The notes under the pieces were generated by a model, which saw only the letters and a list, made by a program, of their open reading frames with translations, searched no databases and was not told the DNA's origin. A DNA stretch of 49,898 nt. Source: an uncultured Bacilli bacterium (GTDB taxonomy: Bacteria > Bacillota_I > Bacilli_A > RF39 > UBA660). The translations under genes and the position numbers were made by a program. Of this stretch, positions 1-49,898 are shown piece after piece. The stretch lies in the NCBI GenBank assembly GCA_944363855.1, contig CALVVM010000035.1:1-49898 (forward strand). Reading direction: 5' to 3'. Each line of letters begins with the position of its first letter. Position 1 is the first letter of the stretch.

Positions 1-146
1 TTAAAGAAAATGGCAATATGGAGATGGAAATATAAAGAGAAAAAGGTTAATATTAAACAAATTTTCTTTAAAATATTGAAAATATTAAATTTTTACAAAC
101 AAAAATTGATATGTTCATTCAAACATATCAATTTGTCAACAGTCTG

Positions 147-179
147 ATAAAGATAATTTATTATCTTTATTTTTTTTTA
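147..179 (+). terminator. rho-independent terminator-like hairpin upstream of the cluster
   Basis: Perfect 10-bp inverted repeat ATAAAGATAA (147-156) / TTATCTTTAT (161-170) with loop TTTA, followed by a T-run at 171-178. Confidence 0.6.
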
Positions 180-217
180 TTTTTATTATATAATATTTAA
201 GAATAGGAGGGATATAT

Positions 218-1783
218 ATGATATTAAAAAAACCATATGCATTTTTTATAAAAATGTTTAAACCTATACACTTAACATTAGCTATATTGGTTTTATATTT
301 AATTTCTTTAAGTAATGATGTACTAAAGTTTTTAAATGATTATATGTATTCTGCCGAAAGTGTAGCAAGCGAACAAGTAATTGAGTCATTAATAAATAAT
401 GCATTTTATATTATTCCTATTGTTATGATTATATTGTTTTTGATACTTTTAAGTATTATGTATAAGAAAAGCAAACCTGTAATATTTTATTTTGTAGGAA
501 TATTTTCTTTTATTGTGGTATTGGTAATAAATATATATACAATTAATTTTTTTAATCTTTTAGTTGAAAATATAGTCTCTGTTAAGGCGATTAAATTGAT
601 TCATGATTTAATTTTAATTAATGTAATATTAGAAAGTATTTGTTTAGTATTTTTATTTGTTAGAGGAGTAGGAATAGATTTTAAAAAATTTGATTTTAAC
701 TCTGATATAACTCAATTTGAAATAAGTGAAAGCGATAAAGAGGAATTTGAAGTTAATGTAAATATAGATTTTGCTGAAAGGAAAAGAAAAAGAAAAGAGA
801 ACTTTAGAAATTTTAAATATTTGTATGTTGAAAATAAGTTAATAATAAATATCTTTATTATAATTTCTTTACTTTTGTTAAGTTTTGAAATTATATATTT
901 TGTAGGAAAATATAATAAAGTTAATAAAGAAAATGTTTATTATTCAACGGATTCATTTGTTTTTAAAGTAAATTCCACAACGCTACTAAATACAGATTTT
1001 CAGGGCAATAAAATAACTGAAAATTACTTGTTAATAGTAGATGTTAATATAAAACCTAAATATTCTGATCAAATTATATATTTAAATGATTTTAGTTTGA
1101 GAATAGAAAATTTTCTATTTAAACCAGTTAAAAAATATTATGATGAGTTGATTGATTTAGGGATTTTATATCAAGAACAAATTTTAAATATAGAATATTC
1201 TGATTATCTTTTCGTATTTGAAATACCTGAAAAATATATTTCAAGTGATATGATGTTTAGATATAACAGTGAAGGTAATTTAATTAGTGTTTCATTGGAA
1301 CCTAAAACAATAAATTCAGAAGAAATTGTATTGGAAAAAAAAGTAGTATCTGAAACTTTAAAATTTCGAGAACCATTAAATGATATACAATTTAAAGTTA
1401 ATGATTTTGAAATAGAAAAATATTTTTTAATAAATTATAATTATTGCATTAAAGAAGATGATTGTATATTATCCAAGGAATATTTAAAACCTACAATAGA
1501 TGAAAACTATGATAAAGTTGTTATGAGAATTGATGTTGACTATGTAGGAAATAATGATTTGGGTGTGAAAGACTTTTATTCCCTATTATCTAATTTTGGG
1601 ATAATATCTTATAAAGTAGACGATGTATGGATTAATACATATAAATTTGAAGAAATTGTTAGTAAAAAAGTTTCATCAAAAAATAACGTATATATAGGAG
1701 TTAATTCTAATATTTTAAATGCAGATTCTATAAAATTAGTTTTTAATATTCGTGGTCAAAAGTATGAATATGGTTTAAAGTAA
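218..1783 (+). CDS. polytopic membrane protein with a large extracytoplasmic C-terminal region, function unknown
   Basis: 521-aa ORF with RBS AGGAGGG 6 nt upstream. The first ~160 aa hold several hydrophobic helices. A charged KRKRK linker and one more TM follow, then a ~290-aa beta-rich region. Confidence 0.5.
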   Translation: MILKKPYAFFIKMFKPIHLTLAILVLYLISLSNDVLKFLNDYMYSAESVASEQVIESLINNAFYIIPIVMIILFLILLSIMYKKSKPVIFYFVGIFSFIVVLVINIYTINFFNLLVENIVSVKAIKLIHDLILINVILESICLVFLFVRGVGIDFKKFDFNSDITQFEISESDKEEFEVNVNIDFAERKRKRKENFRNFKYLYVENKLIINIFIIISLLLLSFEIIYFVGKYNKVNKENVYYSTDSFVFKVNSTTLLNTDFQGNKITENYLLIVDVNIKPKYSDQIIYLNDFSLRIENFLFKPVKKYYDELIDLGILYQEQILNIEYSDYLFVFEIPEKYISSDMMFRYNSEGNLISVSLEPKTINSEEIVLEKKVVSETLKFREPLNDIQFKVNDFEIEKYFLINYNYCIKEDDCILSKEYLKPTIDENYDKVVMRIDVDYVGNNDLGVKDFYSLLSNFGIISYKVDDVWINTYKFEEIVSKKVSSKNNVYIGVNSNILNADSIKLVFNIRGQKYEYGLK

Positions 1784-1792
1784 GGTGATAAA

Positions 1793-2452
1793 ATGAAAAA
1801 GATTATATTATTTTTGTTGATTAGTATGTTTACTTTTTCTGCTTCTGCTTTAACATATGGTGGATGTAATTATTCTGATGTTTCCAGAATGAAATCGATT
1901 GTTACAAATATTAATTTATCTTATGATTATAAAATCATAAATAATGAGGCATATTTTGATGTAACTTTAAGTAATTTGACAGAAGATATATATTTTTATG
2001 ACACGATAACACAAAAAAACTATTATTATAGTGATACTAATAACGGAGAAATAATAATTTCTAATTACAAGCCTACTTCAGGTAGTTATAAATTTTATTC
2101 TGCTAAAAATGCTTGCTATGGTATATCTTTAGGAACTAAATATTATAATTTTCCTGTTTACAACAAATATTATAGTGATCCTCTTTGTAAAGATATTCCA
2201 AATTATAGTTTGTGCCAGAAATGGGGATATGTAAATTATTCACAGGATGAGTTTGAGAAAATGATTTCTGATTATAAAGATTCAAAACCTATAGAAAGTG
2301 ATAATAATATCAATGTAGAGTACAAGAAAACTTTCATTGAAAAACTTATTGATGTTTATATTAACTATTATTATTATTTTTTAGGGTTCTTAATCTTAGT
2401 ATGTAGTATTATAATAATAGTTAATAACAAAAAAAATCAATTTAAATTGTAA
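1793..2452 (+). CDS. secreted Cys-containing protein with a Sec signal peptide and a C-terminal TM anchor, function unknown
   Basis: N-terminus MKKIILFLLISMFTFSASA followed by GGCNYSD. Hydrophobic C-terminal helix YYFLGFLILVCSIIIIV. RBS GGTGA. Confidence 0.5.
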   Translation: MKKIILFLLISMFTFSASALTYGGCNYSDVSRMKSIVTNINLSYDYKIINNEAYFDVTLSNLTEDIYFYDTITQKNYYYSDTNNGEIIISNYKPTSGSYKFYSAKNACYGISLGTKYYNFPVYNKYYSDPLCKDIPNYSLCQKWGYVNYSQDEFEKMISDYKDSKPIESDNNINVEYKKTFIEKLIDVYINYYYYFLGFLILVCSIIIIVNNKKNQFKL

Positions 2453-2476
2453 AAGTTCCTTTTTGTGAACTTTTTT
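2451..2476 (+). terminator. rho-independent terminator-like hairpin
   Basis: AAAAGTTC (2451-2458) pairs with GAACTTTT (2467-2474) and runs into a T-tract, directly after the stop of 1793..2452. Confidence 0.5.
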
Positions 2477-2477
2477 G

Positions 2478-2506
2478 TTGTAAAAAACAAGAATGTATGT
2501 TAAAAT
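2478..2506 (+). promoter_or_regulatory. sigma-A-like promoter (TTGTAA-N17-TAAAAT with upstream TG)
   Basis: TTGTAA at 2478-2483, a 17-nt spacer ending in TGT, and TAAAAT at 2501-2506. A second TATAAT lies at 2526-2531. Confidence 0.4.
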
Positions 2507-2548
2507 TATTATGTATAGTAGAGACTATAATATTGGATAGTAGGTGAT

Positions 2549-2995
2549 ATGTTGAAAGAGTCTATGTGGGGATACGCTATTATAGTTTTAGGTATTCTTG
2601 CAGTAGGAATCATTTGGTTTTTTGCTAATACTACGAGAACGGATCAGCACAATTTTAATCTTCTCAAAGAAACTACAGAGGCTGCTTTGATAGATTCGCT
2701 AGATTTAGCTGCATATAGATTGGATGGAACTATAAGGATTGAAGAAGAAAAGTTTGTTGAAAATCTTATTCGTAGATTTGCTGAAAATGCCGATTTATCT
2801 AATACATATGTTATAGAAATATTTGATGTTAATACTGAACCTCCTAAAGTCAGTTTAAGGGTTTCTAGTAAAAAGGATACTACTGCAACAGGTGAAATTG
2901 TTGAATTTGATATGGTTAACAATTTAGATGCGATACTTGAGACAAAATATTATGCAGAGGAAAAAGAAGATGAGAATTCTAATGCTAAAAATTAA
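2549..2995 (+). CDS. N-terminally anchored pilin-like protein with an MKES..G leader
   Basis: 148-aa ORF. RBS AGGTGA sits only 1 nt from ATG 2549, so TTG 2552 (giving MKESMWG...) is the better-spaced start. A short polar leader is followed by the hydrophobic helix YAIIVLGILAVGIIWFF and a soluble domain. Confidence 0.45.
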   Translation: MLKESMWGYAIIVLGILAVGIIWFFANTTRTDQHNFNLLKETTEAALIDSLDLAAYRLDGTIRIEEEKFVENLIRRFAENADLSNTYVIEIFDVNTEPPKVSLRVSSKKDTTATGEIVEFDMVNNLDAILETKYYAEEKEDENSNAKN

Positions 2996-3094
2996 TATAA
3001 ACATTGTACATCAGTAAGTCGAACTTATTATACTAAACCAACTTGTTCTTGTGCTTCGTCACTAAAAAAATGTAATTGTTCAATTTATGCGAAT

Positions 3095-3292
3095 GTGCCA
3101 ACTAATGGTGTTATAAAAAATATTGATTTAAAAATAACAAATCCTTATTATGCTAGATATGTTTCAGTTAGTGACGTAAATCTAATTAAGAAAAACAAAA
3201 TAAGATTTACTCTTGAATCTCGCATTTATAGTTTTATGATAGAAGCAATTCAAACTAAAAAATATACTGTAAATTATGAATATTGTTATTAA
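3095..3292 (+). CDS. possible C-terminal continuation of 2549..2995 beyond an in-frame TAA, or an independent GTG-started small ORF
   Basis: Same frame as 2549..2995. The 99 nt between TAA 2993-2995 and GTG 3095 are open and Cys-rich (YKHCTSVSRTYYTKPTCSCASSLKKCNCSIYAN). There is no Shine-Dalgarno before 3095. Confidence 0.3.
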   Translation: MPTNGVIKNIDLKITNPYYARYVSVSDVNLIKKNKIRFTLESRIYSFMIEAIQTKKYTVNYEYCY

Positions 3293-3312
3293 AAAGAAAG
3301 AGGGAATAAAAA

Positions 3313-4176
3313 ATGAATAATTTTATGATAGGTTTTAAAAGATTTATTACAAATAAAAACGTTGTTACAATTTTACTAGTAATAGTGATATTAGTAGTTC
3401 TTTATTTTGGATATAGTGGAAGTATAAAAAAACAAACAAATCCAGTTAGTATGCCAGTTGCTGCTCAAACTATTAGGCCTGGAACTAAAATCACAAGTGA
3501 ACTTTTAGTTTATAAGCAAGTTCCAGCTGGAATGATTGATGAAAGTGCGATTAGAAACACTGTTAACATATTAGATATGTATACTAATGTTAATGTAACT
3601 ATTCCAGCAGGTAGTTTGTTTTATGAAGAATGGTTAGTAGATGAATCAAATTTACCTGGGAATTGGATTGAACAATTAGATTATGAAAAAGGTGAACTTG
3701 GATATTATATGGATGTTAATGTTGAAAGTACATTAGGTAATAATGTTTTACCAAATACTTATATAGATATATATATGAGAGCAACTGATGAAAATGGAAC
3801 TTCAATGTTTGGTAAATTAATGAAAAATGTAAAAGTTTTAGTTGTACACGACGGTAGTGGTAATAATGTTTTTGATGGAGATGAAAATGTTGGTACTCCT
3901 TCAAAAATTGGATTTGGTGTAAGCCAAGATTACTATATTTTACTTAAGAAAGCTGAAGCCTTAAACGACATAGAATTGGTTTTAGCACCTAGAGGATCAA
4001 CTGTTCCAGAACAAGATTCTATAGTTGTTACTAGTCAAACATTAAGAGATTATATAGATGCTCAAACTATAACAGTGGAAGAGGATATAATAACAGGGGA
4101 AATCGAAAATCCAACTGGAGAAGAAATTGTTGAAGATAACAACGTAGTTAATGACAATCAACAAGTAGTGGAGTAA
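3313..4176 (+). CDS. CpaB/RcpC-like Flp pilus assembly protein (N-terminal TM plus SAF-like domain)
   Basis: N-terminal TM VVTILLVIVILVVLYF followed by VAAQTIRPGTKITSELLVYKQVPAGMI, which resembles a CpaB SAF segment. Acidic C-terminal tail. Lies directly upstream of the Tad ATPase. Confidence 0.55.
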   Translation: MNNFMIGFKRFITNKNVVTILLVIVILVVLYFGYSGSIKKQTNPVSMPVAAQTIRPGTKITSELLVYKQVPAGMIDESAIRNTVNILDMYTNVNVTIPAGSLFYEEWLVDESNLPGNWIEQLDYEKGELGYYMDVNVESTLGNNVLPNTYIDIYMRATDENGTSMFGKLMKNVKVLVVHDGSGNNVFDGDENVGTPSKIGFGVSQDYYILLKKAEALNDIELVLAPRGSTVPEQDSIVVTSQTLRDYIDAQTITVEEDIITGEIENPTGEEIVEDNNVVNDNQQVVE

Positions 4177-4177
4177 G

Positions 4178-5299
4178 ATGAACGATAATATATTTGAGGG
4201 AATGGACTTTGGCCCCCTTAAAGAATATTTAGAGAATGATGATGTTACGGATATTTCTTATAGCAACAATGGGCAAGTTTGGTTAAAAACGTTATCTAAA
4301 GGGATATTTAGGATTGAAAATCCAGCAATAAATAATTCCTTTATGGAAAAATTAGCCTTTCAATGTTCAAATGTTATGGGAAAAAGTTTTAATGCGGCGC
4401 ATCCGTTTTTGGATAGTGAAAGTGCAGAACTTCGTATGAACTTTGTACACGATTCTATTGCAAGAAATGGTATTGCCTGTGTTATTCGTAAAACTCCTGC
4501 TAAAATACGTTTAGAAAGAAATAAAATATTAAAAGAAAAATATATAACTGAAGATATATTAGATTTTTTAATAACTTGTGTCCATGGACATTGTAATATA
4601 ATTGTCTGTGGAGAAACTGGTAGTGGTAAGACTGAATTTGTAAAATATTTAGCAGCCAATACACTTGAAAATGAAAAATTAATAACTATAGAAGATACTT
4701 TGGAATTACACTTGGATAGAATTTATCCAAATAGAGATATAGTTGCTATGAAAACAAATAATATAGCAAGCTATTCCGATGTTCTTGTCACTTGTATGAG
4801 ACAAAATCCAAAATGGATATTGTTATCAGAAGTTCGTAGTGCGGAAGCTGTAATGGCTGTTAGAAACTCAATTTCATCAGGTCACTACATATTATCTACA
4901 ATACATGCTGATAAGGCGGCGTCTATACCTAACCGTATGTATAGTTTGCTTGAAACTAATCAGGACATAGAACAATTCTTAAAATCTATTTATAGATATA
5001 TTCAATTAGGTGTGTATATTAGAGGTTATCAAGATAAAGTTTCTAAACGATTTGTAAGAGAAATTGCAGAAGTTACGGAATTTTATGTAACAAGAGATAA
5101 TGAAGCGAAATATAATACGCTTTATAAGAAAACCCCTGATGGGAAAGTTTATAGAAACAATCCTAGTGAATATTTAATTGAGTATTTGGAAGCTCAAGGT
5201 GTTGTGCTTCCAGAAGGCTTTGTTAAAGAAGAATATGAAAAAGATGGAAAGGTAGAAATAATTGAACAAACACAAAAAAATGAAATAATTTTTGAATAG
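4178..5299 (+). CDS. TadA/CpaF-type secretion ATPase (T2SSE / VirB11 superfamily)
   Basis: Walker A CGETGSGKTE, Asp/Walker B box WILLSEVRSAEA, His box LSTIHA. 373 aa. Followed by two T2SSF-like membrane protein genes. Confidence 0.8.
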   Translation: MNDNIFEGMDFGPLKEYLENDDVTDISYSNNGQVWLKTLSKGIFRIENPAINNSFMEKLAFQCSNVMGKSFNAAHPFLDSESAELRMNFVHDSIARNGIACVIRKTPAKIRLERNKILKEKYITEDILDFLITCVHGHCNIIVCGETGSGKTEFVKYLAANTLENEKLITIEDTLELHLDRIYPNRDIVAMKTNNIASYSDVLVTCMRQNPKWILLSEVRSAEAVMAVRNSISSGHYILSTIHADKAASIPNRMYSLLETNQDIEQFLKSIYRYIQLGVYIRGYQDKVSKRFVREIAEVTEFYVTRDNEAKYNTLYKKTPDGKVYRNNPSEYLIEYLEAQGVVLPEGFVKEEYEKDGKVEIIEQTQKNEIIFE

Positions 5300-5309
5300 G
5301 AGGGAAAAT

Positions 5310-6212
5310 ATGAATATAACTTTACTTTTTATAATAGTTGCTATACTAATTATATTTATAATTGTTTATAGAAGTAATGTTGGTGAACAAACTTATCAAT
5401 TTGTAAGTAGACAAGGCAGTAGATTATATAGTAAAGTAGCTCCTTATACATATAAAGAAATTAGAAAAAAAATAAAAGAATTAAAGCAAGATTATACACC
5501 ACAACAATATATAGGACAGTTAATCTTGTTTGCTGCTGGTGGTGGAGTAATTACATATTTATATTTTTACAATTTAGTAATTTCTATAATATATGCTTTA
5601 GTAGCAGTAGCTGCTGTTCCTTACATTAGGTATTTAAGATGCAAAAGACTTTATAGTGAATTTGTTTTTGAACAAATTCAAGTATATACAACAAACGTAA
5701 TAATGGAATTTGCTACTACTCAAAGTTTTGTTAAGGCCCTAGAAGGTGTATATTCATCAGGAGTGCTAGAGGATCCTGTTAAAGCAGATGTAAAAGTTAT
5801 GATAGATATGGCTTATGAAAATGGTACCATTAATCAGTCTTTAGAGTATATGAATGAAAAATATGATTATTATATGGTAAGAAATATGCATCAATTATTC
5901 CTTCAAATAACTAATGAAGGTAGTAAAGATTCTAGCGAATCTTTAGAAAATATGTCTCAAGATATAGATATGCTTGTTGAAGCTGTATATAGAGATAGAA
6001 TTGATAGAGAAGCCTTTTATAAGAAATTTGTTGTATTTGGACTTGTGCTATATATGATGATAGCCCTTGTTCAAATTATGCTTGGAGATACTTATCAGGA
6101 AATGCTTAATTTGTGGTATGTAAATTTAATGCTCCATATGATAGTTATAATTAATACGTATTTTTTACTTGCAGGTACTAAATTTTATAATGAGAATGTG
6201 GGGGCTGAATAA
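5310..6212 (+). CDS. TadB-like platform membrane protein (T2SSF-type)
   Basis: Start chosen at ATG 5310 behind RBS AGGAGGG; the track start at 5292 overlaps the ATPase. N-terminal TM, central TM pair and C-terminal TMs. The cytoplasmic helical region (FVKALEGV...GTINQSLEYM...NEGSKDSSESLENM) fits a T2SSF pattern. Confidence 0.6.
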   Translation: MNITLLFIIVAILIIFIIVYRSNVGEQTYQFVSRQGSRLYSKVAPYTYKEIRKKIKELKQDYTPQQYIGQLILFAAGGGVITYLYFYNLVISIIYALVAVAAVPYIRYLRCKRLYSEFVFEQIQVYTTNVIMEFATTQSFVKALEGVYSSGVLEDPVKADVKVMIDMAYENGTINQSLEYMNEKYDYYMVRNMHQLFLQITNEGSKDSSESLENMSQDIDMLVEAVYRDRIDREAFYKKFVVFGLVLYMMIALVQIMLGDTYQEMLNLWYVNLMLHMIVIINTYFLLAGTKFYNENVGAE

Positions 6213-7003
6213 TGGAATTTATAATAGTAGCAATCGCGGTTATAATTATATTTTTATATAACAAAATAATAGAACCAAAAGTTATAATTGGGCAAGTGAA
6301 TCCAGTGTTAAAAAAACTTATGGAAAAAGATTATGAGTTTTTACTTAGAGTTAGATATAAAGATTCTGATATAGATGTAGGAGCTTTGTTTTCTAGAAGG
6401 ATAAGAGATGGAATACTAATAACTGCAGTATTAATATTTATACTAGCAATTACAGGATATTTGAATTACATGTTTTTAATGTTTTGTTTTATTGCAGGGT
6501 TTATGGTATTTAAAAGTGGATATACTAAATTAAAAAGTTATTATAAAGCAAGATTACATTATATGGACTCTATGCTTCCATATTACTTGAAAAGTTTAGA
6601 GATACTTGTACAACATTATACTGTACCAGTAGCGCTTTCAAGGAGTATAGATACAGCTCCTGAAATTTTTAAACCAGGACTTAGAACATTGGTTGCTAAA
6701 ATAGATGAAGGGGATTCAACTATTCAACCATATATTGATTTTGCTAATGAATATCCAGTTAGAGATTCAATGAGGATGATGAGACTTTTATATCGTTTAG
6801 GATTAGGATCTAACGAGGATAAACATGAACAAATAATGATGTTTTCGAGAACTGTTTCCTCGTTACAAAATAAGGCTAGAGAGTTAAAATATAAAGACCG
6901 CCTAGAGAATATGGAAAAGAGAACAATGATGATGTTGTTCGTAACTGGTGGAGGAGTTTTACTTGTTTTATTTATGTCTATGACAATTATGATGGGAATT
7001 TAG
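6212..7003 (+). CDS. TadC-like platform membrane protein (T2SSF-type)
   Basis: TAATG stop/start overlap with the previous gene. TM helices flank a helical soluble segment (LKSLEILVQHYTVPVALSRSI...DEGDSTIQPYIDFANEYP). Confidence 0.6.
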   Translation: MEFIIVAIAVIIIFLYNKIIEPKVIIGQVNPVLKKLMEKDYEFLLRVRYKDSDIDVGALFSRRIRDGILITAVLIFILAITGYLNYMFLMFCFIAGFMVFKSGYTKLKSYYKARLHYMDSMLPYYLKSLEILVQHYTVPVALSRSIDTAPEIFKPGLRTLVAKIDEGDSTIQPYIDFANEYPVRDSMRMMRLLYRLGLGSNEDKHEQIMMFSRTVSSLQNKARELKYKDRLENMEKRTMMMLFVTGGGVLLVLFMSMTIMMGI

Positions 7004-7005
7004 TG

Positions 7006-7035
7006 TTGATAATCAAACAATTTTTGTGTTATAAT
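7006..7035 (+). promoter_or_regulatory. sigma-A-like promoter with extended -10 in front of the small pilin gene
   Basis: TTGATA at 7006-7011, an 18-nt spacer, and TGT-TATAAT with TATAAT at 7030-7035. Confidence 0.5.
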
Positions 7036-7070
7036 AAAAGTGTATAGATTATGAAAGTAGGTGAGAATGA

Positions 7071-7313
7071 ATGAAAGAAGCAGCAGGAGAAGCTAATATG
7101 ACAGTAATTACAATAGTTTTAATAGCTATAGTATTAGGTGTAGGAACAATTATAGTAACAAACTTAATGTCTTCTACAGCTAAAAAATCTGCTTGTTCTG
7201 AAATAGGTGGAGAACTAAGCGGAAACACTTGTACAGTAACTAAAGCAGGAGGAGCTAAAGTAAGTTATACTTGTTCAAAAGACAAGAATACTGGAGAATG
7301 GTCTTGTAAATAG
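7071..7313 (+). CDS. small Flp/type-IV-pilin-like protein with a 4-Cys C-terminal head
   Basis: 80 aa. Short polar leader MKEAAG, hydrophobic helix MTVITIVLIAIVLGVGTIIV, then a 40-aa segment with 4 Cys. RBS AGGTGAG 6 nt upstream. Has its own promoter. Confidence 0.5.
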   Translation: MKEAAGEANMTVITIVLIAIVLGVGTIIVTNLMSSTAKKSACSEIGGELSGNTCTVTKAGGAKVSYTCSKDKNTGEWSCK

Positions 7314-7328
7314 TATAGGAGGAAATGT

Positions 7329-7802
7329 ATGAAGGAAAGTATAGGATATACAGTTACATTAAATATAATTATTGTATTTTTGATAATTCTTTTTACTTTC
7401 CTTTCTGCAGCTCTTATTTATTTTAAAAGTAATAAAGTAAGTAATGTGATAACTGAAACTATAGAAAAATACGAAGGTTATAATACATATGCAAAAAGTG
7501 AAATTGGATCTAAACTTACATCTTGGGGTTATAATAAATATAAAGTAAATTGTAATAATTATTATAATAAAATAGGAAGTAAGGAAAGACTTAATTGCAG
7601 TAGTAGTTTAACTGATGGTAGTGAAGGTTATTGTGTTTTTGTATGTAGAGAAATGTTTGATGGTGAATGGTATTATTATTATAAAACTAGTACTAATATG
7701 ATGATAAATATACCTTTAATAAATGATTTGTTAAACATTCCTATATTTTCTAATACTAATAGGTTATATGACTTTGAGTGTCAAAGTGAAATATGTAAAT
7801 AG
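7329..7802 (+). CDS. pseudopilin-like (TadE/TadF-like) protein
   Basis: Leader MKESIG followed by the hydrophobic helix YTVTLNIIIVFLIILFTFL. Cys-containing soluble domain. RBS AGGAGG. Confidence 0.4.
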   Translation: MKESIGYTVTLNIIIVFLIILFTFLSAALIYFKSNKVSNVITETIEKYEGYNTYAKSEIGSKLTSWGYNKYKVNCNNYYNKIGSKERLNCSSSLTDGSEGYCVFVCREMFDGEWYYYYKTSTNMMINIPLINDLLNIPIFSNTNRLYDFECQSEICK

Positions 7803-7813
7803 GAAGTGATAAA

Positions 7814-8302
7814 ATGCGAGAATCGTTAGGCGGAAGTATGCTATTAAACTTAGTAGTTATTTTTAGTGGGTTAATTATAATTTTTTTCGTCGGAATTTTA
7901 TCATATTCAAAGGCTTATAGGGTTAAGAATAGAATTGTTGAAATAATAGAAAAATATGGTACTTATGAAAAAATAGATAGTTCAACTAATACAAATATTG
8001 TTACTGATGAACTAAACAATGATTTAAAAGCGGCGGGATATGAGACTTCACTTTCTAAAAAATGTGACACAATTAGAACTCGTTTAGTTAATGAAAAATA
8101 TGATAGTAGTTTGTCACAAAATATTAACAAAAATTATGGTTACAATTATTGTGTATATGAAATGAATAAAAGTACTAATAGTACAGGAAAATACTATGTT
8201 GTTGTGACATTTATTCATTTTCAAGTTCCAATAATAGGGGATTTTTTAACTTTACCTGTTTATGGTGAAACAAAAATTTTAGGAAAAACTTATGATTATT
8301 AA
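7814..8302 (+). CDS. pseudopilin-like (TadE/TadF-like) protein, paralogue of 7329..7802
   Basis: Leader MRESLG followed by GSMLLNLVVIFSGLIIIFF. Shares IVEIIEKYG / ITETIEKYEGY and the C-terminal IPLINDLL / VPIIGDFL motifs with the preceding ORF. Confidence 0.4.
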   Translation: MRESLGGSMLLNLVVIFSGLIIIFFVGILSYSKAYRVKNRIVEIIEKYGTYEKIDSSTNTNIVTDELNNDLKAAGYETSLSKKCDTIRTRLVNEKYDSSLSQNINKNYGYNYCVYEMNKSTNSTGKYYVVVTFIHFQVPIIGDFLTLPVYGETKILGKTYDY

Positions 8303-8317
8303 AAAAGGGGAGATATA

Positions 8318-9313
8318 ATGAATGTTATTGTATCTAATAAAAATCAATTATTATTAGAAAATTTAGGAATAGATATCATTAAAGAGATGAATGGAGAATT
8401 TGAAGTAGATGAAATAATTGCTACATTTCAAAATTTCTTTTATCAAAGAATGATACTTGATATTACGGCAATAAAAAATTATACAGATATGGTTAATTTA
8501 CAAAAATTATCTATTTCTTTAGATATGCAGAAATTAATATTGTTACTAGATGGAACAGAGGAAACTAGTAATCCTAATTTCTTATCTAATTTAGTATCTA
8601 TGGGAATTTATAATTTTACTAAGAATATGGAAGGTATTCAATATTTATATAATACGCCTAATACATATAGGGATGTTGCACAATTTCATAGGTTGGATGC
8701 AACATTTGGTAATGCTGCTATGGCAAATTCTCAACCTATAGTTGCTGCACCTGTGGTAGAAGTTGCTCCACAGCCAGAGTTTTATGGAACTAGAGTTATA
8801 GGAGTTAAAAACGTAACTAAACAATCTGGGGCAAGTAGCTTGGTATATATGATGAAGAATGAACTAAGTAAAAATTATAGTGCAGTTGCTATAGAAGTTG
8901 ATAAAACTGATTTTACTTATTTTAAAGATAAAAGTTTAATATCAACTATAACAAGTGAAGTTGGAAGTGTTATTAACAAGCATAAAGATAAGAATGTAAT
9001 TATTATTGACATTAATAATAGTCTAGTTGCTGAAGGTTTTTGTCAAGATGTGTTATATTTAATTGAACCATCAATTATTAAATTACAAAAATTAATGACA
9101 CTTAATGCTACTGCATTACAAGGTTTAAAAGATAAAAAAATAATTTTAAATCAAAGCTTATTAAGTTCAAGTGAAATTGCTAATTTTGAATATGAAGCTA
9201 GAGTTAAGGTTTTTTATAATTTAGCTCCATTAAACGAAAGAGATAAAAAATTGCCAGAACTTAATAAATTATTAGTTAAGCTTGGGTTTAGTAAACAACA
9301 AAGTGAAATCTAG
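8318..9313 (+). CDS. TadZ/CpaE-like protein (receiver-like N-domain plus degenerate ParA/MinD-type ATPase domain)
   Basis: C-terminal half has VIGVKNVTKQSGASSLVYMM, a deviant P-loop-like segment, and NVIIIDIN, which is Walker-B-like. Position within the Tad module supports the call. Confidence 0.45.
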   Translation: MNVIVSNKNQLLLENLGIDIIKEMNGEFEVDEIIATFQNFFYQRMILDITAIKNYTDMVNLQKLSISLDMQKLILLLDGTEETSNPNFLSNLVSMGIYNFTKNMEGIQYLYNTPNTYRDVAQFHRLDATFGNAAMANSQPIVAAPVVEVAPQPEFYGTRVIGVKNVTKQSGASSLVYMMKNELSKNYSAVAIEVDKTDFTYFKDKSLISTITSEVGSVINKHKDKNVIIIDINNSLVAEGFCQDVLYLIEPSIIKLQKLMTLNATALQGLKDKKIILNQSLLSSSEIANFEYEARVKVFYNLAPLNERDKKLPELNKLLVKLGFSKQQSEI

Positions 9314-9323
9314 GGGGAGATTT

Positions 9324-9743
9324 ATGAAAAAAATATTAAATATATTGTTAATTGTGTTGATTAATTTGATTTTTATTGACATTGTCGGAGCAGAAACGTA
9401 TAATAATTATTCGCCAGCTACTGTTAGTTGCGGGGATGGTTTATTAACTAGTATACCTAATGCTGTTCCAAAAGTTGTTAGTATTGCTTATACAATAATA
9501 CAAATAGCAATACCTGTAATATTGGTTGTTATGGGAACTTTAGATTTATTTAAGGGAATAACAGCTCAAAAAGAAGATGAAATGAAAAAAGGACAGCAAA
9601 TGTTTGTAAAGAGACTTATTGCTGCTGCACTAATTTTCTTCGTGTTTGTTATAGTAAAAGTTGTTGTAAGTTTTGTGGCTGATGGAAGTAGTGTTGCTAT
9701 AATGGAATGTGCAGAGTGTTTTATAAACAACAATTGTGATTAG
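9324..9743 (+). CDS. VirB2/TrbC-like two-helix pilin-module protein, paralogue 1
   Basis: Start at ATG 9324 behind RBS GGGGGAG. Sec signal peptide, a C-G box, helix 1 IIQIAIPVILVVMG, charged loop LDLFKGITAQKEDEMKKGQQ, helix 2 LIAAALIFFVFVIVKVVV, then ECAECFINNNC. Confidence 0.5.
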   Translation: MKKILNILLIVLINLIFIDIVGAETYNNYSPATVSCGDGLLTSIPNAVPKVVSIAYTIIQIAIPVILVVMGTLDLFKGITAQKEDEMKKGQQMFVKRLIAAALIFFVFVIVKVVVSFVADGSSVAIMECAECFINNNCD

Positions 9744-9753
9744 AGGTGAAAAT

Positions 9754-10158
9754 ATGAAGAAAAAAGTATTATTTGTTATTTTATTTGCTATTATGTTTTT
9801 ACCTGTTATAAGTGTAAGTGCTGTAACAAAGGTTGGTTGTGGAAATATAACAGGGATTCCTGAAAAAATTCCAGAATTAACTAGTTTTGCTATAACATTT
9901 ATACAGATAGCTGTGCCTATTGTATTGGTTATAATGGGATCATTAGATTTATTTAAAGGAGTAACTGCTCAAAAAGAAGATGAGATAAAAAAGGGACAGC
10001 AAATGTTCATAAAAAGATTGATATATGCTGCTATAATATTCTTTGTGATAGTAGTTGCTAAACTTTTAATTAGTGTAGTCGCAGATTCTACTACAAGCAA
10101 TAATATAGCGGAATGTATAGATTGTTTCTTAAGTGGAACGGAAAATTGTAGGAGGTAG
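9754..10158 (+). CDS. VirB2/TrbC-like two-helix pilin-module protein, paralogue 2
   Basis: Start at ATG 9754 behind RBS GAGGTGA. Same architecture as paralogue 1, with loop LDLFKGVTAQKEDEIKKGQQ and tail ECIDCFLSGTENC. Confidence 0.5.
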   Translation: MKKKVLFVILFAIMFLPVISVSAVTKVGCGNITGIPEKIPELTSFAITFIQIAVPIVLVIMGSLDLFKGVTAQKEDEIKKGQQMFIKRLIYAAIIFFVIVVAKLLISVVADSTTSNNIAECIDCFLSGTENCRR

Positions 10159-10160
10159 TT

Positions 10161-10571
10161 ATGAAAAAGAAAATATTTATGATAATGATTTTAGCGCTTT
10201 TAGTTTTTTATGCTCCATCTATTTTGGCTGTTAATATGACTGGATGTGAGGCTAATTTACCAGGTGTTGTTATAGATGCTAAAATACCAAATACTGTACA
10301 TACAATAATTGTTGTTATCAAGATAGCTGTACCAGTATTATTAGTAATTTTTGGTATGTTAGATTTATTTAAAGGCTTAACAGCGCAAAAAGAAGATGAA
10401 ATAAAAAAAGGTCAAAATTTATTTATTAAAAGACTTATATCAGCAGCTATAATATTCTTTGTAATATCAATTGTACAATTGATGGTTAGTTTTGTAGCTG
10501 GTGATGAAGGTATAATGACATGTGCTAATTGTTTTATAAATGGTGTTAAAAGCGACGGAACATGTAAATAG
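10161..10571 (+). CDS. VirB2/TrbC-like two-helix pilin-module protein, paralogue 3
   Basis: RBS AGGAGG. Signal peptide, loop LDLFKGLTAQKEDEIKKGQN, tail CANCFINGVKSDGTC. Confidence 0.5.
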   Translation: MKKKIFMIMILALLVFYAPSILAVNMTGCEANLPGVVIDAKIPNTVHTIIVVIKIAVPVLLVIFGMLDLFKGLTAQKEDEIKKGQNLFIKRLISAAIIFFVISIVQLMVSFVAGDEGIMTCANCFINGVKSDGTCK

Positions 10572-10579
10572 GAGGGTTT

Positions 10580-11698
10580 ATGGTAGAAGCTTTAAAAAAA
10601 TTGGATAAAAAGTTTTTAATAATAGCAGGTTGTATTATTTTAATTCCAATATTTGTTATAGTATTTTTAGCTATAGTACAAGGATGTAGTGGTGGAACTA
10701 TCACTTACGAGAAATATGAACAAAAAATGATTTCAGCAGCTCAAAAATATTTTGCTGATAAAAATAAAATTCCAGTTGAGGAATCAGATTTAGTTACAGT
10801 TAAATTGAATAAATTAGTTAGTGGAGGATATATTAAATCTACTGAGGATTTATTGGAAGATAGTACTTGTGATGGTGAAGTTAATATTAGAAGAAATGGC
10901 TCATCTATTGAAACCAATGGAGATGGTTTCTTGAATTATACTGTTACTTTAAATTGCGATGATTATAGTACTACACATCTTGTGGATAAAATAAAAGAAG
11001 ATGTTGTGATAACTGAGTCTGGTTTGTATCAAATTGGTGAAGATTATGTATTTAAAGGAGATAAAGTTAATAATTATATTAATATATTTGATATTAGTTA
11101 TAGAATAATGAGTATAGATAAAAATAATATAATTAAACTTGTAAAATCTGAACCAGAAATAACATCTAGAATTTGGGATAATAAATTTAATATTGAAGTT
11201 AATCATTCATACGGTAAAAACATATATAAAGATAGCGTCATTTTAACTTATTTATTAAATGATTATGAAAATGCTAAAAAAGTAAGTAAAAAAGCAAAAC
11301 AACATATAGTAGCGTACGATGTATGTATCGGTAAAAGAAGTGTTAATGACTATAGTATAAGTAAAGAATTAGATTGTTCGCAAGTGTTAGAAAATCAGGT
11401 TATATCTTTAATGAATGTTTCTGATTTTGCTATGGCAAGTTCAGATCCTGATTGTAATTCTACAACATCTAGAGCTTGTAAAAATTATAACTATTTATCA
11501 AAAATTGCTACTTCTACTTGGACGTTGAATACTGTAAGCGAAAATACTTATGAAGCTTTCTTTATTTCAGATGGATTATCTGAACATCAAAATGCTAATT
11601 CATATAATGAATATAATATAGTTATTTATATCGATGGAAATGAACTTTATACTTCAGGAGAAGGTACTGCTTTAAATCCATATATAATAAATGAATAA
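10580..11698 (+). CDS. N-terminally anchored large extracellular protein, candidate pilus-associated or adhesin-like component
   Basis: RBS AGGAGGG. One N-terminal TM. A segment (LVTVKLNKLVSGGYIKSTEDLLEDSTCDGEV) is reminiscent of ComGC-type pilin heads. Cys-containing C-domain ends in SGEGTALNPYII. Confidence 0.3.
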   Translation: MVEALKKLDKKFLIIAGCIILIPIFVIVFLAIVQGCSGGTITYEKYEQKMISAAQKYFADKNKIPVEESDLVTVKLNKLVSGGYIKSTEDLLEDSTCDGEVNIRRNGSSIETNGDGFLNYTVTLNCDDYSTTHLVDKIKEDVVITESGLYQIGEDYVFKGDKVNNYINIFDISYRIMSIDKNNIIKLVKSEPEITSRIWDNKFNIEVNHSYGKNIYKDSVILTYLLNDYENAKKVSKKAKQHIVAYDVCIGKRSVNDYSISKELDCSQVLENQVISLMNVSDFAMASSDPDCNSTTSRACKNYNYLSKIATSTWTLNTVSENTYEAFFISDGLSEHQNANSYNEYNIVIYIDGNELYTSGEGTALNPYIINE

Positions 11699-11700
11699 TA

Positions 11701-11729
11701 TTGACTTTTATTATAAAAAAATATATAAT
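11701..11729 (+). promoter_or_regulatory. near-consensus sigma-A promoter TTGACT-N17-TATAAT
   Basis: TTGACT at 11701-11706, a 17-nt spacer, TATAAT at 11724-11729. Lies 25 nt upstream of ATG 11754, which has RBS AGGAGG. Confidence 0.6.
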
Positions 11730-11753
11730 TAAATTAGATTAGGAGGAAAGAAA

Positions 11754-12131
11754 ATGATTTTAGCAAAAGTTTTAATGAGTGGTGAATATACTTGTGGAGG
11801 TACTAATTTAGTTTTCTCTGGAACTTTCCCATATTTAGTTTCAACAATAGTTTTATTAATTAAAATAGCTGTTCCGATTTTACTTATTATATTTGGTATG
11901 TTGGATTTAGGTAAAGCTGTAGTTGCATCAAAAGAAGATGAAATTAAAAAAGGTCAAGGATTGTTTATTAAACGCGCGATTTCTGCAGTTGTTGTATTCT
12001 TTGTAATTCAAATAGTGCAAATAATTGTTAGATTTGTTTCTGGAAATGATGCTTCAGTAGCAAACTGCTTTAACTGTTTTATAAACGGGACTTCAGCAAG
12101 TAATGCTTGTGAATCTACAGTAGTAGAATAA
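11754..12131 (+). CDS. VirB2/TrbC-like two-helix pilin-module protein, paralogue 4 (own promoter and terminator; candidate major subunit)
   Basis: 125 aa with no long Sec-type signal peptide (MILAKVLMSGEYTCGG). Loop LDLGKAVVASKEDEIKKGQG, tail CFNCFINGTSASNAC. Confidence 0.5.
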   Translation: MILAKVLMSGEYTCGGTNLVFSGTFPYLVSTIVLLIKIAVPILLIIFGMLDLGKAVVASKEDEIKKGQGLFIKRAISAVVVFFVIQIVQIIVRFVSGNDASVANCFNCFINGTSASNACESTVVE

Positions 12132-12142
12132 TGAAATTATGG

Positions 12143-12176
12143 GTGCAAATAATATTGATTATTTGCACTTTTTTTG
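12143..12176 (+). terminator. strong rho-independent terminator
   Basis: Perfect 11-bp stem GTGCAAATAAT (12143-12153) / ATTATTTGCAC (12158-12168), loop ATTG, then T7. Confidence 0.8.
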
Positions 12177-12183
12177 TTATAAT
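12175..12183 (+). promoter_or_regulatory. extended -10 element TGT-TATAAT ahead of the VirB6-like gene
   Basis: TGTTATAAT at 12175-12183, about 48 nt upstream of ATG 12231. Confidence 0.4.
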
Positions 12184-12230
12184 GTTACATGAGTATGAGT
12201 GTCTTTTTATGCTTGTTAGGAGGAGTAAAG

Positions 12231-14615
12231 ATGTTTGTATTAGCAAATATGTGGTTTCAAACATTAATGAGACAATTTTTCTTTAATATTGATAAGATTG
12301 TTTTTAATTTTATATCAACAATTTATGATTTTTTAATAACTATTGCTAGGACATCGGTTCTTTCGCAAGCAGATATTATGGATATGGCTGATAGAATTTA
12401 TAAGTTGTTAGCTATTTTTATGATATTTAAAGTTACATTTTCTTTAATAATGTATGTAGTTAATCCAGATGACTTTTCTGATAAAAATAAGGGAGTTGGA
12501 AAACTAGGCACTAATATAGTTATATCTTTAGCTTTATTAATCTTAACTCCTTATATATTTAGTTATGCATATCAATTACAAACAATTATTTTAGAAGACA
12601 ACTCTTTATCAGCGCTTATTTTTGGTGATGCACAAGAAAATTCTACAGAATCACCATTTGAAAGCGCGGGAGATTCGATGGCTTATATTACCATGGCACC
12701 GTTCTTTACTCCTAATGCTGCAATAGATGAGTTATATGAATGCGCACAATTGACTACTAAAGATTCAAATGGCAAAGTGGTTTTTAATGAAGCTTGTTCT
12801 GGGTTGAATTCAAATTATGAATCTACAAATGATACTGATTCGATGTATGCTTTAGTAAATGATAGATTTACAGAGCAAACTTTAAAGAATTATGTAGCAG
12901 GTGTTTCAGTAGGAAATCTTGGACTTATGTTTAGACAAGATATGGCAGTTGCTACTGATGAAGATAATACAGAATATATAATTGATTATAAATATTTATT
13001 TAGTACAGTTCTTGGAATTGTTGTGGTTTTATTACTTGTTACATTCTGTATGGATGTTGCACTTCGTAGTATAAAACTTGCATTTTTACAATTAGTTGCG
13101 CCTATTCCAATTATCTCTTTTGTAGATCCTAAGAGTGGAAAAGACGGAATGTTTAAAAAATGGGCTGAGATGTGCGTTAAAACATATATAAGTTTATTTA
13201 TTCGATTATTAGCTATCTATTTTGCTGCTTATATAATTAGTAGAATTGATAGTATGGTAGATATTATAGATGGTTCTTATGTAAGTAATTTATTAGTAAA
13301 AATATTTATCATAATAGGTGCTTTAATGTTTGCTAAGCAATTACCTAAAATACTTGAAGGTTTAGGAATTAAATTAGATGGTGGATTTACTTTAAACCCT
13401 TTAAAGAAAATGGAAAACGAAATGCTTGGAGGGAAGACTGTTTCTAAAACTGGAAAAGAAGTGGGAAAATATGCTGGAAGATTAGGAAAAGGATTAGGTA
13501 CTGCGGCCTTAGTTGGTGGTAGTTCGTTAGTTATGGGTCATGGTTTTAGAGGTACAGGAACAGCAATGAAAAATGCTTGGAAAGGAGAAAAATTTGGAAA
13601 GAATTTTTCAAATTCATATGGAGTAGCTAAAGCGAAACATAAAGAAAGAGATGAAATGGAAGCTGCTGGAGTAACTCGAAGTGATGTTATGAAAAACAAA
13701 TGGTATAATGCTAGACATGGGGAAACTAGAATGGAAAGAGCAGCAACTTCAACAAAAAAAATGGAAGCTGTAGCTAAATCATGGGATGATTTTACAGGCG
13801 CTGTAACTGCTGTAGATAAAGAAGCGAAAAGACGTAAGGCTGTAGTAGATGGAATTAAACAAGCTGGTACCGCAGCGTTTACAGATCAAGAAAGTTTAAC
13901 AGCACAACAACAATACGATTCTGCTGTTGCTACAAAAAATTCTCAAATATCTAAATTAGAAGAGAGAAGAAAAGAAAGTGTAAATAAAACTAGTCAAATA
14001 AAGATTGATCAAACAAGATTAAGAAATGAACAATCTAAGTTAAATAGAGCAGATTTTTCTTCTGACGCTGAATTTTATGAAGCAAGGGCCAATTATACGC
14101 AAAGAATAGCTGCGTTAGACGAAGAATTAAAACAATATGACATAAAAACATTAGATCAAGAAATTAATAAAACAAAAGCTGAAAGAGATAATTTAGCTGT
14201 AACTGACTTTAAAGATATTGTTGGAAAATCAGCGGCTGATCAATATGAAGAAGCAATCAAGAAAGCAGAAGGCGATTTAGACGATTATGTTAATGCGGTA
14301 GTAGATGGAAGTCAAAAAATATATGATGGAACATCTGATGGTTCTGCCGGTGGTAAAGAAGCAGAAATTAGAGTTGCCAATATTAAAGCTGCTAGAGATA
14401 AGTTAATTGCACAAATTAATGCTGAACAAATCGAATATGTGGATGGCGCTGGTCAACAACAAGTAATTGAAATAGGTATGTTAGATCAAAATGGTAAACC
14501 TTTATCTGCTAAAGCAATTGCAAAAGGTACTGTTGGCAAGAAAAATGCATGGCATAGTTCAAGCACTTACGATCAAATGGAATCTGTTGCTAGATTTACT
14601 GGAGAAAAGAAATAA
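12231..14615 (+). CDS. VirB6/TcpH/TrbL-like polytopic T4SS channel protein with a long hydrophilic coiled-coil C-terminal half
   Basis: Start at ATG 12231 behind RBS AGGAGG. At least 6 TM helices in the first ~400 aa. The last ~390 aa are K/E/A/Q-rich and heptad-like. Lies directly upstream of the VirB3- and VirB4-like genes. Confidence 0.6.
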   Translation: MFVLANMWFQTLMRQFFFNIDKIVFNFISTIYDFLITIARTSVLSQADIMDMADRIYKLLAIFMIFKVTFSLIMYVVNPDDFSDKNKGVGKLGTNIVISLALLILTPYIFSYAYQLQTIILEDNSLSALIFGDAQENSTESPFESAGDSMAYITMAPFFTPNAAIDELYECAQLTTKDSNGKVVFNEACSGLNSNYESTNDTDSMYALVNDRFTEQTLKNYVAGVSVGNLGLMFRQDMAVATDEDNTEYIIDYKYLFSTVLGIVVVLLLVTFCMDVALRSIKLAFLQLVAPIPIISFVDPKSGKDGMFKKWAEMCVKTYISLFIRLLAIYFAAYIISRIDSMVDIIDGSYVSNLLVKIFIIIGALMFAKQLPKILEGLGIKLDGGFTLNPLKKMENEMLGGKTVSKTGKEVGKYAGRLGKGLGTAALVGGSSLVMGHGFRGTGTAMKNAWKGEKFGKNFSNSYGVAKAKHKERDEMEAAGVTRSDVMKNKWYNARHGETRMERAATSTKKMEAVAKSWDDFTGAVTAVDKEAKRRKAVVDGIKQAGTAAFTDQESLTAQQQYDSAVATKNSQISKLEERRKESVNKTSQIKIDQTRLRNEQSKLNRADFSSDAEFYEARANYTQRIAALDEELKQYDIKTLDQEINKTKAERDNLAVTDFKDIVGKSAADQYEEAIKKAEGDLDDYVNAVVDGSQKIYDGTSDGSAGGKEAEIRVANIKAARDKLIAQINAEQIEYVDGAGQQQVIEIGMLDQNGKPLSAKAIAKGTVGKKNAWHSSSTYDQMESVARFTGEKK

Positions 14616-14635
14616 TAAAAAGGGTGTGATACTAA

Positions 14636-14956
14636 ATGGAAAATTCATATTTAATACCAGCAAATTCAAAGAAGAGTTTGCTTAAGTTTGGAGCATTTAA
14701 TACAGTAGATTTAATAATATTTGGATGTGGGATAGGGCTATCGTTCTTGTTAATGATGCTCCTTCCTGTAGACAAATTTGCTATAGCTGTATTAGCTATT
14801 AGTCCAGGTCTTATATGTGGTTTCTTGGTTTTACCGATTCCAAATTATCATAATATAAGAACTGTTATAAAAAATGCTTGGATTTTCTATACTACTAGAC
14901 AAAAATATATATGGAAGGGTTGGTGCTTTGAATATGTCGAAAGAAATAAAAAGTAA
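14636..14956 (+). CDS. PrgI/VirB3-like small two-TM T4SS protein
   Basis: 106 aa. N-terminus IPANSKKSLLKFGAFNTVDLIIFGCGIGLSFLL followed by a second TM. Immediately precedes VirB4. Confidence 0.55.
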   Translation: MENSYLIPANSKKSLLKFGAFNTVDLIIFGCGIGLSFLLMMLLPVDKFAIAVLAISPGLICGFLVLPIPNYHNIRTVIKNAWIFYTTRQKYIWKGWCFEYVERNKK

Positions 14957-15473
14957 ATATACTGATGTTCCTGTAAAGGATATCGCTAATGGTGTTATAG
15001 TACTTGATAATAATCAAAAAGTAACTGGCGTAAAAATAATGCCAAGAAATATTTTTATACTTGATCAATCAATGCAAGATGCAATTATTATGAATTTAAG
15101 AAATGTATATAATGCTATTGATTATGAGTTTTGGATTGTAGTTGCTGATAGACCAGTTGATATAAATGTTTATTTATCTCAATTACAACTTTTATACAAT
15201 CAAGTAACTGACACTAAAAAAAGAAAATTAATTTTGGAAGATATTAATAAAGCTAATATGTTTATGAATAATAATGTGGTTGATACAGAATATTTCTTAC
15301 TATTTAAAGATAAAGATAGTGATTTATTGCAAAAAAGAATTCGTAATTTGATTAATAATTTTGCAAGTGCAGGATTAACTGCATTTCAAACAAATAATGA
15401 TGATTTAAGAATGATACTTGATAATTTCTTAAATGGTGGACAAACTACTACATTTGGGACGGTGTTAGCATAA
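14934..15473 (+). CDS. VirB4 N-terminal domain encoded as a separate ORF (Tn916 Orf16-like N-terminus)
   Basis: Start at ATG 14934 (MSKEIK). DVPVKDIANGVIVLDNNQKVTGVKIMPRNIFILDQSMQDAII matches the usual N-terminal pattern of Gram-positive VirB4 proteins. Ends in a TAATG overlap with the ATPase ORF. Confidence 0.6.
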   Translation: MSKEIKSKYTDVPVKDIANGVIVLDNNQKVTGVKIMPRNIFILDQSMQDAIIMNLRNVYNAIDYEFWIVVADRPVDINVYLSQLQLLYNQVTDTKKRKLILEDINKANMFMNNNVVDTEYFLLFKDKDSDLLQKRIRNLINNFASAGLTAFQTNNDDLRMILDNFLNGGQTTTFGTVLA

Positions 15474-17257
15474 TGGATATAAGAAGTCAAATTGCTCCAA
15501 AAGGTTTGGAGTTTAAATCAAACGAATTTATTATTAGTGATAAATATGCTTGTATATTAACTGTAATATCTTATCCAAAATTTATATATCCAGGATATTT
15601 AAGTAGTTTAACTAGTATGTCTGGAATTAAAGTAGTAATTAAACATATACCACTTCCTTTTAGTAGTATAAGTAAAATGTTAAATAAAGAACTTGCGGAT
15701 TTAAAACAAAGATATCAAGATGAAAAAGATAAAACTATTCAAGAAAGAATCAGACAAGATTATGAATCATTAGAAATCTTTATTAGTGATTTAGCCGCAA
15801 GTCAATCTAAAATATATGATTTTCAAATGCATGTTATGATAACTGCTAATACACAAGAAGAATTGGATTCTAAAAAATTACAAGTAAAAAATTATTTAGA
15901 AGCAATGGAAATGAGAGCTATACCTTTACGCTTTGAACAAGATAAGGTATTAAAATCAATATTACCTATATATGGTAAACAAGATATTGAAGATAGAATA
16001 GGGACTCCAATTCCTTCTCCAAGTATTGCGGCCATGTATCCATTTATATTTGATAGTATTAAAGATCCAGGATTGTCTACTTTACTTGGAATAGATTTTT
16101 CTGGTGGTGTAATTTTATTTAACCAATTCTTATATCAAATAAAGAAGGAACACAATCGTAATAATGCTAATATGATTATCTTAGGTACTTCTGGTAGTGG
16201 TAAATCTACTGCAGCTAAATTAATGTTAAGAAGTCATATTAGAAATAATAATCAAATTGTTGTAATAGATCCAGAAGGAGAATTAGAAGATATGACTTAT
16301 TCTTTTGATGGGGATTTCATTAGTTTAGGTAAGGGTGGATCTTTTGGTATGATAAATCCACTTGAAGTAGTAGTTGATGCTGATGAAGAAGAAATGAGAC
16401 AAGGATTAGGTTATACTGTTTTAACTAGGACTTTACAAACTATAAAAGCATTTTTAAAATACTATGATCCTAGTATTGAGGAAGATGTTGTTAATATGTT
16501 TAGTGAAGTTGTACAAGAAACATATAAGAGATTTGGTATAGATTTTGAAGTAGATTTTACTAAATTTAAATCAGAAGATTATCCTACTTTTAAAGATGTT
16601 TATGCAACTATAAAAGGTAGAATATTATCTATGCCAGAAAAGACTCAAGAAAGAGATGTTCTTGAAAAATTAGAAATAAAAATAAGACCTATTGTTAAAG
16701 AATTAAGGTATTATTTTGATGGTCATACTACTATAAAACCACAAAGTAATTTTATAGTATTTAACATAAAAGAAATTATGAATGCAGATGCCAATATAAG
16801 AAATGCTTTATTCTTTAATATATTGAAGTATGCTTGGGGACTTACTTTAGATAGTTCTGTAAATACTGTTATGATGGTTGATGAAGCACACGTACTTTTA
16901 AGTGGTGGAAATACACTAGGTGCTGATTTTTTAGCACAAATCCAAAGACGTGCGAGAAAGTACAATACTGGTACTATAATCATAACTCAACAACCAACAG
17001 ATTTTAGTGACCCTAGTGTAATTACTCAAGGAAAAGCTATATTTGATAATGCTTCTTATTATTTAGTTATGGGATTAAAGAAACAAGCTGTTGATGATTT
17101 AGCTAAGTTAATAGATTTAAATGATAACGAAAAAGAGAGTATTAAACAATATGGACAAGGAGAGGCTTTGTTTGTATGTGGAAGTAGAAGAATGAGAATA
17201 AATATAATTGTATCAGATGAAGAATTAGATTCATTTGGTAGTGGTGGAGGATTATAA
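15473..17257 (+). CDS. virB4: VirB4-family T4SS ATPase, C-terminal portion (middle and ATPase domains)
   Basis: Walker A LGTSGSGKST, Walker B VMMVDEAH, then ARKYNTGTIIITQQ. 594 aa. Confidence 0.8.
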   Translation: MDIRSQIAPKGLEFKSNEFIISDKYACILTVISYPKFIYPGYLSSLTSMSGIKVVIKHIPLPFSSISKMLNKELADLKQRYQDEKDKTIQERIRQDYESLEIFISDLAASQSKIYDFQMHVMITANTQEELDSKKLQVKNYLEAMEMRAIPLRFEQDKVLKSILPIYGKQDIEDRIGTPIPSPSIAAMYPFIFDSIKDPGLSTLLGIDFSGGVILFNQFLYQIKKEHNRNNANMIILGTSGSGKSTAAKLMLRSHIRNNNQIVVIDPEGELEDMTYSFDGDFISLGKGGSFGMINPLEVVVDADEEEMRQGLGYTVLTRTLQTIKAFLKYYDPSIEEDVVNMFSEVVQETYKRFGIDFEVDFTKFKSEDYPTFKDVYATIKGRILSMPEKTQERDVLEKLEIKIRPIVKELRYYFDGHTTIKPQSNFIVFNIKEIMNADANIRNALFFNILKYAWGLTLDSSVNTVMMVDEAHVLLSGGNTLGADFLAQIQRRARKYNTGTIIITQQPTDFSDPSVITQGKAIFDNASYYLVMGLKKQAVDDLAKLIDLNDNEKESIKQYGQGEALFVCGSRRMRINIIVSDEELDSFGSGGGL

Positions 17258-17277
17258 AATAGATAGGAGGCGACATT

Positions 17278-19218
17278 ATGCCTGATGAAAATTTAAATCA
17301 AAATGCTGAACAAAAAATGTTATCAGATGCAGAAGTGCAAAGAAGGCGTAATGTTGCCAATAACGCAAATAATGTTAGATTAGCTGCGGATGTTGCAGCT
17401 AATACGGCAAACCCTTATGCTAAAGCAGCGGGTTTAGCTGTGAAGACTGCTGATAAATTAAGTGATGGAAAAGCATCAGAAAAACTTGGTAAAACTATGG
17501 ATAATTTTATGAAAACACAAGGTTTGAAGGGTAAAATGATGCAAGCTGCCCTAAATAAAATGAGCGAAAGTGGAACAAGTGATAGGATTGCAGCAGCAGC
17601 AAACAAAAAAAATGGTGCTCCATCATCACCTAAAAAAGGAAATTTAACAGAAAATAATGTTGAAGATAGTTCGTCTAAATTGAAAGAGACAGAAGATCAA
17701 ACAGATGGTGGATCAGCAAGTTTTAGTTTTTCTTCTAAAGTTGTAAAATATGGAATAATCGGTTGTGCAGCTGCTTTTTTGCTACTAATACCTATTTGTT
17801 TGTTTACATCTGCATCTAGTATTTATATTAAATCTATAGGTTTAGGTAACGCTGATTCTGTTAGTTTTGAAGATGCAGAAAGTAAAATAAATAAAAAGCA
17901 AGAAGATACCGAAGAAGTAGAAGAAGGTGTAACTGAAGATGATTTAAGCTTTGATGTTTTTATTGAAGATGAACATACTTCTTTTAGAACACAAAAATTA
18001 GAAAAATCAAATTTAATTAAAATTGCTCAAACAACATATTTAAGAAGAAAATATACAGAAGCAGATTTATCTAATTTAGAGGATTTTTATCCTACTGTGG
18101 TTAGTTTAAGTAAGAATTATGATGAAAATATGGTGTATGATTTCTTCTTTAAGATGTATAATTTGTATACCACTTATAGAGATACATACAATGTTCATTT
18201 AGATTTACCTTTATTAATGTCAACATTGATGGTGCAATCTGATGATATGAATGTTATATTTAGTTCAAATTTAAGTAAAGAAGATAGAGCGAAAACAGCT
18301 AGAAAAAAACCAATAAAGGAATTTGACTATTATTACGATTGGTCAGGACATATTTTGGAATCAAACGTTAGTACAAATGATATGGAAATATTAGCACAAC
18401 GTATGGTTTCTTATCAAGTTAAAGAAACTTGTACGGATACTTCAGGAAAAGTAACACAAGAAAAACTTTTAAGAGATAATGAAACTAAAAATCAAGCACT
18501 ATTTTGTATTGAGGGTGAAACTTATAAAAGAGAAGAACTTGGAATGCAAATAGATAAGGAAAAATATAAAGAATTTTTAAAAGAATTTTTAGAAAAAAAA
18601 TATTATGTACTCGATGAAACTGGTTTATCTAGTAATCCAGTTGACGGATTGGAAATTTCTACGGGCACTTCTAGTATTGCGAAAGGAAATTCTTTTGCAG
18701 ATGTAATGATTAACCTTGCCAACAATGAGTATAAATTGACAAACGGTGAAAAATATGGAATGAAGTATATTAATGCTTATGGGAATAAGTCCTTTGGAAA
18801 AGGAACTCCTTGGTGTGCAATGTTTGCTTGGTATATAACAGCAAATACAAAATATAATGGACAATCTTTATATCCAGATATAATACCGTTTAAAACAGCT
18901 GCTGTAAGAACTTATATTAAAAAGTTTAATACTAGCGAAAAAGAGAATATAAATTTTTATTATAACGATAGCTGTAAAAATTTAAAGGGTAAAAATGGTA
19001 ATTTAAATTATATACCTAAAAAAGGAGATTTTATATTTTATGATTGGCAAGCTAAATATTATGATATCTCATCAGATACACAGGATCATGTTGCAATCGT
19101 AGAAAAATATGAAAATGGTACAATATATACTATTGAAGGAAATTATAGTAATACGGTATCAAAAGCAAAATACTCTATAAATGATTGCCGTGTAATTGGT
19201 TTTGGATCATGGTATTAG
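17278..19218 (+). CDS. membrane-anchored cell-wall hydrolase with a C-terminal CHAP (NlpC/P60-like) domain (PrgK/TcpG/VirB1 analogue)
   Basis: RBS AGGAGG. About 160-aa Ala/Lys-rich N-terminus, TM GIIGCAAAFLLLIPICLF, then a C-terminal GTPWCAMFAWYI...DHVAIVE...TIEGN Cys-His CHAP signature. Confidence 0.7.
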   Translation: MPDENLNQNAEQKMLSDAEVQRRRNVANNANNVRLAADVAANTANPYAKAAGLAVKTADKLSDGKASEKLGKTMDNFMKTQGLKGKMMQAALNKMSESGTSDRIAAAANKKNGAPSSPKKGNLTENNVEDSSSKLKETEDQTDGGSASFSFSSKVVKYGIIGCAAAFLLLIPICLFTSASSIYIKSIGLGNADSVSFEDAESKINKKQEDTEEVEEGVTEDDLSFDVFIEDEHTSFRTQKLEKSNLIKIAQTTYLRRKYTEADLSNLEDFYPTVVSLSKNYDENMVYDFFFKMYNLYTTYRDTYNVHLDLPLLMSTLMVQSDDMNVIFSSNLSKEDRAKTARKKPIKEFDYYYDWSGHILESNVSTNDMEILAQRMVSYQVKETCTDTSGKVTQEKLLRDNETKNQALFCIEGETYKREELGMQIDKEKYKEFLKEFLEKKYYVLDETGLSSNPVDGLEISTGTSSIAKGNSFADVMINLANNEYKLTNGEKYGMKYINAYGNKSFGKGTPWCAMFAWYITANTKYNGQSLYPDIIPFKTAAVRTYIKKFNTSEKENINFYYNDSCKNLKGKNGNLNYIPKKGDFIFYDWQAKYYDISSDTQDHVAIVEKYENGTIYTIEGNYSNTVSKAKYSINDCRVIGFGSWY

Positions 19219-19227
19219 GAGGAAAAA

Positions 19228-19890
19228 ATGAAAAAAATATTATTTATAATTCCTTTAATACTTCTTATAAGTGGATGTTCATCCACTTATAATTTAGAAA
19301 TAGGGAATGATAGTTTTAAAGAAGATATAGATATTAAAATTGATAAGACTGAAATTCCTAGTGAATCTTTGTACGAAGAAATCGAAACAGATGATCAAAT
19401 AACTCCATTTTTAGAAGAAAATCACCATGCATTTTTTTCTAAAAAAGATAAATATTATAATAAAAAAGTTATTTACTATGATGATTATATTGATGTAAAT
19501 TTGTCGTACGATTATTCTTCAAGTCAATTTAAAGATGCAAACTCTTTAAATTCTTGTTTTGAAAATTTTATTTTTGATGATGGAGAAAGTTATTATATAC
19601 ATGTTTATGGTAATTTTTATTGTTTATATGCTGATGAATTCATTGTAAATATAAAGACAAACAATAAAGTGATAAGAAGTAATGCAACAAGTGTGGAAGG
19701 AAATATATATACTTGGATAATAAATAATGATAATAAATATGATGTAGACATTGAATTAGAGGTTTCAAAGGGATTTCCTTGGAAAAATATAATTAAATAT
19801 ACAATTATTCTTGGTTCAATTGTAATTTTTGTGTTTGGTGCTATTTATTATGTTTATAATAAAAATAAAAGAACTAATTCTATTGATTGA
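19228..19890 (+). CDS. lipoprotein with a C-terminal TM helix, function unknown
   Basis: Lipobox LLISGCSS and C-terminal helix YTIILGSIVIFVFGAIYYV. RBS AGGAGG. Confidence 0.55.
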   Translation: MKKILFIIPLILLISGCSSTYNLEIGNDSFKEDIDIKIDKTEIPSESLYEEIETDDQITPFLEENHHAFFSKKDKYYNKKVIYYDDYIDVNLSYDYSSSQFKDANSLNSCFENFIFDDGESYYIHVYGNFYCLYADEFIVNIKTNNKVIRSNATSVEGNIYTWIINNDNKYDVDIELEVSKGFPWKNIIKYTIILGSIVIFVFGAIYYVYNKNKRTNSID

Positions 19891-19901
19891 GGTGAAGTAA
19901 G

Positions 19902-21146
19902 TTGAAAAAAATATATACTATAATGTTTACTTTAATTTCTTTGTTTTACCTTAAATTAGAATTTGTTAATGCATATGATTTTATTGACTCCAATAACGAA
20001 AATTTGATTAGGGAACAAATAAATCAAATATATGATGCTAAAGAACAATATGAAGATTTAGTTGGTAGTTATGAAGAAATAACAATAACTACTTATGACG
20101 CTACTCCTAATTCATATTGGTGGCCAATTGGTAGTGCAGAAACAAATACTGTAGATGGTATTATATTCGCAAATGGAGATCCAGAAGTTGTTTATGTTTC
20201 TTCAAAGTTTGGATATAGAAAAGACCCTCTTGGTAGAGGTAGAAGATTTCACTCTGGAGTTGATATTGCGGGTGGAACAGAAGGAAATGTTAATATTATA
20301 GCAGCTAAAGATGGTGTGGTTGTTTATCCTACTGCAGGAGTATCTAATAACTGTCTTTCTAGTAATTCATTGTCTTCTTGTGGTGGAGGATATGGAAATT
20401 ATGTTATAATTCAACATGGTGATGGAAATTATACGTTGTATGCTCATTTATATCAAAATTCAATAACAGTAAAAGCTGGAGACAGTGTTAAACAGGGACA
20501 AGTTATTGGTAAGATGGGTAGTAGTGGTAATTCAACTGGAAACCACTTACATTTTGAAATAAGAGAAGGCTCAAATAGTGGCTCAGCAACAGTAGATCCT
20601 TTAAATTATATTTCAGCAGAAAATCCACGTGCTGTTTTTACAGGTGATGAATTTTTAAAGTGGCTAAATAGTTGGGAAGGGCATTCTCCAATAGATGGTG
20701 AATATTATGTTGTTGAAAATATCGGAGATGGTGTAAGAACTGTTGGTGGTGGTGTCACATTAGAGCACAATGCTGATAGTTTTGCAGCTTATGGAATTGA
20801 TATTAAAGATTATCCTGTAGGTAGTAAAATTGCAATTTCTATTGTAGATAGTATTCAATTAGAAGAAATTGCTTCTAAAAGAAGTACAATAGAAAATACT
20901 TTGTCGAATAATTCAATAACCCTTCAAGAAAACGAAATTCAAGCTTTAGTTTCTCAAAAATATAATACAGGAAACATCAAAGGCTTTGTAGATGCTTATA
21001 ATACATATGGTAATACACAAGAGCTTTATGATAACTGGTTTTTTAGAGCTATAATGAAGGGTACTAAGTTTGAAAAGGGATTAACTAGAAGACGTAATGC
21101 AGAATGGGCTTTGTTTCATACAGCTAAATATGTATATAATGGTTAG
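19902..21146 (+). CDS. secreted bifunctional peptidoglycan hydrolase (M23/LytM peptidase plus lysozyme-like C-domain)
   Basis: M23 motifs HSGVDIAG and GNHLHFEIR. The C-terminal WEGHSP...GDGVRTVGGGVTLE segment is lysozyme (GH24)-like. TTG start with RBS GGTGA. Confidence 0.7.
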   Translation: MKKIYTIMFTLISLFYLKLEFVNAYDFIDSNNENLIREQINQIYDAKEQYEDLVGSYEEITITTYDATPNSYWWPIGSAETNTVDGIIFANGDPEVVYVSSKFGYRKDPLGRGRRFHSGVDIAGGTEGNVNIIAAKDGVVVYPTAGVSNNCLSSNSLSSCGGGYGNYVIIQHGDGNYTLYAHLYQNSITVKAGDSVKQGQVIGKMGSSGNSTGNHLHFEIREGSNSGSATVDPLNYISAENPRAVFTGDEFLKWLNSWEGHSPIDGEYYVVENIGDGVRTVGGGVTLEHNADSFAAYGIDIKDYPVGSKIAISIVDSIQLEEIASKRSTIENTLSNNSITLQENEIQALVSQKYNTGNIKGFVDAYNTYGNTQELYDNWFFRAIMKGTKFEKGLTRRRNAEWALFHTAKYVYNG

Positions 21147-21154
21147 GTGATAAG

Positions 21155-21673
21155 ATGAAAGATAAATCTAAGTTAGTTGCAATTATTTTAGTTATTATTA
21201 CAATTTTAGTTGTTGTTTTAACAAATTTTTTTAATAAAGATGATAAACAATTAGAGAATAAAATTGAAATAGTAACAAACTATAGTAATTTTTATACTGT
21301 TGATTCTTGTTTATATAGGACTATAACCTATATAGCATCTAAAGATAGTCAAAGTCTATTGTCTATATTAAGTAGTAATTATAAAAAAGAAAATAATATA
21401 GATTCCAGTAATATTTTGAGTTTGTTTAATTCTATAGAAGAAGATTCGGTTTTTATATCCAAAAAAATGTATTATGAAAAAATAAATAATAATATAACCA
21501 AATATTATGTTTATGGATTAGTAGAAAAAAATCAAATCATAGATGATGCGTTGACAGTAGATAATCAATACACTAATCAGTATTTTATTGTTTACTTGGA
21601 TACAATTAATAAAACTTTTGCAGTGGAGCCTTATGATGGTAGTATATTTATAGGTGGTGAAAATAATGAATAA
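21155..21673 (+). CDS. small bitopic protein (N-terminal TM plus alpha/beta domain), possible VirB8/TcpC-like component
   Basis: TM LVAIILVIITILVVVL followed by a ~140-aa domain. Position between the hydrolases and the T4CP. No diagnostic motif. Confidence 0.3.
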   Translation: MKDKSKLVAIILVIITILVVVLTNFFNKDDKQLENKIEIVTNYSNFYTVDSCLYRTITYIASKDSQSLLSILSSNYKKENNIDSSNILSLFNSIEEDSVFISKKMYYEKINNNITKYYVYGLVEKNQIIDDALTVDNQYTNQYFIVYLDTINKTFAVEPYDGSIFIGGENNE

Positions 21674-22139
21674 AAATCCTATAAAGTATGGTATAATAAT
21701 TGCTATTATTATCTTAGTTTTTGTCGGCGCATATTTCATAATAAGTAAGCTTACAGAAGATAATTCATTAGGCTATGAAGAGTTTTTAAAAGATTATGAG
21801 GTAAATGAATATATTGCTTCTTATGTATCAGATGAAGATATGGCGAAGATTTATTTAAACGATTACATACATAATATGTTTTATGATGTAGAAAAAGCTT
21901 ATAATTTATTAGATGAAGAATATAAAACAAAGAAATTTGGTAGTTTAGATAATTTTAAATCCTATGTAGATGGTTTAGAATATTCAACTTATGTTTTATC
22001 TAGATATTATAAAAAAGACACAGATGGATATATAATTTTTGGAGTATATGATAAAAATGGAAACTTCTTTGCTTTTAAAACAAAAGGAGTATTACAATAT
22101 ACAGTATTCTTAGATGATTACACAGTAGAGATATGGTGA
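21666..22139 (+). CDS. small bitopic protein (N-terminal TM plus alpha/beta domain), possible VirB8/TcpC-like component
   Basis: Start at ATG 21666 (MNKNPIKYG), in an ATGAATAA overlap with the previous ORF. TM GIIIAIIILVFVGAYFII followed by a ~130-aa domain. Confidence 0.3.
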   Translation: MNKNPIKYGIIIAIIILVFVGAYFIISKLTEDNSLGYEEFLKDYEVNEYIASYVSDEDMAKIYLNDYIHNMFYDVEKAYNLLDEEYKTKKFGSLDNFKSYVDGLEYSTYVLSRYYKKDTDGYIIFGVYDKNGNFFAFKTKGVLQYTVFLDDYTVEIW

Positions 22140-22143
22140 TAAA

Positions 22144-24216
22144 ATGAGATTAAGATTTAGAGCTGATGCTAAAGATGTATTAATATTTGTTATATTTGCT
22201 ATTGTATGGCTATTTGTTGTAGCCTTAGCTGTTGCAAATGTTTCTGCTTTCTTAAATGGCGAATCTTTTACTATTAATTTATTTTTAGGTTTTATTGGTG
22301 GTAATTTAGCGGCTACTTTAGTTTTCTTTTTTGCTGGACTTATTGCTGCTTTTGCAGGAGTTAAATCAGTATTCATAGAAAAAGAAGATTCTTCTGGAAT
22401 AGGATTTTCAGTTGGGCAAAAAAAGGAAAAAAACTATTCAAGATGGGCTAAAGATAAAGAAATTGAGAATGGTTTGGATGTTAAAGCAGTTGATCCTTTA
22501 GCGCCTAAATCAGATGCTGCGGGTATACCTCTAAAAATGACACCTAAAAAAGTTTGGGTAGATAATGGTGGATATCATAATATTGTTATAGGTTCTACTG
22601 GAGCAGGTAAAACTCAAACTACAGTTTTACCAATGGTAAATTTACTTGCTAAACATGATGAATCTATGATTATAACAGACCCTAAAGGTGAAATATATGA
22701 AAATACTTCTAACTATTTAAAAAGTTTAGGATATAATATAGTACTTTTAAACTTCCGTGATCCACAACAGGGAAATGCTTGGAATCCTATGTATTTACCT
22801 TATTCATTGTATAAAAATGGTAATATAGATAAATCAGTTGAGTTATTAGAAGACTTAGCTGCTAATATCTTAAAAGATCCAAGCGCTAAAGGACAAGATC
22901 CTTTCTGGGAAAATACATCTGCAGACTATTTTGCAGGTCTTGCATGTGCTTTATTTGAAGACGCTAAGGAAGAAGAAATAAATTTAAATAGTATAAACTT
23001 AATGACTACAGTAGGTGAAGAAAAGTTAGCTAATACTACTTATATTAAAGATTATTTTAGTTATAAAGATCCTGCTAGTACAGCTTATACTAAAGCGTCA
23101 TCTACTTTAATGGCACCAAGCGAAACAAAGGGAAGTATTTTATCAGTTTTTAAACAGAGAGTTCAATTATTTGCTTCACGTGCTAACTTATCAGAGATGC
23201 TAGCAAACAATGACTTTGATATGCGTGATATTGGTAGGAAAAAGACAGCTGTATTTATAGTAATACAAGATGAAAAAACTACATATCATACATTAGTTAC
23301 AATTTTCTTGAAACAATGCTATGAAACATTAATTTCAGTAGCACAAGAATCAGGTGGAAAATTACCACATAGAACAAACTTTATATTAGATGAGTTTGCG
23401 AATATGCCACCTTTAAAAGATGTTACAACAATGGTTACTGCAGCTCGTTCAAGAAACATTAGATTTACATTTATTATCCAAAACTTTGCTCAACTTTACG
23501 AAGTATATGGCAAAGAAAACGGAGAAACAATTAAAGGTAACTGTGGTAATATAGTTTACTTGATAAGTACAGAGTTATCCGCACTTGAAGAAATAAGTAA
23601 GATGTGTGGTGAAGTTAAATCTAAAGAGAAGGAAAAAACATCATCAACACCTCTTGTTACAGTAAGTGACTTACAAAGACTTAGTCAATGGGAAACAATA
23701 ATTTTAAGACTTAGAACAATGCCTTTTAAAACTAAATTAACACCTAATTTCCAAATGAATTGGGGACATAGTTTTCCTAAAGCAGGGTATCCGGAGAGAC
23801 AAAAAAATCCTGTTTCAACTTTTGATTTAAAAACATTCGTAAATAAAAAAAGAGAAGAAAAAATAAACAGTATGTTAAATGGTGATTCTGCTCCTAGCGG
23901 TGGAAATGTTCCATCAAATCCATTTGGTGGTGGTGCTCCTTTTAATCCATTTATGCCACCAAGAGAATCCAATGAATCTAGTGGCGGTGGATTTAACGTA
24001 GATGATTTAGTTAAAAGAATAGATGCTAAAATAGCTGAGCTTGAAGAAGAGGAAAGACAAGAAAAAGCTAAATTAGAGCAAGAAAACAAAACTAAATTAG
24101 AATCATCTCAGAAAATATCAGAAATGACAAAAGCTGAAGTAACTACTGAAGAAATTAAATCTAAGAATGGAATTACTGATGATCAATTCTTTGATGATTT
24201 CTTCTTTGATGAATAA
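22144..24216 (+). CDS. virD4: VirD4/TraG-family type IV coupling protein (T4CP)
   Basis: Two N-terminal TM helices, Walker A GSTGAGKTQT, Walker B FILDEFANMP, and NIRFTFIIQNFAQL. Low-complexity Gly/Pro plus coiled-coil C-terminus ending in DDQFFDDFFFDE. Confidence 0.8.
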   Translation: MRLRFRADAKDVLIFVIFAIVWLFVVALAVANVSAFLNGESFTINLFLGFIGGNLAATLVFFFAGLIAAFAGVKSVFIEKEDSSGIGFSVGQKKEKNYSRWAKDKEIENGLDVKAVDPLAPKSDAAGIPLKMTPKKVWVDNGGYHNIVIGSTGAGKTQTTVLPMVNLLAKHDESMIITDPKGEIYENTSNYLKSLGYNIVLLNFRDPQQGNAWNPMYLPYSLYKNGNIDKSVELLEDLAANILKDPSAKGQDPFWENTSADYFAGLACALFEDAKEEEINLNSINLMTTVGEEKLANTTYIKDYFSYKDPASTAYTKASSTLMAPSETKGSILSVFKQRVQLFASRANLSEMLANNDFDMRDIGRKKTAVFIVIQDEKTTYHTLVTIFLKQCYETLISVAQESGGKLPHRTNFILDEFANMPPLKDVTTMVTAARSRNIRFTFIIQNFAQLYEVYGKENGETIKGNCGNIVYLISTELSALEEISKMCGEVKSKEKEKTSSTPLVTVSDLQRLSQWETIILRLRTMPFKTKLTPNFQMNWGHSFPKAGYPERQKNPVSTFDLKTFVNKKREEKINSMLNGDSAPSGGNVPSNPFGGGAPFNPFMPPRESNESSGGGFNVDDLVKRIDAKIAELEEEERQEKAKLEQENKTKLESSQKISEMTKAEVTTEEIKSKNGITDDQFFDDFFFDE

Positions 24217-24273
24217 ACTATTTAACTTGATAAATGATAACCATCCTCATATAATGTATTAGGGTGGTTATTT

Positions 24274-24561
24274 ATGTTTGAAAGTATTTCTGTTACTGAT
24301 TTAAAACGATTAAATAATCCTAATTTAATTGATATAAGAAGTATAGAAAAATATAATAATAAACATATTATGAATGCAGTAAATATACCTTTAGAACAAT
24401 TATTAATAAGACCAGAAAAATATTTAAGTAAATTTGAAAAATATTATATATATTGTCAAAAAGGAATACAGAGTAGAAAACTCTGTCAAATATTAATAAG
24501 AGCAGGATATAATGTAGTAAATGTTACAGGTGGATATGAATCCTGGATTTTAAATGAATAA
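24274..24561 (+). CDS. single-domain rhodanese-like sulfurtransferase
   Basis: 95 aa with active-site loop YCQKGIQSR and C-terminal GGYESW. Confidence 0.7.
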   Translation: MFESISVTDLKRLNNPNLIDIRSIEKYNNKHIMNAVNIPLEQLLIRPEKYLSKFEKYYIYCQKGIQSRKLCQILIRAGYNVVNVTGGYESWILNE

Positions 24562-24586
24562 GAAAAAAATCTTATTCATTTTTTGT
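24555..24586 (+). terminator. rho-independent terminator
   Basis: TGAATAAG (24555-24562) / CTTATTCA (24571-24578) followed by TTTTTTG. Confidence 0.6.
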
Positions 24587-24618
24587 TTTATATGGTAAAA
24601 TATATATAGGTGATAATA

Positions 24619-25689
24619 ATGGAATATATAATATTAAGTTTACTTATTATAATTATTATTTTATTGGTTATAATAATATTTAGAAAAAGTAATAATAATG
24701 AATCAGAAGAAAAACTAAATAGATTAGAAATAAGTGTTATAAAAGAAATAAGTGATTTTAAAACTGATTTTTCTAGAAGTTTAACAACTGATTTTAATAA
24801 TCAAACTGAAAGACTTGATAATAGATTAAGATTAATAAATGATAAAGTAAATGAAAGATTAGATGAAAATTTTGAAAAAACAAATAAGACATTTACTAAT
24901 GTTTTAGAAAGATTATCAAAGATAGATGAAGCTCAGAAGAAAATAGATACTTTATCTGGAGATATAGTATCTCTACAAGGTGTTTTAACTGATAAAAAAA
25001 CTAGAGGGGTATTTGGAGAAGTTAATTTAGAAAACATTTTATCTAATGTATTTGGTAAAAATAATACTAAAATTTATCAAATGCAATATACTTTTAATAA
25101 TGGAACTATAGCTGATTCTGTTTTATTTACACCTGAACCATTAGGTACTATAGCAATTGATTCTAAGTTTCCTTTAGAACACTATCAAATAATGGTTGAT
25201 AGAAAAAACAGTGCTGAGGTTCGTAATCAAGCAGAAAAAATGTTTAAAGTGGATATGAAAAAGCACATAGATGCGATAAGTAGCAAATATATTATTCCTG
25301 GAGTAACTAGCGATCAAGCAATACTTTTTCTACCTGCAGAAGCTATATTTGCTGAAGTAAATGCATATCACACAGATTTACTTGAATATGCTTATAAAAA
25401 AAGAGTATGGATAACAAGTCCTACTACTTTGATTAGTACTCTTACAACAATACAAATAATAATAAAAAATATTGAAAGAGATAAGTTTGCTAAAGTTATT
25501 CATAGTGAATTAAGACTTTTAGATGAAGAATTTAAAAGATATAAAGATAGATGGGATAAACTTTATAGAAGTATAGAAACAGTAAGTAAAGATGTAAAAG
25601 ATATACATACAACTACTGATAAAATAACAAAAAGATTTAATAGTATTAATCAAGTGGAGATGGTTGAAATAGATGACAAAGAGAATTAA
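24619..25689 (+). CDS. rmuC: DNA recombination protein RmuC
   Basis: Start at ATG 24619 behind AGGTGA. N-terminal TM, long coiled coil, then GVFGE...IAIDSKFPLE...ILFLPAEA, typical of the RmuC family. Confidence 0.75.
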   Translation: MEYIILSLLIIIIILLVIIIFRKSNNNESEEKLNRLEISVIKEISDFKTDFSRSLTTDFNNQTERLDNRLRLINDKVNERLDENFEKTNKTFTNVLERLSKIDEAQKKIDTLSGDIVSLQGVLTDKKTRGVFGEVNLENILSNVFGKNNTKIYQMQYTFNNGTIADSVLFTPEPLGTIAIDSKFPLEHYQIMVDRKNSAEVRNQAEKMFKVDMKKHIDAISSKYIIPGVTSDQAILFLPAEAIFAEVNAYHTDLLEYAYKKRVWITSPTTLISTLTTIQIIIKNIERDKFAKVIHSELRLLDEEFKRYKDRWDKLYRSIETVSKDVKDIHTTTDKITKRFNSINQVEMVEIDDKEN

Positions 25690-25758
25690 ATTTCATTAAT
25701 ACTAATAGCTATTATAGGGACTTTATATTTTGTATTTACTAGAGATACTAATATAGTA

Positions 25759-26262
25759 TTGATACTAAAAGATATATCTATAATAGTTACCATAAGTGCT
25801 TTATATATAATACAAAAATTATTTAAAATAAGAATAAATGAAGTAATAAATTTAATATATATAATATTTATATTTATGGCTCATTTTTTAGGTGTTATTT
25901 GTGAACTATACAATTACATATATTGGTTTGATAAATTTGTTCATTTCTTATCTGGAATAGTTACTGCTTTTGTAGCTATATATCTATTAGTAAAATGTAA
26001 GAAAGATAAAAATATATTTTTTGATATATTAGTTATTATTTCTTTAACACTTGCTGTAGCTGCCTTTTGGGAAATATTTGAATATTCATCTAGTTTTTAT
26101 TTTTATATGGATCCTCAAAAAGTATTATTAACAGGTGTAAATGATACTATGGGAGATATTATAGTAGTTTTTTTAGGTTCTGTATTGGTTTCTATTAGTT
26201 ATTATTTTGAAAATAAATATAATTATAAATTATTAATTAAAAAATTTATAAAAACTGTATAA
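25759..26262 (+). CDS. YjdF/DUF2238-like integral membrane protein (start uncertain)
   Basis: WFDKFVHFLSGIV and AAFWEIFEY motifs with 5-6 TM helices. The frame is open and hydrophobic back to the rmuC stop, so the real start probably lies upstream of TTG 25759. Confidence 0.4.
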   Translation: MILKDISIIVTISALYIIQKLFKIRINEVINLIYIIFIFMAHFLGVICELYNYIYWFDKFVHFLSGIVTAFVAIYLLVKCKKDKNIFFDILVIISLTLAVAAFWEIFEYSSSFYFYMDPQKVLLTGVNDTMGDIIVVFLGSVLVSISYYFENKYNYKLLIKKFIKTV

Positions 26263-26299
26263 ATAAAGTAAATTTATTTACTTTATTTATTTTTTTTTG
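26261..26299 (+). terminator. rho-independent terminator
   Basis: 12-bp stem AAATAAAGTAAA (26261-26272) / TTTACTTTATTT (26277-26288) followed by a T-run. Confidence 0.7.
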
Positions 26300-26323
26300 T
26301 ATAATTAAATTAGGAGTGATAAT

Positions 26324-26824
26324 ATGAATAGCAATTCTAAAAAAAGTAGATTTGGTAGAAAAGGCATTATAATAGGGATTTTGGTTTTAGCAATTTTATT
26401 ATTAGTTATTTATCTGCTTGTAGGAAGTGAAGAAAAAGAAAAAGTAATGAATTGTAACATGACAATGAATAGCGAAAATTTATTTAGTTTAGATATGCAA
26501 ATGGAAGTAGAATATACTGATTATGTAGACTTTATAAAAGGAAAAATATATTATAAATTTTTGAATAATGAATTAAAGAACAATATTGATATTTTAAAAG
26601 ATTCATTGAGTAATAGTTTTTCTGGTTTAAATAGTATTCAGATTAATATAACTAAAGAAAGTGATATGCTAGTAATAGATTATTCAATTGATTATAGCAC
26701 AGTGAATAAGAAAGAATTAGAAACATTCGGTTTCAATTTTACAGATAGTGATTCATTAGAAATAACAAGAGAAGAATTTAAAAAACAAATTTTAGAAGGT
26801 GGGGGAAGTTGTGTTGAAGAATAA
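26324..26824 (+). CDS. N-terminally membrane-anchored protein, function unknown
   Basis: 166-aa ORF with RBS AGGAG and TM IIIGILVLAILLLVIYLLV. Its end overlaps the start of the following pilin-module gene. Confidence 0.45.
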   Translation: MNSNSKKSRFGRKGIIIGILVLAILLLVIYLLVGSEEKEKVMNCNMTMNSENLFSLDMQMEVEYTDYVDFIKGKIYYKFLNNELKNNIDILKDSLSNSFSGLNSIQINITKESDMLVIDYSIDYSTVNKKELETFGFNFTDSDSLEITREEFKKQILEGGGSCVEE

Positions 26825-28022
26825 TTTATTTAAAACTTTTTTAATTATATTTATATCTATTTTTGTAGGAATAATTTCTGTTGAAGCAGATACTACATCC
26901 TGTGAATTTAGTGATAATTTTACTATAAAGTATGATGAATCTGGAACCGTAGATTTTGATTCTACATATTTTGAGACAAACCATACACCTTGGTATATTA
27001 ATTGGCTTACGAATAATAATACAAATAAAATAAATTATACAGAAAAATTGGAATATCAAGAGAAAGATTTATTTGGTTCTTGCCCAGAAAAGATATATTT
27101 ATGCTTATATGAAGAATATTCTCTTGAAAGTGGTATTGCTGTGTTTTTTTCAGATGAACATAGTAGATTAAATCATCTTCAACTTGTATATATTTTTTAT
27201 AGCAAAGCAGAAATGAGTGAAGAATCCAATTTGAAAGGTCTAACTAATGGTGAGTGGACTGAATTAAGTAGTGAAATATTGGATGGTATAGTTAGTACCT
27301 ATAATGCTTGTTCTGATTATGATATACCTGTTTTAAGTCAAATCACTGGTGGTTTATGTGGTATAGGTGGTTTTGTTTGGGAGTCCATCATTAAGGGGAC
27401 ATGGTCAACGGAAGCATTTTATGTTAAGTATAAAGATTGTAAAGAATTAACTTATGATGGAGATTTACCTACGTATAATTTAGCTTGTAGTAAATTGAAC
27501 TCTTATTTGGAAAAGTTTAATGATTCCATAAAGCAGTATAAAGGATGTTCATCTAATGATGCGGCTTGTATTTCAAAATCAATTACTGCAGTAAATGAAA
27601 GAGAAGATGTAATTAAAGGATATTGTAAATCTATCTTAGCTGAATATGATTATGATAATGATGTTGAACAGGAGTGTTTGGAAGCTTGCTTGGATATTGG
27701 TATTCAAACTAAAAAAGCAAAAGTTGCAGCCGGTTTAATAAGTGGTGATTCAGGTGAATGCGGATTTTCAGCTAGATTACTAGTTTGGTTAAGTAATATA
27801 CTTAGATGGATAAAATACATATTACCAGTAATAGTAATTGTTATGGGTATTCTTGATTTTATTAAGGCTATTGCTGCAGGAAAAGATGATGAAATGAAAA
27901 AAGCGCAAGGAAGTTTTACAAAAAGATTAATAGCAGCTGCTTTAGTATTCTTAATACCTTTAATAATAGAATTTGTATTAGATAAAATGGGATTTGGATA
28001 TAACGATTGCGGATTATTCTAA
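26811..28022 (+). CDS. secreted Cys-rich protein with a C-terminal VirB2-like two-helix module (dispersed paralogue 5)
   Basis: Start at GTG 26811 or TTG 26814 behind GGTGGGGGAAG. Signal peptide, a ~300-aa Cys-rich domain, then ECGFS...WIKYILPVIVIVMGILDFIKAIAAGKDDEMKKAQGSFTKRLIAAALVFLIPLIIEFV. Confidence 0.5.
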   Translation: MLKNNLFKTFLIIFISIFVGIISVEADTTSCEFSDNFTIKYDESGTVDFDSTYFETNHTPWYINWLTNNNTNKINYTEKLEYQEKDLFGSCPEKIYLCLYEEYSLESGIAVFFSDEHSRLNHLQLVYIFYSKAEMSEESNLKGLTNGEWTELSSEILDGIVSTYNACSDYDIPVLSQITGGLCGIGGFVWESIIKGTWSTEAFYVKYKDCKELTYDGDLPTYNLACSKLNSYLEKFNDSIKQYKGCSSNDAACISKSITAVNEREDVIKGYCKSILAEYDYDNDVEQECLEACLDIGIQTKKAKVAAGLISGDSGECGFSARLLVWLSNILRWIKYILPVIVIVMGILDFIKAIAAGKDDEMKKAQGSFTKRLIAAALVFLIPLIIEFVLDKMGFGYNDCGLF

Positions 28023-28031
28023 TCCTTTTTC
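28011..28031 (+). terminator. weak terminator-like hairpin
   Basis: GGATTA (28011-28016) / TAATCC (28020-28025) followed by TTTTT. The stem is short. Confidence 0.3.
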
Positions 28032-28125
28032 TTTACACTTTTTTCAAATATATTTATATATTTTTATTAAAATATATTGAAACTAATATAGAAAATGACT
28101 TATAATATAATTGGAGGATAGTACT

Positions 28126-30216
28126 ATGGAAGATAAAATAATACAAATATTAAGTGAAGATAATGGCGCCTTAGATGTTCATGAAATAGAGGCTAGATTA
28201 GGTTTTAATACTGTAGATGAACTAAAAGAACTATTAAAAGAATTAAATAGATTAGAAGAAGAATATAAAATTTATAGAACTAAAAAAGATAAATATATGC
28301 TTTTTAATAATAGTAATTTAAAATTAGGTAAACTAATGGGCACTAAAAAAGGTTATGCTTTTGTAGATATCGAAGGAGATGAAGATGTTTTTATCGCACA
28401 AGATAACTTAAATGGTGCTATAAATAATGACCAAGTAATAGTAGAAATAACTTCTAAAAAAGGTTTAAGATTAGAAGGAAGAATACTTAAAGTAATAGAA
28501 AGAAAGTTACAACAATTTGTAGGTAAAGTTTATTTTAAACATAATAAATGTTTAATTGATCTAGATGATAAAAAAGTAAACTTAAATATAATAGTAGATC
28601 CTGATAAGAGTTTAGGTGCTGTAAGTGGGCATAAAGTAGTAGTAAGATTATTAAATAAAATAGATAATATTAATTATAAAGGTGCTATTATAAAAATATT
28701 AGGGCATGTAGATGATCCTGGCGTAGATATTTTAAGTATAGCTGCTAAATATGAAATAGAAGATGAATTTCCAAGAGAAGTAGAAGAACAATTAAAAGAT
28801 ATACCAGACCACGTATTAGAGCATGAATATGAAGGTAGAACTGACTTAAGAGAAGAAGTGATATTTACTATTGATGGTGATGATACTAAGGATATAGATG
28901 ATGCTATATCAATAGAAAAACTAGATAATGGTAATTACAAATTAGGTGTTCATATAGCTGATGTAAGTTATTATGTAACTGAAAATAGTGCTTTAGATGA
29001 AGAAGCCTATAAAAGAGGTACTAGTGTATATCTTGCTAATACTGTAATACCTATGTTACCTCATCAACTTTCTAATGGTATATGCTCGTTAAATCCTAAT
29101 GTAGACAGACTTGCTGTTAGTTGTGTTATGGAAATAGATAATAACGGTGAAGTAGTAGAATATGATATATTTGAAAGTGTTATTAAATCTAGAATACAAA
29201 TGACATACAAAAAAGTTAATGCGATATTGGAAGAAAATACAATTGCTGAAGGTTATGAAACTTATGTAGAAAAATTAAATTTAATGAAAGAATTAGCTGA
29301 AATATTAAGAGCTAATAAGGTTAGAAAAGGTTATATTGATTTTGATATAGATGAAGCGAAAATTATAACAGATGAAAATGGTGAAGCAATAGATGTAAAA
29401 CTTAGAGAACGTGGTACTGGAGAAAAGTTAATTGAAGACTTTATGATTGCTGCTAATGAGACAGTTGCTCGTCATATAACTTATATGGAATATCCATTTA
29501 TATATCGTGTACACGGTGAACCAAATGAAGAAAAAATAAATACATTCTTAAATTTTGTAAGTATACTTGGGCATAGTGTTCATAAAATGAAAAAGATTAC
29601 ATCTAAAGCTATGCAAGAATTACTTAATGAATTAAAGGATGTAAAAGAATACAACATATTGTCACCACTTTTACTTAGAAGTATGCAAAAAGCTGTATAT
29701 GACAAAACTAATATAGGGCACTTTGGCCTTGCAAGTAAATGTTATACACACTTTACATCACCAATAAGAAGATATCCTGACACAACTGTACATAGACTTC
29801 TTAGAACGTATTTATTTAATAAAAATATAAATATGGATACAATTAATTATTGGGATCAAAAACTTTTACCACTCGCTGTTCATACATCTGAAAGAGAAAG
29901 AGCTTCTATTGAATGTGAAAGAGAAGTAGATGATATGAAGATGGCTGAATATATGGAAAAACATATAGGTGAAGAATTTACTGGTGTTGTATCAAGTGTT
30001 ATGAGTTTTGGTATGTTTATTGAACTTCCAAATAAAATTGAAGGATTAGTTAGAATAGACGATTTAACTGATGATTACTATAGATATGATGAATCAACAT
30101 TCGCACTTGTTGGAAACAATAATAAGCGCGGATATAGACTTGGCGATGAAGTTAAAGTTATAGTAAAAGCTGCTAGTAAAATAAATCATACAGTAGATTT
30201 TATAATCAAAAAGTAG
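28126..30216 (+). CDS. rnr: ribonuclease R
   Basis: Start at ATG 28126, 8 nt after GGAGG. RNB catalytic region IDGDDTKDIDDAIS and HFGLA...YTHFTSPIRRYPD. C-terminal S1 domain FTGVVSSVMSFGMFIEL. Confidence 0.9.
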   Translation: MEDKIIQILSEDNGALDVHEIEARLGFNTVDELKELLKELNRLEEEYKIYRTKKDKYMLFNNSNLKLGKLMGTKKGYAFVDIEGDEDVFIAQDNLNGAINNDQVIVEITSKKGLRLEGRILKVIERKLQQFVGKVYFKHNKCLIDLDDKKVNLNIIVDPDKSLGAVSGHKVVVRLLNKIDNINYKGAIIKILGHVDDPGVDILSIAAKYEIEDEFPREVEEQLKDIPDHVLEHEYEGRTDLREEVIFTIDGDDTKDIDDAISIEKLDNGNYKLGVHIADVSYYVTENSALDEEAYKRGTSVYLANTVIPMLPHQLSNGICSLNPNVDRLAVSCVMEIDNNGEVVEYDIFESVIKSRIQMTYKKVNAILEENTIAEGYETYVEKLNLMKELAEILRANKVRKGYIDFDIDEAKIITDENGEAIDVKLRERGTGEKLIEDFMIAANETVARHITYMEYPFIYRVHGEPNEEKINTFLNFVSILGHSVHKMKKITSKAMQELLNELKDVKEYNILSPLLLRSMQKAVYDKTNIGHFGLASKCYTHFTSPIRRYPDTTVHRLLRTYLFNKNINMDTINYWDQKLLPLAVHTSERERASIECEREVDDMKMAEYMEKHIGEEFTGVVSSVMSFGMFIELPNKIEGLVRIDDLTDDYYRYDESTFALVGNNNKRGYRLGDEVKVIVKAASKINHTVDFIIKK

Positions 30217-30238
30217 AGATAGACTTTATCTCTTTTTT
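30215..30238 (+). terminator. rho-independent terminator
   Basis: GAGATA / TATCTC stem followed by T6, directly after the rnr stop. Confidence 0.55.
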
Positions 30239-30264
30239 GTTTTATAATATTTATAGGTGATAAA

Positions 30265-31389
30265 ATGAAAAAAAGAAGATTGAAAAAAAGTGTATATATA
30301 GTTTTTTTTGTAATCTTTGCTTTAACAATAGGAATAGTAATATTGTCACAAAATCAAAATGAAAAAAATGTCGATAAAAGTAAAGATGATGTAAATGAAT
30401 ACACAGATAAAGTAGTGGAAGAACTGCCTAAAGAAAAAAGAATGTCAATAATATCTGTTGGTGATATATTGATACATGAAAGCGTATATAAAGATGCAGA
30501 GAAAGAAGATGGCACTTATGACTTTCATTATATGTTTACAGATATAGAACCTATAATAAAAAAATATGATTTGAAGTTTTGTAATCAAGAATCTAATATA
30601 GGTGGTAAAACATTAGGTATAAGTGGATATCCTAGTTTTAATTCTCCAGATGAAATAGGTGATGAACTAGTTAGTTTAGGATTTAACCTTATAAGCTTAG
30701 CTAATAATCATACATTAGACAAGGGAGAAGATGCAGCTTTATATTCTAATAGTTATTGGAAAAGTAAAAATGTAAACTTTGCTGGAAGTTATTCTAGTAG
30801 TGAAGAGAGAAATGAAGTAAAGATATATGAGCAAAATGGAATCAAATATGCATTTTTAGCTTATACAACTATTTCTAATGCTAAGGTTAGAAAAGATTAT
30901 CTATTAAATATGTATAGTGCAGATAAAGCTAAAGAGGATATAGAAAAAGTTAAAGATCAAGTAGATGTAATCCTTGTTTCAATGCATTGGGGAGTAGAGG
31001 ATACCAATACTCCTACAGAAAGCCAAAGACAAATTGCTGATTATTTATCTAGTTTAGGTGTAAATATGATAATTGGACATCATCCTCATGTAGTACAACC
31101 TGTTGAGTATGTAAATGATACATTAGTAATTTATTCTTTAGGTAATTTTATATCTAATCAATTATCAATAGATTTGAATAACGGTATTGGACTTATGTAT
31201 GGAATAGATATAGTATTAGATGATAGTGGAGTTAGATTTGAAAATGAATATAAAGAGTTGGTACTTGCTTATTCGGAAAAGAGTACTAACTTTAAAGTAA
31301 TACCATTTTCAAAATTAAGTGATAGTTTATTAAATAATTATAAAAGCATTGAACAAGAATATATGAATATAGTAAATGGTGGTGAATAA
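30265..31389 (+). CDS. CapA/PgsA-family metallophosphoesterase-like protein (poly-gamma-glutamate capsule synthesis-like)
   Basis: N-terminal TM, then SVGDILIHE, LANNHTLD, SMHWGVE and GHHPHVVQP motifs typical of the CapA family. Confidence 0.7.
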   Translation: MKKRRLKKSVYIVFFVIFALTIGIVILSQNQNEKNVDKSKDDVNEYTDKVVEELPKEKRMSIISVGDILIHESVYKDAEKEDGTYDFHYMFTDIEPIIKKYDLKFCNQESNIGGKTLGISGYPSFNSPDEIGDELVSLGFNLISLANNHTLDKGEDAALYSNSYWKSKNVNFAGSYSSSEERNEVKIYEQNGIKYAFLAYTTISNAKVRKDYLLNMYSADKAKEDIEKVKDQVDVILVSMHWGVEDTNTPTESQRQIADYLSSLGVNMIIGHHPHVVQPVEYVNDTLVIYSLGNFISNQLSIDLNNGIGLMYGIDIVLDDSGVRFENEYKELVLAYSEKSTNFKVIPFSKLSDSLLNNYKSIEQEYMNIVNGGE

Positions 31390-31830
31390 ATGATAGAAAT
31401 CAAAAATAAAAAAGCTAGTTTTGATTATTTTATAGAAGAAGAGATAGAATGTGGAATAGTTTTAAAAGGTACTGAAATAAAATCTATTAGAAATGGTCAA
31501 GCAAATATAAAAGACTGTTATGCTATTGTAAAAAATAATGAAGTATTCTTACTTAATATGTATATAGCTAAATATAATGATGCTAGTATATTTAATCATG
31601 ACGAAAGAAGAACTAGAAAATTATTGCTTAACAAAAGAGAAATATTAAAATTAAGAGATAAAGTAGAAATAAGTGGGTATACACTTGTACCTATTAAGTT
31701 ATATTTTAAAGGCAATAGAGCTAAAATACTTCTTGGAGTATGTAAAGGTAAAAAGAATTATGACAAAAGAGAGTCAATAAAGGAAAAAGATGTAAAGCGA
31801 GATATAGAAAAAGCATTAAAAAACAAATAA
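31390..31830 (+). CDS. smpB: SsrA-binding protein SmpB
   Basis: 146 aa with KKASFDYFIEE..ECGIVLKGTEIKS, RTRKLLLNKREI and a basic C-terminal tail. Confidence 0.9.
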   Translation: MIEIKNKKASFDYFIEEEIECGIVLKGTEIKSIRNGQANIKDCYAIVKNNEVFLLNMYIAKYNDASIFNHDERRTRKLLLNKREILKLRDKVEISGYTLVPIKLYFKGNRAKILLGVCKGKKNYDKRESIKEKDVKRDIEKALKNK

Positions 31831-31848
31831 TGCTTGCTTTTTCTTTTT
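31811..31848 (+). terminator. terminator-like hairpin
   Basis: AAGCATT (31811-31817) / AATGCTT (31829-31835) followed by GCTTTTTCTTTTT. The loop is 11 nt, so the structure is only moderate. Confidence 0.35.
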
Positions 31849-31902
31849 GTTTATTATATACTTAAGGTGTGATATATGATAACGGAAGGAGATGGCTTTT
31901 AT

Positions 31903-32160
31903 ATGAAAATTACGTCAGTCAATGTTCACAAAAAAAATGATGAAACAAGAATGAAAGGAATCGCTTCAGTATTACTAGATGATTGCTTCGTAATTCGTGA
32001 TATTAGAATTATTGAAGGAAAAGATGGTTTATTCATCGCAATGCCTAGTAGAAAGAATGCTGATGGTGAATATCACGATATAGCTCACCCAATCAATGCT
32101 GAAACAAGAAAAATGTTTGAGGATGCTATATTCGGAGCTTATAATAAAGAAGAAGAATAA
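31903..32160 (+). CDS. spoVG: septation/sporulation regulator SpoVG
   Basis: Start at ATG 31903 behind GGAGAT. MKITSVNVHK...GIASVLLDDCFVIRDIRIIEGKDGLFIAMPSRK is characteristic of SpoVG. Confidence 0.9.
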   Translation: MKITSVNVHKKNDETRMKGIASVLLDDCFVIRDIRIIEGKDGLFIAMPSRKNADGEYHDIAHPINAETRKMFEDAIFGAYNKEEE

Positions 32161-32163
32161 AAT

Positions 32164-32185
32164 AAAAACTCGTAAGAGTTTTTTT
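32164..32185 (+). terminator. rho-independent terminator
   Basis: AAAAACTC-GTAA-GAGTTTTT hairpin running into a T-tract after spoVG. Confidence 0.6.
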
Positions 32186-32227
32186 CATATATATAAAATT
32201 TTCACATACAATGTAGTAGGTGAGAAA

Positions 32228-32512
32228 ATGGACAAGGATATAATATCAGGAAATCATAATATTGCTATAAGTATGAGAAAAAGTATAAATTTAACAGGAG
32301 TAAAGAAGATAGAAAACTTTGATGAAAATGAGTTTTTGCTTGAAACTAATATGGGATATTTAATGATTAAAGGGACTAATTTAGAAATAATAAAATTAGA
32401 TACTTATCAAGGAGATGTATCTATAAAAGGAAAAGTAGATAGTTTAAATTATTTAGAAAACAATAAAAAACAAGAAAAACAAGAAAGCGTTTTTTCTAAA
32501 TTATTTAAATGA
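32228..32512 (+). CDS. yabP: sporulation protein YabP
   Basis: Start at ATG 32228 behind AGGTGAG. The ~94-aa sequence ...LTGVKKIENFDENEFLLETNMGYLMIKGTNLEI... plus the yabP-yabQ-divIC context support the call. Confidence 0.75.
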   Translation: MDKDIISGNHNIAISMRKSINLTGVKKIENFDENEFLLETNMGYLMIKGTNLEIIKLDTYQGDVSIKGKVDSLNYLENNKKQEKQESVFSKLFK

Positions 32513-32796
32513 TAGATTTAACTTTACAATTTAAATTAATCTTTTTTTCTTTTATATTTGGTTTTATGTTTTCTGCATCCTTAGAAGGATTCAACAAAAT
32601 AATAAAAAAATATTCTACGGTTATAGAAATAATATTTTCGTTTTTATTTATAGTTTTTATGTCATTTCTTTATTTTATAGGAATAGAAAGAATAAGCAAT
32701 GCGATATTTCATATATATTCAATATTAAGTATTATATTTGGATTTTTTCTTTATGATATCATTATAAAGATAATTGCAAATAACAATAAAAAATGA
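32509..32796 (+). CDS. yabQ: spore cortex biosynthesis membrane protein YabQ
   Basis: 95-aa, 3-TM protein in an ATGA overlap with yabP. Conserved gene order. Confidence 0.6.
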   Translation: MIDLTLQFKLIFFSFIFGFMFSASLEGFNKIIKKYSTVIEIIFSFLFIVFMSFLYFIGIERISNAIFHIYSILSIIFGFFLYDIIIKIIANNNKK

Positions 32797-32817
32797 TATA
32801 CTTTATATGGTGATAAT

Positions 32818-33237
32818 ATGCCTAGAAGAAGAATATCAAGGGCTTCTAAAAGAAGACTTACAATTTTTGGGACAATTAGTTTAGTAGCCATTGTATATTT
32901 TGGCTTTAATTTAATATATAGTGCATATACAATTTATGATCTATCTATGGAAAAAAAGAGAATGGAAAAATTGTATGTAGACTTACAAGAAGAGGCAGAA
33001 TCACTTAAAATAGAAATAGAAAAACTAAATGATGATAGTTATTTAGCTAATTATGCTAGAGAACACTTTTTATATTCTAAAGATGGAGAATATATACTTC
33101 AAATAGATGATATAGAAAAAATAGAAGATGATATAACTTTTGAAATAAATAAAACTTATGTGATAATAGGTTTAAGCTTACTCATGTTCTTTATATTTGT
33201 ATATATTTTGTCTAAGGGAGCAAGAAAAAAAGTATAA
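32818..33237 (+). CDS. divIC: septum formation initiator (DivIC/FtsB family)
   Basis: Basic N-terminus, one TM, and the coiled coil MEKKRMEKLYVDLQEEAESLKIEIEKLND. Follows yabQ as in Bacillus. Confidence 0.55.
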   Translation: MPRRRISRASKRRLTIFGTISLVAIVYFGFNLIYSAYTIYDLSMEKKRMEKLYVDLQEEAESLKIEIEKLNDDSYLANYAREHFLYSKDGEYILQIDDIEKIEDDITFEINKTYVIIGLSLLMFFIFVYILSKGARKKV

Positions 33238-33240
33238 ACA

Positions 33241-33270
33241 AAAGGTGCTATAATTTTATAGCACCTTTTT
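33241..33270. terminator. bidirectional terminator between convergent divIC and lemA
   Basis: AAAGGTGCTATA (33241-33252) / TATAGCACCTTT (33257-33268) with A-rich and T-rich flanks. Confidence 0.7.
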
Positions 33271-33790
33271 CCATGTCTACATTATTTCCATCAAAGTAAT
33301 CTTTTGTTTTATAGCCTTTTAAAATGGCGATAAAGTTTGATGGACAAGATTTAACTAATTTATTATAATCAGTTATTATATCATTATAATATTTTCTAAG
33401 TCCTACTATTTCTGATTCAGATTCCATTAAGTTTATATCTATTTTCATAAATTCTTCGTTAGTATGTAATTCAGGATATTTTTCCTTTATTACATGAAAT
33501 TCGTTAATAGCTATGTATAAATTTCTATCTAATTCAAAATTAGTAAGTTTTTTAGATCTAAGTTTAACTATTATATCTAATATTTCTTCTTCTGTTTCTA
33601 TATTAGCTTTAATAATACCAATTGATTTGTTAAGTAGGTCAAATCTTTTTCTTAATACAGAATCAATATTTTCATCTGCTTCATTTATTCTAATTATATA
33701 ATCTTGAAAATGATTATAAGTAGCTACTAATAGTATTAGAATTAATCCAATAACAATAACTACTGATAATGTTACGATTGCTATAGTCAT
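33248..33790 (-). CDS. lemA: LemA family membrane protein
   Basis: N-terminal TM followed by YNHFQDYIIRINEADENIDSVLRKRFDLLNKSI, typical of LemA. Confidence 0.7.
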   Translation of the reverse strand: MTIAIVTLSVVIVIGLILILLVATYNHFQDYIIRINEADENIDSVLRKRFDLLNKSIGIIKANIETEEEILDIIVKLRSKKLTNFELDRNLYIAINEFHVIKEKYPELHTNEEFMKIDINLMESESEIVGLRKYYNDIITDYNKLVKSCPSNFIAILKGYKTKDYFDGNNVDMEKGAIKL

Positions 33791-33843
33791 TTATACCACC
33801 TTATGAACATTATAGCAAATCCCTAAAAATCAATCAATAGTTT

Positions 33844-34218
33844 TTAATCTTTTTGTGGATAAAATTGTGGAACAGTATTTATTTCTTCATCAAATTTTAT
33901 AAAGTTAACATAAATCATCAAAAGTAAGTACCAATTACCTGTATTAGGGTCACTTAAAATAATATGATCTCTACCTGACTCTTCAATAATTCCAGTAAAT
34001 ATTCGATCTTTCCATTCACCAGCATCCGCAAAAGATTGGTAAACAGAAACTCTTTTTCCTTTATTTACTCTAAGTATATTTTCTATATAAGATTGTTCAT
34101 CTGGAATATATTCATTCATTGAGGTATTAGCTAAACTTTGATTAGGAGTAGCTATATTACCTGAATAAATAGGTGCTCCCTGAAAATTTGAGTTAGTATT
34201 TAAATAATTATTATTCAT
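33844..34218 (-). CDS. gerQ: spore coat protein GerQ
   Basis: SYIENILRVNKGKRVSVYQSF...GIIEESGRDHIILSDPNTGNWYLLLMIYVNFIKFDEEI matches the conserved GerQ (YwdL) core as I recall it. Confidence 0.7.
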   Translation of the reverse strand: MNNNYLNTNSNFQGAPIYSGNIATPNQSLANTSMNEYIPDEQSYIENILRVNKGKRVSVYQSFADAGEWKDRIFTGIIEESGRDHIILSDPNTGNWYLLLMIYVNFIKFDEEINTVPQFYPQKD

Positions 34219-34287
34219 AAAATCATCCTTTCTTTAAAATATATTTTAAAATTTAGGAAAATATGCTATAATTGTTTTGGTGATGAT

Positions 34288-34851
34288 ATGAAAGTTAGCA
34301 TTGGAGTATCAAATAGACATGTTCATTTAACTAAAGAACATTTAGAGGCGTTGTTTGGCGAGAGTTATGAACTAGAGAAAAAAAGTGATTTAACTCAACC
34401 AGGCATGTTTGCATCTAATTCTTTGGTTACTATAAAAACTTCAAAAAGCGAAATAGAAAATGTAAGAATAGTTGGGCCTGTTAGAAATTATACACAAGTA
34501 GAAATAAGTAAAACAGATGCTTATAAATTGGGGATAAATCCACCAATTAGAAATTCTGGAGATGTAAGTGGTAGCAGTCCAATAACTATTATAGGCCCTG
34601 TTGGTACTTTGAATCTTGAAGAAGGTTGTATAATTCCAACTAGACATATCCATATTCTTCCAAATCAGCTTAAGATGTATGGACTTGAAGGAAGAGATGA
34701 AGTAAGTGTAAAAGTAGATGGAGAAAAAGGTGGTATACTCAATAATGTACATTTAAAAGTTAGTGAAGATTCTTTCTTCGAATTACACTTAGATACTGAT
34801 GATGCCAATGCACATTTAATAAAAAATGGAGATATAGGAGAGATTATATGA
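34288..34851 (+). CDS. pduL: phosphate propanoyltransferase PduL-like
   Basis: IGVSNRHVHLTKEHLEALFG and VRIVGPVRNYTQVEISKTDAYKLGINPPIRNSGD are PduL hallmarks. Confidence 0.8.
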   Translation: MKVSIGVSNRHVHLTKEHLEALFGESYELEKKSDLTQPGMFASNSLVTIKTSKSEIENVRIVGPVRNYTQVEISKTDAYKLGINPPIRNSGDVSGSSPITIIGPVGTLNLEEGCIIPTRHIHILPNQLKMYGLEGRDEVSVKVDGEKGGILNNVHLKVSEDSFFELHLDTDDANAHLIKNGDIGEII

Positions 34852-35855
34852 AAAAAGTAAAATATTTAGTATTTCTTTTAGGTATATTTTTAATACTAAG
34901 TTCTAATGTATTAGGACTTGAATGTAAATATTCAGATGGAAGGTTAACTGCAACTTTCACTATTAACGAAAAAAAGAATAAAGCAAGTGATGCAACGATA
35001 AATGGAACACTTACATCAACAGATGAAACGAATATAAAAAATAAAAAGCAAGGTATAGAAAATTGGGATAGTATTTTCAAACCTGCAGATATAAGAGCTA
35101 AAGGTGCTGATTATTATGCAAATCATAAAGATTGTCCACCTTTTGCAATATTTGTAGATAGAAAAGGACAATTCGACTTTGCTGTATTTACAGAGTCACA
35201 TAAATCTGAGTTTGAAAATTATGGTAAGAGTAAGCAAGGATACGCTATTATGCCTTTAGTTTCTAGTACTAAAGATCCAGTAAAAGATGGAACAGATAAT
35301 GATTATGAAGGTGGTTCTTGTGCTGAATATACTGAAAAAACAGCATGTGAAAATAATCAATATTTTGCTTGTATTTGGAATGAAACTGAATATGGCAATT
35401 ATTGTAATACAGATAATTTATTATATGTATCTTGTGGTGATGCATTTGATATACCTCATCAAGTACCAGAACTAATAAGTTTCTTAGTTAATTTACTTAA
35501 AATAGCTACTCCAATAATATTAATCTTTGTTAGTGTTATAACTTTATTTAAGGCTATTGTGGCTTCTAAGGAAGATGAAATTAAGAAAGCACAATCTTCT
35601 TTAATAAAAAAAATAATTGCCGCTGTAATGGTATTCTTTGTTATATCTATAGTACAATTTGTAATTTCAAAAGTAGCTGATAGTTCAGAACAAGGTGGAA
35701 TGGAATCTTGTCTATCATGTTTCTTAAATAATAAATTTTCTAATGATAACGATGGTTGTAAAAAGAGTATGTATTATAAGACAAATATAGGAGGAACATA
35801 TATTTGTACATGGATTGACAATGGTAAAACATTTACTTGTAAAGGTAATAGATAG
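34848..35855 (+). CDS. secreted Cys-rich protein with a VirB2-like two-helix module (dispersed paralogue 6)
   Basis: ATGA overlap with the pduL stop and RBS AGGAG 7 nt upstream. Signal peptide and a ~190-aa Cys-rich domain, then SCGDAFDIPHQVPELISFLVNLLKIATPIILIFVSVITLFKAIVASKEDEIKKAQ...VMVFFVISIVQFV...CLSCFLNN and a further Cys-rich tail. Confidence 0.5.
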   Translation: MKKVKYLVFLLGIFLILSSNVLGLECKYSDGRLTATFTINEKKNKASDATINGTLTSTDETNIKNKKQGIENWDSIFKPADIRAKGADYYANHKDCPPFAIFVDRKGQFDFAVFTESHKSEFENYGKSKQGYAIMPLVSSTKDPVKDGTDNDYEGGSCAEYTEKTACENNQYFACIWNETEYGNYCNTDNLLYVSCGDAFDIPHQVPELISFLVNLLKIATPIILIFVSVITLFKAIVASKEDEIKKAQSSLIKKIIAAVMVFFVISIVQFVISKVADSSEQGGMESCLSCFLNNKFSNDNDGCKKSMYYKTNIGGTYICTWIDNGKTFTCKGNR

Positions 35856-35856
35856 A

Positions 35857-35885
35857 TTGACAAAAAGTATTTAATATGATAATAT
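35857..35885 (+). promoter_or_regulatory. sigma-A-like promoter TTGACA-N17-TAATAT (TG at -14/-15)
   Basis: TTGACA at 35857-35862, a 17-nt spacer ending in TGA, and TAATAT at 35880-35885. Confidence 0.45.
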
Positions 35886-35888
35886 TAA

Positions 35889-35914
35889 GGCGTCTTTAAG
35901 AAGGCGTCTTTTTT
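35889..35914 (+). terminator. strand-specific terminator or attenuator hairpin with G-U wobbles
   Basis: As RNA, GGCGUCUU (35889-35896) pairs with AAGGCGUC (35901-35908): 8 bp including 2 G-U pairs, loop UAAG, then U6. At the DNA level it looks like a direct repeat of AAGGCGTCTT. Confidence 0.45.
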
Positions 35915-35932
35915 GTATATGAAGGTGATAGT

Positions 35933-36799
35933 ATGTCAAAAATATTAACTATTCCATCTAATATAAATGAAATAGAAAAAACTAAGACTATAGTAGATGG
36001 ATTTATAATAGGTATAAAAGATATGTGTGTAAATACTAATTTTTGTATTGATATGGCAGAGTTAGATTTATTAAACAAGTTAAAAGATAAGGATATTTTT
36101 ATAAGTTTAAATAAAAATATGCATAATAAAGATTTAGAAACAGTTAAAGAAATATTAATAAAACTAAATAATTATAATATAAAAGGTGTATTATATTATG
36201 ATGTAGGTGTATTAAATATATATAATAAATTAGATTTAAATTATGACTTAGTATGGTCTCAAGAACACTTAACAACCAATTACAATACAATAAATTATTG
36301 GAATAAGATGGGTGCTAAATATGCATATATATCAAGTGATATAACAGAAGAAGAAATAATTAAAATAACAGAGAATAGTAAAAGTAAATTATTAGTTACA
36401 TTATTTGGATATTTACCTATGTTTGTATCAAAAAGACATATTATCAAAAACTATTTAGAATATTTTAAACTTAATGATGAATCAAATATTAACTATATAG
36501 AAAAAGAAGATAAAACATATCCAATAATAGATAATTCTATTGGAACACAAGTTTATTCAAATAATATATTAAATGGAATTAAAAGTAGTTTAAATATAAA
36601 TGTAGATTATATAATACTTAATAGTTTTGGAATTGAATTAGATAAATTTATAAATATTATAGAAATGTTTAAAACTGTTAATAAAGATAATGTAGAAGAA
36701 TATAATGAAAAAATAAATAGTATGTTTACTAATGTAGACTATGGATTTTTAAATACTAAAACAATATATAGGGTGAAGAAAAATGATAAAAAAGCCTGA
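35933..36799 (+). CDS. U32-family peptidase-like protein (YrrN-like partner subunit)
   Basis: 288-aa ORF overlapping the canonical U32 gene downstream. The arrangement resembles B. subtilis yrrN-yrrO. Confidence 0.55.
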   Translation: MSKILTIPSNINEIEKTKTIVDGFIIGIKDMCVNTNFCIDMAELDLLNKLKDKDIFISLNKNMHNKDLETVKEILIKLNNYNIKGVLYYDVGVLNIYNKLDLNYDLVWSQEHLTTNYNTINYWNKMGAKYAYISSDITEEEIIKITENSKSKLLVTLFGYLPMFVSKRHIIKNYLEYFKLNDESNINYIEKEDKTYPIIDNSIGTQVYSNNILNGIKSSLNINVDYIILNSFGIELDKFINIIEMFKTVNKDNVEEYNEKINSMFTNVDYGFLNTKTIYRVKKNDKKA

Positions 36800-37979
36800 G
36801 TTATTAGCTCCTGCAGGAGATTTAGAAAGATTAAAAATTGCTTTAAAATATGGAGCGGATGCAGTATACATAGGTGGGCCTTTATTAAATTTAAGAGCTA
36901 ATGCGATTAACTTTACATTTGATGAAATTAAAGAAGGTGTAGAGTTTGCGCATTCTCTAAATAAAAAGGTGTATGTTACTGTAAATATAGTTCTTCATAA
37001 TGAAGAATTAGAAGAGTTAGAAGAGTATTTAAAAAATCTAGAAGAGTGTAAAGTAGATGCTATTATAGTAAGTGATCCTATAGTAGTAAAAGAAGTATTA
37101 TCGAAAACTAATTTAGAAGTACACCTATCAACACAAGCCTCTACTATAAATAAAGAAGCTTGTGAGTTTTGGAAAAACCAAGGGGTAACTAGAATAGTTT
37201 TAGGTCGTGAATGTACTAAAGAAGAAATAAAAGAAATAATAGACAACGTAGATATTGAAATAGAAACATTTATTCATGGAGCTATGTGTGCTGGATATAG
37301 TGGTAGATGTGTAATGTCTAATTTCTTGACTAATAGAGATGCTAATCGTGGTGGATGTAGTCAAATATGTAGATGGGACTTTGATTTGTTAAATGAAAAT
37401 AAAGAACAAATAAAAGGAGAAATGCCATTTACATTCTGTTCTAAAGATTTATCTATGTTAAAATATATACCTGATATGATAGATATGGGAATAACATCTT
37501 TTAAAATAGAAGGCAGAATGAGAAGTGTATATTATATTGCTACAGTAATATCAATATATAGAAAAGTTATTGATGAATATTGTGACAAAAAATATGAATA
37601 TACATATAATAAGTTAAATGAATTGATACTTAGAAGATGTGCGAATAGAGATTCAGTACCACAATTCTTTGACGGGGTATATGATTCAAGATGTAGTTAT
37701 TATAATGGTAGAGTAGAGGTATCTAATCAAGACTTTTTAGGAATAGTACTTGATTATGATAAAGAAACTAATATTGCTACAATAGAACAAAGAAATTACT
37801 TTAAAACAGGTGATGTTGTAGAAATATTTGGTCCTAAACATAATATAATTACATATAGATTAGAAAAAATATTTGATGAAGATGGTAACGAAATAGATGT
37901 AGTTAGACATCCAAAACAAATAGTTAAAATTAAAATAGAAGATACTCTTAATGTAGATGATATGATAAGAGTTAACTAG
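36783..37979 (+). CDS. U32-family peptidase (YrrO/YegQ-like; this family is implicated in tRNA U34 hydroxylation)
   Basis: N-terminus KPELLAPAGDLERLKIALKYGADAVYIGG, Cys cluster HGAMCAGYSGRCVMS, and SFKIEGRMRS. Confidence 0.8.
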   Translation: MIKKPELLAPAGDLERLKIALKYGADAVYIGGPLLNLRANAINFTFDEIKEGVEFAHSLNKKVYVTVNIVLHNEELEELEEYLKNLEECKVDAIIVSDPIVVKEVLSKTNLEVHLSTQASTINKEACEFWKNQGVTRIVLGRECTKEEIKEIIDNVDIEIETFIHGAMCAGYSGRCVMSNFLTNRDANRGGCSQICRWDFDLLNENKEQIKGEMPFTFCSKDLSMLKYIPDMIDMGITSFKIEGRMRSVYYIATVISIYRKVIDEYCDKKYEYTYNKLNELILRRCANRDSVPQFFDGVYDSRCSYYNGRVEVSNQDFLGIVLDYDKETNIATIEQRNYFKTGDVVEIFGPKHNIITYRLEKIFDEDGNEIDVVRHPKQIVKIKIEDTLNVDDMIRVN

Positions 37980-38055
37980 TTTAGGAAATGGTTGACAAAA
38001 TAATAAATATGTAGTATTATTTTGTAGGTTTACGAAAAAGAATGAGGTGAACAAA

Positions 38056-38526
38056 ATGTCAAAAGAAAAAGAATTATATTTAACACAAGAAGGATTGGAT
38101 GAATTAAGAAAGGAACTTGATGAGTTAATACAAGTTAAACGTCCAGAAGTTATAATTGCTTTAAAAGATGCTAGAGCTCAAGGAGACTTAAGTGAAAATG
38201 CTGAATATGATGCAGCTAGAACTGAACAAGCTATTGTTGAATCTAGAATTAAAGAATTAGAAGCTATGCTTGAAAGGGCTGTTATTATCACTAAAGTTGA
38301 TACTGACGTAGTATCTATTGGTACTAAAGTTACTTTAGAATATGTAGATGATGAAGAAGAGGAAGAATATTCTATAGTAGGTAGTAGTGAAGCAGATCCT
38401 TTCACAAATAAAATATCTAATGAATCTCCAATCGCAAAAGCTATTATGGGTTTAAAGGTAGGAAGTGTTGTTTCTGTTGAAAGCCCAAATGGCAAATATG
38501 ATGTTAAAATATTAGCTATAAATTAA
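38056..38526 (+). CDS. greA: transcription elongation factor GreA
   Basis: Start at ATG 38056 behind GAGGTGA. YLTQEGLDELRKELDEL...ARAQGDLSENAEYDAAR is canonical GreA. 156 aa. Confidence 0.9.
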   Translation: MSKEKELYLTQEGLDELRKELDELIQVKRPEVIIALKDARAQGDLSENAEYDAARTEQAIVESRIKELEAMLERAVIITKVDTDVVSIGTKVTLEYVDDEEEEEYSIVGSSEADPFTNKISNESPIAKAIMGLKVGSVVSVESPNGKYDVKILAIN

Positions 38527-38548
38527 AAGTTGCTTTGCAACTTTTTTT
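38525..38548 (+). terminator. rho-independent terminator
   Basis: AAGTTGC-TTT-GCAACTT followed by T7, directly after greA. Confidence 0.65.
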
Positions 38549-38604
38549 CTTTACTTAGAAGTATTAGAGTGTTATAATTTAAATAGAATAGTAGAGGTGA
38601 TTGT

Positions 38605-39291
38605 ATGTTTAGAAAAGCTATTTTAATAATACATGGATTTGCAGGTGGTACTTATGATGAAGAACAGCTTGCAAACTATTTAGAACTTAATAGAGATTTT
38701 GATGTATTTCAGTTTACTCTCCCGGGTCATGAAAGGAATTTAAGTAAAGTTGAATATCATGAGTGGATTAGTGCTAGTGAAAAACAAGTAGAGTGGTTAA
38801 TAAAAAATGGATATAGTAAAATTTATTTAATTGGTCATAGTATGGGTGGGGTAATTGCTACCTATCTATCAGTTAAATATAAACAAGTAAAGAAATTAGT
38901 TTTAGCTGCTCCAGCATTCCACTACTTAAATGTTATAAAAGATGATCTAAATGTTAGCAAATCTCTTAAAGCTGCTCCTAAAATAATAAAAGACTATGGT
39001 GGAGATGAGATAATAGCTAGAATATTAAAACTTAATGTATCTGTTTTAAAAGAGTTTATGAATTTAGTAAAAGAATATTATGATTATCCAAAAGAGTTAA
39101 CTTGTAAACTTTTAATTTTACAAGGAAAAAGTGATAATCTAGTACCTGTTTCATCAAGCGAATATGTTTATGAAAGTGCAAAATCTAAAGATAAAAAATT
39201 AGTTCTTTTAGATGATGTAACACATGATATATTTAGAACAGAAAAGAAAGATGAAATATTTAAAATAGTAGAAAGATTTTTAAAATATTAG
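38605..39291 (+). CDS. alpha/beta-hydrolase carboxylesterase (YvaK/Est-like)
   Basis: ILIIHGFAGG, nucleophile elbow GHSMGG, and C-terminal D...H (SDNLVP, THDIF). 228 aa. Confidence 0.65.
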   Translation: MFRKAILIIHGFAGGTYDEEQLANYLELNRDFDVFQFTLPGHERNLSKVEYHEWISASEKQVEWLIKNGYSKIYLIGHSMGGVIATYLSVKYKQVKKLVLAAPAFHYLNVIKDDLNVSKSLKAAPKIIKDYGGDEIIARILKLNVSVLKEFMNLVKEYYDYPKELTCKLLILQGKSDNLVPVSSSEYVYESAKSKDKKLVLLDDVTHDIFRTEKKDEIFKIVERFLKY

Positions 39292-39299
39292 GTGATATT

Positions 39300-39476
39300 A
39301 TGACAGAAGAAGAAGCAAGGAAAGCACTTTTTGATATACGTTTAGAATATATGATGCATACTCCTAAAGAAAAAGAAGAATTATATGAAGAATATGAAAA
39401 GAAACTTAATATTATAAGGAAAGAACTTGCTAAAGCTATAAGAGAACGAAAAGAAAAAGAATTAAAGATAAAATAA
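39300..39476 (+). CDS. small helical charged protein (58 aa), not in the supplied ORF track
   Basis: ATG 39300 lies 4 nt after GGTGA. Encodes MTEEEARKALFDIRLEYMMHTPKEKEELYEEYEKKLNIIRKELAKAIRERKEKELKIK. Stop TAA 39474-39476 is followed by a terminator. Confidence 0.4.
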   Translation: MTEEEARKALFDIRLEYMMHTPKEKEELYEEYEKKLNIIRKELAKAIRERKEKELKIK

Positions 39477-39498
39477 TCATTTTGATTATTTTATTTTT
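39470..39498 (+). terminator. rho-independent terminator
   Basis: AAAATAATC (39470-39478) / GATTATTTT (39484-39492) followed by ATTTTT. Confidence 0.55.
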
Positions 39499-39531
39499 GT
39501 GTTATAATAGGTACGTCGTGGAGATGATTTT

Positions 39532-40554
39532 ATGAAAACTGATGATTTTGATTTTTATTTGCCTGAAAAATTAATCGCACAAACACCTTTAGAAAAAAGA
39601 GATTCATCTAGATTACTTGTGCTTGATAAAGAAACTGGAAATATAACTCATGAATCTTTTTCAAATATAATAAATTATTTAAATGAAGGAGATATTCTTG
39701 TTTTAAATGATACAAAAGTAATGCCTGCTCGTATTTTAGGAACGAAAGAAGATACTGGAGCAGTTATAGAACTTTTAATGCTTAAAGAAACAGAAAAAGA
39801 TACTTGGGAAGTATTAAGTAAACCAGCAAAAAGAATTAAAATAGGTACTGTAGTTAAATTTTCTGACAAGTTAAAAGCAGAATGTATAGGTCTTGGCGAA
39901 GAAGGTATTAGAATATTTAAATTTATCTATGATGGAATATTCTATGAAATATTAGATGAATTAGGAGAGATGCCTTTACCACCCTATATCCATGAAAAAC
40001 TTAAAGATAAAGATAGATATCAAACAGTGTATGCTAAAAACATAGGAAGTGCAGCTGCTCCAACAGCAGGCTTACACTTTACAAAAGAACTTATGAATAA
40101 AATAAAAGAAAAAGGTATAAGAATAGAATATATAACTCTTCATGTAGGTCTTGGAACATTCAGACCTGTAAGTGTAGAAGATGTAACTAATCATAAGATG
40201 CATAGTGAATTTTATCAAATGAGTAGTGAAACTGCTAAAGTATTAAATGAGGCAAAGAAAAATAATAATAGAATAATAAGTGTAGGAACAACTTCTACAA
40301 GAACTTTAGAAACAATAATGAATTTATATGGAGAGTTTAAAGAATGTAGTGGATGGACTGATATATTTATATATCCAGGATATAAATTTAAAGCAATTAC
40401 TTCTTTAATAACAAACTTCCATTTGCCAAAAAGTACTTTAATTATGTTAGTAAGTGCTTTAGCTGGTAAAGAAAATATAATGAATGCATATGGTGAAGCA
40501 GTAAGAAATGAATATAGATTTTTCTCTTTTGGAGATAGTATGTTCATAAAGTAG
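39532..40554 (+). CDS. queA: S-adenosylmethionine:tRNA ribosyltransferase-isomerase QueA
   Basis: [38 protein letters not shown] and TAGLHFT are canonical QueA motifs. Confidence 0.9.
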
Positions 40555-40560
40555 GTGTGT

Positions 40561-41229
40561 ATGAATTTGGAAGACTTTATAAGTAAAAAATTATTAAAAG
40601 AAGGAACAACAGCTAAATGCTTTTTGCTTCAAAACGGAAATGTTTTTAAACAATTTAATAATCCTTTAAGTATAAGTGATGTAGAAAGATTTAAGTATTT
40701 TTTGAACTTTGAAAATGAAAGTATTTTATTTCCTTTTGATTTTATTTATGATAATAAAAAGTTTTATGGATATGTTACAAAAAGAGCATTTGGTCAAACT
40801 TTAAGAGAATCTTTTTCTAGCAATAATTTAGAAAGATTATCCACACATTCTATAAAAACAGAAAAAAATATAGATTTTGTATCACAAGGTAAAATATTGA
40901 TGCACGATCTTCACTCTGATAATGTTATTTATGATGGTAATTTAGTTCAAATAATAGATCCAGATGAATATGGGATAAGAGATATTTATGCTGTAGATGA
41001 AATAAAAGATATTAATTTTAAATATTATCGAACTCTTATATCTAACTTATTTATTACAAATATAGGAATAAATAAAAATACGCAGTATATTATTGATAAA
41101 ATAAATTTTCATAAATATACAGGATATAGGGCTAGTGAAGTTATAATAAATATAAAAGAAGAGATGGAAAAATATGCAAAGGAAACAATAAATACAGTAG
41201 ATGATTTTAATAGAATTATAAGAAAGTAG
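40561..41229 (+). CDS. protein-kinase-like fold protein (APH/CotS-like), function unknown
   Basis: Start at ATG 40561 behind AGGTG. Catalytic-loop-like HDLHSDNVIY (HxDxxxxN) and metal-binding-like IIDPDEY. Packed between queA and miaA. Confidence 0.45.
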   Translation: MNLEDFISKKLLKEGTTAKCFLLQNGNVFKQFNNPLSISDVERFKYFLNFENESILFPFDFIYDNKKFYGYVTKRAFGQTLRESFSSNNLERLSTHSIKTEKNIDFVSQGKILMHDLHSDNVIYDGNLVQIIDPDEYGIRDIYAVDEIKDINFKYYRTLISNLFITNIGINKNTQYIIDKINFHKYTGYRASEVIINIKEEMEKYAKETINTVDDFNRIIRK

Positions 41230-42119
41230 TGAATAGTATGCAAAAGGTTATATGTATAGTAGGTCCTACAGGAGTAGGTAAAACAAAACTTAGTATTGAG
41301 CTTGCTAAAAAATTAAATGGTGAGATTATAAATGCAGATAGTACTCAAGTATATAAAGGTATGGATATTGCTACTGCTAAAGTAACAGAAGAAGAAAAAG
41401 AAGGTATAGTTCATTATCTTTTTGACATTAAAGAAATAGAAGAAAATTATACAGTTTTTGATTATCAAAAAGATTGTAGATTAAAAATAAAAGAAATAGA
41501 AGAAAAAGGTAAAATGCCTATATTAGTAGGTGGTACAGGTCTTTATATAAAAGCTGCTTTATATGATTATAAGTTTGAAGACGAAAATATACTAAATGAA
41601 TATAGTGAATACACTGATGAAGAATTATATAATAAATTACTAAGTATAGATCCTAATACAGAAATACATATGAATAATAGAAAAAGAGTAATAAGAGCTC
41701 TAAACTACTATGATAATACTAACACTACTTTAAGTAGTAAAGAAAAAACAAATAAATTATTATATGATGTTATGTTTGTTGGACTTACTACTGAAAGAGA
41801 AATACTTTATGATAGAATAAATAAAAGAGTAGATATAATGCTTGAAAATGGATTATTAGAAGAAGCAAAAAAAATATATGATACTAATATAAGAAGTAAA
41901 GCAGTATTAACTCCTATAGGTTATAAAGAATTATTTGAATATTTTGATGGTAAATCTACTTTAGAAGAATCTATAGAACTAATAAAACAGAGAAGTAGAA
42001 AGTATGCTAAAAGACAATATACTTGGAATAATCATCAAATACCTGTTAATTGGTTTGATGTAGATTTTAATAACTTTGATAATACAGTTAAAGAAGTAAT
42101 AGATTTTATAAATAAGTAA
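41229..42119 (+). CDS. miaA: tRNA dimethylallyltransferase MiaA
   Basis: P-loop GPTGVGKTKLSIELAK, then INADSTQVYKGMDIATAK and ILVGGTGLY. An alternative start at ATG 41238 is equally plausible. Confidence 0.9.
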   Translation: MNSMQKVICIVGPTGVGKTKLSIELAKKLNGEIINADSTQVYKGMDIATAKVTEEEKEGIVHYLFDIKEIEENYTVFDYQKDCRLKIKEIEEKGKMPILVGGTGLYIKAALYDYKFEDENILNEYSEYTDEELYNKLLSIDPNTEIHMNNRKRVIRALNYYDNTNTTLSSKEKTNKLLYDVMFVGLTTEREILYDRINKRVDIMLENGLLEEAKKIYDTNIRSKAVLTPIGYKELFEYFDGKSTLEESIELIKQRSRKYAKRQYTWNNHQIPVNWFDVDFNNFDNTVKEVIDFINK

Positions 42120-42143
42120 AAAGTAATTTACTTATTTTTTTTT
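42111..42143 (+). terminator. rho-independent terminator
   Basis: AATAAGTAAA (42111-42120) / TTTACTTATT (42127-42136) followed by T7. Confidence 0.7.
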
Positions 42144-42180
42144 AAGTGCTATAATTTAGTAGGAAAATAGGAGGTATATT

Positions 42181-43368
42181 ATGAGATGTGTTGGTACTGT
42201 TGTTAGGGGTATTAGAACTCCAATAATTAAAGAAAATGATGATTTAGCTAATATAGTAGTTGATTCACTTATTAAGGCTAAGGAAAATGAAGGATTTGAG
42301 TTTAGAGATAGAGATATAGTCGCTGTTACTGAAGCAGTAGTAGGAATAAGTGAAGGTAATTATGTAACTGTTGATGATATTGCTTTAGATTTACAAAATA
42401 AGTTTCCATCTAAAAATATAGGCGTAGTATTTCCAATATTAAGTAGAAATAGATTTTCTATGATTTTAAAAGGAATTGCTCGTGGTATGGATAAGATAAC
42501 TATGTTACTTAGTTTTCCATCTGATGAAGTTGGTAATGGAATATTAGATGAAGATATACTAGATAAAAGCAAATTTAATTTAAGCAGTGTTATTAGCGAA
42601 GATGATTATAAAGAAACTTTTAGTTCGTATATTCATCCTTTTACTGGTATAAATATGGTAGATTTTTATAGAGATTTAATAGAAAGTGAAAATTGCGAAG
42701 TAGAATTTGTATTTGCTAATGATACAAAAGTAATATTAAATTATACAAAAGATGTTTTAACTTGTGATATTCATACTAGATACAGAACTAAAAAGATGTT
42801 AAAAGAAAATGGTGCAGAAACTATTTATGGCCTATATGAAATTATGAATAAACCTATAAATGGTAGTGGATTTAATCCTAGTTATGGACTACTTGGATCA
42901 AATAAATCAACTGAAGAAAGATTAAAATTATTTCCTAAAACAGGAGATAAATTAGTTATAGATATACAAAATAAATTAAAAGAATTAACAGGTAAAACAG
43001 TAGAAGTAATGGTATATGGAGATGGAGCTTTTAAAGATCCTGTAGGACATATTTGGGAACTTGCTGATCCAGTTGTTTCACCTGCCCATACGGAAGGTTT
43101 AAATGGTACTCCAAATGAATTAAAATTAAAATACATCTCAGATAATAAGTTTGCTGATTTAAAAGGTGATGAGCTAAAAGAAGCAATAAAAAAAGAAATA
43201 AAACAAAAAGAAAGTAATTTAGTGGGAAATATGTTATCTCAAGGAACTACTCCTAGAAGACTTACTGACTTAATTGGATCATTATGTGATTTAACTAGTG
43301 GTAGTGGAGATAAAGGAACTCCTGTAGTATTTATCCAAGGTTATTTTGATAATTTATCAAATGATTAG
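42181..43368 (+). CDS. CofE-like (F420-0:gamma-glutamyl ligase family) protein
   Basis: RGIRTPIIKENDDLANIVV...RDIVAVTEAVVGISEGNYV resembles the CofE/FbiB N-terminal fold pattern. 395 aa. Assigned from memory only. Confidence 0.4.
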   Translation: MRCVGTVVRGIRTPIIKENDDLANIVVDSLIKAKENEGFEFRDRDIVAVTEAVVGISEGNYVTVDDIALDLQNKFPSKNIGVVFPILSRNRFSMILKGIARGMDKITMLLSFPSDEVGNGILDEDILDKSKFNLSSVISEDDYKETFSSYIHPFTGINMVDFYRDLIESENCEVEFVFANDTKVILNYTKDVLTCDIHTRYRTKKMLKENGAETIYGLYEIMNKPINGSGFNPSYGLLGSNKSTEERLKLFPKTGDKLVIDIQNKLKELTGKTVEVMVYGDGAFKDPVGHIWELADPVVSPAHTEGLNGTPNELKLKYISDNKFADLKGDELKEAIKKEIKQKESNLVGNMLSQGTTPRRLTDLIGSLCDLTSGSGDKGTPVVFIQGYFDNLSND

Positions 43369-43395
43369 ATAAACTTAAAAGTTTATCTTTTTTTA
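43367..43395 (+). terminator. rho-independent terminator
   Basis: AGATAAAC (43367-43374) / GTTTATCT (43381-43388) followed by T7. Confidence 0.65.
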
Positions 43396-43419
43396 TGTTA
43401 TAATATTGTTGGTAATCTC

Positions 43420-43827
43420 ATGTTAAAAGTAGTAGGAACAATATTTATCAAAGATAATAAATTACTTTTAGATAAACCTGGAAGAAGACCAACTTATCAA
43501 ATGGTAGGTGGTAAAGTAGAAGAAAGTGAAACTGTACTTGAAGCTGCTATAAGAGAATGTCATGAAGAATTAGGTAGTAGAGCAATATTTGATGAAACTA
43601 AGTTTGAATTAGTTATGGACTTTGTAGAAACTGCTACTAGTGATCCTAATTTAAAAATTCATTTTCACCTTTTCAACTATACAGATAATTTAAAAGGTGA
43701 ACTTACTACTTCAGAAGAAATAGAAGATTTTATTTGGTATGATACAACTATGAAAGATATACCATTATCACACGTTCTAAACAATAAAGTAATACCTTAT
43801 TGTTTAGATAAAAAAATAATAAAATAG
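43420..43827 (+). CDS. Nudix hydrolase
   Basis: Nudix box GGKVEESETVLEAAIRECHEELG. Confidence 0.8.
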   Translation: MLKVVGTIFIKDNKLLLDKPGRRPTYQMVGGKVEESETVLEAAIRECHEELGSRAIFDETKFELVMDFVETATSDPNLKIHFHLFNYTDNLKGELTTSEEIEDFIWYDTTMKDIPLSHVLNNKVIPYCLDKKIIK

Positions 43828-43830
43828 GAA

Positions 43831-46053
43831 GTGTATACAGTGAAAGATTTTGTAAAAGGAGTATTTAGACAATCTATATTTAGAAGCGAAAAGGGCTATA
43901 TAATAGGTCTTTTAAAAGTGTTTGAAACTAACATTGTAGAGATGCAAGAATATGTTAATAAAACCATAACTTTTACAGGATATTTTGCTGACTTAAATGA
44001 AAATGAAAAATATATAATGTATGGAGAAATAACTAATCATCCTAAATATGGATTTCAGTTTAATGTAAGTGATAGTGAAAGAATAAAACCTGATGATAAA
44101 GATGGAATAGTAGAGTTTTTATCAAGTGATTTATTTAAAGGTATTGGAGAAAAAATGGCTATTAGAATAGTAGAAACTTTAGGAGAAGAAGCACTCGATT
44201 TAATTCTTAAAGATAAAACTTGTTTATATCAAGTACCAAAACTATCTGAAGCTAAGATTGATATAATACACGATACACTAGTTAAATACGAAGAATCACA
44301 TGAAACAATAGTAAAATTAACTGAACTAGGATTTACTATGAGGGATGCTTTAAGCATTTATAATACATATAAAAGTAATACTATTAGAATAATTGAAAAT
44401 GATATATATAAAATAATAGATGATGTAGAAGAAATAAATTTTATAAAAGTAGATGAAATAGCTACAACCTTAAACGAAGATAAACTTAATTTAAGTAGAA
44501 TTAAAGCTTGCATAGTTTATACAATTAAAGAGTTAAGTTTTAAAAAAGGAGATACTTATCTATCTTATGGTGAAATATATGAAGGTATTAGTTATTATTT
44601 AAAAACTGATATAGATAGTACTTTATTTGATGAATCAATAAGTGAATTAGATGGAGAATTAAAAATAAAAATAGAGGATGATAAATATTATCTTTTTGAA
44701 GATTATGATGCTGAAGAATATATTGCTGATAAAATAAATTATTTAATAAATAAAAAAGTAACAACTTATAAAAATATTGATATGCGTATTAAAGAATTAG
44801 AAGATAAGTACGGAATAGAGTATAGTGATAAACAAAAAGAAGCTATTATAAAAGCTTTGGAAAATAACATACTAATAATAACTGGTGGTCCTGGAACAGG
44901 TAAAACTACAATAATAAAAGCAATAGTCGAACTTTATAAAACTTTAAATAAGTTTACAGATAAAGATTTAATAAGTAATATAGCTCTACTCGCACCTACA
45001 GGAAGAGCTAGTAAAAGAATGAGTGAATCTACACTAATTCCTGCTTCAACTATTCATAGATTTTTAAAATGGAATAAGGAAACGGATGAGTTTTTGATAA
45101 ATGAATATAATCCTGATTATTCTAATTTAGTAATAGTGGATGAAGTAAGTATGATAGATAATAGGCTTATGAATAGTTTACTTAGAGGACTTACAAATAA
45201 TATAAAGTTAGTACTTGTTGGAGATTATAACCAATTACCTAGTGTAGGAAGTGGTAATGTTTTAAAGGATTTAATAGATAGTGATATTGTTGATACTGTA
45301 GAACTAGATTTACTTTATAGACAAGATGAATATAGTTATATACCAGTACTTGCTAATGAAATAAAAAATGAAACACTAGAAGAAGATTTCTTAATTGATA
45401 GAGATGATTATAAGTTCTTAGAATGTCATAGTGATGTTATTATTCCTAGTTTAATAAATATTGTTAAAAAAGTAATAAGTAAAGGGTATGACTATAAAAG
45501 AGTACAGTTAATGGCTCCTATGTATGCAGGAGTAAATGGAATAGATAATATCAATAAAGTACTTCAAGATGTATTTAATCCAGTAGAATTAAATAAAAAA
45601 GAATTAAAATATGGAGATGTAATATATAGAGAAAATGATAAGATATTACAACTAGTAAATGATCCTGATAACAATGTTTTTAATGGTGATATAGGTATTA
45701 TTAAAAATATTGAATTTAAAGGAAAAAGTGGTAAATCAGAAATGACAATTGATTATGATTCTAATATAGTTACATACACTTCAAAAGATTTTAATAAATT
45801 TAAACATGGATTTATTATAAGTATACATAAATCACAAGGTAGTGAATTTGAACTAGTTATTATGCCTGTAAGTAGTTCATATAAAAGAATGCTTTATAAA
45901 AAACTTATTTATACTGCAGTAACCCGTGCTAAAAAAAGACTAATTATAATAGGCGAACCTATGGCATTTATGTATGGAATAAGAAATAATAATGAAATAC
46001 AAAGAAAGACAGGACTTTTAGAAAAAATGTTAAATAATTTGAATAAAAAGTAA
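43831..46053 (+). CDS. recD2: ATP-dependent RecD-like DNA helicase RecD2 (YrrC-like)
   Basis: Walker A GGPGTGKTT, VDEVSMID, LVGDYNQLPSVG and SIHKSQGSEF. 740 aa. GTG start. Confidence 0.85.
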   Translation: MYTVKDFVKGVFRQSIFRSEKGYIIGLLKVFETNIVEMQEYVNKTITFTGYFADLNENEKYIMYGEITNHPKYGFQFNVSDSERIKPDDKDGIVEFLSSDLFKGIGEKMAIRIVETLGEEALDLILKDKTCLYQVPKLSEAKIDIIHDTLVKYEESHETIVKLTELGFTMRDALSIYNTYKSNTIRIIENDIYKIIDDVEEINFIKVDEIATTLNEDKLNLSRIKACIVYTIKELSFKKGDTYLSYGEIYEGISYYLKTDIDSTLFDESISELDGELKIKIEDDKYYLFEDYDAEEYIADKINYLINKKVTTYKNIDMRIKELEDKYGIEYSDKQKEAIIKALENNILIITGGPGTGKTTIIKAIVELYKTLNKFTDKDLISNIALLAPTGRASKRMSESTLIPASTIHRFLKWNKETDEFLINEYNPDYSNLVIVDEVSMIDNRLMNSLLRGLTNNIKLVLVGDYNQLPSVGSGNVLKDLIDSDIVDTVELDLLYRQDEYSYIPVLANEIKNETLEEDFLIDRDDYKFLECHSDVIIPSLINIVKKVISKGYDYKRVQLMAPMYAGVNGIDNINKVLQDVFNPVELNKKELKYGDVIYRENDKILQLVNDPDNNVFNGDIGIIKNIEFKGKSGKSEMTIDYDSNIVTYTSKDFNKFKHGFIISIHKSQGSEFELVIMPVSSSYKRMLYKKLIYTAVTRAKKRLIIIGEPMAFMYGIRNNNEIQRKTGLLEKMLNNLNKK

Positions 46054-46122
46054 AAAAACACTAAAAATATAAATGTATATATTAGTTTATATACAACTTC
46101 ATATTTCTAGTGAGGTGATAGA

Positions 46123-46275
46123 ATGAAAGTTTTAAGGTCAATGGCACTTATTGCTATGGGTGCTGGTGCAGTACTAGCTTATCAGAAATATAGTGAGCCA
46201 GTAATGCAAAAATTAGAAGATTTAGCCGAAGATACGATGCAAAAGGCTACAAAAAAACTAGAAGATATGATGTAA
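46123..46275 (+). CDS. small membrane-anchored protein (50 aa), not in the supplied ORF track
   Basis: RBS GAGGTGA at 46112-46118 and ATG 46123. Encodes MKVLRSMALIAMGAGAVLAYQKYSEPVMQKLEDLAEDTMQKATKKLEDMM. Followed by a 15-bp-stem terminator. Confidence 0.45.
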   Translation: MKVLRSMALIAMGAGAVLAYQKYSEPVMQKLEDLAEDTMQKATKKLEDMM

Positions 46276-46278
46276 TAG

Positions 46279-46314
46279 AAATGCTATTGGTAAAAATTAC
46301 CAATAGCATTTTTA
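46279..46314 (+). terminator. strong rho-independent terminator
   Basis: Perfect 15-bp stem AAATGCTATTGGTAA (46279-46293) / TTACCAATAGCATTT (46297-46311), loop AAA, T-rich tail. Confidence 0.8.
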
Positions 46315-46344
46315 TATAAAAAATTAAAAAAAGTTGTATAATAA

Positions 46345-46388
46345 AAATGGAAATACTAGCCTAGTGATACAATAAAGTATTTCCATTT
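46345..46388 (+). other. 13-bp-stem hairpin just downstream of a TATAAT box (possible small transcript, terminator or att-associated structure)
   Basis: AAATGGAAATACT (46345-46357) / AGTATTTCCATTT (46376-46388) with an 18-nt loop. TATAAT at 46337-46342. T-rich sequence after the stem. Confidence 0.35.
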
Positions 46389-46569
46389 ATTTTATATTTT
46401 GCGAACTATTATATTGCGTGTAATTCTTAATTGTAACACATGTAATTTTTTTTCTAACGAAAATGTATACTATTGTAAAACAAAGTGAATAAAATATTTT
46501 TTTTTGAAAAAACTATTTTTAAAGCAGTCGATATTGTAGTATTTAGTAGAATAGAAAGTAGGGAAATAT

Positions 46570-47685
46570 ATGTCTAAAAGAGGAGAAAACATTTATAAAA
46601 GAAAAGATGGAAGATTTGAAGCAAGATATGTTAAAGAAAGAGATATAAATGATGAGATTGTAAAATATGGTTATGTGTATGGTAAAACTTATACAGAAGC
46701 TAAATTAAAAAAACAAAAAGCAATGGAAAATATCAATGAAATCAGAAAAAAAGAGAAAGAACTTGCTTTAAAGAAATTTAATAGTTCTATCTTTGCTTGG
46801 TTAAATGCAAAAATATCAATAAAAGAAACTACATATTATAATTACTATACTATTATTGAATCTAAAATAAATCCATATTTTAAAAATATAAAATTAAGAG
46901 ATGTAAAAGATATACATGTTGTTAATTTTACTAGAAAACTTATGGAAGAAGGATTAAGTAATAAGAGAATTAAAGATATTCTTCTTATATTAAAACAATT
47001 CTTTAAATATGAAAAAATGGATATTAATATTATATATCCTAAAGTACCTAAAAATCTTATAGTTACATTCAAAGAAGAAGAAGTTCAAATAGTGGAAGAA
47101 AACTTACTTGATAGTAATAATATGAGAGAATTTGGTATTGTGTTTGTATTGTTTACCGGACTTAGAATTGGTGAGTTGTGTGCTTTGCAATGGAAAGATG
47201 TTGATCTAGAAAAACAAATTATTAGAGTTAGAAAAACATTAGCTCGTATTAAAAGCAAAGAAAAAGGTAGATTAAAAACTGAAGTAATAATTGATACTCC
47301 AAAAACAGAGACTTCTGTGAGAGATGTACCAATACACGATGATCTTATGCCTTATTTAAGAAAATTAAAAGCTAATAATAATGAAGAATATTTTATTCTT
47401 ACTAATACTAATAGATTTGTTACTAATAATCAATATTATAATTATTATATAAATATGTTAAAAAAATTAAATATTGAAAAACATAGTTTCCATACACTAA
47501 GGCATACGTTTGCTACAAGAGCTCTTTTAAATGGTGTAGATATCAAAACATTAAGTGAGATTTTAGGGCATTCAAGCGTTAAAATAACACTTGATAGATA
47601 TGTACATGTGAAAAAAGAAGAAAAACTAATGCAAATTAACAAACTGCCTTTATTATCTAAAAGACAGTTTATTAATCAATTATAG
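46570..47685 (+). CDS. tyrosine-type site-specific integrase (phage/ICE type with an N-terminal arm-binding-like domain)
   Basis: N-terminus GENIYKRKDGRFEARYV. Catalytic residues in TGLRIGELCAL (R), HTLRHTFAT (HxxR) and LGHSSVKITLDRYVHV (H, Y). Confidence 0.85.
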   Translation: MSKRGENIYKRKDGRFEARYVKERDINDEIVKYGYVYGKTYTEAKLKKQKAMENINEIRKKEKELALKKFNSSIFAWLNAKISIKETTYYNYYTIIESKINPYFKNIKLRDVKDIHVVNFTRKLMEEGLSNKRIKDILLILKQFFKYEKMDINIIYPKVPKNLIVTFKEEEVQIVEENLLDSNNMREFGIVFVLFTGLRIGELCALQWKDVDLEKQIIRVRKTLARIKSKEKGRLKTEVIIDTPKTETSVRDVPIHDDLMPYLRKLKANNNEEYFILTNTNRFVTNNQYYNYYINMLKKLNIEKHSFHTLRHTFATRALLNGVDIKTLSEILGHSSVKITLDRYVHVKKEEKLMQINKLPLLSKRQFINQL

Positions 47686-47725
47686 TTTTTTACATACAAA
47701 AAAATATTAGTCATTCTAACTGATG

Positions 47726-47762
47726 CACTAAACAAAGTACTAATTTAGTACTTTGTTTAGTG
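47726..47762. terminator. 16-bp hairpin between convergent integrase and sspI
   Basis: CACTAAACAAAGTACT (47726-47741) / AGTACTTTGTTTAGTG (47747-47762). The right arm overlaps the last codons of sspI. Confidence 0.5.
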
Positions 47763-47946
47763 TTTGTAAAATGTAATCTTTTTTGGTATTATCTGAATTA
47801 TTCCAAAGTATTTCAAAAAATACACCAAGTCCTGGAAGAGTTATTTCTTCTCTTTCATATATAGATTTTTCTATTGCTTTTTTTATTTCATCTATGTTTA
47901 AATCTTCAAAATTAGCTTTAATACTTTTTCTAATATCTATTTCCAT
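47740..47946 (-). CDS. sspI: small acid-soluble spore protein SspI-like
   Basis: 68 aa. The central ITLPGLGVFFEILW resembles the SspI LPGLGVLFE..W motif as I recall it. RBS GAGAGGAG. Confidence 0.6.
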   Translation of the reverse strand: MEIDIRKSIKANFEDLNIDEIKKAIEKSIYEREEITLPGLGVFFEILWNNSDNTKKDYILQTLNKVLN

Positions 47947-48331
47947 AAGATTCTCCTCTCATAATAAAGTCAAGTATTTTCTATACAAAACTTTATAAAA
48001 TTTTTATATTTTTTATTCAAACTAGTTATTTTACTAGTTTTTATCATTATTTATATTAAATTTTTGCATAATGAAAACTGTTAACATAGTCATTTTTTTA
48101 AATTTTGTTAACTTAATTATTATATTTATAATTAAGTGGACTATTAGCCAATGTGTTTTTCATATATGCTTATCCTCTCATTTCATTCTGTATTGATAAT
48201 CTTTGTTATCTACTTAAACTCTTTAATACGGCATTATATGAAACTGGCCTTGGTGATTCTTTCACTCTAGATCAAGTCCTATGGAGAACTTTACCAAATT
48301 CCACTTTCACATAATATCACTAATCTATCTC

Positions 48332-48387
48332 TAGTTTAGTGAATTAAAACAACAAACTTACACTCATTATCTTAATTCACTAAACTA
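48332..48387. repeat. 16-bp perfect inverted repeat immediately downstream of the IS110 transposase stop
   Basis: TAGTTTAGTGAATTAA (48332-48347) / TTAATTCACTAAACTA (48372-48387) with a 24-nt loop. Confidence 0.7.
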
Positions 48388-48402
48388 AAGTTAATGATAT
48401 TA

Positions 48403-49656
48403 TTAATTAAAACTTATGCAACTTTCTCTTATTGCTTTTTCTTCATCAAATGAATTTCCACTTTTTACTATAGCCATAAGTATATACATAAATTTTCTTA
48501 TTATTGCATTTATTGAAATCAATTTTGTTAACGGATGTTCTCTTTGTGTGGTATAATAGTTATGCAATTGCAGGAAGAAATTATTTTTCCCTACGAGACA
48601 GATGCCTATTTGTTTTAAATTACGTCTTAATTTAGAACGACCTCGTTTGGAAATGTGTTTCTTTCCTTTTTTTTGACCGCTTGAACTTTCTTTAAGACTT
48701 AATCCACTCATCTTTAACACCTGTTTTGCATGTTCATAATTATTTAAATTTCCTGTTTCTGCAATAATTCCTACCATACTCATATATCCTATACCTGTTA
48801 TTTCAACTGCTTTTTCTACATAGTCAATTTGACTTGCTAATTCTATTAATTCTTTTTCATATTCTTCTAATTCATTAAGCAATCCATTAAATCTTTCGTA
48901 TAGTCTTTTTATTTCCTTTTTTGTAAAAGCATCCGAATTTATTCCATTACTTTTCTCACACAATTCTTTCAATTTCATAATTCTTTTTTTATTTGCTCGA
49001 CTATTATCTTTAGTCATTATTTCATTAAAGTTTTCTAATGTCATATTTTTAATTTCATTAGGTAATAATTGATTCTCATAGATAGGTTTAATTCCAACAG
49101 TATCTATCTTATATACTTTTTCCACTTCTGGAAAATATTTATCATTCCATACATGAATTTTATTCCTTATTCGATTTATTTCTTTTTGAATATCTTCATA
49201 AATACTGTATCCTGAATATATATTTTGATATAATTCATCTCTTTCAATAGGTTTAACATATTTACCTTCACTAGTAAGCCTAGCTATTAATAACGCATCT
49301 TTTGGATCACTTTTAGTTGGATTTTGATCATGCATTTCCTTAGCTTGTTTTACTGTGTATGTAGGCATTAAAACCGTTTCTTGACCACAATCTTTAAAAT
49401 ATTTATCAATATTTAACCAATAGTGCCCTGTTGGCTCAAAAGATATAATTACATCTGTTTTATTTTCATTATACATCGCTGCTGTTATTTGACAACCTAT
49501 TACATCAAGATTTTCTGTTTTATCAAACCAAACTTTGTGATACACCTCCAATCCTCTGTAATCGCAGAATCTTGCACAACACTTTGTTTTTCCTATATCA
49601 ATTCCACATATCAAAGTATCTGGTGTGATTCTTTCGATTTTTTCATTAACTCTCAT
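48403..49656 (-). CDS. IS110-family DEDD transposase/recombinase
   Basis: N-terminal RuvC-like motifs ICGIDIGKTK, ISFEPTGHYW and KSDPKDALLIARL. C-terminal ITGIGYMSMVGIIAETG and HISKRGRSKLRRNL. RBS AGGAGG. Confidence 0.85.
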   Translation of the reverse strand: MRVNEKIERITPDTLICGIDIGKTKCCARFCDYRGLEVYHKVWFDKTENLDVIGCQITAAMYNENKTDVIISFEPTGHYWLNIDKYFKDCGQETVLMPTYTVKQAKEMHDQNPTKSDPKDALLIARLTSEGKYVKPIERDELYQNIYSGYSIYEDIQKEINRIRNKIHVWNDKYFPEVEKVYKIDTVGIKPIYENQLLPNEIKNMTLENFNEIMTKDNSRANKKRIMKLKELCEKSNGINSDAFTKKEIKRLYERFNGLLNELEEYEKELIELASQIDYVEKAVEITGIGYMSMVGIIAETGNLNNYEHAKQVLKMSGLSLKESSSGQKKGKKHISKRGRSKLRRNLKQIGICLVGKNNFFLQLHNYYTTQREHPLTKLISINAIIRKFMYILMAIVKSGNSFDEEKAIRESCISFN

Positions 49657-49762
49657 AACATCATCCTCCTAGAATAATTTTATCAAATTTTGTATAACTT
49701 GACTTACCTAGTTTTTATTATAAGAGTCTTTCTTATCAATGTCCGATATTAAGGACATTTTA

Positions 49763-49791
49763 AATATAACACCGTCCGAAAATATTGTCAA
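49763..49791 (-). promoter_or_regulatory. sigma-A-like promoter inside the IS upstream end (TTGACA-N17-TATATT on the minus strand)
   Basis: Reverse complement of 49786-49791 is TTGACA and of 49763-49768 is TATATT, with a 17-nt spacer. It would give a ~100-nt structured leader before the transposase ATG. Confidence 0.4.
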
Positions 49792-49898
49792 TACATTTTG
49801 ACCGAAAAACTAGACGTTTAAACAAAAACGTGGTAAAATTAAATTATCGAGAGAAAAAAAGGAGAAAGAAGTGTTATAATGAACTCAGAAGAACTTAA

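What the first reader, a model, noticed from the sequence alone, without database searches (positions are those of the whole stretch)
218..24216. Relaxase-less hybrid locus: Tad-type pilus machinery fused to a Gram-positive T4SS, embedded next to core genes
Seen in sequence: 27 co-oriented ORFs with tiny gaps or overlapping stop/start codons. Module A (3313-9313) has a CpaB-like SAF protein, a TadA/CpaF ATPase (GETGSGKT, LLSEVRSAEA, STIHA), two T2SSF-like membrane proteins, a small pilin-like and two pseudopilin-like proteins, and a TadZ-like protein. Module B (12231-24216) has a TcpH/VirB6-like protein, a PrgI/VirB3-like protein, VirB4, a CHAP hydrolase, an M23+lysozyme hydrolase and a VirD4 T4CP. 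Four VirB2-like paralogues lie between the modules. I found no relaxase, replication gene, partition gene or recombinase in the cluster or on its right flank. The right flank runs straight into rhodanese, rmuC, rnr and smpB. Established knowledge: to my knowledge, monoderm (MPF-FATA-type) conjugation systems have no VirB11-class ATPase and no described pilus, and Tad systems are not known to operate with VirB4/VirD4. Inference: this may be a domesticated or novel filament-forming T4SS, for example one that builds a pilus for DNA or protein transfer, or for DNA import as in the archaeal Ced/Ted systems. Its retained T4CP argues for substrate export.
Basis: partly seen in the sequence, partly recalled or inferred. 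Interest (0 to 1): 0.88.

Follow-up and report, generated by a model that had tools for sequence, protein, structure and literature searches.

The report
Chromosomal relaxase-less conjugation machine with pilus cassette
An uncultured group of gut bacteria (RF39-type Bacilli) keeps, as a fixed and strongly conserved chromosomal locus, the cell-to-cell transfer machine normally found on Gram-positive conjugative plasmids, including a pilus-building cassette, but without the DNA-nicking enzyme; the "hybrid" design itself is not new because the same combination sits on many Firmicutes plasmids.

Summary
Positions 218-24216 carry 26 credible co-oriented genes (plus one doubtful ORF). They form a Tad-like cassette (DUF5411, SAF/CpaB-like, CpaF/VirB11-class ATPase, two platform-like membrane proteins, three prepilin-like proteins, a TadZ-fold protein), four VirB2-like pilins, and a Gram-positive T4SS (VirB6, VirB3, split VirB4, hydrolases, CD1115-family T4CP). 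No relaxase, integrase or att repeat was found.

The premise that monoderm T4SSs lack a VirB11-class ATPase is wrong. pLS20, pAW63, pHT73, pZB18, Listeria pLIS25, a Priestia plasmid and Exiguobacterium pEYLC1.2 all carry it, several with the whole Tad-like cassette and a relaxase.

What is special is the setting. The locus lies between scpAB and rhodanese/rmuC and is collinear in at least 48 species of uncultured gut Bacilli (RF39). Core-gene dN/dS is 0.04-0.09 and dS matches the flanking housekeeping genes.

It is best read as a domesticated conjugation-type machine. Its substrate (DNA mobilised in trans, or proteins) is unknown.

Novelty: new variant of a known kind. Interest: moderate to high.

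The parts
218..1783 (+). g01: 521-aa polytopic membrane protein (about 6 N-terminal TM segments plus a large ectodomain). Function unknown. First gene of the block.
   Evidence: No Pfam or NCBIfam hit. 312 homologues of constant length, about 521 aa. Always precedes g02 and DUF5411 in relatives. TM scan.
1793..2452 (+). g02: 219-aa secreted, C-terminally anchored protein rich in Cys and Tyr. Function unknown.
   Evidence: No family hit. Conserved at 36-60% identity in several loci. Signal segment and C-terminal TM.
2549..2995 (+). g03: DUF5411 bitopic protein, the first gene of the Tad-like cassette.
   Evidence: Pfam DUF5411 2e-47. The orthologue HMM hits the gene heading the same cassette on the Priestia plasmid, Listeria pLIS25 and pEYLC1.2. 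pHT73 carries a DUF5411 gene in the same place.
3313..4176 (+). g05: SAF / RcpC-CpaB-like bitopic protein.
   Evidence: TIGR03177 pilus_cpaB 9.3e-8 and Pfam RcpC 0.005, both below cutoff. HMM hits the PGAP 'SAF domain' protein at 3.6e-41 and the 'RcpC/CpaB family' protein at 6.4e-37 on plasmids.
4178..5299 (+). g06: secretion ATPase of the CpaF/TadA-VirB11-FlaI clade.
   Evidence: Pfam T2SSE 2.8e-26. NCBIfam VirB11 1.5e-33, TrbB 1e-26, TadA-type 4e-26, all below cutoffs. PDB: FlaI 9e-18, CpaF 1e-16, VirB11 2e-15. About 30% identical to plasmid 'CpaF/VirB11 family' proteins. 63-93% identical across species. dN/dS 0.05-0.07.
5310..6212 (+). g07: platform-like polytopic protein (distant T2SSF, TadB-like).
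   Evidence: No direct Pfam or PDB hit. HMM 1.6e-14 to a PGAP 'T2SS F family' protein, which itself scores Pfam T2SSF 3.4e-5. tblastn 6e-5 to a Parageobacillus T2SS-F family gene. hhalign E 2.2e-4 (prob 45%) to a T2SSF domain in the correct region. Natural fusions with g08-like halves.
6212..7003 (+). g08: second platform-like polytopic protein (TadC-like partner of g07).
   Evidence: Same TM topology as g07. HMM 3.4e-18, 2.4e-7 and 1.9e-12 to the gene following the g07 homologue or the ATPase on plasmids. Hits on B. cereus-group plasmids. Fused to g07-like halves in P0462, P0492, P0494 and P0506. The single-sequence AF2 model was unusable, pLDDT 57.
7071..7313 (+). g09: 80-aa prepilin-like protein, the candidate major subunit of the Tad-like filament.
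   Evidence: The N-terminus MKEAAG|EANMTVITIVLIAIVL is almost invariant across species and the C-terminal part is variable and Cys-rich. dN/dS 0.43-0.60. A promoter-like site scoring 11/12 with TG lies at 7006-7035.
7329..8302 (+). g10 (7329-7802) and g11 (7814-8302): two minor prepilin-like proteins (DUF4320-like).
   Evidence: Shared leader M[KR]E[AS]xG followed by a hydrophobic helix. The g10 HMM hits plasmid DUF4320 proteins at 1.3e-4 and 1.8e-3.
8318..9313 (+). g12: TadZ-fold cytoplasmic protein. N-terminal receiver-like alpha/beta domain plus a C-terminal ParA/MinD-like domain with a degenerate Walker A.
   Evidence: No sequence-family hit. AF2 with an 80-sequence MSA gave pLDDT 90.9. 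Foldseek: ParA 3cwq 1.4e-4, MinD, FlhG, BcsQ, and the two-domain match 3fkq at 3.4e-4. dN/dS 0.06-0.09.
9324..10571 (+). g13, g14, g15: three tandem VirB2/TrbC-like T4SS pilin paralogues.
   Evidence: Signal peptide plus two-TM hairpin with the conserved loop KG.TAQKEDE[IM]KKGQ. Pfam T4SS_pilin 1.5e-3 for g14. Repeat family D1-D4.
10580..11698 (+). g16: 372-aa bitopic surface protein, function unknown.
   Evidence: No family hit. N-terminal TM. Present in most close species and lost in distant ones.
11754..12131 (+). g17: fourth VirB2-like pilin, the most conserved paralogue. It has its own promoter-like site and is followed by the only terminator-like hairpin (12141-12170).
   Evidence: Pfam T4SS_pilin 4.9e-4. 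Alignment. Promoter-like site at 11701-11729 and terminator-like site at 12141-12170.
12231..14615 (+). g18: VirB6/TrbL-like polytopic channel protein with a long, variable coiled C-terminal region.
   Evidence: Precomputed Pfam TrbL_4. NCBIfam Mycoplasma-ICE Mbov_0396 4.9e-12 and MMCAP2_0566 7e-9. More than 1311 homologues. N-terminal 400 aa highly conserved.
14636..14956 (+). g19: VirB3/PrgI-like two-TM protein (DUF5592-like).
   Evidence: Maps to positions 2-94 of VirB4_plasma. HMM hits plasmid DUF5592 proteins and their positional equivalents at 2.4e-5, 4.6e-10 and 3.8e-7.
14934..15473 (+). g20: VirB4 N-terminal domain encoded as a separate protein.
   Evidence: NCBIfam VirB4_plasma positions 107-276, 9e-13. 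Precomputed TraC-like. HMM hits the ~200-270-aa gene preceding VirB4 on plasmids, best 2.2e-16.
15473..17257 (+). g21: VirB4 ATPase.
   Evidence: NCBIfam VirB4_plasma 3.9e-103 and CD1110 3.9e-54. Pfam AAA_10 and P-loop_TraG. 73-96% identical across species. dN/dS 0.04-0.06.
17278..21146 (+). g22 (CHAP hydrolase with membrane anchor), g23 (lipoprotein) and g24 (M23 peptidase plus lysozyme): the cell-wall-breaching module.
   Evidence: Pfam CHAP 8e-10, LPAM, Peptidase_M23 1.5e-26, Phage_lysozyme 2e-4. The module is variable: close relatives replace it with one 808-812-aa M23 protein.
21155..22139 (+). g25 and g26: two small bitopic proteins (candidate VirB8-like, untested).
   Evidence: No family hit. 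N-terminal TM. Fast-evolving, dN/dS 0.28-0.62. Absent or unrecognisable in distant species.
22144..24216 (+). g27: type IV coupling protein (VirD4-like, CD1115 family).
   Evidence: NCBIfam conju_CD1115 8.6e-88, 295 bits against a cutoff of 250. Pfam T4SS-DNA_transf 1e-56. 58-91% identical across species. dN/dS 0.07-0.09.
26799..28022 (+). g32: 407-aa protein with a Cys-rich ectodomain fused to a C-terminal VirB2-like hairpin. A displaced component of the system, lying outside the reported coordinates.
   Evidence: Pfam T4SS_pilin 4.6e-7, above the gathering score. Its homologues sit between g17 and g18 inside the cluster in distant species.
34848..35855 (+). Second dispersed fusion of an ectodomain with a VirB2-like hairpin (335 aa).
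   Evidence: Pfam T4SS_pilin 7.3e-5, below the gathering score. Shares the hairpin and the KEDEIKKAQ loop with the cluster paralogues.

Best explanation
What it is: a chromosomally fixed ('domesticated') member of the class of Firmicutes conjugation-type type IV secretion systems that carry a CpaF/VirB11-class ATPase inside a Tad-like type-IV-filament cassette. The same composite sits on relaxase-bearing plasmids (Exiguobacterium pEYLC1.2, a Priestia plasmid, pHT73, Listeria pLIS25, and, by gene order, pLS20/pBS72 and pZB18). Here it has lost, or never had, the relaxase/oriT, replication and integration functions. It is inherited vertically between scpAB and rhodanese/rmuC in uncultured RF39-type gut Bacilli.

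How it most likely works (inferred from the parts):
- An upstream surface adhesin makes cell contact. This gene is variable and is seen only in relatives.
- The CHAP and M23/lysozyme hydrolases open the peptidoglycan.
- VirB6, VirB3 and the split VirB4 form and energise the membrane channel.
- VirB2-like pilins, some fused to Cys-rich ectodomains, form the extracellular conduit or tip.
- In the Tad-like cassette, the g06 hexameric ATPase drives the g07+g08 platform to polymerise the g09 prepilin-like subunit, primed by g10 and g11.
- The TadZ-fold protein g12 positions this machine and the SAF/CpaB-like g05 scaffolds it.
- The resulting short filament helps cross the wall and/or stabilises mating pairs.
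- The CD1115-family T4CP recruits the substrate for export. The substrate is most probably DNA processed by a relaxase encoded elsewhere, or belonging to mobilisable elements.

Shown: parts list, homologies, synteny, selection. Inferred: filament formation, cooperation of the two modules, and the substrate.
For: - Parts and families.
- Same composite on plasmids, with significant profile matches gene by gene: Priestia plasmid g03 1.6e-7, g05 3.6e-41, g06 3.8e-57, g07 1.6e-14, g08 3.4e-18; pEYLC1.2 g27 1.6e-70, g21 3.2e-85, g20 2.2e-16, g19 3.8e-7, g05 6.4e-37, g06 3.9e-35, g08 1.9e-12.
- A VirB11 homologue in pLS20 and pAW63 is documented (PMC8557374; PMC9673590).
- Chromosomal fixation: identical gene order and the same flanks in relatives whose VirB6-like protein (the query) is 74% to below 30% identical, in 48 species-representative genomes. 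The left flank is scpA/scpB in three species.
- No att-like repeats and no relaxase in 1.1 Mb of related loci.
- Selection and age: dN/dS 0.04-0.09 for the ATPases, platform, g12 and T4CP, against 0.063 for rmuC. Cluster dS is 0.5-1.0 and flank dS is 0.82-0.83.
- The two modules co-evolve: Spearman 0.81 between g06 and g21 pairwise identities over 29 loci.
- TadZ-like fold of g12.
- g07-g08 fusions and the T2SSF links.
- The T4CP is above the curated cutoff of a conjugative family.
Against: - No relaxase or oriT was found, so DNA export is not demonstrated.
- Whole genomes of these MAGs could not be scanned for a relaxase in trans.
- No prepilin peptidase lies in the window or the related loci, and the prepilin-like leaders lack the Flp G/XXXXEY motif. 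Processing and filament formation are therefore inferred only.
- g07 and g08 have only remote T2SSF support.
- g12 has a degenerate Walker A and no plasmid homologue.
- No pilus has ever been shown for a Gram-positive conjugation system (PMC11730352).
- The distribution within RF39 was not measured. The 48 species are a lower bound from two peptide patterns, and absence in other species was not tested.
Confidence: 0.6

Rival explanations
1. Same machine, different job. It would be a core cell-cell interaction organelle that exports proteins or effectors, or mediates attachment, for an obligately dependent (epibiotic, parasitic or syntrophic) or antagonistic lifestyle. This would be comparable to the chromosomal T4SSs of Saccharibacteria or the bacteria-killing T4SSs of Xanthomonadales. 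No DNA transfer would be involved.
For: - No relaxase in the locus, its flanks or 1.1 Mb of related loci.
- Order-wide retention at a fixed site under strong purifying selection is easier to explain by a direct fitness benefit than by gene transfer.
- Surface-exposed parts evolve fast (g09, g16, g18, g22, g25, g26; dN/dS 0.3-0.9).
- Pilin paralogues fused to Cys-rich ectodomains are dispersed in the genome, as expected for a recognition or adhesion repertoire.
- RF39 genomes are small and the organisms uncultured (own knowledge; taxon link).
Against: - The T4CP is a full member of a family known from conjugative elements.
- No candidate effector, toxin or immunity genes were seen in or beside the locus.
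- Every closest relative with a known setting is a DNA-transfer system.
Confidence: 0.22
2. Two independent systems that merely sit side by side: a Tad-type adhesion pilus and a separate T4SS, with no functional coupling.
For: The cassette is modular. It is combined with different T4SS types (pLS20-type, Tcp-type on pHT73) and in different positions relative to the T4SS genes. A terminator-like site and promoter-like sites separate the pilin block from the VirB6 block.
Against: - The two modules are adjacent and collinear in all 57 chromosomal loci.
- The cassette recurs specifically inside the transfer regions of unrelated plasmids.
- Pairwise divergences of g06 and g21 are tightly correlated, at 0.81.
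- The VirB2-like pilins lie between the two modules, and the T4CP closes the block.
Confidence: 0.1
3. A DNA-uptake (competence-like) machine, analogous to Helicobacter ComB or the archaeal Ced/Ted systems, as the first reader suggested as one option.
For: Relaxase-less, chromosomal and conserved. VirB2-like pilins plus VirB4 and VirB6 are the core of Ced/Ted (own knowledge). There is a weak CedD match of the VirB4 C-terminus, 3e-10. rmuC is a conserved neighbour.
Against: A highly conserved conjugative-type T4CP is retained. ComB and Ced lack a T4CP (own knowledge). No ComEC/ComEA-type genes lie in the window. The closest relatives are donor-side export systems.
Confidence: 0.05
4. An ordinary or decaying integrative conjugative element whose relaxase and integrase lie just outside the window.
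For: The window starts only 217 nt upstream of g01. A tyrosine integrase and an IS110 transposase exist at 46.5-49.7 kb.
Against: - In three relatives the upstream region is one variable surface protein followed by scpA/scpB and other housekeeping genes, with no relaxase or integrase.
- The right flank is conserved housekeeping.
- The integrase is separated from the cluster by ~22 kb of core genes.
- There are no bracketing repeats.
- The locus has the same position and order in 48 species, with dS equal to the flanks and dN/dS below 0.1.
Confidence: 0.03

Closest known systems
Transfer region of Exiguobacterium acetylicum plasmid pEYLC1.2 (NZ_CP082335.1), with similar regions on a Priestia koreensis plasmid and B. 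thuringiensis pHT73
   Same: Essentially the same parts list. It has a CD1115-family T4CP, pilin, TrbL/VirB6, a small VirB3-like protein, a separate VirB4 N-domain, VirB4 and cell-wall hydrolases. It also has DUF5411-like, RcpC/CpaB, ParA-type AAA, T2SS/T4P/T4SS ATPase, two ~300-aa membrane proteins, an ~85-aa prepilin-like protein and DUF4320. Profile matches to the window's genes are significant.
   Different: The plasmids carry a relaxase (MobP3, or a replication-relaxation protein) and plasmid maintenance genes. Module order differs: the T4SS comes before the cassette on pEYLC1.2. Their ParA-like protein lies between the SAF gene and the ATPase and lacks the receiver-like domain, whereas g12 follows the prepilins and has no detectable sequence similarity to it. 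Identities are only about 25-32%.
pLS20-family (pBS72) and enterococcal pZB18/pHTbeta-type conjugation operons
   Same: The layout is an adhesin at the start, then a 'putative VirB11' (pLS20 gene 37). This is followed by two unknown TM proteins of 268 and 243 aa and small N-terminal-TM proteins (genes 38-41). Then come TrbC/VirB2, VirD4 (CD1115), a pLS20_p028 VirB6-like protein, DUF5592, VirB4 and a hydrolase. The ATPase, T4CP and VirB4 match at 1e-46 to 1e-68.
   Different: They are plasmid-borne with a MobP2 relaxase and a quorum-sensing-controlled regulation module. My g07, g08 and g05 profiles do not detect their counterparts, so only gene order and topology agree. No DUF5411 or SAF genes are annotated there.
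Mycoplasma integrative conjugative elements (MICE; Mbov_0396/Mbov_0397 families)
   Same: These are the best-scoring curated families for the VirB6-like protein and for VirB3+VirB4. MICE also have no recognised canonical relaxase (own knowledge). The host lineage is phylogenetically close (Bacilli/Mollicutes).
   Different: Scores are below the family cutoffs. VirB3-VirB4 is one 894-position protein in MICE but three ORFs here. MICE are mobile through a DDE recombinase. No Tad-like cassette, VirB2-like pilins or wall hydrolases are expected in wall-less hosts (own knowledge, not tested).
Tad/Flp (type IVc) pilus systems, e.g. Caulobacter Cpa and Aggregatibacter Tad
   Same: The cassette logic matches: a CpaB-like SAF protein, a TadA/CpaF-clade ATPase, two single-domain platform proteins, a short major prepilin-like subunit plus two minor ones, and a TadZ-fold localisation protein.
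   Different: No member reaches a Tad family cutoff. The ATPase is as close to VirB11 and FlaI as to CpaF. There is no G/XXXXEY Flp motif and no TadV peptidase in the locus. The cassette is embedded in a T4SS.
IncI1 R64 thin pilus and PAPI-1/ICE type IVb pili of Gram-negative conjugative elements
   Same: These are a precedent for a type-IV-filament machine encoded within a conjugative T4SS region and needed for mating-pair stabilisation, especially in liquid (own knowledge).
   Different: They are diderm systems with type IVb rather than Tad-like components, and they are not homologous at the cassette level. No test was done here.
Chromosomal T4SS of Saccharibacteria (Patescibacteria)
   Same: A Gram-positive-type T4SS (VirB4, VirB6, VirD4, T4SS_pilin-domain proteins) kept as a chromosomal, conserved feature of reduced-genome, host-dependent bacteria (own knowledge).
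   Different: A different phylum, with a type IV pilus encoded separately rather than a Tad-like cassette in the same block. Homology was not examined here.

Membership tests
Gram-positive conjugation-type T4SS with VirB11/CpaF-class ATPase (pLS20 / pAW63 / pEYLC1.2 class) | VirB4-family ATPase | tested here: met
   g21: VirB4_plasma 3.9e-103, CD1110 3.9e-54, Pfam AAA_10/P-loop_TraG. HMM 3.2e-85 to pEYLC1.2 VirB4.
Gram-positive conjugation-type T4SS with VirB11/CpaF-class ATPase (pLS20 / pAW63 / pEYLC1.2 class) | Type IV coupling protein of the CD1115 family | tested here: met
   g27: NCBIfam conju_CD1115 at 295 bits against a cutoff of 250.
Gram-positive conjugation-type T4SS with VirB11/CpaF-class ATPase (pLS20 / pAW63 / pEYLC1.2 class) | VirB6-like polytopic protein, VirB3-like (DUF5592) protein and a cell-wall hydrolase | tested here: met
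   g18: TrbL_4 and Mbov_0396. g19: HMM to DUF5592 proteins. CHAP, M23 and lysozyme.
Gram-positive conjugation-type T4SS with VirB11/CpaF-class ATPase (pLS20 / pAW63 / pEYLC1.2 class) | Third ATPase of the T2SSE superfamily next to membrane proteins of about 260-300 aa | tested here: met
   g06: Pfam T2SSE above the gathering score. About 30% identical to plasmid CpaF/VirB11 proteins. g07 and g08 are homologous to the plasmid neighbours.
Gram-positive conjugation-type T4SS with VirB11/CpaF-class ATPase (pLS20 / pAW63 / pEYLC1.2 class) | Relaxase and oriT in the same element (self-transmissibility) | tested here: not met
   No MOB family hit in any of the 27 ORFs or the right flank. tblastn with MobP2, MobP3 and replication-relaxation proteins finds nothing in 1.1 Mb. 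oriT was not testable.
Tad/Flp pilus (type IVc filament) system | TadA/CpaF ATPase | tested here: inconclusive
   Member of the CpaF-VirB11-FlaI clade. Best NCBIfam hit is VirB11 at 116 bits (cutoff 250); the TadA-type family scores 92 bits (cutoff 373). In the PDB, FlaI, CpaF and VirB11 score about equally.
Tad/Flp pilus (type IVc filament) system | TadB and TadC platform proteins with a T2SSF domain | tested here: inconclusive
   No direct T2SSF hit in 62 orthologues. Indirect support: plasmid homologues annotated or scoring as T2SSF, hhalign E 2e-4 at prob 45%, 2 of 24 distant relatives hit T2SSF, and natural g07-g08 fusions.
Tad/Flp pilus (type IVc filament) system | Flp prepilin with the G/XXXXEY processing motif | tested here: not met
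   g09 has MKEAAG|EANMTV... with no EY. g10 and g11 have M[KR]E[AS]xG leaders. They are prepilin-like in layout only.
Tad/Flp pilus (type IVc filament) system | Dedicated prepilin peptidase (TadV/CpaA, peptidase A24) | tested here: not met
   No A24 hit in Pfam or NCBIfam for any cluster protein. No GxGD[..]K motif or homologue in the window or 57 loci. One could be encoded elsewhere in the genome, which was not testable.
Tad/Flp pilus (type IVc filament) system | TadZ/CpaE: receiver-like domain plus an atypical ParA/MinD domain | tested here: met
   Met at fold level only. AF2 pLDDT 90.9. Foldseek finds ParA, MinD and FlhG, and a two-domain match to 3fkq at E 3.4e-4. 3fkq is TadZ of E. rectale to my knowledge (Xu et al. 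2012); I could not verify this with the paper tools. Walker A is degenerate.
Tad/Flp pilus (type IVc filament) system | RcpC/CpaB SAF-domain protein | tested here: met
   Below the curated cutoffs directly (TIGR03177 9e-8). The HMM scores 6.4e-37 to a PGAP 'RcpC/CpaB family pilus assembly protein'.
Integrative conjugative element (ICE) | Integrase or recombinase at one end, with att direct repeats | tested here: not met
   None in the cluster or immediate flanks. No bracketing repeats. The only integrase is about 22 kb away, beyond core genes.
Integrative conjugative element (ICE) | Accessory, patchy distribution and a history discordant with the flanking genes | tested here: not met
   Same site and order in 48 species. 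Cluster dS is about equal to flank dS. Absence in other RF39 species was not tested.
Mycoplasma ICE (MICE) | Mbov_0397-type fused VirB3-VirB4 and the Mbov_0396 TM protein above family cutoffs; DDE recombinase (CDS22) | tested here: not met
   346 bits against a cutoff of 590, split over three ORFs. 45.9 bits against a cutoff of 70. No transposase in the cluster.
Archaeal Ced/Ted or Helicobacter ComB DNA-import systems | VirB2/VirB4/VirB6-type import apparatus lacking a T4CP | tested here: not met
   A conserved T4CP is present. There is only a weak local CedD match, 3e-10.

The most novel reading that the evidence does not exclude
RF39-type gut Bacilli are uncultured and have reduced genomes. 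They may use this vertically inherited, relaxase-less conjugation machine and its Tad-like filament as a core organelle for obligate cell-to-cell interaction. That could be relaxase-independent or chromosomal DNA exchange among kin, as in mycoplasma chromosomal transfer, or nutrient or effector exchange with partner cells, as proposed for Saccharibacteria. As a corollary, the 'VirB11 plus unknown membrane proteins' of pLS20, pAW63 and pHT73-type plasmids would be a complete type-IV-filament assembly cassette. Gram-positive conjugation systems would then build a so far unseen filament.
Probability: 0.2. Interest if true: 0.85.

Novelty: new variant of a known kind. Interest (0 to 1): 0.55.

Why it matters
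1. It corrects a common assumption. A VirB11/CpaF-class ATPase is present in a whole class of Gram-positive T4SSs. There it is part of a full Tad-like cassette: SAF/CpaB, a ParA/TadZ-like protein, a split platform and prepilin-like subunits. The pLS20 literature lists the corresponding genes as 'unknown'.

2. [quoted passage not shown] This cassette, together with the VirB2-like paralogues, gives concrete candidate filament genes. These can be tested in tractable plasmid relatives such as pLS20 in B. subtilis or pHT73 in B. thuringiensis.

3. A conjugation-type machine has been kept for a long evolutionary time at one chromosomal site, without a relaxase, across an uncultured and medically relevant gut order (RF39). 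That points to a core cell-cell interaction function and may help explain, or help achieve, their cultivation.

Tried and rejected
- **Own contig:** looking up the window's contig through g01 failed; no exact match is on record.
- **tRNA, Rfam, repeats:** no tRNA, no Rfam hit and no att-like repeats, so there are no integration landmarks.
- **Sequence profiles of g07, g08 and g12:** nothing against the PDB. Nothing useful against Pfam across 62 orthologues.
- **hhalign:** g07 against g08 using RF39-only alignments was not significant because Neff was about 2. Comparisons to single T2SSF sequences were weak. A PDB search with the more diverse profile A7 gave noise only.
- **Structure prediction:** The single-sequence model of g08 had pLDDT 57 and was discarded without a fold search.
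- **Fusion query:** a g07+g12 fusion query returned only g12 homologues.
- **g12 against plasmids:** no hit.
- **Prepilin peptidase:** the 198-aa pEYLC1.2 protein I suspected has no NCBIfam hit and no homologue or motif in the chromosomal loci. The idea is left open.
- **g01 as a peptidase:** I considered the N-terminal membrane domain of g01 as a novel prepilin peptidase and rejected it, because it has no GxGD-type motif.
- **Promoter-like sites:** they are not enriched over shuffles, so the operon substructure is only suggestive.
- **Flank correlation:** the correlation with rmuC used too few loci (4) to be informative.
- **Literature tools:** many searches timed out. The two RF39 searches that ran found nothing relevant. 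The identity of 3FKQ as TadZ could not be verified.

Full report
**Observation**

The window is about 27% G+C with a strong positive GC skew, and almost all genes are on the + strand. Between 218 and 24216 there are 27 co-oriented ORFs with tiny gaps or overlaps. One of them (3095-3292) has no counterpart in any related locus and is probably not a gene.

- DUF5411 (2549-2995, 2e-47).
- A SAF/CpaB-like protein (pilus_cpaB 9e-8, below cutoff).
- A T2SSE-superfamily ATPase containing the quoted motifs.
- VirB2-type T4SS_pilin paralogues.
- A TrbL/VirB6-like protein.
- A VirB3-like protein, and a VirB4 split into an N-domain ORF and an ATPase ORF. The three ORFs map consecutively onto positions 2-94, 107-276 and 295-891 of one Mycoplasma-ICE VirB4 model.
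- CHAP and M23+lysozyme hydrolases.
- A T4CP that passes the curated cutoff of the conjugative CD1115 family (295 bits against 250).

The four VirB2-like paralogues share a signal peptide, a two-TM hairpin and the loop KG.TAQKEDE[IM]KKGQ.

No relaxase, replication, partition or recombinase family is hit in the cluster or in the next ~22 kb. That stretch is housekeeping: rhodanese, rmuC, DUF2238, rnr, smpB, yabP, divIC, gerQ, queA, miaA and recD2.

**The three orphan proteins**

The 'two T2SSF-like' proteins (g07, g08) and the 'TadZ-like' protein (g12) have no direct Pfam, NCBIfam or PDB sequence match. This holds even when 62 orthologues are scanned one by one.

For g12, an AlphaFold2 model from an 80-sequence alignment is confident (pLDDT 90.9). 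It shows two alpha/beta domains.
- The C-terminal domain matches ParA, MinD, FlhG and BcsQ.
- The whole protein aligns to the two-domain structure 3fkq (E 3.4e-4). To my knowledge 3fkq is TadZ of Eubacterium rectale. I could not verify this because the paper tools timed out.
- The Walker A motif is degenerate.

For g07 and g08 the evidence is indirect but consistent.
- They share a TM1 / hairpin / ~130-aa soluble domain / C-terminal TM topology.
- Profiles built from their orthologues hit the two genes that follow the ATPase on plasmids (1e-14 to 3e-18). One of these is annotated 'type II secretion system F family' and scores Pfam T2SSF 3.4e-5.
- g07 hits a Parageobacillus T2SS-F family gene directly (6e-5).
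- A diverse g07-family profile aligns to a valid T2SSF domain in the right region (E 2e-4, prob 45%).
- Four unrelated metagenomic proteins of 488-573 aa are natural fusions of a g07-like half and a g08-like half. This is the PilC/GspF two-domain logic.

The three small proteins g09-g11 share a short leader M[KR]E[AS]xG followed by a hydrophobic helix.
- The g09 N-terminus is almost invariant while its Cys-rich C-terminus varies.
- g10 resembles the DUF4320 proteins of plasmid cassettes.
- They lack the Flp G/XXXXEY motif, and no prepilin peptidase is in the locus.

**Where it occurs**

The VirB6-like protein has more than 1311 homologues, all from uncultured 'Bacilli / Firmicutes / Tenericutes / Mollicutes bacterium' gut MAGs.

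A scan of species-representative genomes found the locus in 48 distinct species from rabbit, ruminants, mouse and human.

One homologue is named Candidatus Coprovivens. This is GTDB genus UBA11963, order RF39, family CAG-1000 (PMC8035907).

In all 57 fetched loci the gene order is the same. The right flank is rhodanese-rmuC-DUF2238. In three species the left flank is one variable large surface protein (with a SpaA domain in one species) and then divergent scpA/scpB.

There are no bracketing repeats and no tRNA. No relaxase homologue occurs in 1.1 Mb of these loci, although a T4CP control gives 73 hits.

**Selection and age**

Identity to the window across species is:
- 63-93% for the ATPase.
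- 73-96% for VirB4.
- 58-91% for the T4CP.
- 43-92% for g12.

The VirB6-like protein falls to 28%.

Against two relatives, dN/dS is 0.04-0.09 for g06, g07, g08, g12, g20, g21 and g27. The neighbouring rmuC is 0.063. Cluster dS (0.5-1.0) equals flank dS (0.82-0.83).

Surface components evolve faster (g09, g10, g16, g18, g22, g25, g26; 0.27-0.86).

Pairwise divergences of the Tad-like ATPase and VirB4 correlate at 0.81.

So the block is as old as its chromosomal neighbourhood, is functional, and its two modules evolve together. It is not an ICE or a decaying remnant.

**Comparison with what is known**

tblastn of the ATPase finds 'CpaF/VirB11 family' genes on many conjugative or mobilisable plasmids of Bacillus, Enterococcus, Listeria, Virgibacillus, Priestia and Paraclostridium. 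Their contexts are as follows.
- **pBS72 (pLS20 family) and pZB18:** adhesin, CpaF/VirB11, unknown membrane proteins, TrbC/VirB2, VirD4 (CD1115), pLS20_p028 (VirB6-like), DUF5592, VirB4, hydrolase and a MobP2 relaxase.
- **Listeria pLIS25:** the same, with two ~265-aa proteins after the ATPase.
- **Priestia plasmid:** DUF5411, SAF, AAA_31 protein, CpaF/VirB11, T2SSF, a partner protein and DUF4320, next to a T4CP and a replication-relaxation protein.
- **pHT73:** the same cassette beside a Tcp-type system.
- **Mycoplasmatota plasmid:** a VirB4 block followed by SAF, AAA, CpaF and T2SSF.
- **Exiguobacterium pEYLC1.2:** the whole parts list plus a MobP3 relaxase.

My orthologue HMMs match these plasmid genes one by one.

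[quoted passage not shown] It lists genes 38-41 as unknown TM proteins (PMC8557374). pAW63 also has a VirB11 homologue (PMC9673590). Neither text mentions Tad, CpaF or pilins.

The held library has nothing linking RF39 with a T4SS.

**Most likely mechanism**

Shown: a complete mating-pair-formation gene set plus a T4CP, homologous to plasmid transfer regions, fixed in the chromosome and under strong constraint.

Inferred:
- The hydrolases open the wall.
- VirB6, VirB3 and split VirB4 form the channel.
- VirB2-like pilins, including ectodomain fusions, build the external conduit or tip. One fusion (26799-28022) lies inside the cluster in distant species.
- The ATPase and the g07/g08 platform polymerise g09, primed by g10 and g11. 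g12 positions the machine and g05 scaffolds it, giving a short filament for wall crossing or mating-pair stabilisation.
- The T4CP feeds substrate for export.

I put the identity of the system at about 0.85. I put DNA as the substrate, through a relaxase in trans or mobilisable elements, at about 0.4. Protein or effector export, or adhesion for an obligately interactive lifestyle, is the main rival at about 0.2-0.25. DNA import and an ordinary ICE are unlikely.

**Verdict**

The 'hybrid' is a known, if under-described, architecture of Firmicutes conjugation systems.

Two things are new. One is its relaxase-less, vertically inherited, order-wide chromosomal form in RF39-type bacteria, with a lineage-specific TadZ-fold protein and expanded pilin repertoire. 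The other, as a by-product, is the recognition that the plasmid 'VirB11' belongs to a full Tad-like cassette.

Novelty: new variant of a known kind. Interest: 0.55.

Noticed in passing
window 26799-28022 and 34848-35855: Two proteins outside the cluster fuse a large Cys-rich ectodomain to a C-terminal VirB2-like (T4SS_pilin) hairpin. Homologues of the first lie inside the cluster, between g17 and g18, in distant species. They could be tip or adhesin variants of the conjugative pilin.
   Followed up: partly
P0462, P0492, P0494, P0506: Natural single-chain fusions of a g07-like half and a g08-like half (488-573 aa) exist in other metagenomic lineages. Weak reciprocal cross-hits suggest g07 and g08 are ancient paralogues.
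   Followed up: partly
L065 (pHT73), L060 (Priestia plasmid), L064 (pEYLC1.2), L058 (pBS72); pLS20 genes 36-41: A recurrent cassette runs DUF5411, SAF/CpaB, ParA-like AAA, CpaF/VirB11 ATPase, two ~300-aa membrane proteins, an ~85-aa prepilin-like protein and DUF4320. It accompanies different T4SS types on Firmicutes plasmids. The pLS20 paper lists the equivalent genes as unknown.
   Followed up: partly
L001 15038-17464; L003 15028-17466, compared with window 17278-21146: The cell-wall hydrolase module is swapped between close relatives. One 808-812-aa M23 protein there replaces the CHAP protein, lipoprotein and M23-lysozyme protein of the window.
   Followed up: partly
L053 4000-5823; L055 7135-9891; L056 7823-9934 (upstream of the g01 homologues): A large, highly variable surface protein (607-918 aa, with a SpaA domain in L055) lies between scpA and g01. 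This is the same position as the adhesin genes that open plasmid conjugation operons. In the window this gene would lie just upstream of base 1.
   Followed up: partly
window 24274-24561: A 95-aa rhodanese gene directly follows the T4CP even in the most divergent species, with no terminator between them. It may belong to the operon or simply be a conserved neighbour.
   Followed up: partly
window 32096-32512 and 33844-34218 (minus strand): Sporulation-associated genes (YabP family, spore coat GerQ) occur in a genome of an RF39-related, reduced-genome lineage.
   Followed up: no
window 46570-47685 and 48403-49656 (minus strand): A tyrosine integrase and an IS110-family transposase sit at the right end of the window, after recD2. 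This may be the edge of an unrelated mobile element. They are separated from the T4SS locus by ~22 kb of core genes.
   Followed up: no
window 2996-3312: There is a 317-nt gap between DUF5411 and the SAF gene, holding only a non-conserved 65-codon ORF. Relatives have about 15-20 nt here. It could be an insertion or a regulatory region.
   Followed up: no
window 104-133: A perfect 12-bp inverted repeat (AATTGATATGTT ... AACATATCAATT) lies in the 217-nt region upstream of g01. It could be an operator or the terminator of the upstream gene.
   Followed up: no
L022, L042, L052: Three MAGs labelled Bacteroidaceae or Muribaculaceae carry this low-GC Bacilli locus. These contigs are probably mis-binned.
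   Followed up: no

Follow-up and report, generated by a model that had tools for sequence, protein, structure and literature searches.

The ultrasmall Patescibacteria have essential arrays of VirB2-like pilins in their type IV secretion systems (T4SSs), as in Southlakia epibionticum ML1 and Nanosynbacter lyticus TM7x (PMC12102498, PMC10633639, PMC12857230). Reviews up to December 2025 describe Gram-positive T4SSs as being without VirB2 pilins, with Patescibacteria as the sole exception (PMC12857230; also PMC4027160), and the origin of the Patescibacterial pilins has been left open (PMC12102498).

These chromosomal Patescibacterial (CPR) pilin arrays are the closest precedent for the locus described here, an array of four paralogous genes (p1–p4) in a 49,898-nucleotide stretch of DNA from an uncultured Bacilli bacterium (GCA_944363855.1 CALVVM010000035.1:1-49898; hereafter the window). 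In both cases a chromosomal machine serves a single-membrane cell, with no relaxase in evidence (here, within the window); both have an MPF-FATA-type T4SS with VirB1-, VirB3-, VirB4-, and VirB6-like parts, give PF18895-type matches, and also encode a type IV pilus system. Patescibacterial arrays comprise 2–11 genes of at most 54% identity, compared with 4 genes of 41–58% identity here. The host, however, belongs to a sporulating Bacillus-class Firmicute lineage, and VirD4 is encoded, whereas no coupling protein has been recognized in the S. epibionticum locus. Also unlike the Patescibacterial arrays, the locus encodes two peptidoglycan hydrolases, the type IV pilus and T4SS genes are joined in one gene string, a four-Cys pattern is conserved, and PF18895 scores are mostly below threshold.

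VirB2/TrbC (PF04956) and F-type TraA (8cue, 8exh) resemble p1–p4 in being small, with two long hydrophobic helices, a short basic loop, and both termini predicted to lie outside, and in being encoded next to VirB6, VirB3, and VirB4. The termini of T-pilin and TrbC are tied together by cyclization through a peptide bond, where a disulfide would take that role here. The mature array proteins are larger (∼110 residues), have structured tails and no outer membrane to traverse, and come without a TraF-type cyclase or VirB5; sequence or profile similarity is undetectable. The Ced and Ted systems (CedA1, TedC) likewise combine VirB2-type filaments, a conjugation-like machine, a single-membrane cell, and cooperation with type IV pili (PMC12102498, PMC12857230), but are archaeal, have an established import direction, and are likened to this locus by description only. 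Among NCBIfam models, those of Mycoplasma integrative conjugative elements (Mbov_0396/0397) come closest to the VirB6-like and VirB3/VirB4 proteins; these elements are mobile, and pilin arrays or a Tad-like module are not reported there.

The array and its genomic setting

The following features were identified in the window (start and end positions, strand, description).

2549–9313, +, Tad-like type IV pilus module, co-operonic: CpaB-like gene, T2SSE ATPase, two platform-like genes, 331-aa gene
2549, 7071, 7329, and 7814 (positions), +, four prepilin-like genes in the Tad-like module, M[KR]E[SA]xG leader
9324–9743, +, p1, T4SS_pilin-like paralogue, array position 1; Sec-type signal peptide, four Cys
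9754–10158, +, p2, paralogue, array position 2; signal peptide
10161–10571, +, p3, paralogue, array position 3; signal peptide
10580–11698, +, g15, conserved 372-aa protein inside the array; one N-terminal membrane helix, Cys-rich ectodomain
11701–11729, +, promoter-like site TTGACT-17-TATAAT before p4, then an AGGAGG ribosome-binding site
11754–12131, +, p4, paralogue, array position 4; short non-Sec leader, most conserved copy
12141–12170, +, terminator-like hairpin and T-run 3′ of p4; no other such site in the first 20 kb
12155–12183, +, restart promoter-like site TTGATT-17-TATAAT with TG extension, before the VirB6-like gene
12231–14615, +, VirB6/TrbL-like polytopic membrane protein; NCBIfam Mycoplasma ICE transmembrane families, TrbL_4 weak
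14636–17257, +, VirB3-like gene and VirB4 in three ORFs (14636–14956, 14874–15473, 15473–17257)
17278–24216, +, rest of the T4SS module: CHAP hydrolase, lipoprotein, M23 + lysozyme hydrolase, two small single-helix membrane proteins, VirD4
22144–24216, +, VirD4 coupling protein, CD1115 family, 295 bits (cut-off 250)
26799–28022, +, fifth family member, 407 aa; large Cys-rich ectodomain, pilin module at the C terminus, PF18895 at 30.3 bits, above cut-off
34848–35855, +, sixth family member, 335 aa; N-terminal ectodomain and pilin module, housekeeping genes around

The four array ORFs reported in an initial annotation of this DNA were all verified, on the plus strand, and the common module ascribed to them was borne out, with 41–58% identity, 35 invariant columns, and significant BLASTP matches (pairwise E = 5e-39 to 9e-16, nominal database size 1e8); p2–p4 align to p1 at 41–53% identity. 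On these E-values chance was dismissed, and the resemblance is one of homology. The module consists of an N-tail Cys, a helix, a basic loop, a second helix, a CxxC motif, and one further Cys; the loop K-E-D-E-x-K-K-G-Q, an N-tail Cys-Gly box, CxxCF, and the last Cys are among the invariant columns. p1–p3 have a signal peptide, but p4 does not; there the Cys is preceded by a leader of 13 residues (MILAKVLMSGEYT). Across the family, 89 of 107 long leaders have a Sec-like appearance.

The array lies between the Tad-like module upstream and, directly downstream, a set of T4SS genes: the VirB6/TrbL-like gene, the split VirB3/VirB4, those for peptidoglycan hydrolases, and VirD4. The VirB6-like ORF opens at 12189, with gene callers placing the start at 12231. 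The VirB4 start is 2.5–3.3 kb downstream of the array, and one 372-aa gene lies between array copies. For VirB4 the closest model is the Mycoplasma ICE VirB4 (346 bits), with whose N terminus the ORF in the VirB3 slot (14636–14956) aligns; Mycoplasma NCBIfam scores of the VirB6-like and VirB3/VirB4 proteins are all under the family cut-offs. The AlphaFold2 model of g15 is confident (pLDDT 86), and a Foldseek search of the PDB with this model gave no meaningful match. The window yielded no gene for a disulfide oxidoreductase or a pilin peptidase and none like VirB5; it also contains no Rfam family and hence no detected riboswitch control.

Two further members, at 26799–28022 and 34848–35855, were absent from the initial annotation and bring the window total to six. 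Both carry ectodomains and sit apart from the T4SS genes. The C-terminal module of the former gives E = 1e-8 to 1e-9 against p1–p4 in BLASTP and 5e-19 against the family HMM. Extensions at the N or C terminus were present in 104 of 150 family representatives, many members having ectodomains of 100–350 residues, and the fused domains include dockerin, Listeria-Bacteroides repeat, GDSL lipase, and YkuD; additional ectodomains at either terminus are also frequent in orthologues of p1–p3 from other species. Clustering at 50% identity divides the family into at least 7,715 groups, and a cluster look-up returned no names for its members from any source.

Profile, sequence, and fold comparisons

PF18895 (T4SS_pilin, gathering cut-off 26.6 bits) is the sole Pfam match of p1–p4 consistent with their context. 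Scores were under the cut-off for p4 (20.6 bits, E = 4.9e-4, profile positions 7–71 of 71) and p2 (19.2 bits, E = 1.3e-3), and p1 and p3 gave no match at E ≤ 0.1. In the literature, VirB2-like pilins have been called at an i-Evalue < 0.001 with >50% of the profile covered (PMC12102498); by whole-protein E-value, p4 falls within 0.001, p2 just outside, and p1 and p3 outside. At E < 0.01 the profile matched 17 of 66 close relatives and 32 of 150 representatives (best 9.5e-7), and homology of p1–p4 to the above-cut-off member at 26799–28022 was demonstrated by BLASTP and HMM. DUF621, a nematode membrane family and a spurious hit, matches more family members than PF18895, and weak membrane-helix matches therefore count little alone. 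The Pfam matches to DUF621, 7tm_1, and COX1 were judged compositional, arising from membrane helices, and NCBIfam returned only noise for p1–p4 (e.g. MamI, ThiP).

No similarity to VirB2, TrbC, or TraA was found by sequence, profile, or fold. PF04956 did not match p1–p4 at E ≤ 0.1; hhalign of the family profile against Agrobacterium tumefaciens VirB2 (sequence checked against 8cue/8exh) and F TraA gave probabilities <1%; and hmmsearch of PDB sequences with the family profile returned nothing at E ≤ 10. The Foldseek comparison proposed in the initial annotation, run against the PDB with the p3 model, yielded nothing at E ≤ 0.001 and listed no pilin, a result that rests on a model of pLDDT 72.9 and on a method that discriminates simple hairpins poorly.

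Two other identities were rejected. VirB3, encoded beside or fused to VirB4, is small, has two helices and no signal peptide, and keeps both termini in the cytoplasm; p1–p4 have the opposite predicted topology, and the VirB3 slot is already filled by 14636–14956. Type IV (Tad/Flp/Com) pilins have a short class III leader with a terminal Gly and then a single hydrophobic helix, whereas p1–p4 have two helices and Sec-type or short non-Gly leaders.

Predicted topology and cysteine pairing

Mean Lys + Arg counts in the family are 6.05 for the loop, 0.61 for the N-tail, and 1.83 for the C-tail, and the AlphaFold2 model of p3 is a two-helix hairpin (helices 41–74 and 78–112, core pLDDT 83–90). Both agree with the proposal of a loop inside and two tails outside, and the ectodomain fusions at either tail (104/150) likewise argue for exposed tails. 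The predicted layout of p1–p4, a leader followed by a hairpin with a cytoplasmic basic loop, fits that of VirB2.

The four Cys columns are nearly invariant (192/192, 193/193, 183/193, and 177/179) among 194 small members from ∼77 loci. In a set of 520 unique members, retention of the second CxxC Cys nearly always goes with a further Cys, with one exception; where the second CxxC Cys is absent and the first retained, 10 of 14 members have no further Cys. Because the losses co-occur, the patterns imply two disulfides in p1–p4, one tying the N-tail to the C-tail, and thereby back the disulfide clamping suggested earlier. Every predicted exported protein of the cluster has an even number of Cys.

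Proposed subunit hierarchy

The nearest relative of an array protein occupied the same array position in another genome in 176 of 182 cases and lay within its own genome in only 2; the array positions are thus, by sequence relationship, four old orthologous groups, one per position. Position 4 is the most conserved (mean identity 66%). The promoter motif before p4 recurs in 46 of 48 orthologous spacers, compared with 0.75% of control windows and 0–10% for most other cluster genes, and hairpins of −10 kcal/mol or stronger follow p4 in 25 of 48 orthologous loci versus 12.5% of controls. Owing to this conserved promoter and terminator of its own, p4 is the likely major subunit. The earlier idea of major and minor subunits gains from both this private transcription unit and the positional orthology.

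Conservation in gut Bacilli

Gene order from g01 to VirB4 is colinear in ∼70 loci from uncultured gut Bacilli MAGs, the cluster being kept in ∼70 species-level genomes; the four-gene layout with the interposed gene, ahead of VirB4, was seen in ∼47 loci. The hosts of related loci are Bacilli, "Tenericutes," and Erysipelotrichaceae MAGs, which, together with the GerQ and YabP sporulation proteins in the window, sustains the monoderm assignment. Cytoplasmic engine proteins are 83–94% identical across species, compared with 44–71% for the pilins and other exported parts, and this greater divergence of exported parts suggests that the pilins are exposed. Several related loci lie on contigs of 200–660 kb, and the cluster in the window is flanked by core genes. 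No plasmid relatives were found by megablast of the region or tblastn of p4 against 72,556 plasmids, no viral relatives among IMG/VR viral contigs, and no tRNA or tmRNA as an integration site in the window (ARAGORN); relaxase families matched no window ORF of ≥100 aa.

Assignment and alternative explanations

We consider it probable, though far from assured, that p1–p4 are paralogous T4SS_pilin subunits of the PF18895 kind, the monoderm counterpart of VirB2, in a chromosomal, lineage-conserved Tad-like and MPF-FATA-like machine of uncultured gut Bacilli. Context, topology, and the PF18895 link speak for the VirB2-type pilin reading made initially, and the lack of VirB2/TrbC/TraA similarity speaks against it; pilin identity has support but is not proven, and the filament itself is putative. 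One alternative is a membrane-resident T4SS part that forms no filament, its hairpin docking beside VirB6 and displaying tails or ectodomains such as adhesins or enzymes. The frequency of extended representatives, with their dockerin, Listeria-Bacteroides repeat, GDSL lipase, and YkuD domains, fits such a role, ectodomains of 100–350 residues being awkward to pack in a helical shaft; so do the two large-ectodomain window members far from T4SS genes, the failure of solved pilins to match structurally, and the description of Firmicute T4SSs as pilus-less (PMC4027160, PMC12857230). Against this, a small p4 with its own strong predicted promoter (46/48 loci) and terminator points to a structural subunit made in many copies, not to a channel component of fixed stoichiometry, the sole context-fitting family match is T4SS_pilin, and arrays of at least four paralogues are typical of pilin sets (PMC12102498). 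On balance we regard an anchor without a filament as rather unlikely.

Less probable still is that the cluster in its entirety is nothing more than an integrative conjugative element, with the four genes as accessory mating-pair proteins for DNA conjugation instead of parts of a co-opted chromosomal machine. The VirD4 and VirB4 scores (295 bits against a cut-off of 250, and 346 bits to the Mycoplasma ICE model), two encoded wall hydrolases, and an integrase and IS110 transposase at 46.5–49.7 kb would suit an element of this kind, but ∼22 kb of core genes (RNase R, SmpB, GreA, QueA, MiaA, RecD2) separate the cluster from the integrase, and the downstream neighbors RmuC, RNase R, and SmpB recur in another species (L011/L069). 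The missing relaxase, the colinearity in ∼70 loci, several on long contigs, and the absence of plasmid and viral matches also weigh against mobility, as does a VirB4 that is 91–95% identical across species in which the pilins are 50–80% identical. Very improbable is a variation system in which short identical cores allow recombination or conversion into new pilin variants, by analogy with the tandem VirB2 paralogues of Bartonella and Anaplasma, discussed in terms of antigenic variation (PMC12102498). The conserved nucleotide cores noted initially are real (loop and helix cores 62–80% identical versus 46–56% elsewhere), yet no two copies share an identical stretch longer than 17 nt, and identical codons at identical residues occur about as often as the window's codon usage predicts (observed/expected 25/23.2, 18/20.7, 12/16.0, 21/22.6, 15/18.8, and 24/20.9). 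The shared cores match amino acid conservation plus codon bias, and these counts and the nearest-relative comparison (2/182 within the same genome, 176/182 at the same position elsewhere) contradict the proposed recombination between copies.

Proposed mechanism

If p1–p4 are pilin subunits, each would form a helical hairpin in the membrane, with its tails outside and the K-E-D-E-x-K-K-G-Q loop in the cytoplasm, a topology predicted from the observed charge asymmetry and the hairpin model. Two extracellular disulfides, suggested by Cys co-loss, would join the N-tail Cys to the first CxxC Cys and the second CxxC Cys to the last Cys, in a non-covalent-backbone analogue of T-pilin/TrbC head-to-tail cyclization. 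The invariant loop may serve as the handle by which a VirB4/VirB6 engine extracts and polymerizes subunits. Given the transcription signals, orthology, and fusions observed, p4 may be overproduced from a promoter/terminator unit of its own and form the shaft or stalk, with p1–p3, expressed at operon level, as minor, initiating, or tip subunits. The CHAP and M23/lysozyme hydrolases would open the wall for the structure to pass, and in contact and transfer between cells the structure could act jointly with the neighboring type IV pilus.

Implications

The locus sets a homologous, putative pilin array beside an MPF-FATA-like T4SS in the class Bacilli and so widens the Patescibacterial exception. 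It may link the conjugation machines of Firmicutes to the Patescibacterial system, and it offers concrete testable features in the putative major subunit p4, the two predicted disulfides, and the invariant loop predicted to be cytoplasmic. It also points to an unrecognized surface organelle of abundant uncultured gut bacteria. To our knowledge, a pilus has never been observed for a Firmicute T4SS. We tentatively raise the possibility, which we hold to be less than even, that this lineage of gut Bacilli (including Tenericutes/Mycoplasmatota incertae sedis MAGs) has a one-string, chromosomal, apparently relaxase-less type IV pilus and T4SS machine that builds a disulfide-stapled VirB2-type pilus from one major and at least three minor subunits. 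Should this hold, true Firmicutes would have their first conjugative-type pilus, and the pilin-bearing T4SS on which epibiotic growth of Patescibacteria depends could be related to this machine or even derive from it, a relation that would hint at a contact-dependent lifestyle of these Bacilli.

Four tandem paralogues and two further family members

The initial annotation described four tandem paralogues sharing one module: an N-tail Cys, a helix, a basic loop, a second helix, and a CxxC motif followed by a last Cys. All four ORFs were found on the plus strand, and an HMM of the family detected two additional members in the window that had been overlooked.

Members of the pilin-like family in the window
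9324-9743, plus strand: p1, array position 1
9754-10158, plus strand: p2, array position 2
10161-10571, plus strand: p3, array position 3
11754-12131, plus strand: p4, array position 4
26799-28022: fifth member (407 aa; family HMM), large Cys-rich N-terminal ectodomain, then C-terminal hairpin module
34848-35855: sixth member (335 aa; family HMM), large Cys-rich N-terminal ectodomain, then C-terminal hairpin module

By protein alignment, p2-p4 are 41-53% identical to p1, and 35 columns are invariant across p1-p4, including the Cys-Gly box, the helix 1 Pro, FFV in helix 2, CxxCF, the final Cys and, in the loop, L-D-L-x-K...K-E-D-E-x-K-K-G-Q...K-R. Pairwise BLASTP E-values range from 5e-39 to 9e-16, and paralogy is therefore certain. 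Sec-type signal peptides open p1-p3; p4 has none and starts MILAKVLMSGEYT-CGG, so that the signal peptide proposed ahead of the two helices holds for the first three copies and not for the fourth.

The fifth and sixth members are surrounded by housekeeping genes; in other species, genes of the 407-aa type are part of the array, after position 4 and before VirB6. Among 150 family representatives (P0121-P0270), some members carry the hairpin fused to dockerin, Listeria-Bacteroides repeat, GDSL lipase or YkuD L,D-transpeptidase domains.

Likely pilin identity and predicted topology

The only Pfam match of the family that agrees with its genomic context is PF18895 (T4SS_pilin), which aligned to p4 with an E-value of 4.9e-4 (profile positions 7-71 of 71) and to p2 with 1.3e-3. 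None of p1-p4 reached the cut-off of this profile (26.6 bits), which was exceeded by the 407-aa member at 26799-28022 (30.3 bits); among relatives, matches were obtained for 17 of 66 and 32 of 150 proteins (best E-value 9.5e-7). DUF621, a plainly spurious membrane family, matches more family members than PF18895 does. By whole-protein E-value, p4 would be classed among VirB2-like pilins as these are defined in Patescibacteria (PMC12102498).

Charge counts over 194 members gave mean K+R values of 6.05 for the loop, 0.61 for the N-tail and 1.83 for the C-tail. Because basic residues are concentrated in the loop, it is predicted to be cytoplasmic with both tails outside, in line with the topology initially proposed. 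VirB2 and TraA share this arrangement, with tails outside and the loop in the cytoplasm. Domain fusions at the N- or C-tail, seen in 104 of the 150 representatives, are likewise consistent with two outward-facing tails. The AlphaFold2 model of p3 is a two-helix hairpin (residues 41-74 and 78-112, about 34 residues each; core pLDDT 83-90). Between species, cytoplasmic engine proteins are 83-94% identical, whereas identity falls to 44-71% in the pilins and the other exported components; within the pilins, divergence is concentrated in the tails.

No similarity of the family to VirB2 or TraA could be detected, and neither the family nor the p3 model matched PDB sequences or folds. Lack of similarity to diderm pilins is expected, as these proteins are short and fast-evolving. 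Homology to VirB2 proper nevertheless rests on the attribution of PF18895 itself and on genomic context. A pilin-type identity is likely for p1-p4, and any filament that they would form is putative.

Conserved cysteines

The four Cys columns are near-invariant (192/192, 193/193, 183/193 and 177/179). Across 520 unique members, retention of the second CxxC Cys is nearly always accompanied by a further downstream Cys, with one exception; where the second is lost and the first kept (n = 14), no further Cys follows in 10 members, two in 3 and one in 1. In the 407-aa paralogue, the N-tail Cys and a single C-tail Cys are all that remain, and every cluster protein predicted to be exported has an even number of Cys outside membrane or lipobox segments. 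The simplest reading of these patterns is two predicted disulfides, one clamping the N-tail Cys to the first CxxC Cys and the other joining the second CxxC Cys to the last Cys. The disulfide clamp between the tails suggested at the outset is thereby backed by comparative evidence. By analogy, it would fill the role of head-to-tail cyclisation in T-pilin and TrbC.

Transcription signals and proposed subunit roles

Signals around p4
Ahead of p4: promoter-like TTGACT-17-TATAAT, with AGGAGG
After p4: terminator-like hairpin, the only one in the first 20 kb
Between the p4 hairpin and VirB6: TG-extended -10 element

The promoter motif was present upstream of position 4 in 46 of 48 orthologous spacers (median length 59 nt), against 0.75% of control windows and 0-10% upstream of most other cluster genes; exceptions were the Flp-like pilin (36/62), the VirB6 restart site (23/64), the minor prepilin gene at 7329 (14/66) and p1 (11/61). 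A hairpin of -10 kcal/mol or stronger followed position 4 in 25 of 48 loci, compared with 12.5% of control windows. Conservation, too, is highest at position 4 (66% mean identity). On account of its promoter motif, hairpin and conservation, p4 is proposed as the major subunit, with p1-p3 and the long forms as putative minor or tip subunits; the earlier suggestion of such a split gains comparative support.

In the stretch 7006-7313, the 80-aa Flp-like pilin, which has 4 Cys, is likewise served by a near-consensus promoter of its own (TTGATA-18-TATAAT, TG-extended), as p4 is. The p1 coding region contains a perfect 12/12 match to the sigma-70 consensus, TTGACA-17-TATAAT (9376-9404), in AT-rich sequence.

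Age of the four copies

The conserved nucleotide cores are real: identity among p1-p4 is 62-80% in the core versus 46-56% elsewhere. It had been suggested that short identical cores could allow recombination between copies. The longest identical run between any two copies is 17 nt, and identical codons at identical residues (observed/expected 25/23.2, 18/20.7, 12/16.0, 21/22.6, 15/18.8 and 24/20.9) are as predicted from the codon usage of the window. Across related genomes, 176 of 182 family proteins find their closest relative at the corresponding array position of another genome, and only 2 find it within their own; the four copies thus represent orthologous groups of long standing. On these comparisons, their similarity is not put down to gene conversion, and the suggested recombination finds no support.

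Genomic context

The DNA of the window is chromosomal and comes from a sporulating, low-GC (about 27%) Firmicute.

Features flanking and within the array
2549-9313: Tad-like type IV pilus module, upstream of the array and forming one gene string with the T4SS
10580-11698: g15, a 372-aa gene between p3 and p4
Downstream of the array: VirB6/TrbL-like protein, closest models Mycoplasma ICE membrane proteins
14636-17257, downstream of the array: VirB3 and VirB4 in three ORFs, Mycoplasma ICE VirB4 model closest (346 bits)
46570-47685, far end of the window: tyrosine integrase
48403-49656, minus strand, far end of the window: IS110-family transposase

The Tad-like module comprises a CpaB-like protein, a T2SSE ATPase, two platform-like membrane proteins and four prepilin-like proteins, with the leader M[KR]E[SA]xG common to the genes at 2549, 7071, 7329 and 7814; no prepilin peptidase was found in the window. 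This module and the T4SS are colinear in about 50-70 loci. The three VirB3/VirB4 ORFs align to consecutive positions of the Mycoplasma ICE VirB4 model (2-94, VirB3-like; 104-276; 295-891), and the VirB4 split is kept in about 60 loci. Further downstream T4SS genes encode a VirD4 of the CD1115 family, a CHAP hydrolase, a lipoprotein, an M23+lysozyme hydrolase and two small single-membrane-helix proteins. g15 is constant in length, with 57-88% identity among database relatives and a confident AlphaFold2 model (pLDDT 86, pTM 0.81), and gave no Pfam, NCBIfam or PDB fold match.

The VirB6-like protein begins MFVLAN (12231-12260; M[FY][VI]L[AS] in orthologues), resembling the short MILA/MFLA leader of position-4 pilins (11754-11790); this may be chance, or a common insertion or processing signal. 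Core genes after the cluster are RmuC, RNase R, SmpB (31390-31830), YabP, DivIC, GerQ, GreA, QueA, MiaA and RecD2. ARAGORN and Rfam detected no tmRNA or tRNA gene across the 50-kb window.

Distribution and mobility

At least 4,942 family members, none of which has a name, occur in a 90%-identity collection, and at 50% identity the family comprises at least 7,715 clusters (E<=1e-3). Relatives are encoded on 203 stretches of one-genome-per-species contigs, from which 77 loci were retained, nearly all belonging to MAGs of uncultured gut Bacilli, 'Tenericutes' and Erysipelotrichaceae. In these loci the complete gene string is colinear, starting with the first gene and extending to VirB4 and the CHAP hydrolase. 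About 47 loci have the layout of three pilins, the 372-aa gene and one pilin; others have two copies or additional long-form copies. In one other species, the genes downstream are likewise RmuC, that for the 407-aa pilin-domain protein, RNase R and SmpB.

No relaxase family matched any window ORF of 100 aa or more, and the only integrase and transposase of the window lie about 22 kb from the T4SS, with core genes between. Several of the 77 loci are carried on contigs of 200-660 kb, and plasmids and viral contigs yielded no relatives. Such a pattern is more in keeping with a chromosomal machine passed on vertically than with a typical mobile element; less probably, the cluster is an old, domesticated or very widespread ICE.

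Comparison with known systems

Monoderms have been described as without VirB2 homologues (Guglielmini et al. 2014, PMC4027160). In a 2025 nomenclature review, VirB2 and VirB5 are missing from Gram-positive T4SSs with the single exception of Patescibacteria, considered unique among monoderm bacteria in their potential for conjugative pili (PMC12857230). Patescibacterial T4SSs are chromosomal, mostly without a relaxase, originate in the MPF-FATA class and work alongside type IV pili (PMC10633639, PMC12102498). The present locus agrees with these systems feature by feature, but departs from them in its host from the class Bacilli, in keeping VirD4, in having two wall hydrolases, in the fusion of the type IV pilus genes into the T4SS gene string, and in the distinctive four-Cys pattern of its pilins. 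No published description of this locus was found; it should interest both T4SS research and the study of the gut microbiome.
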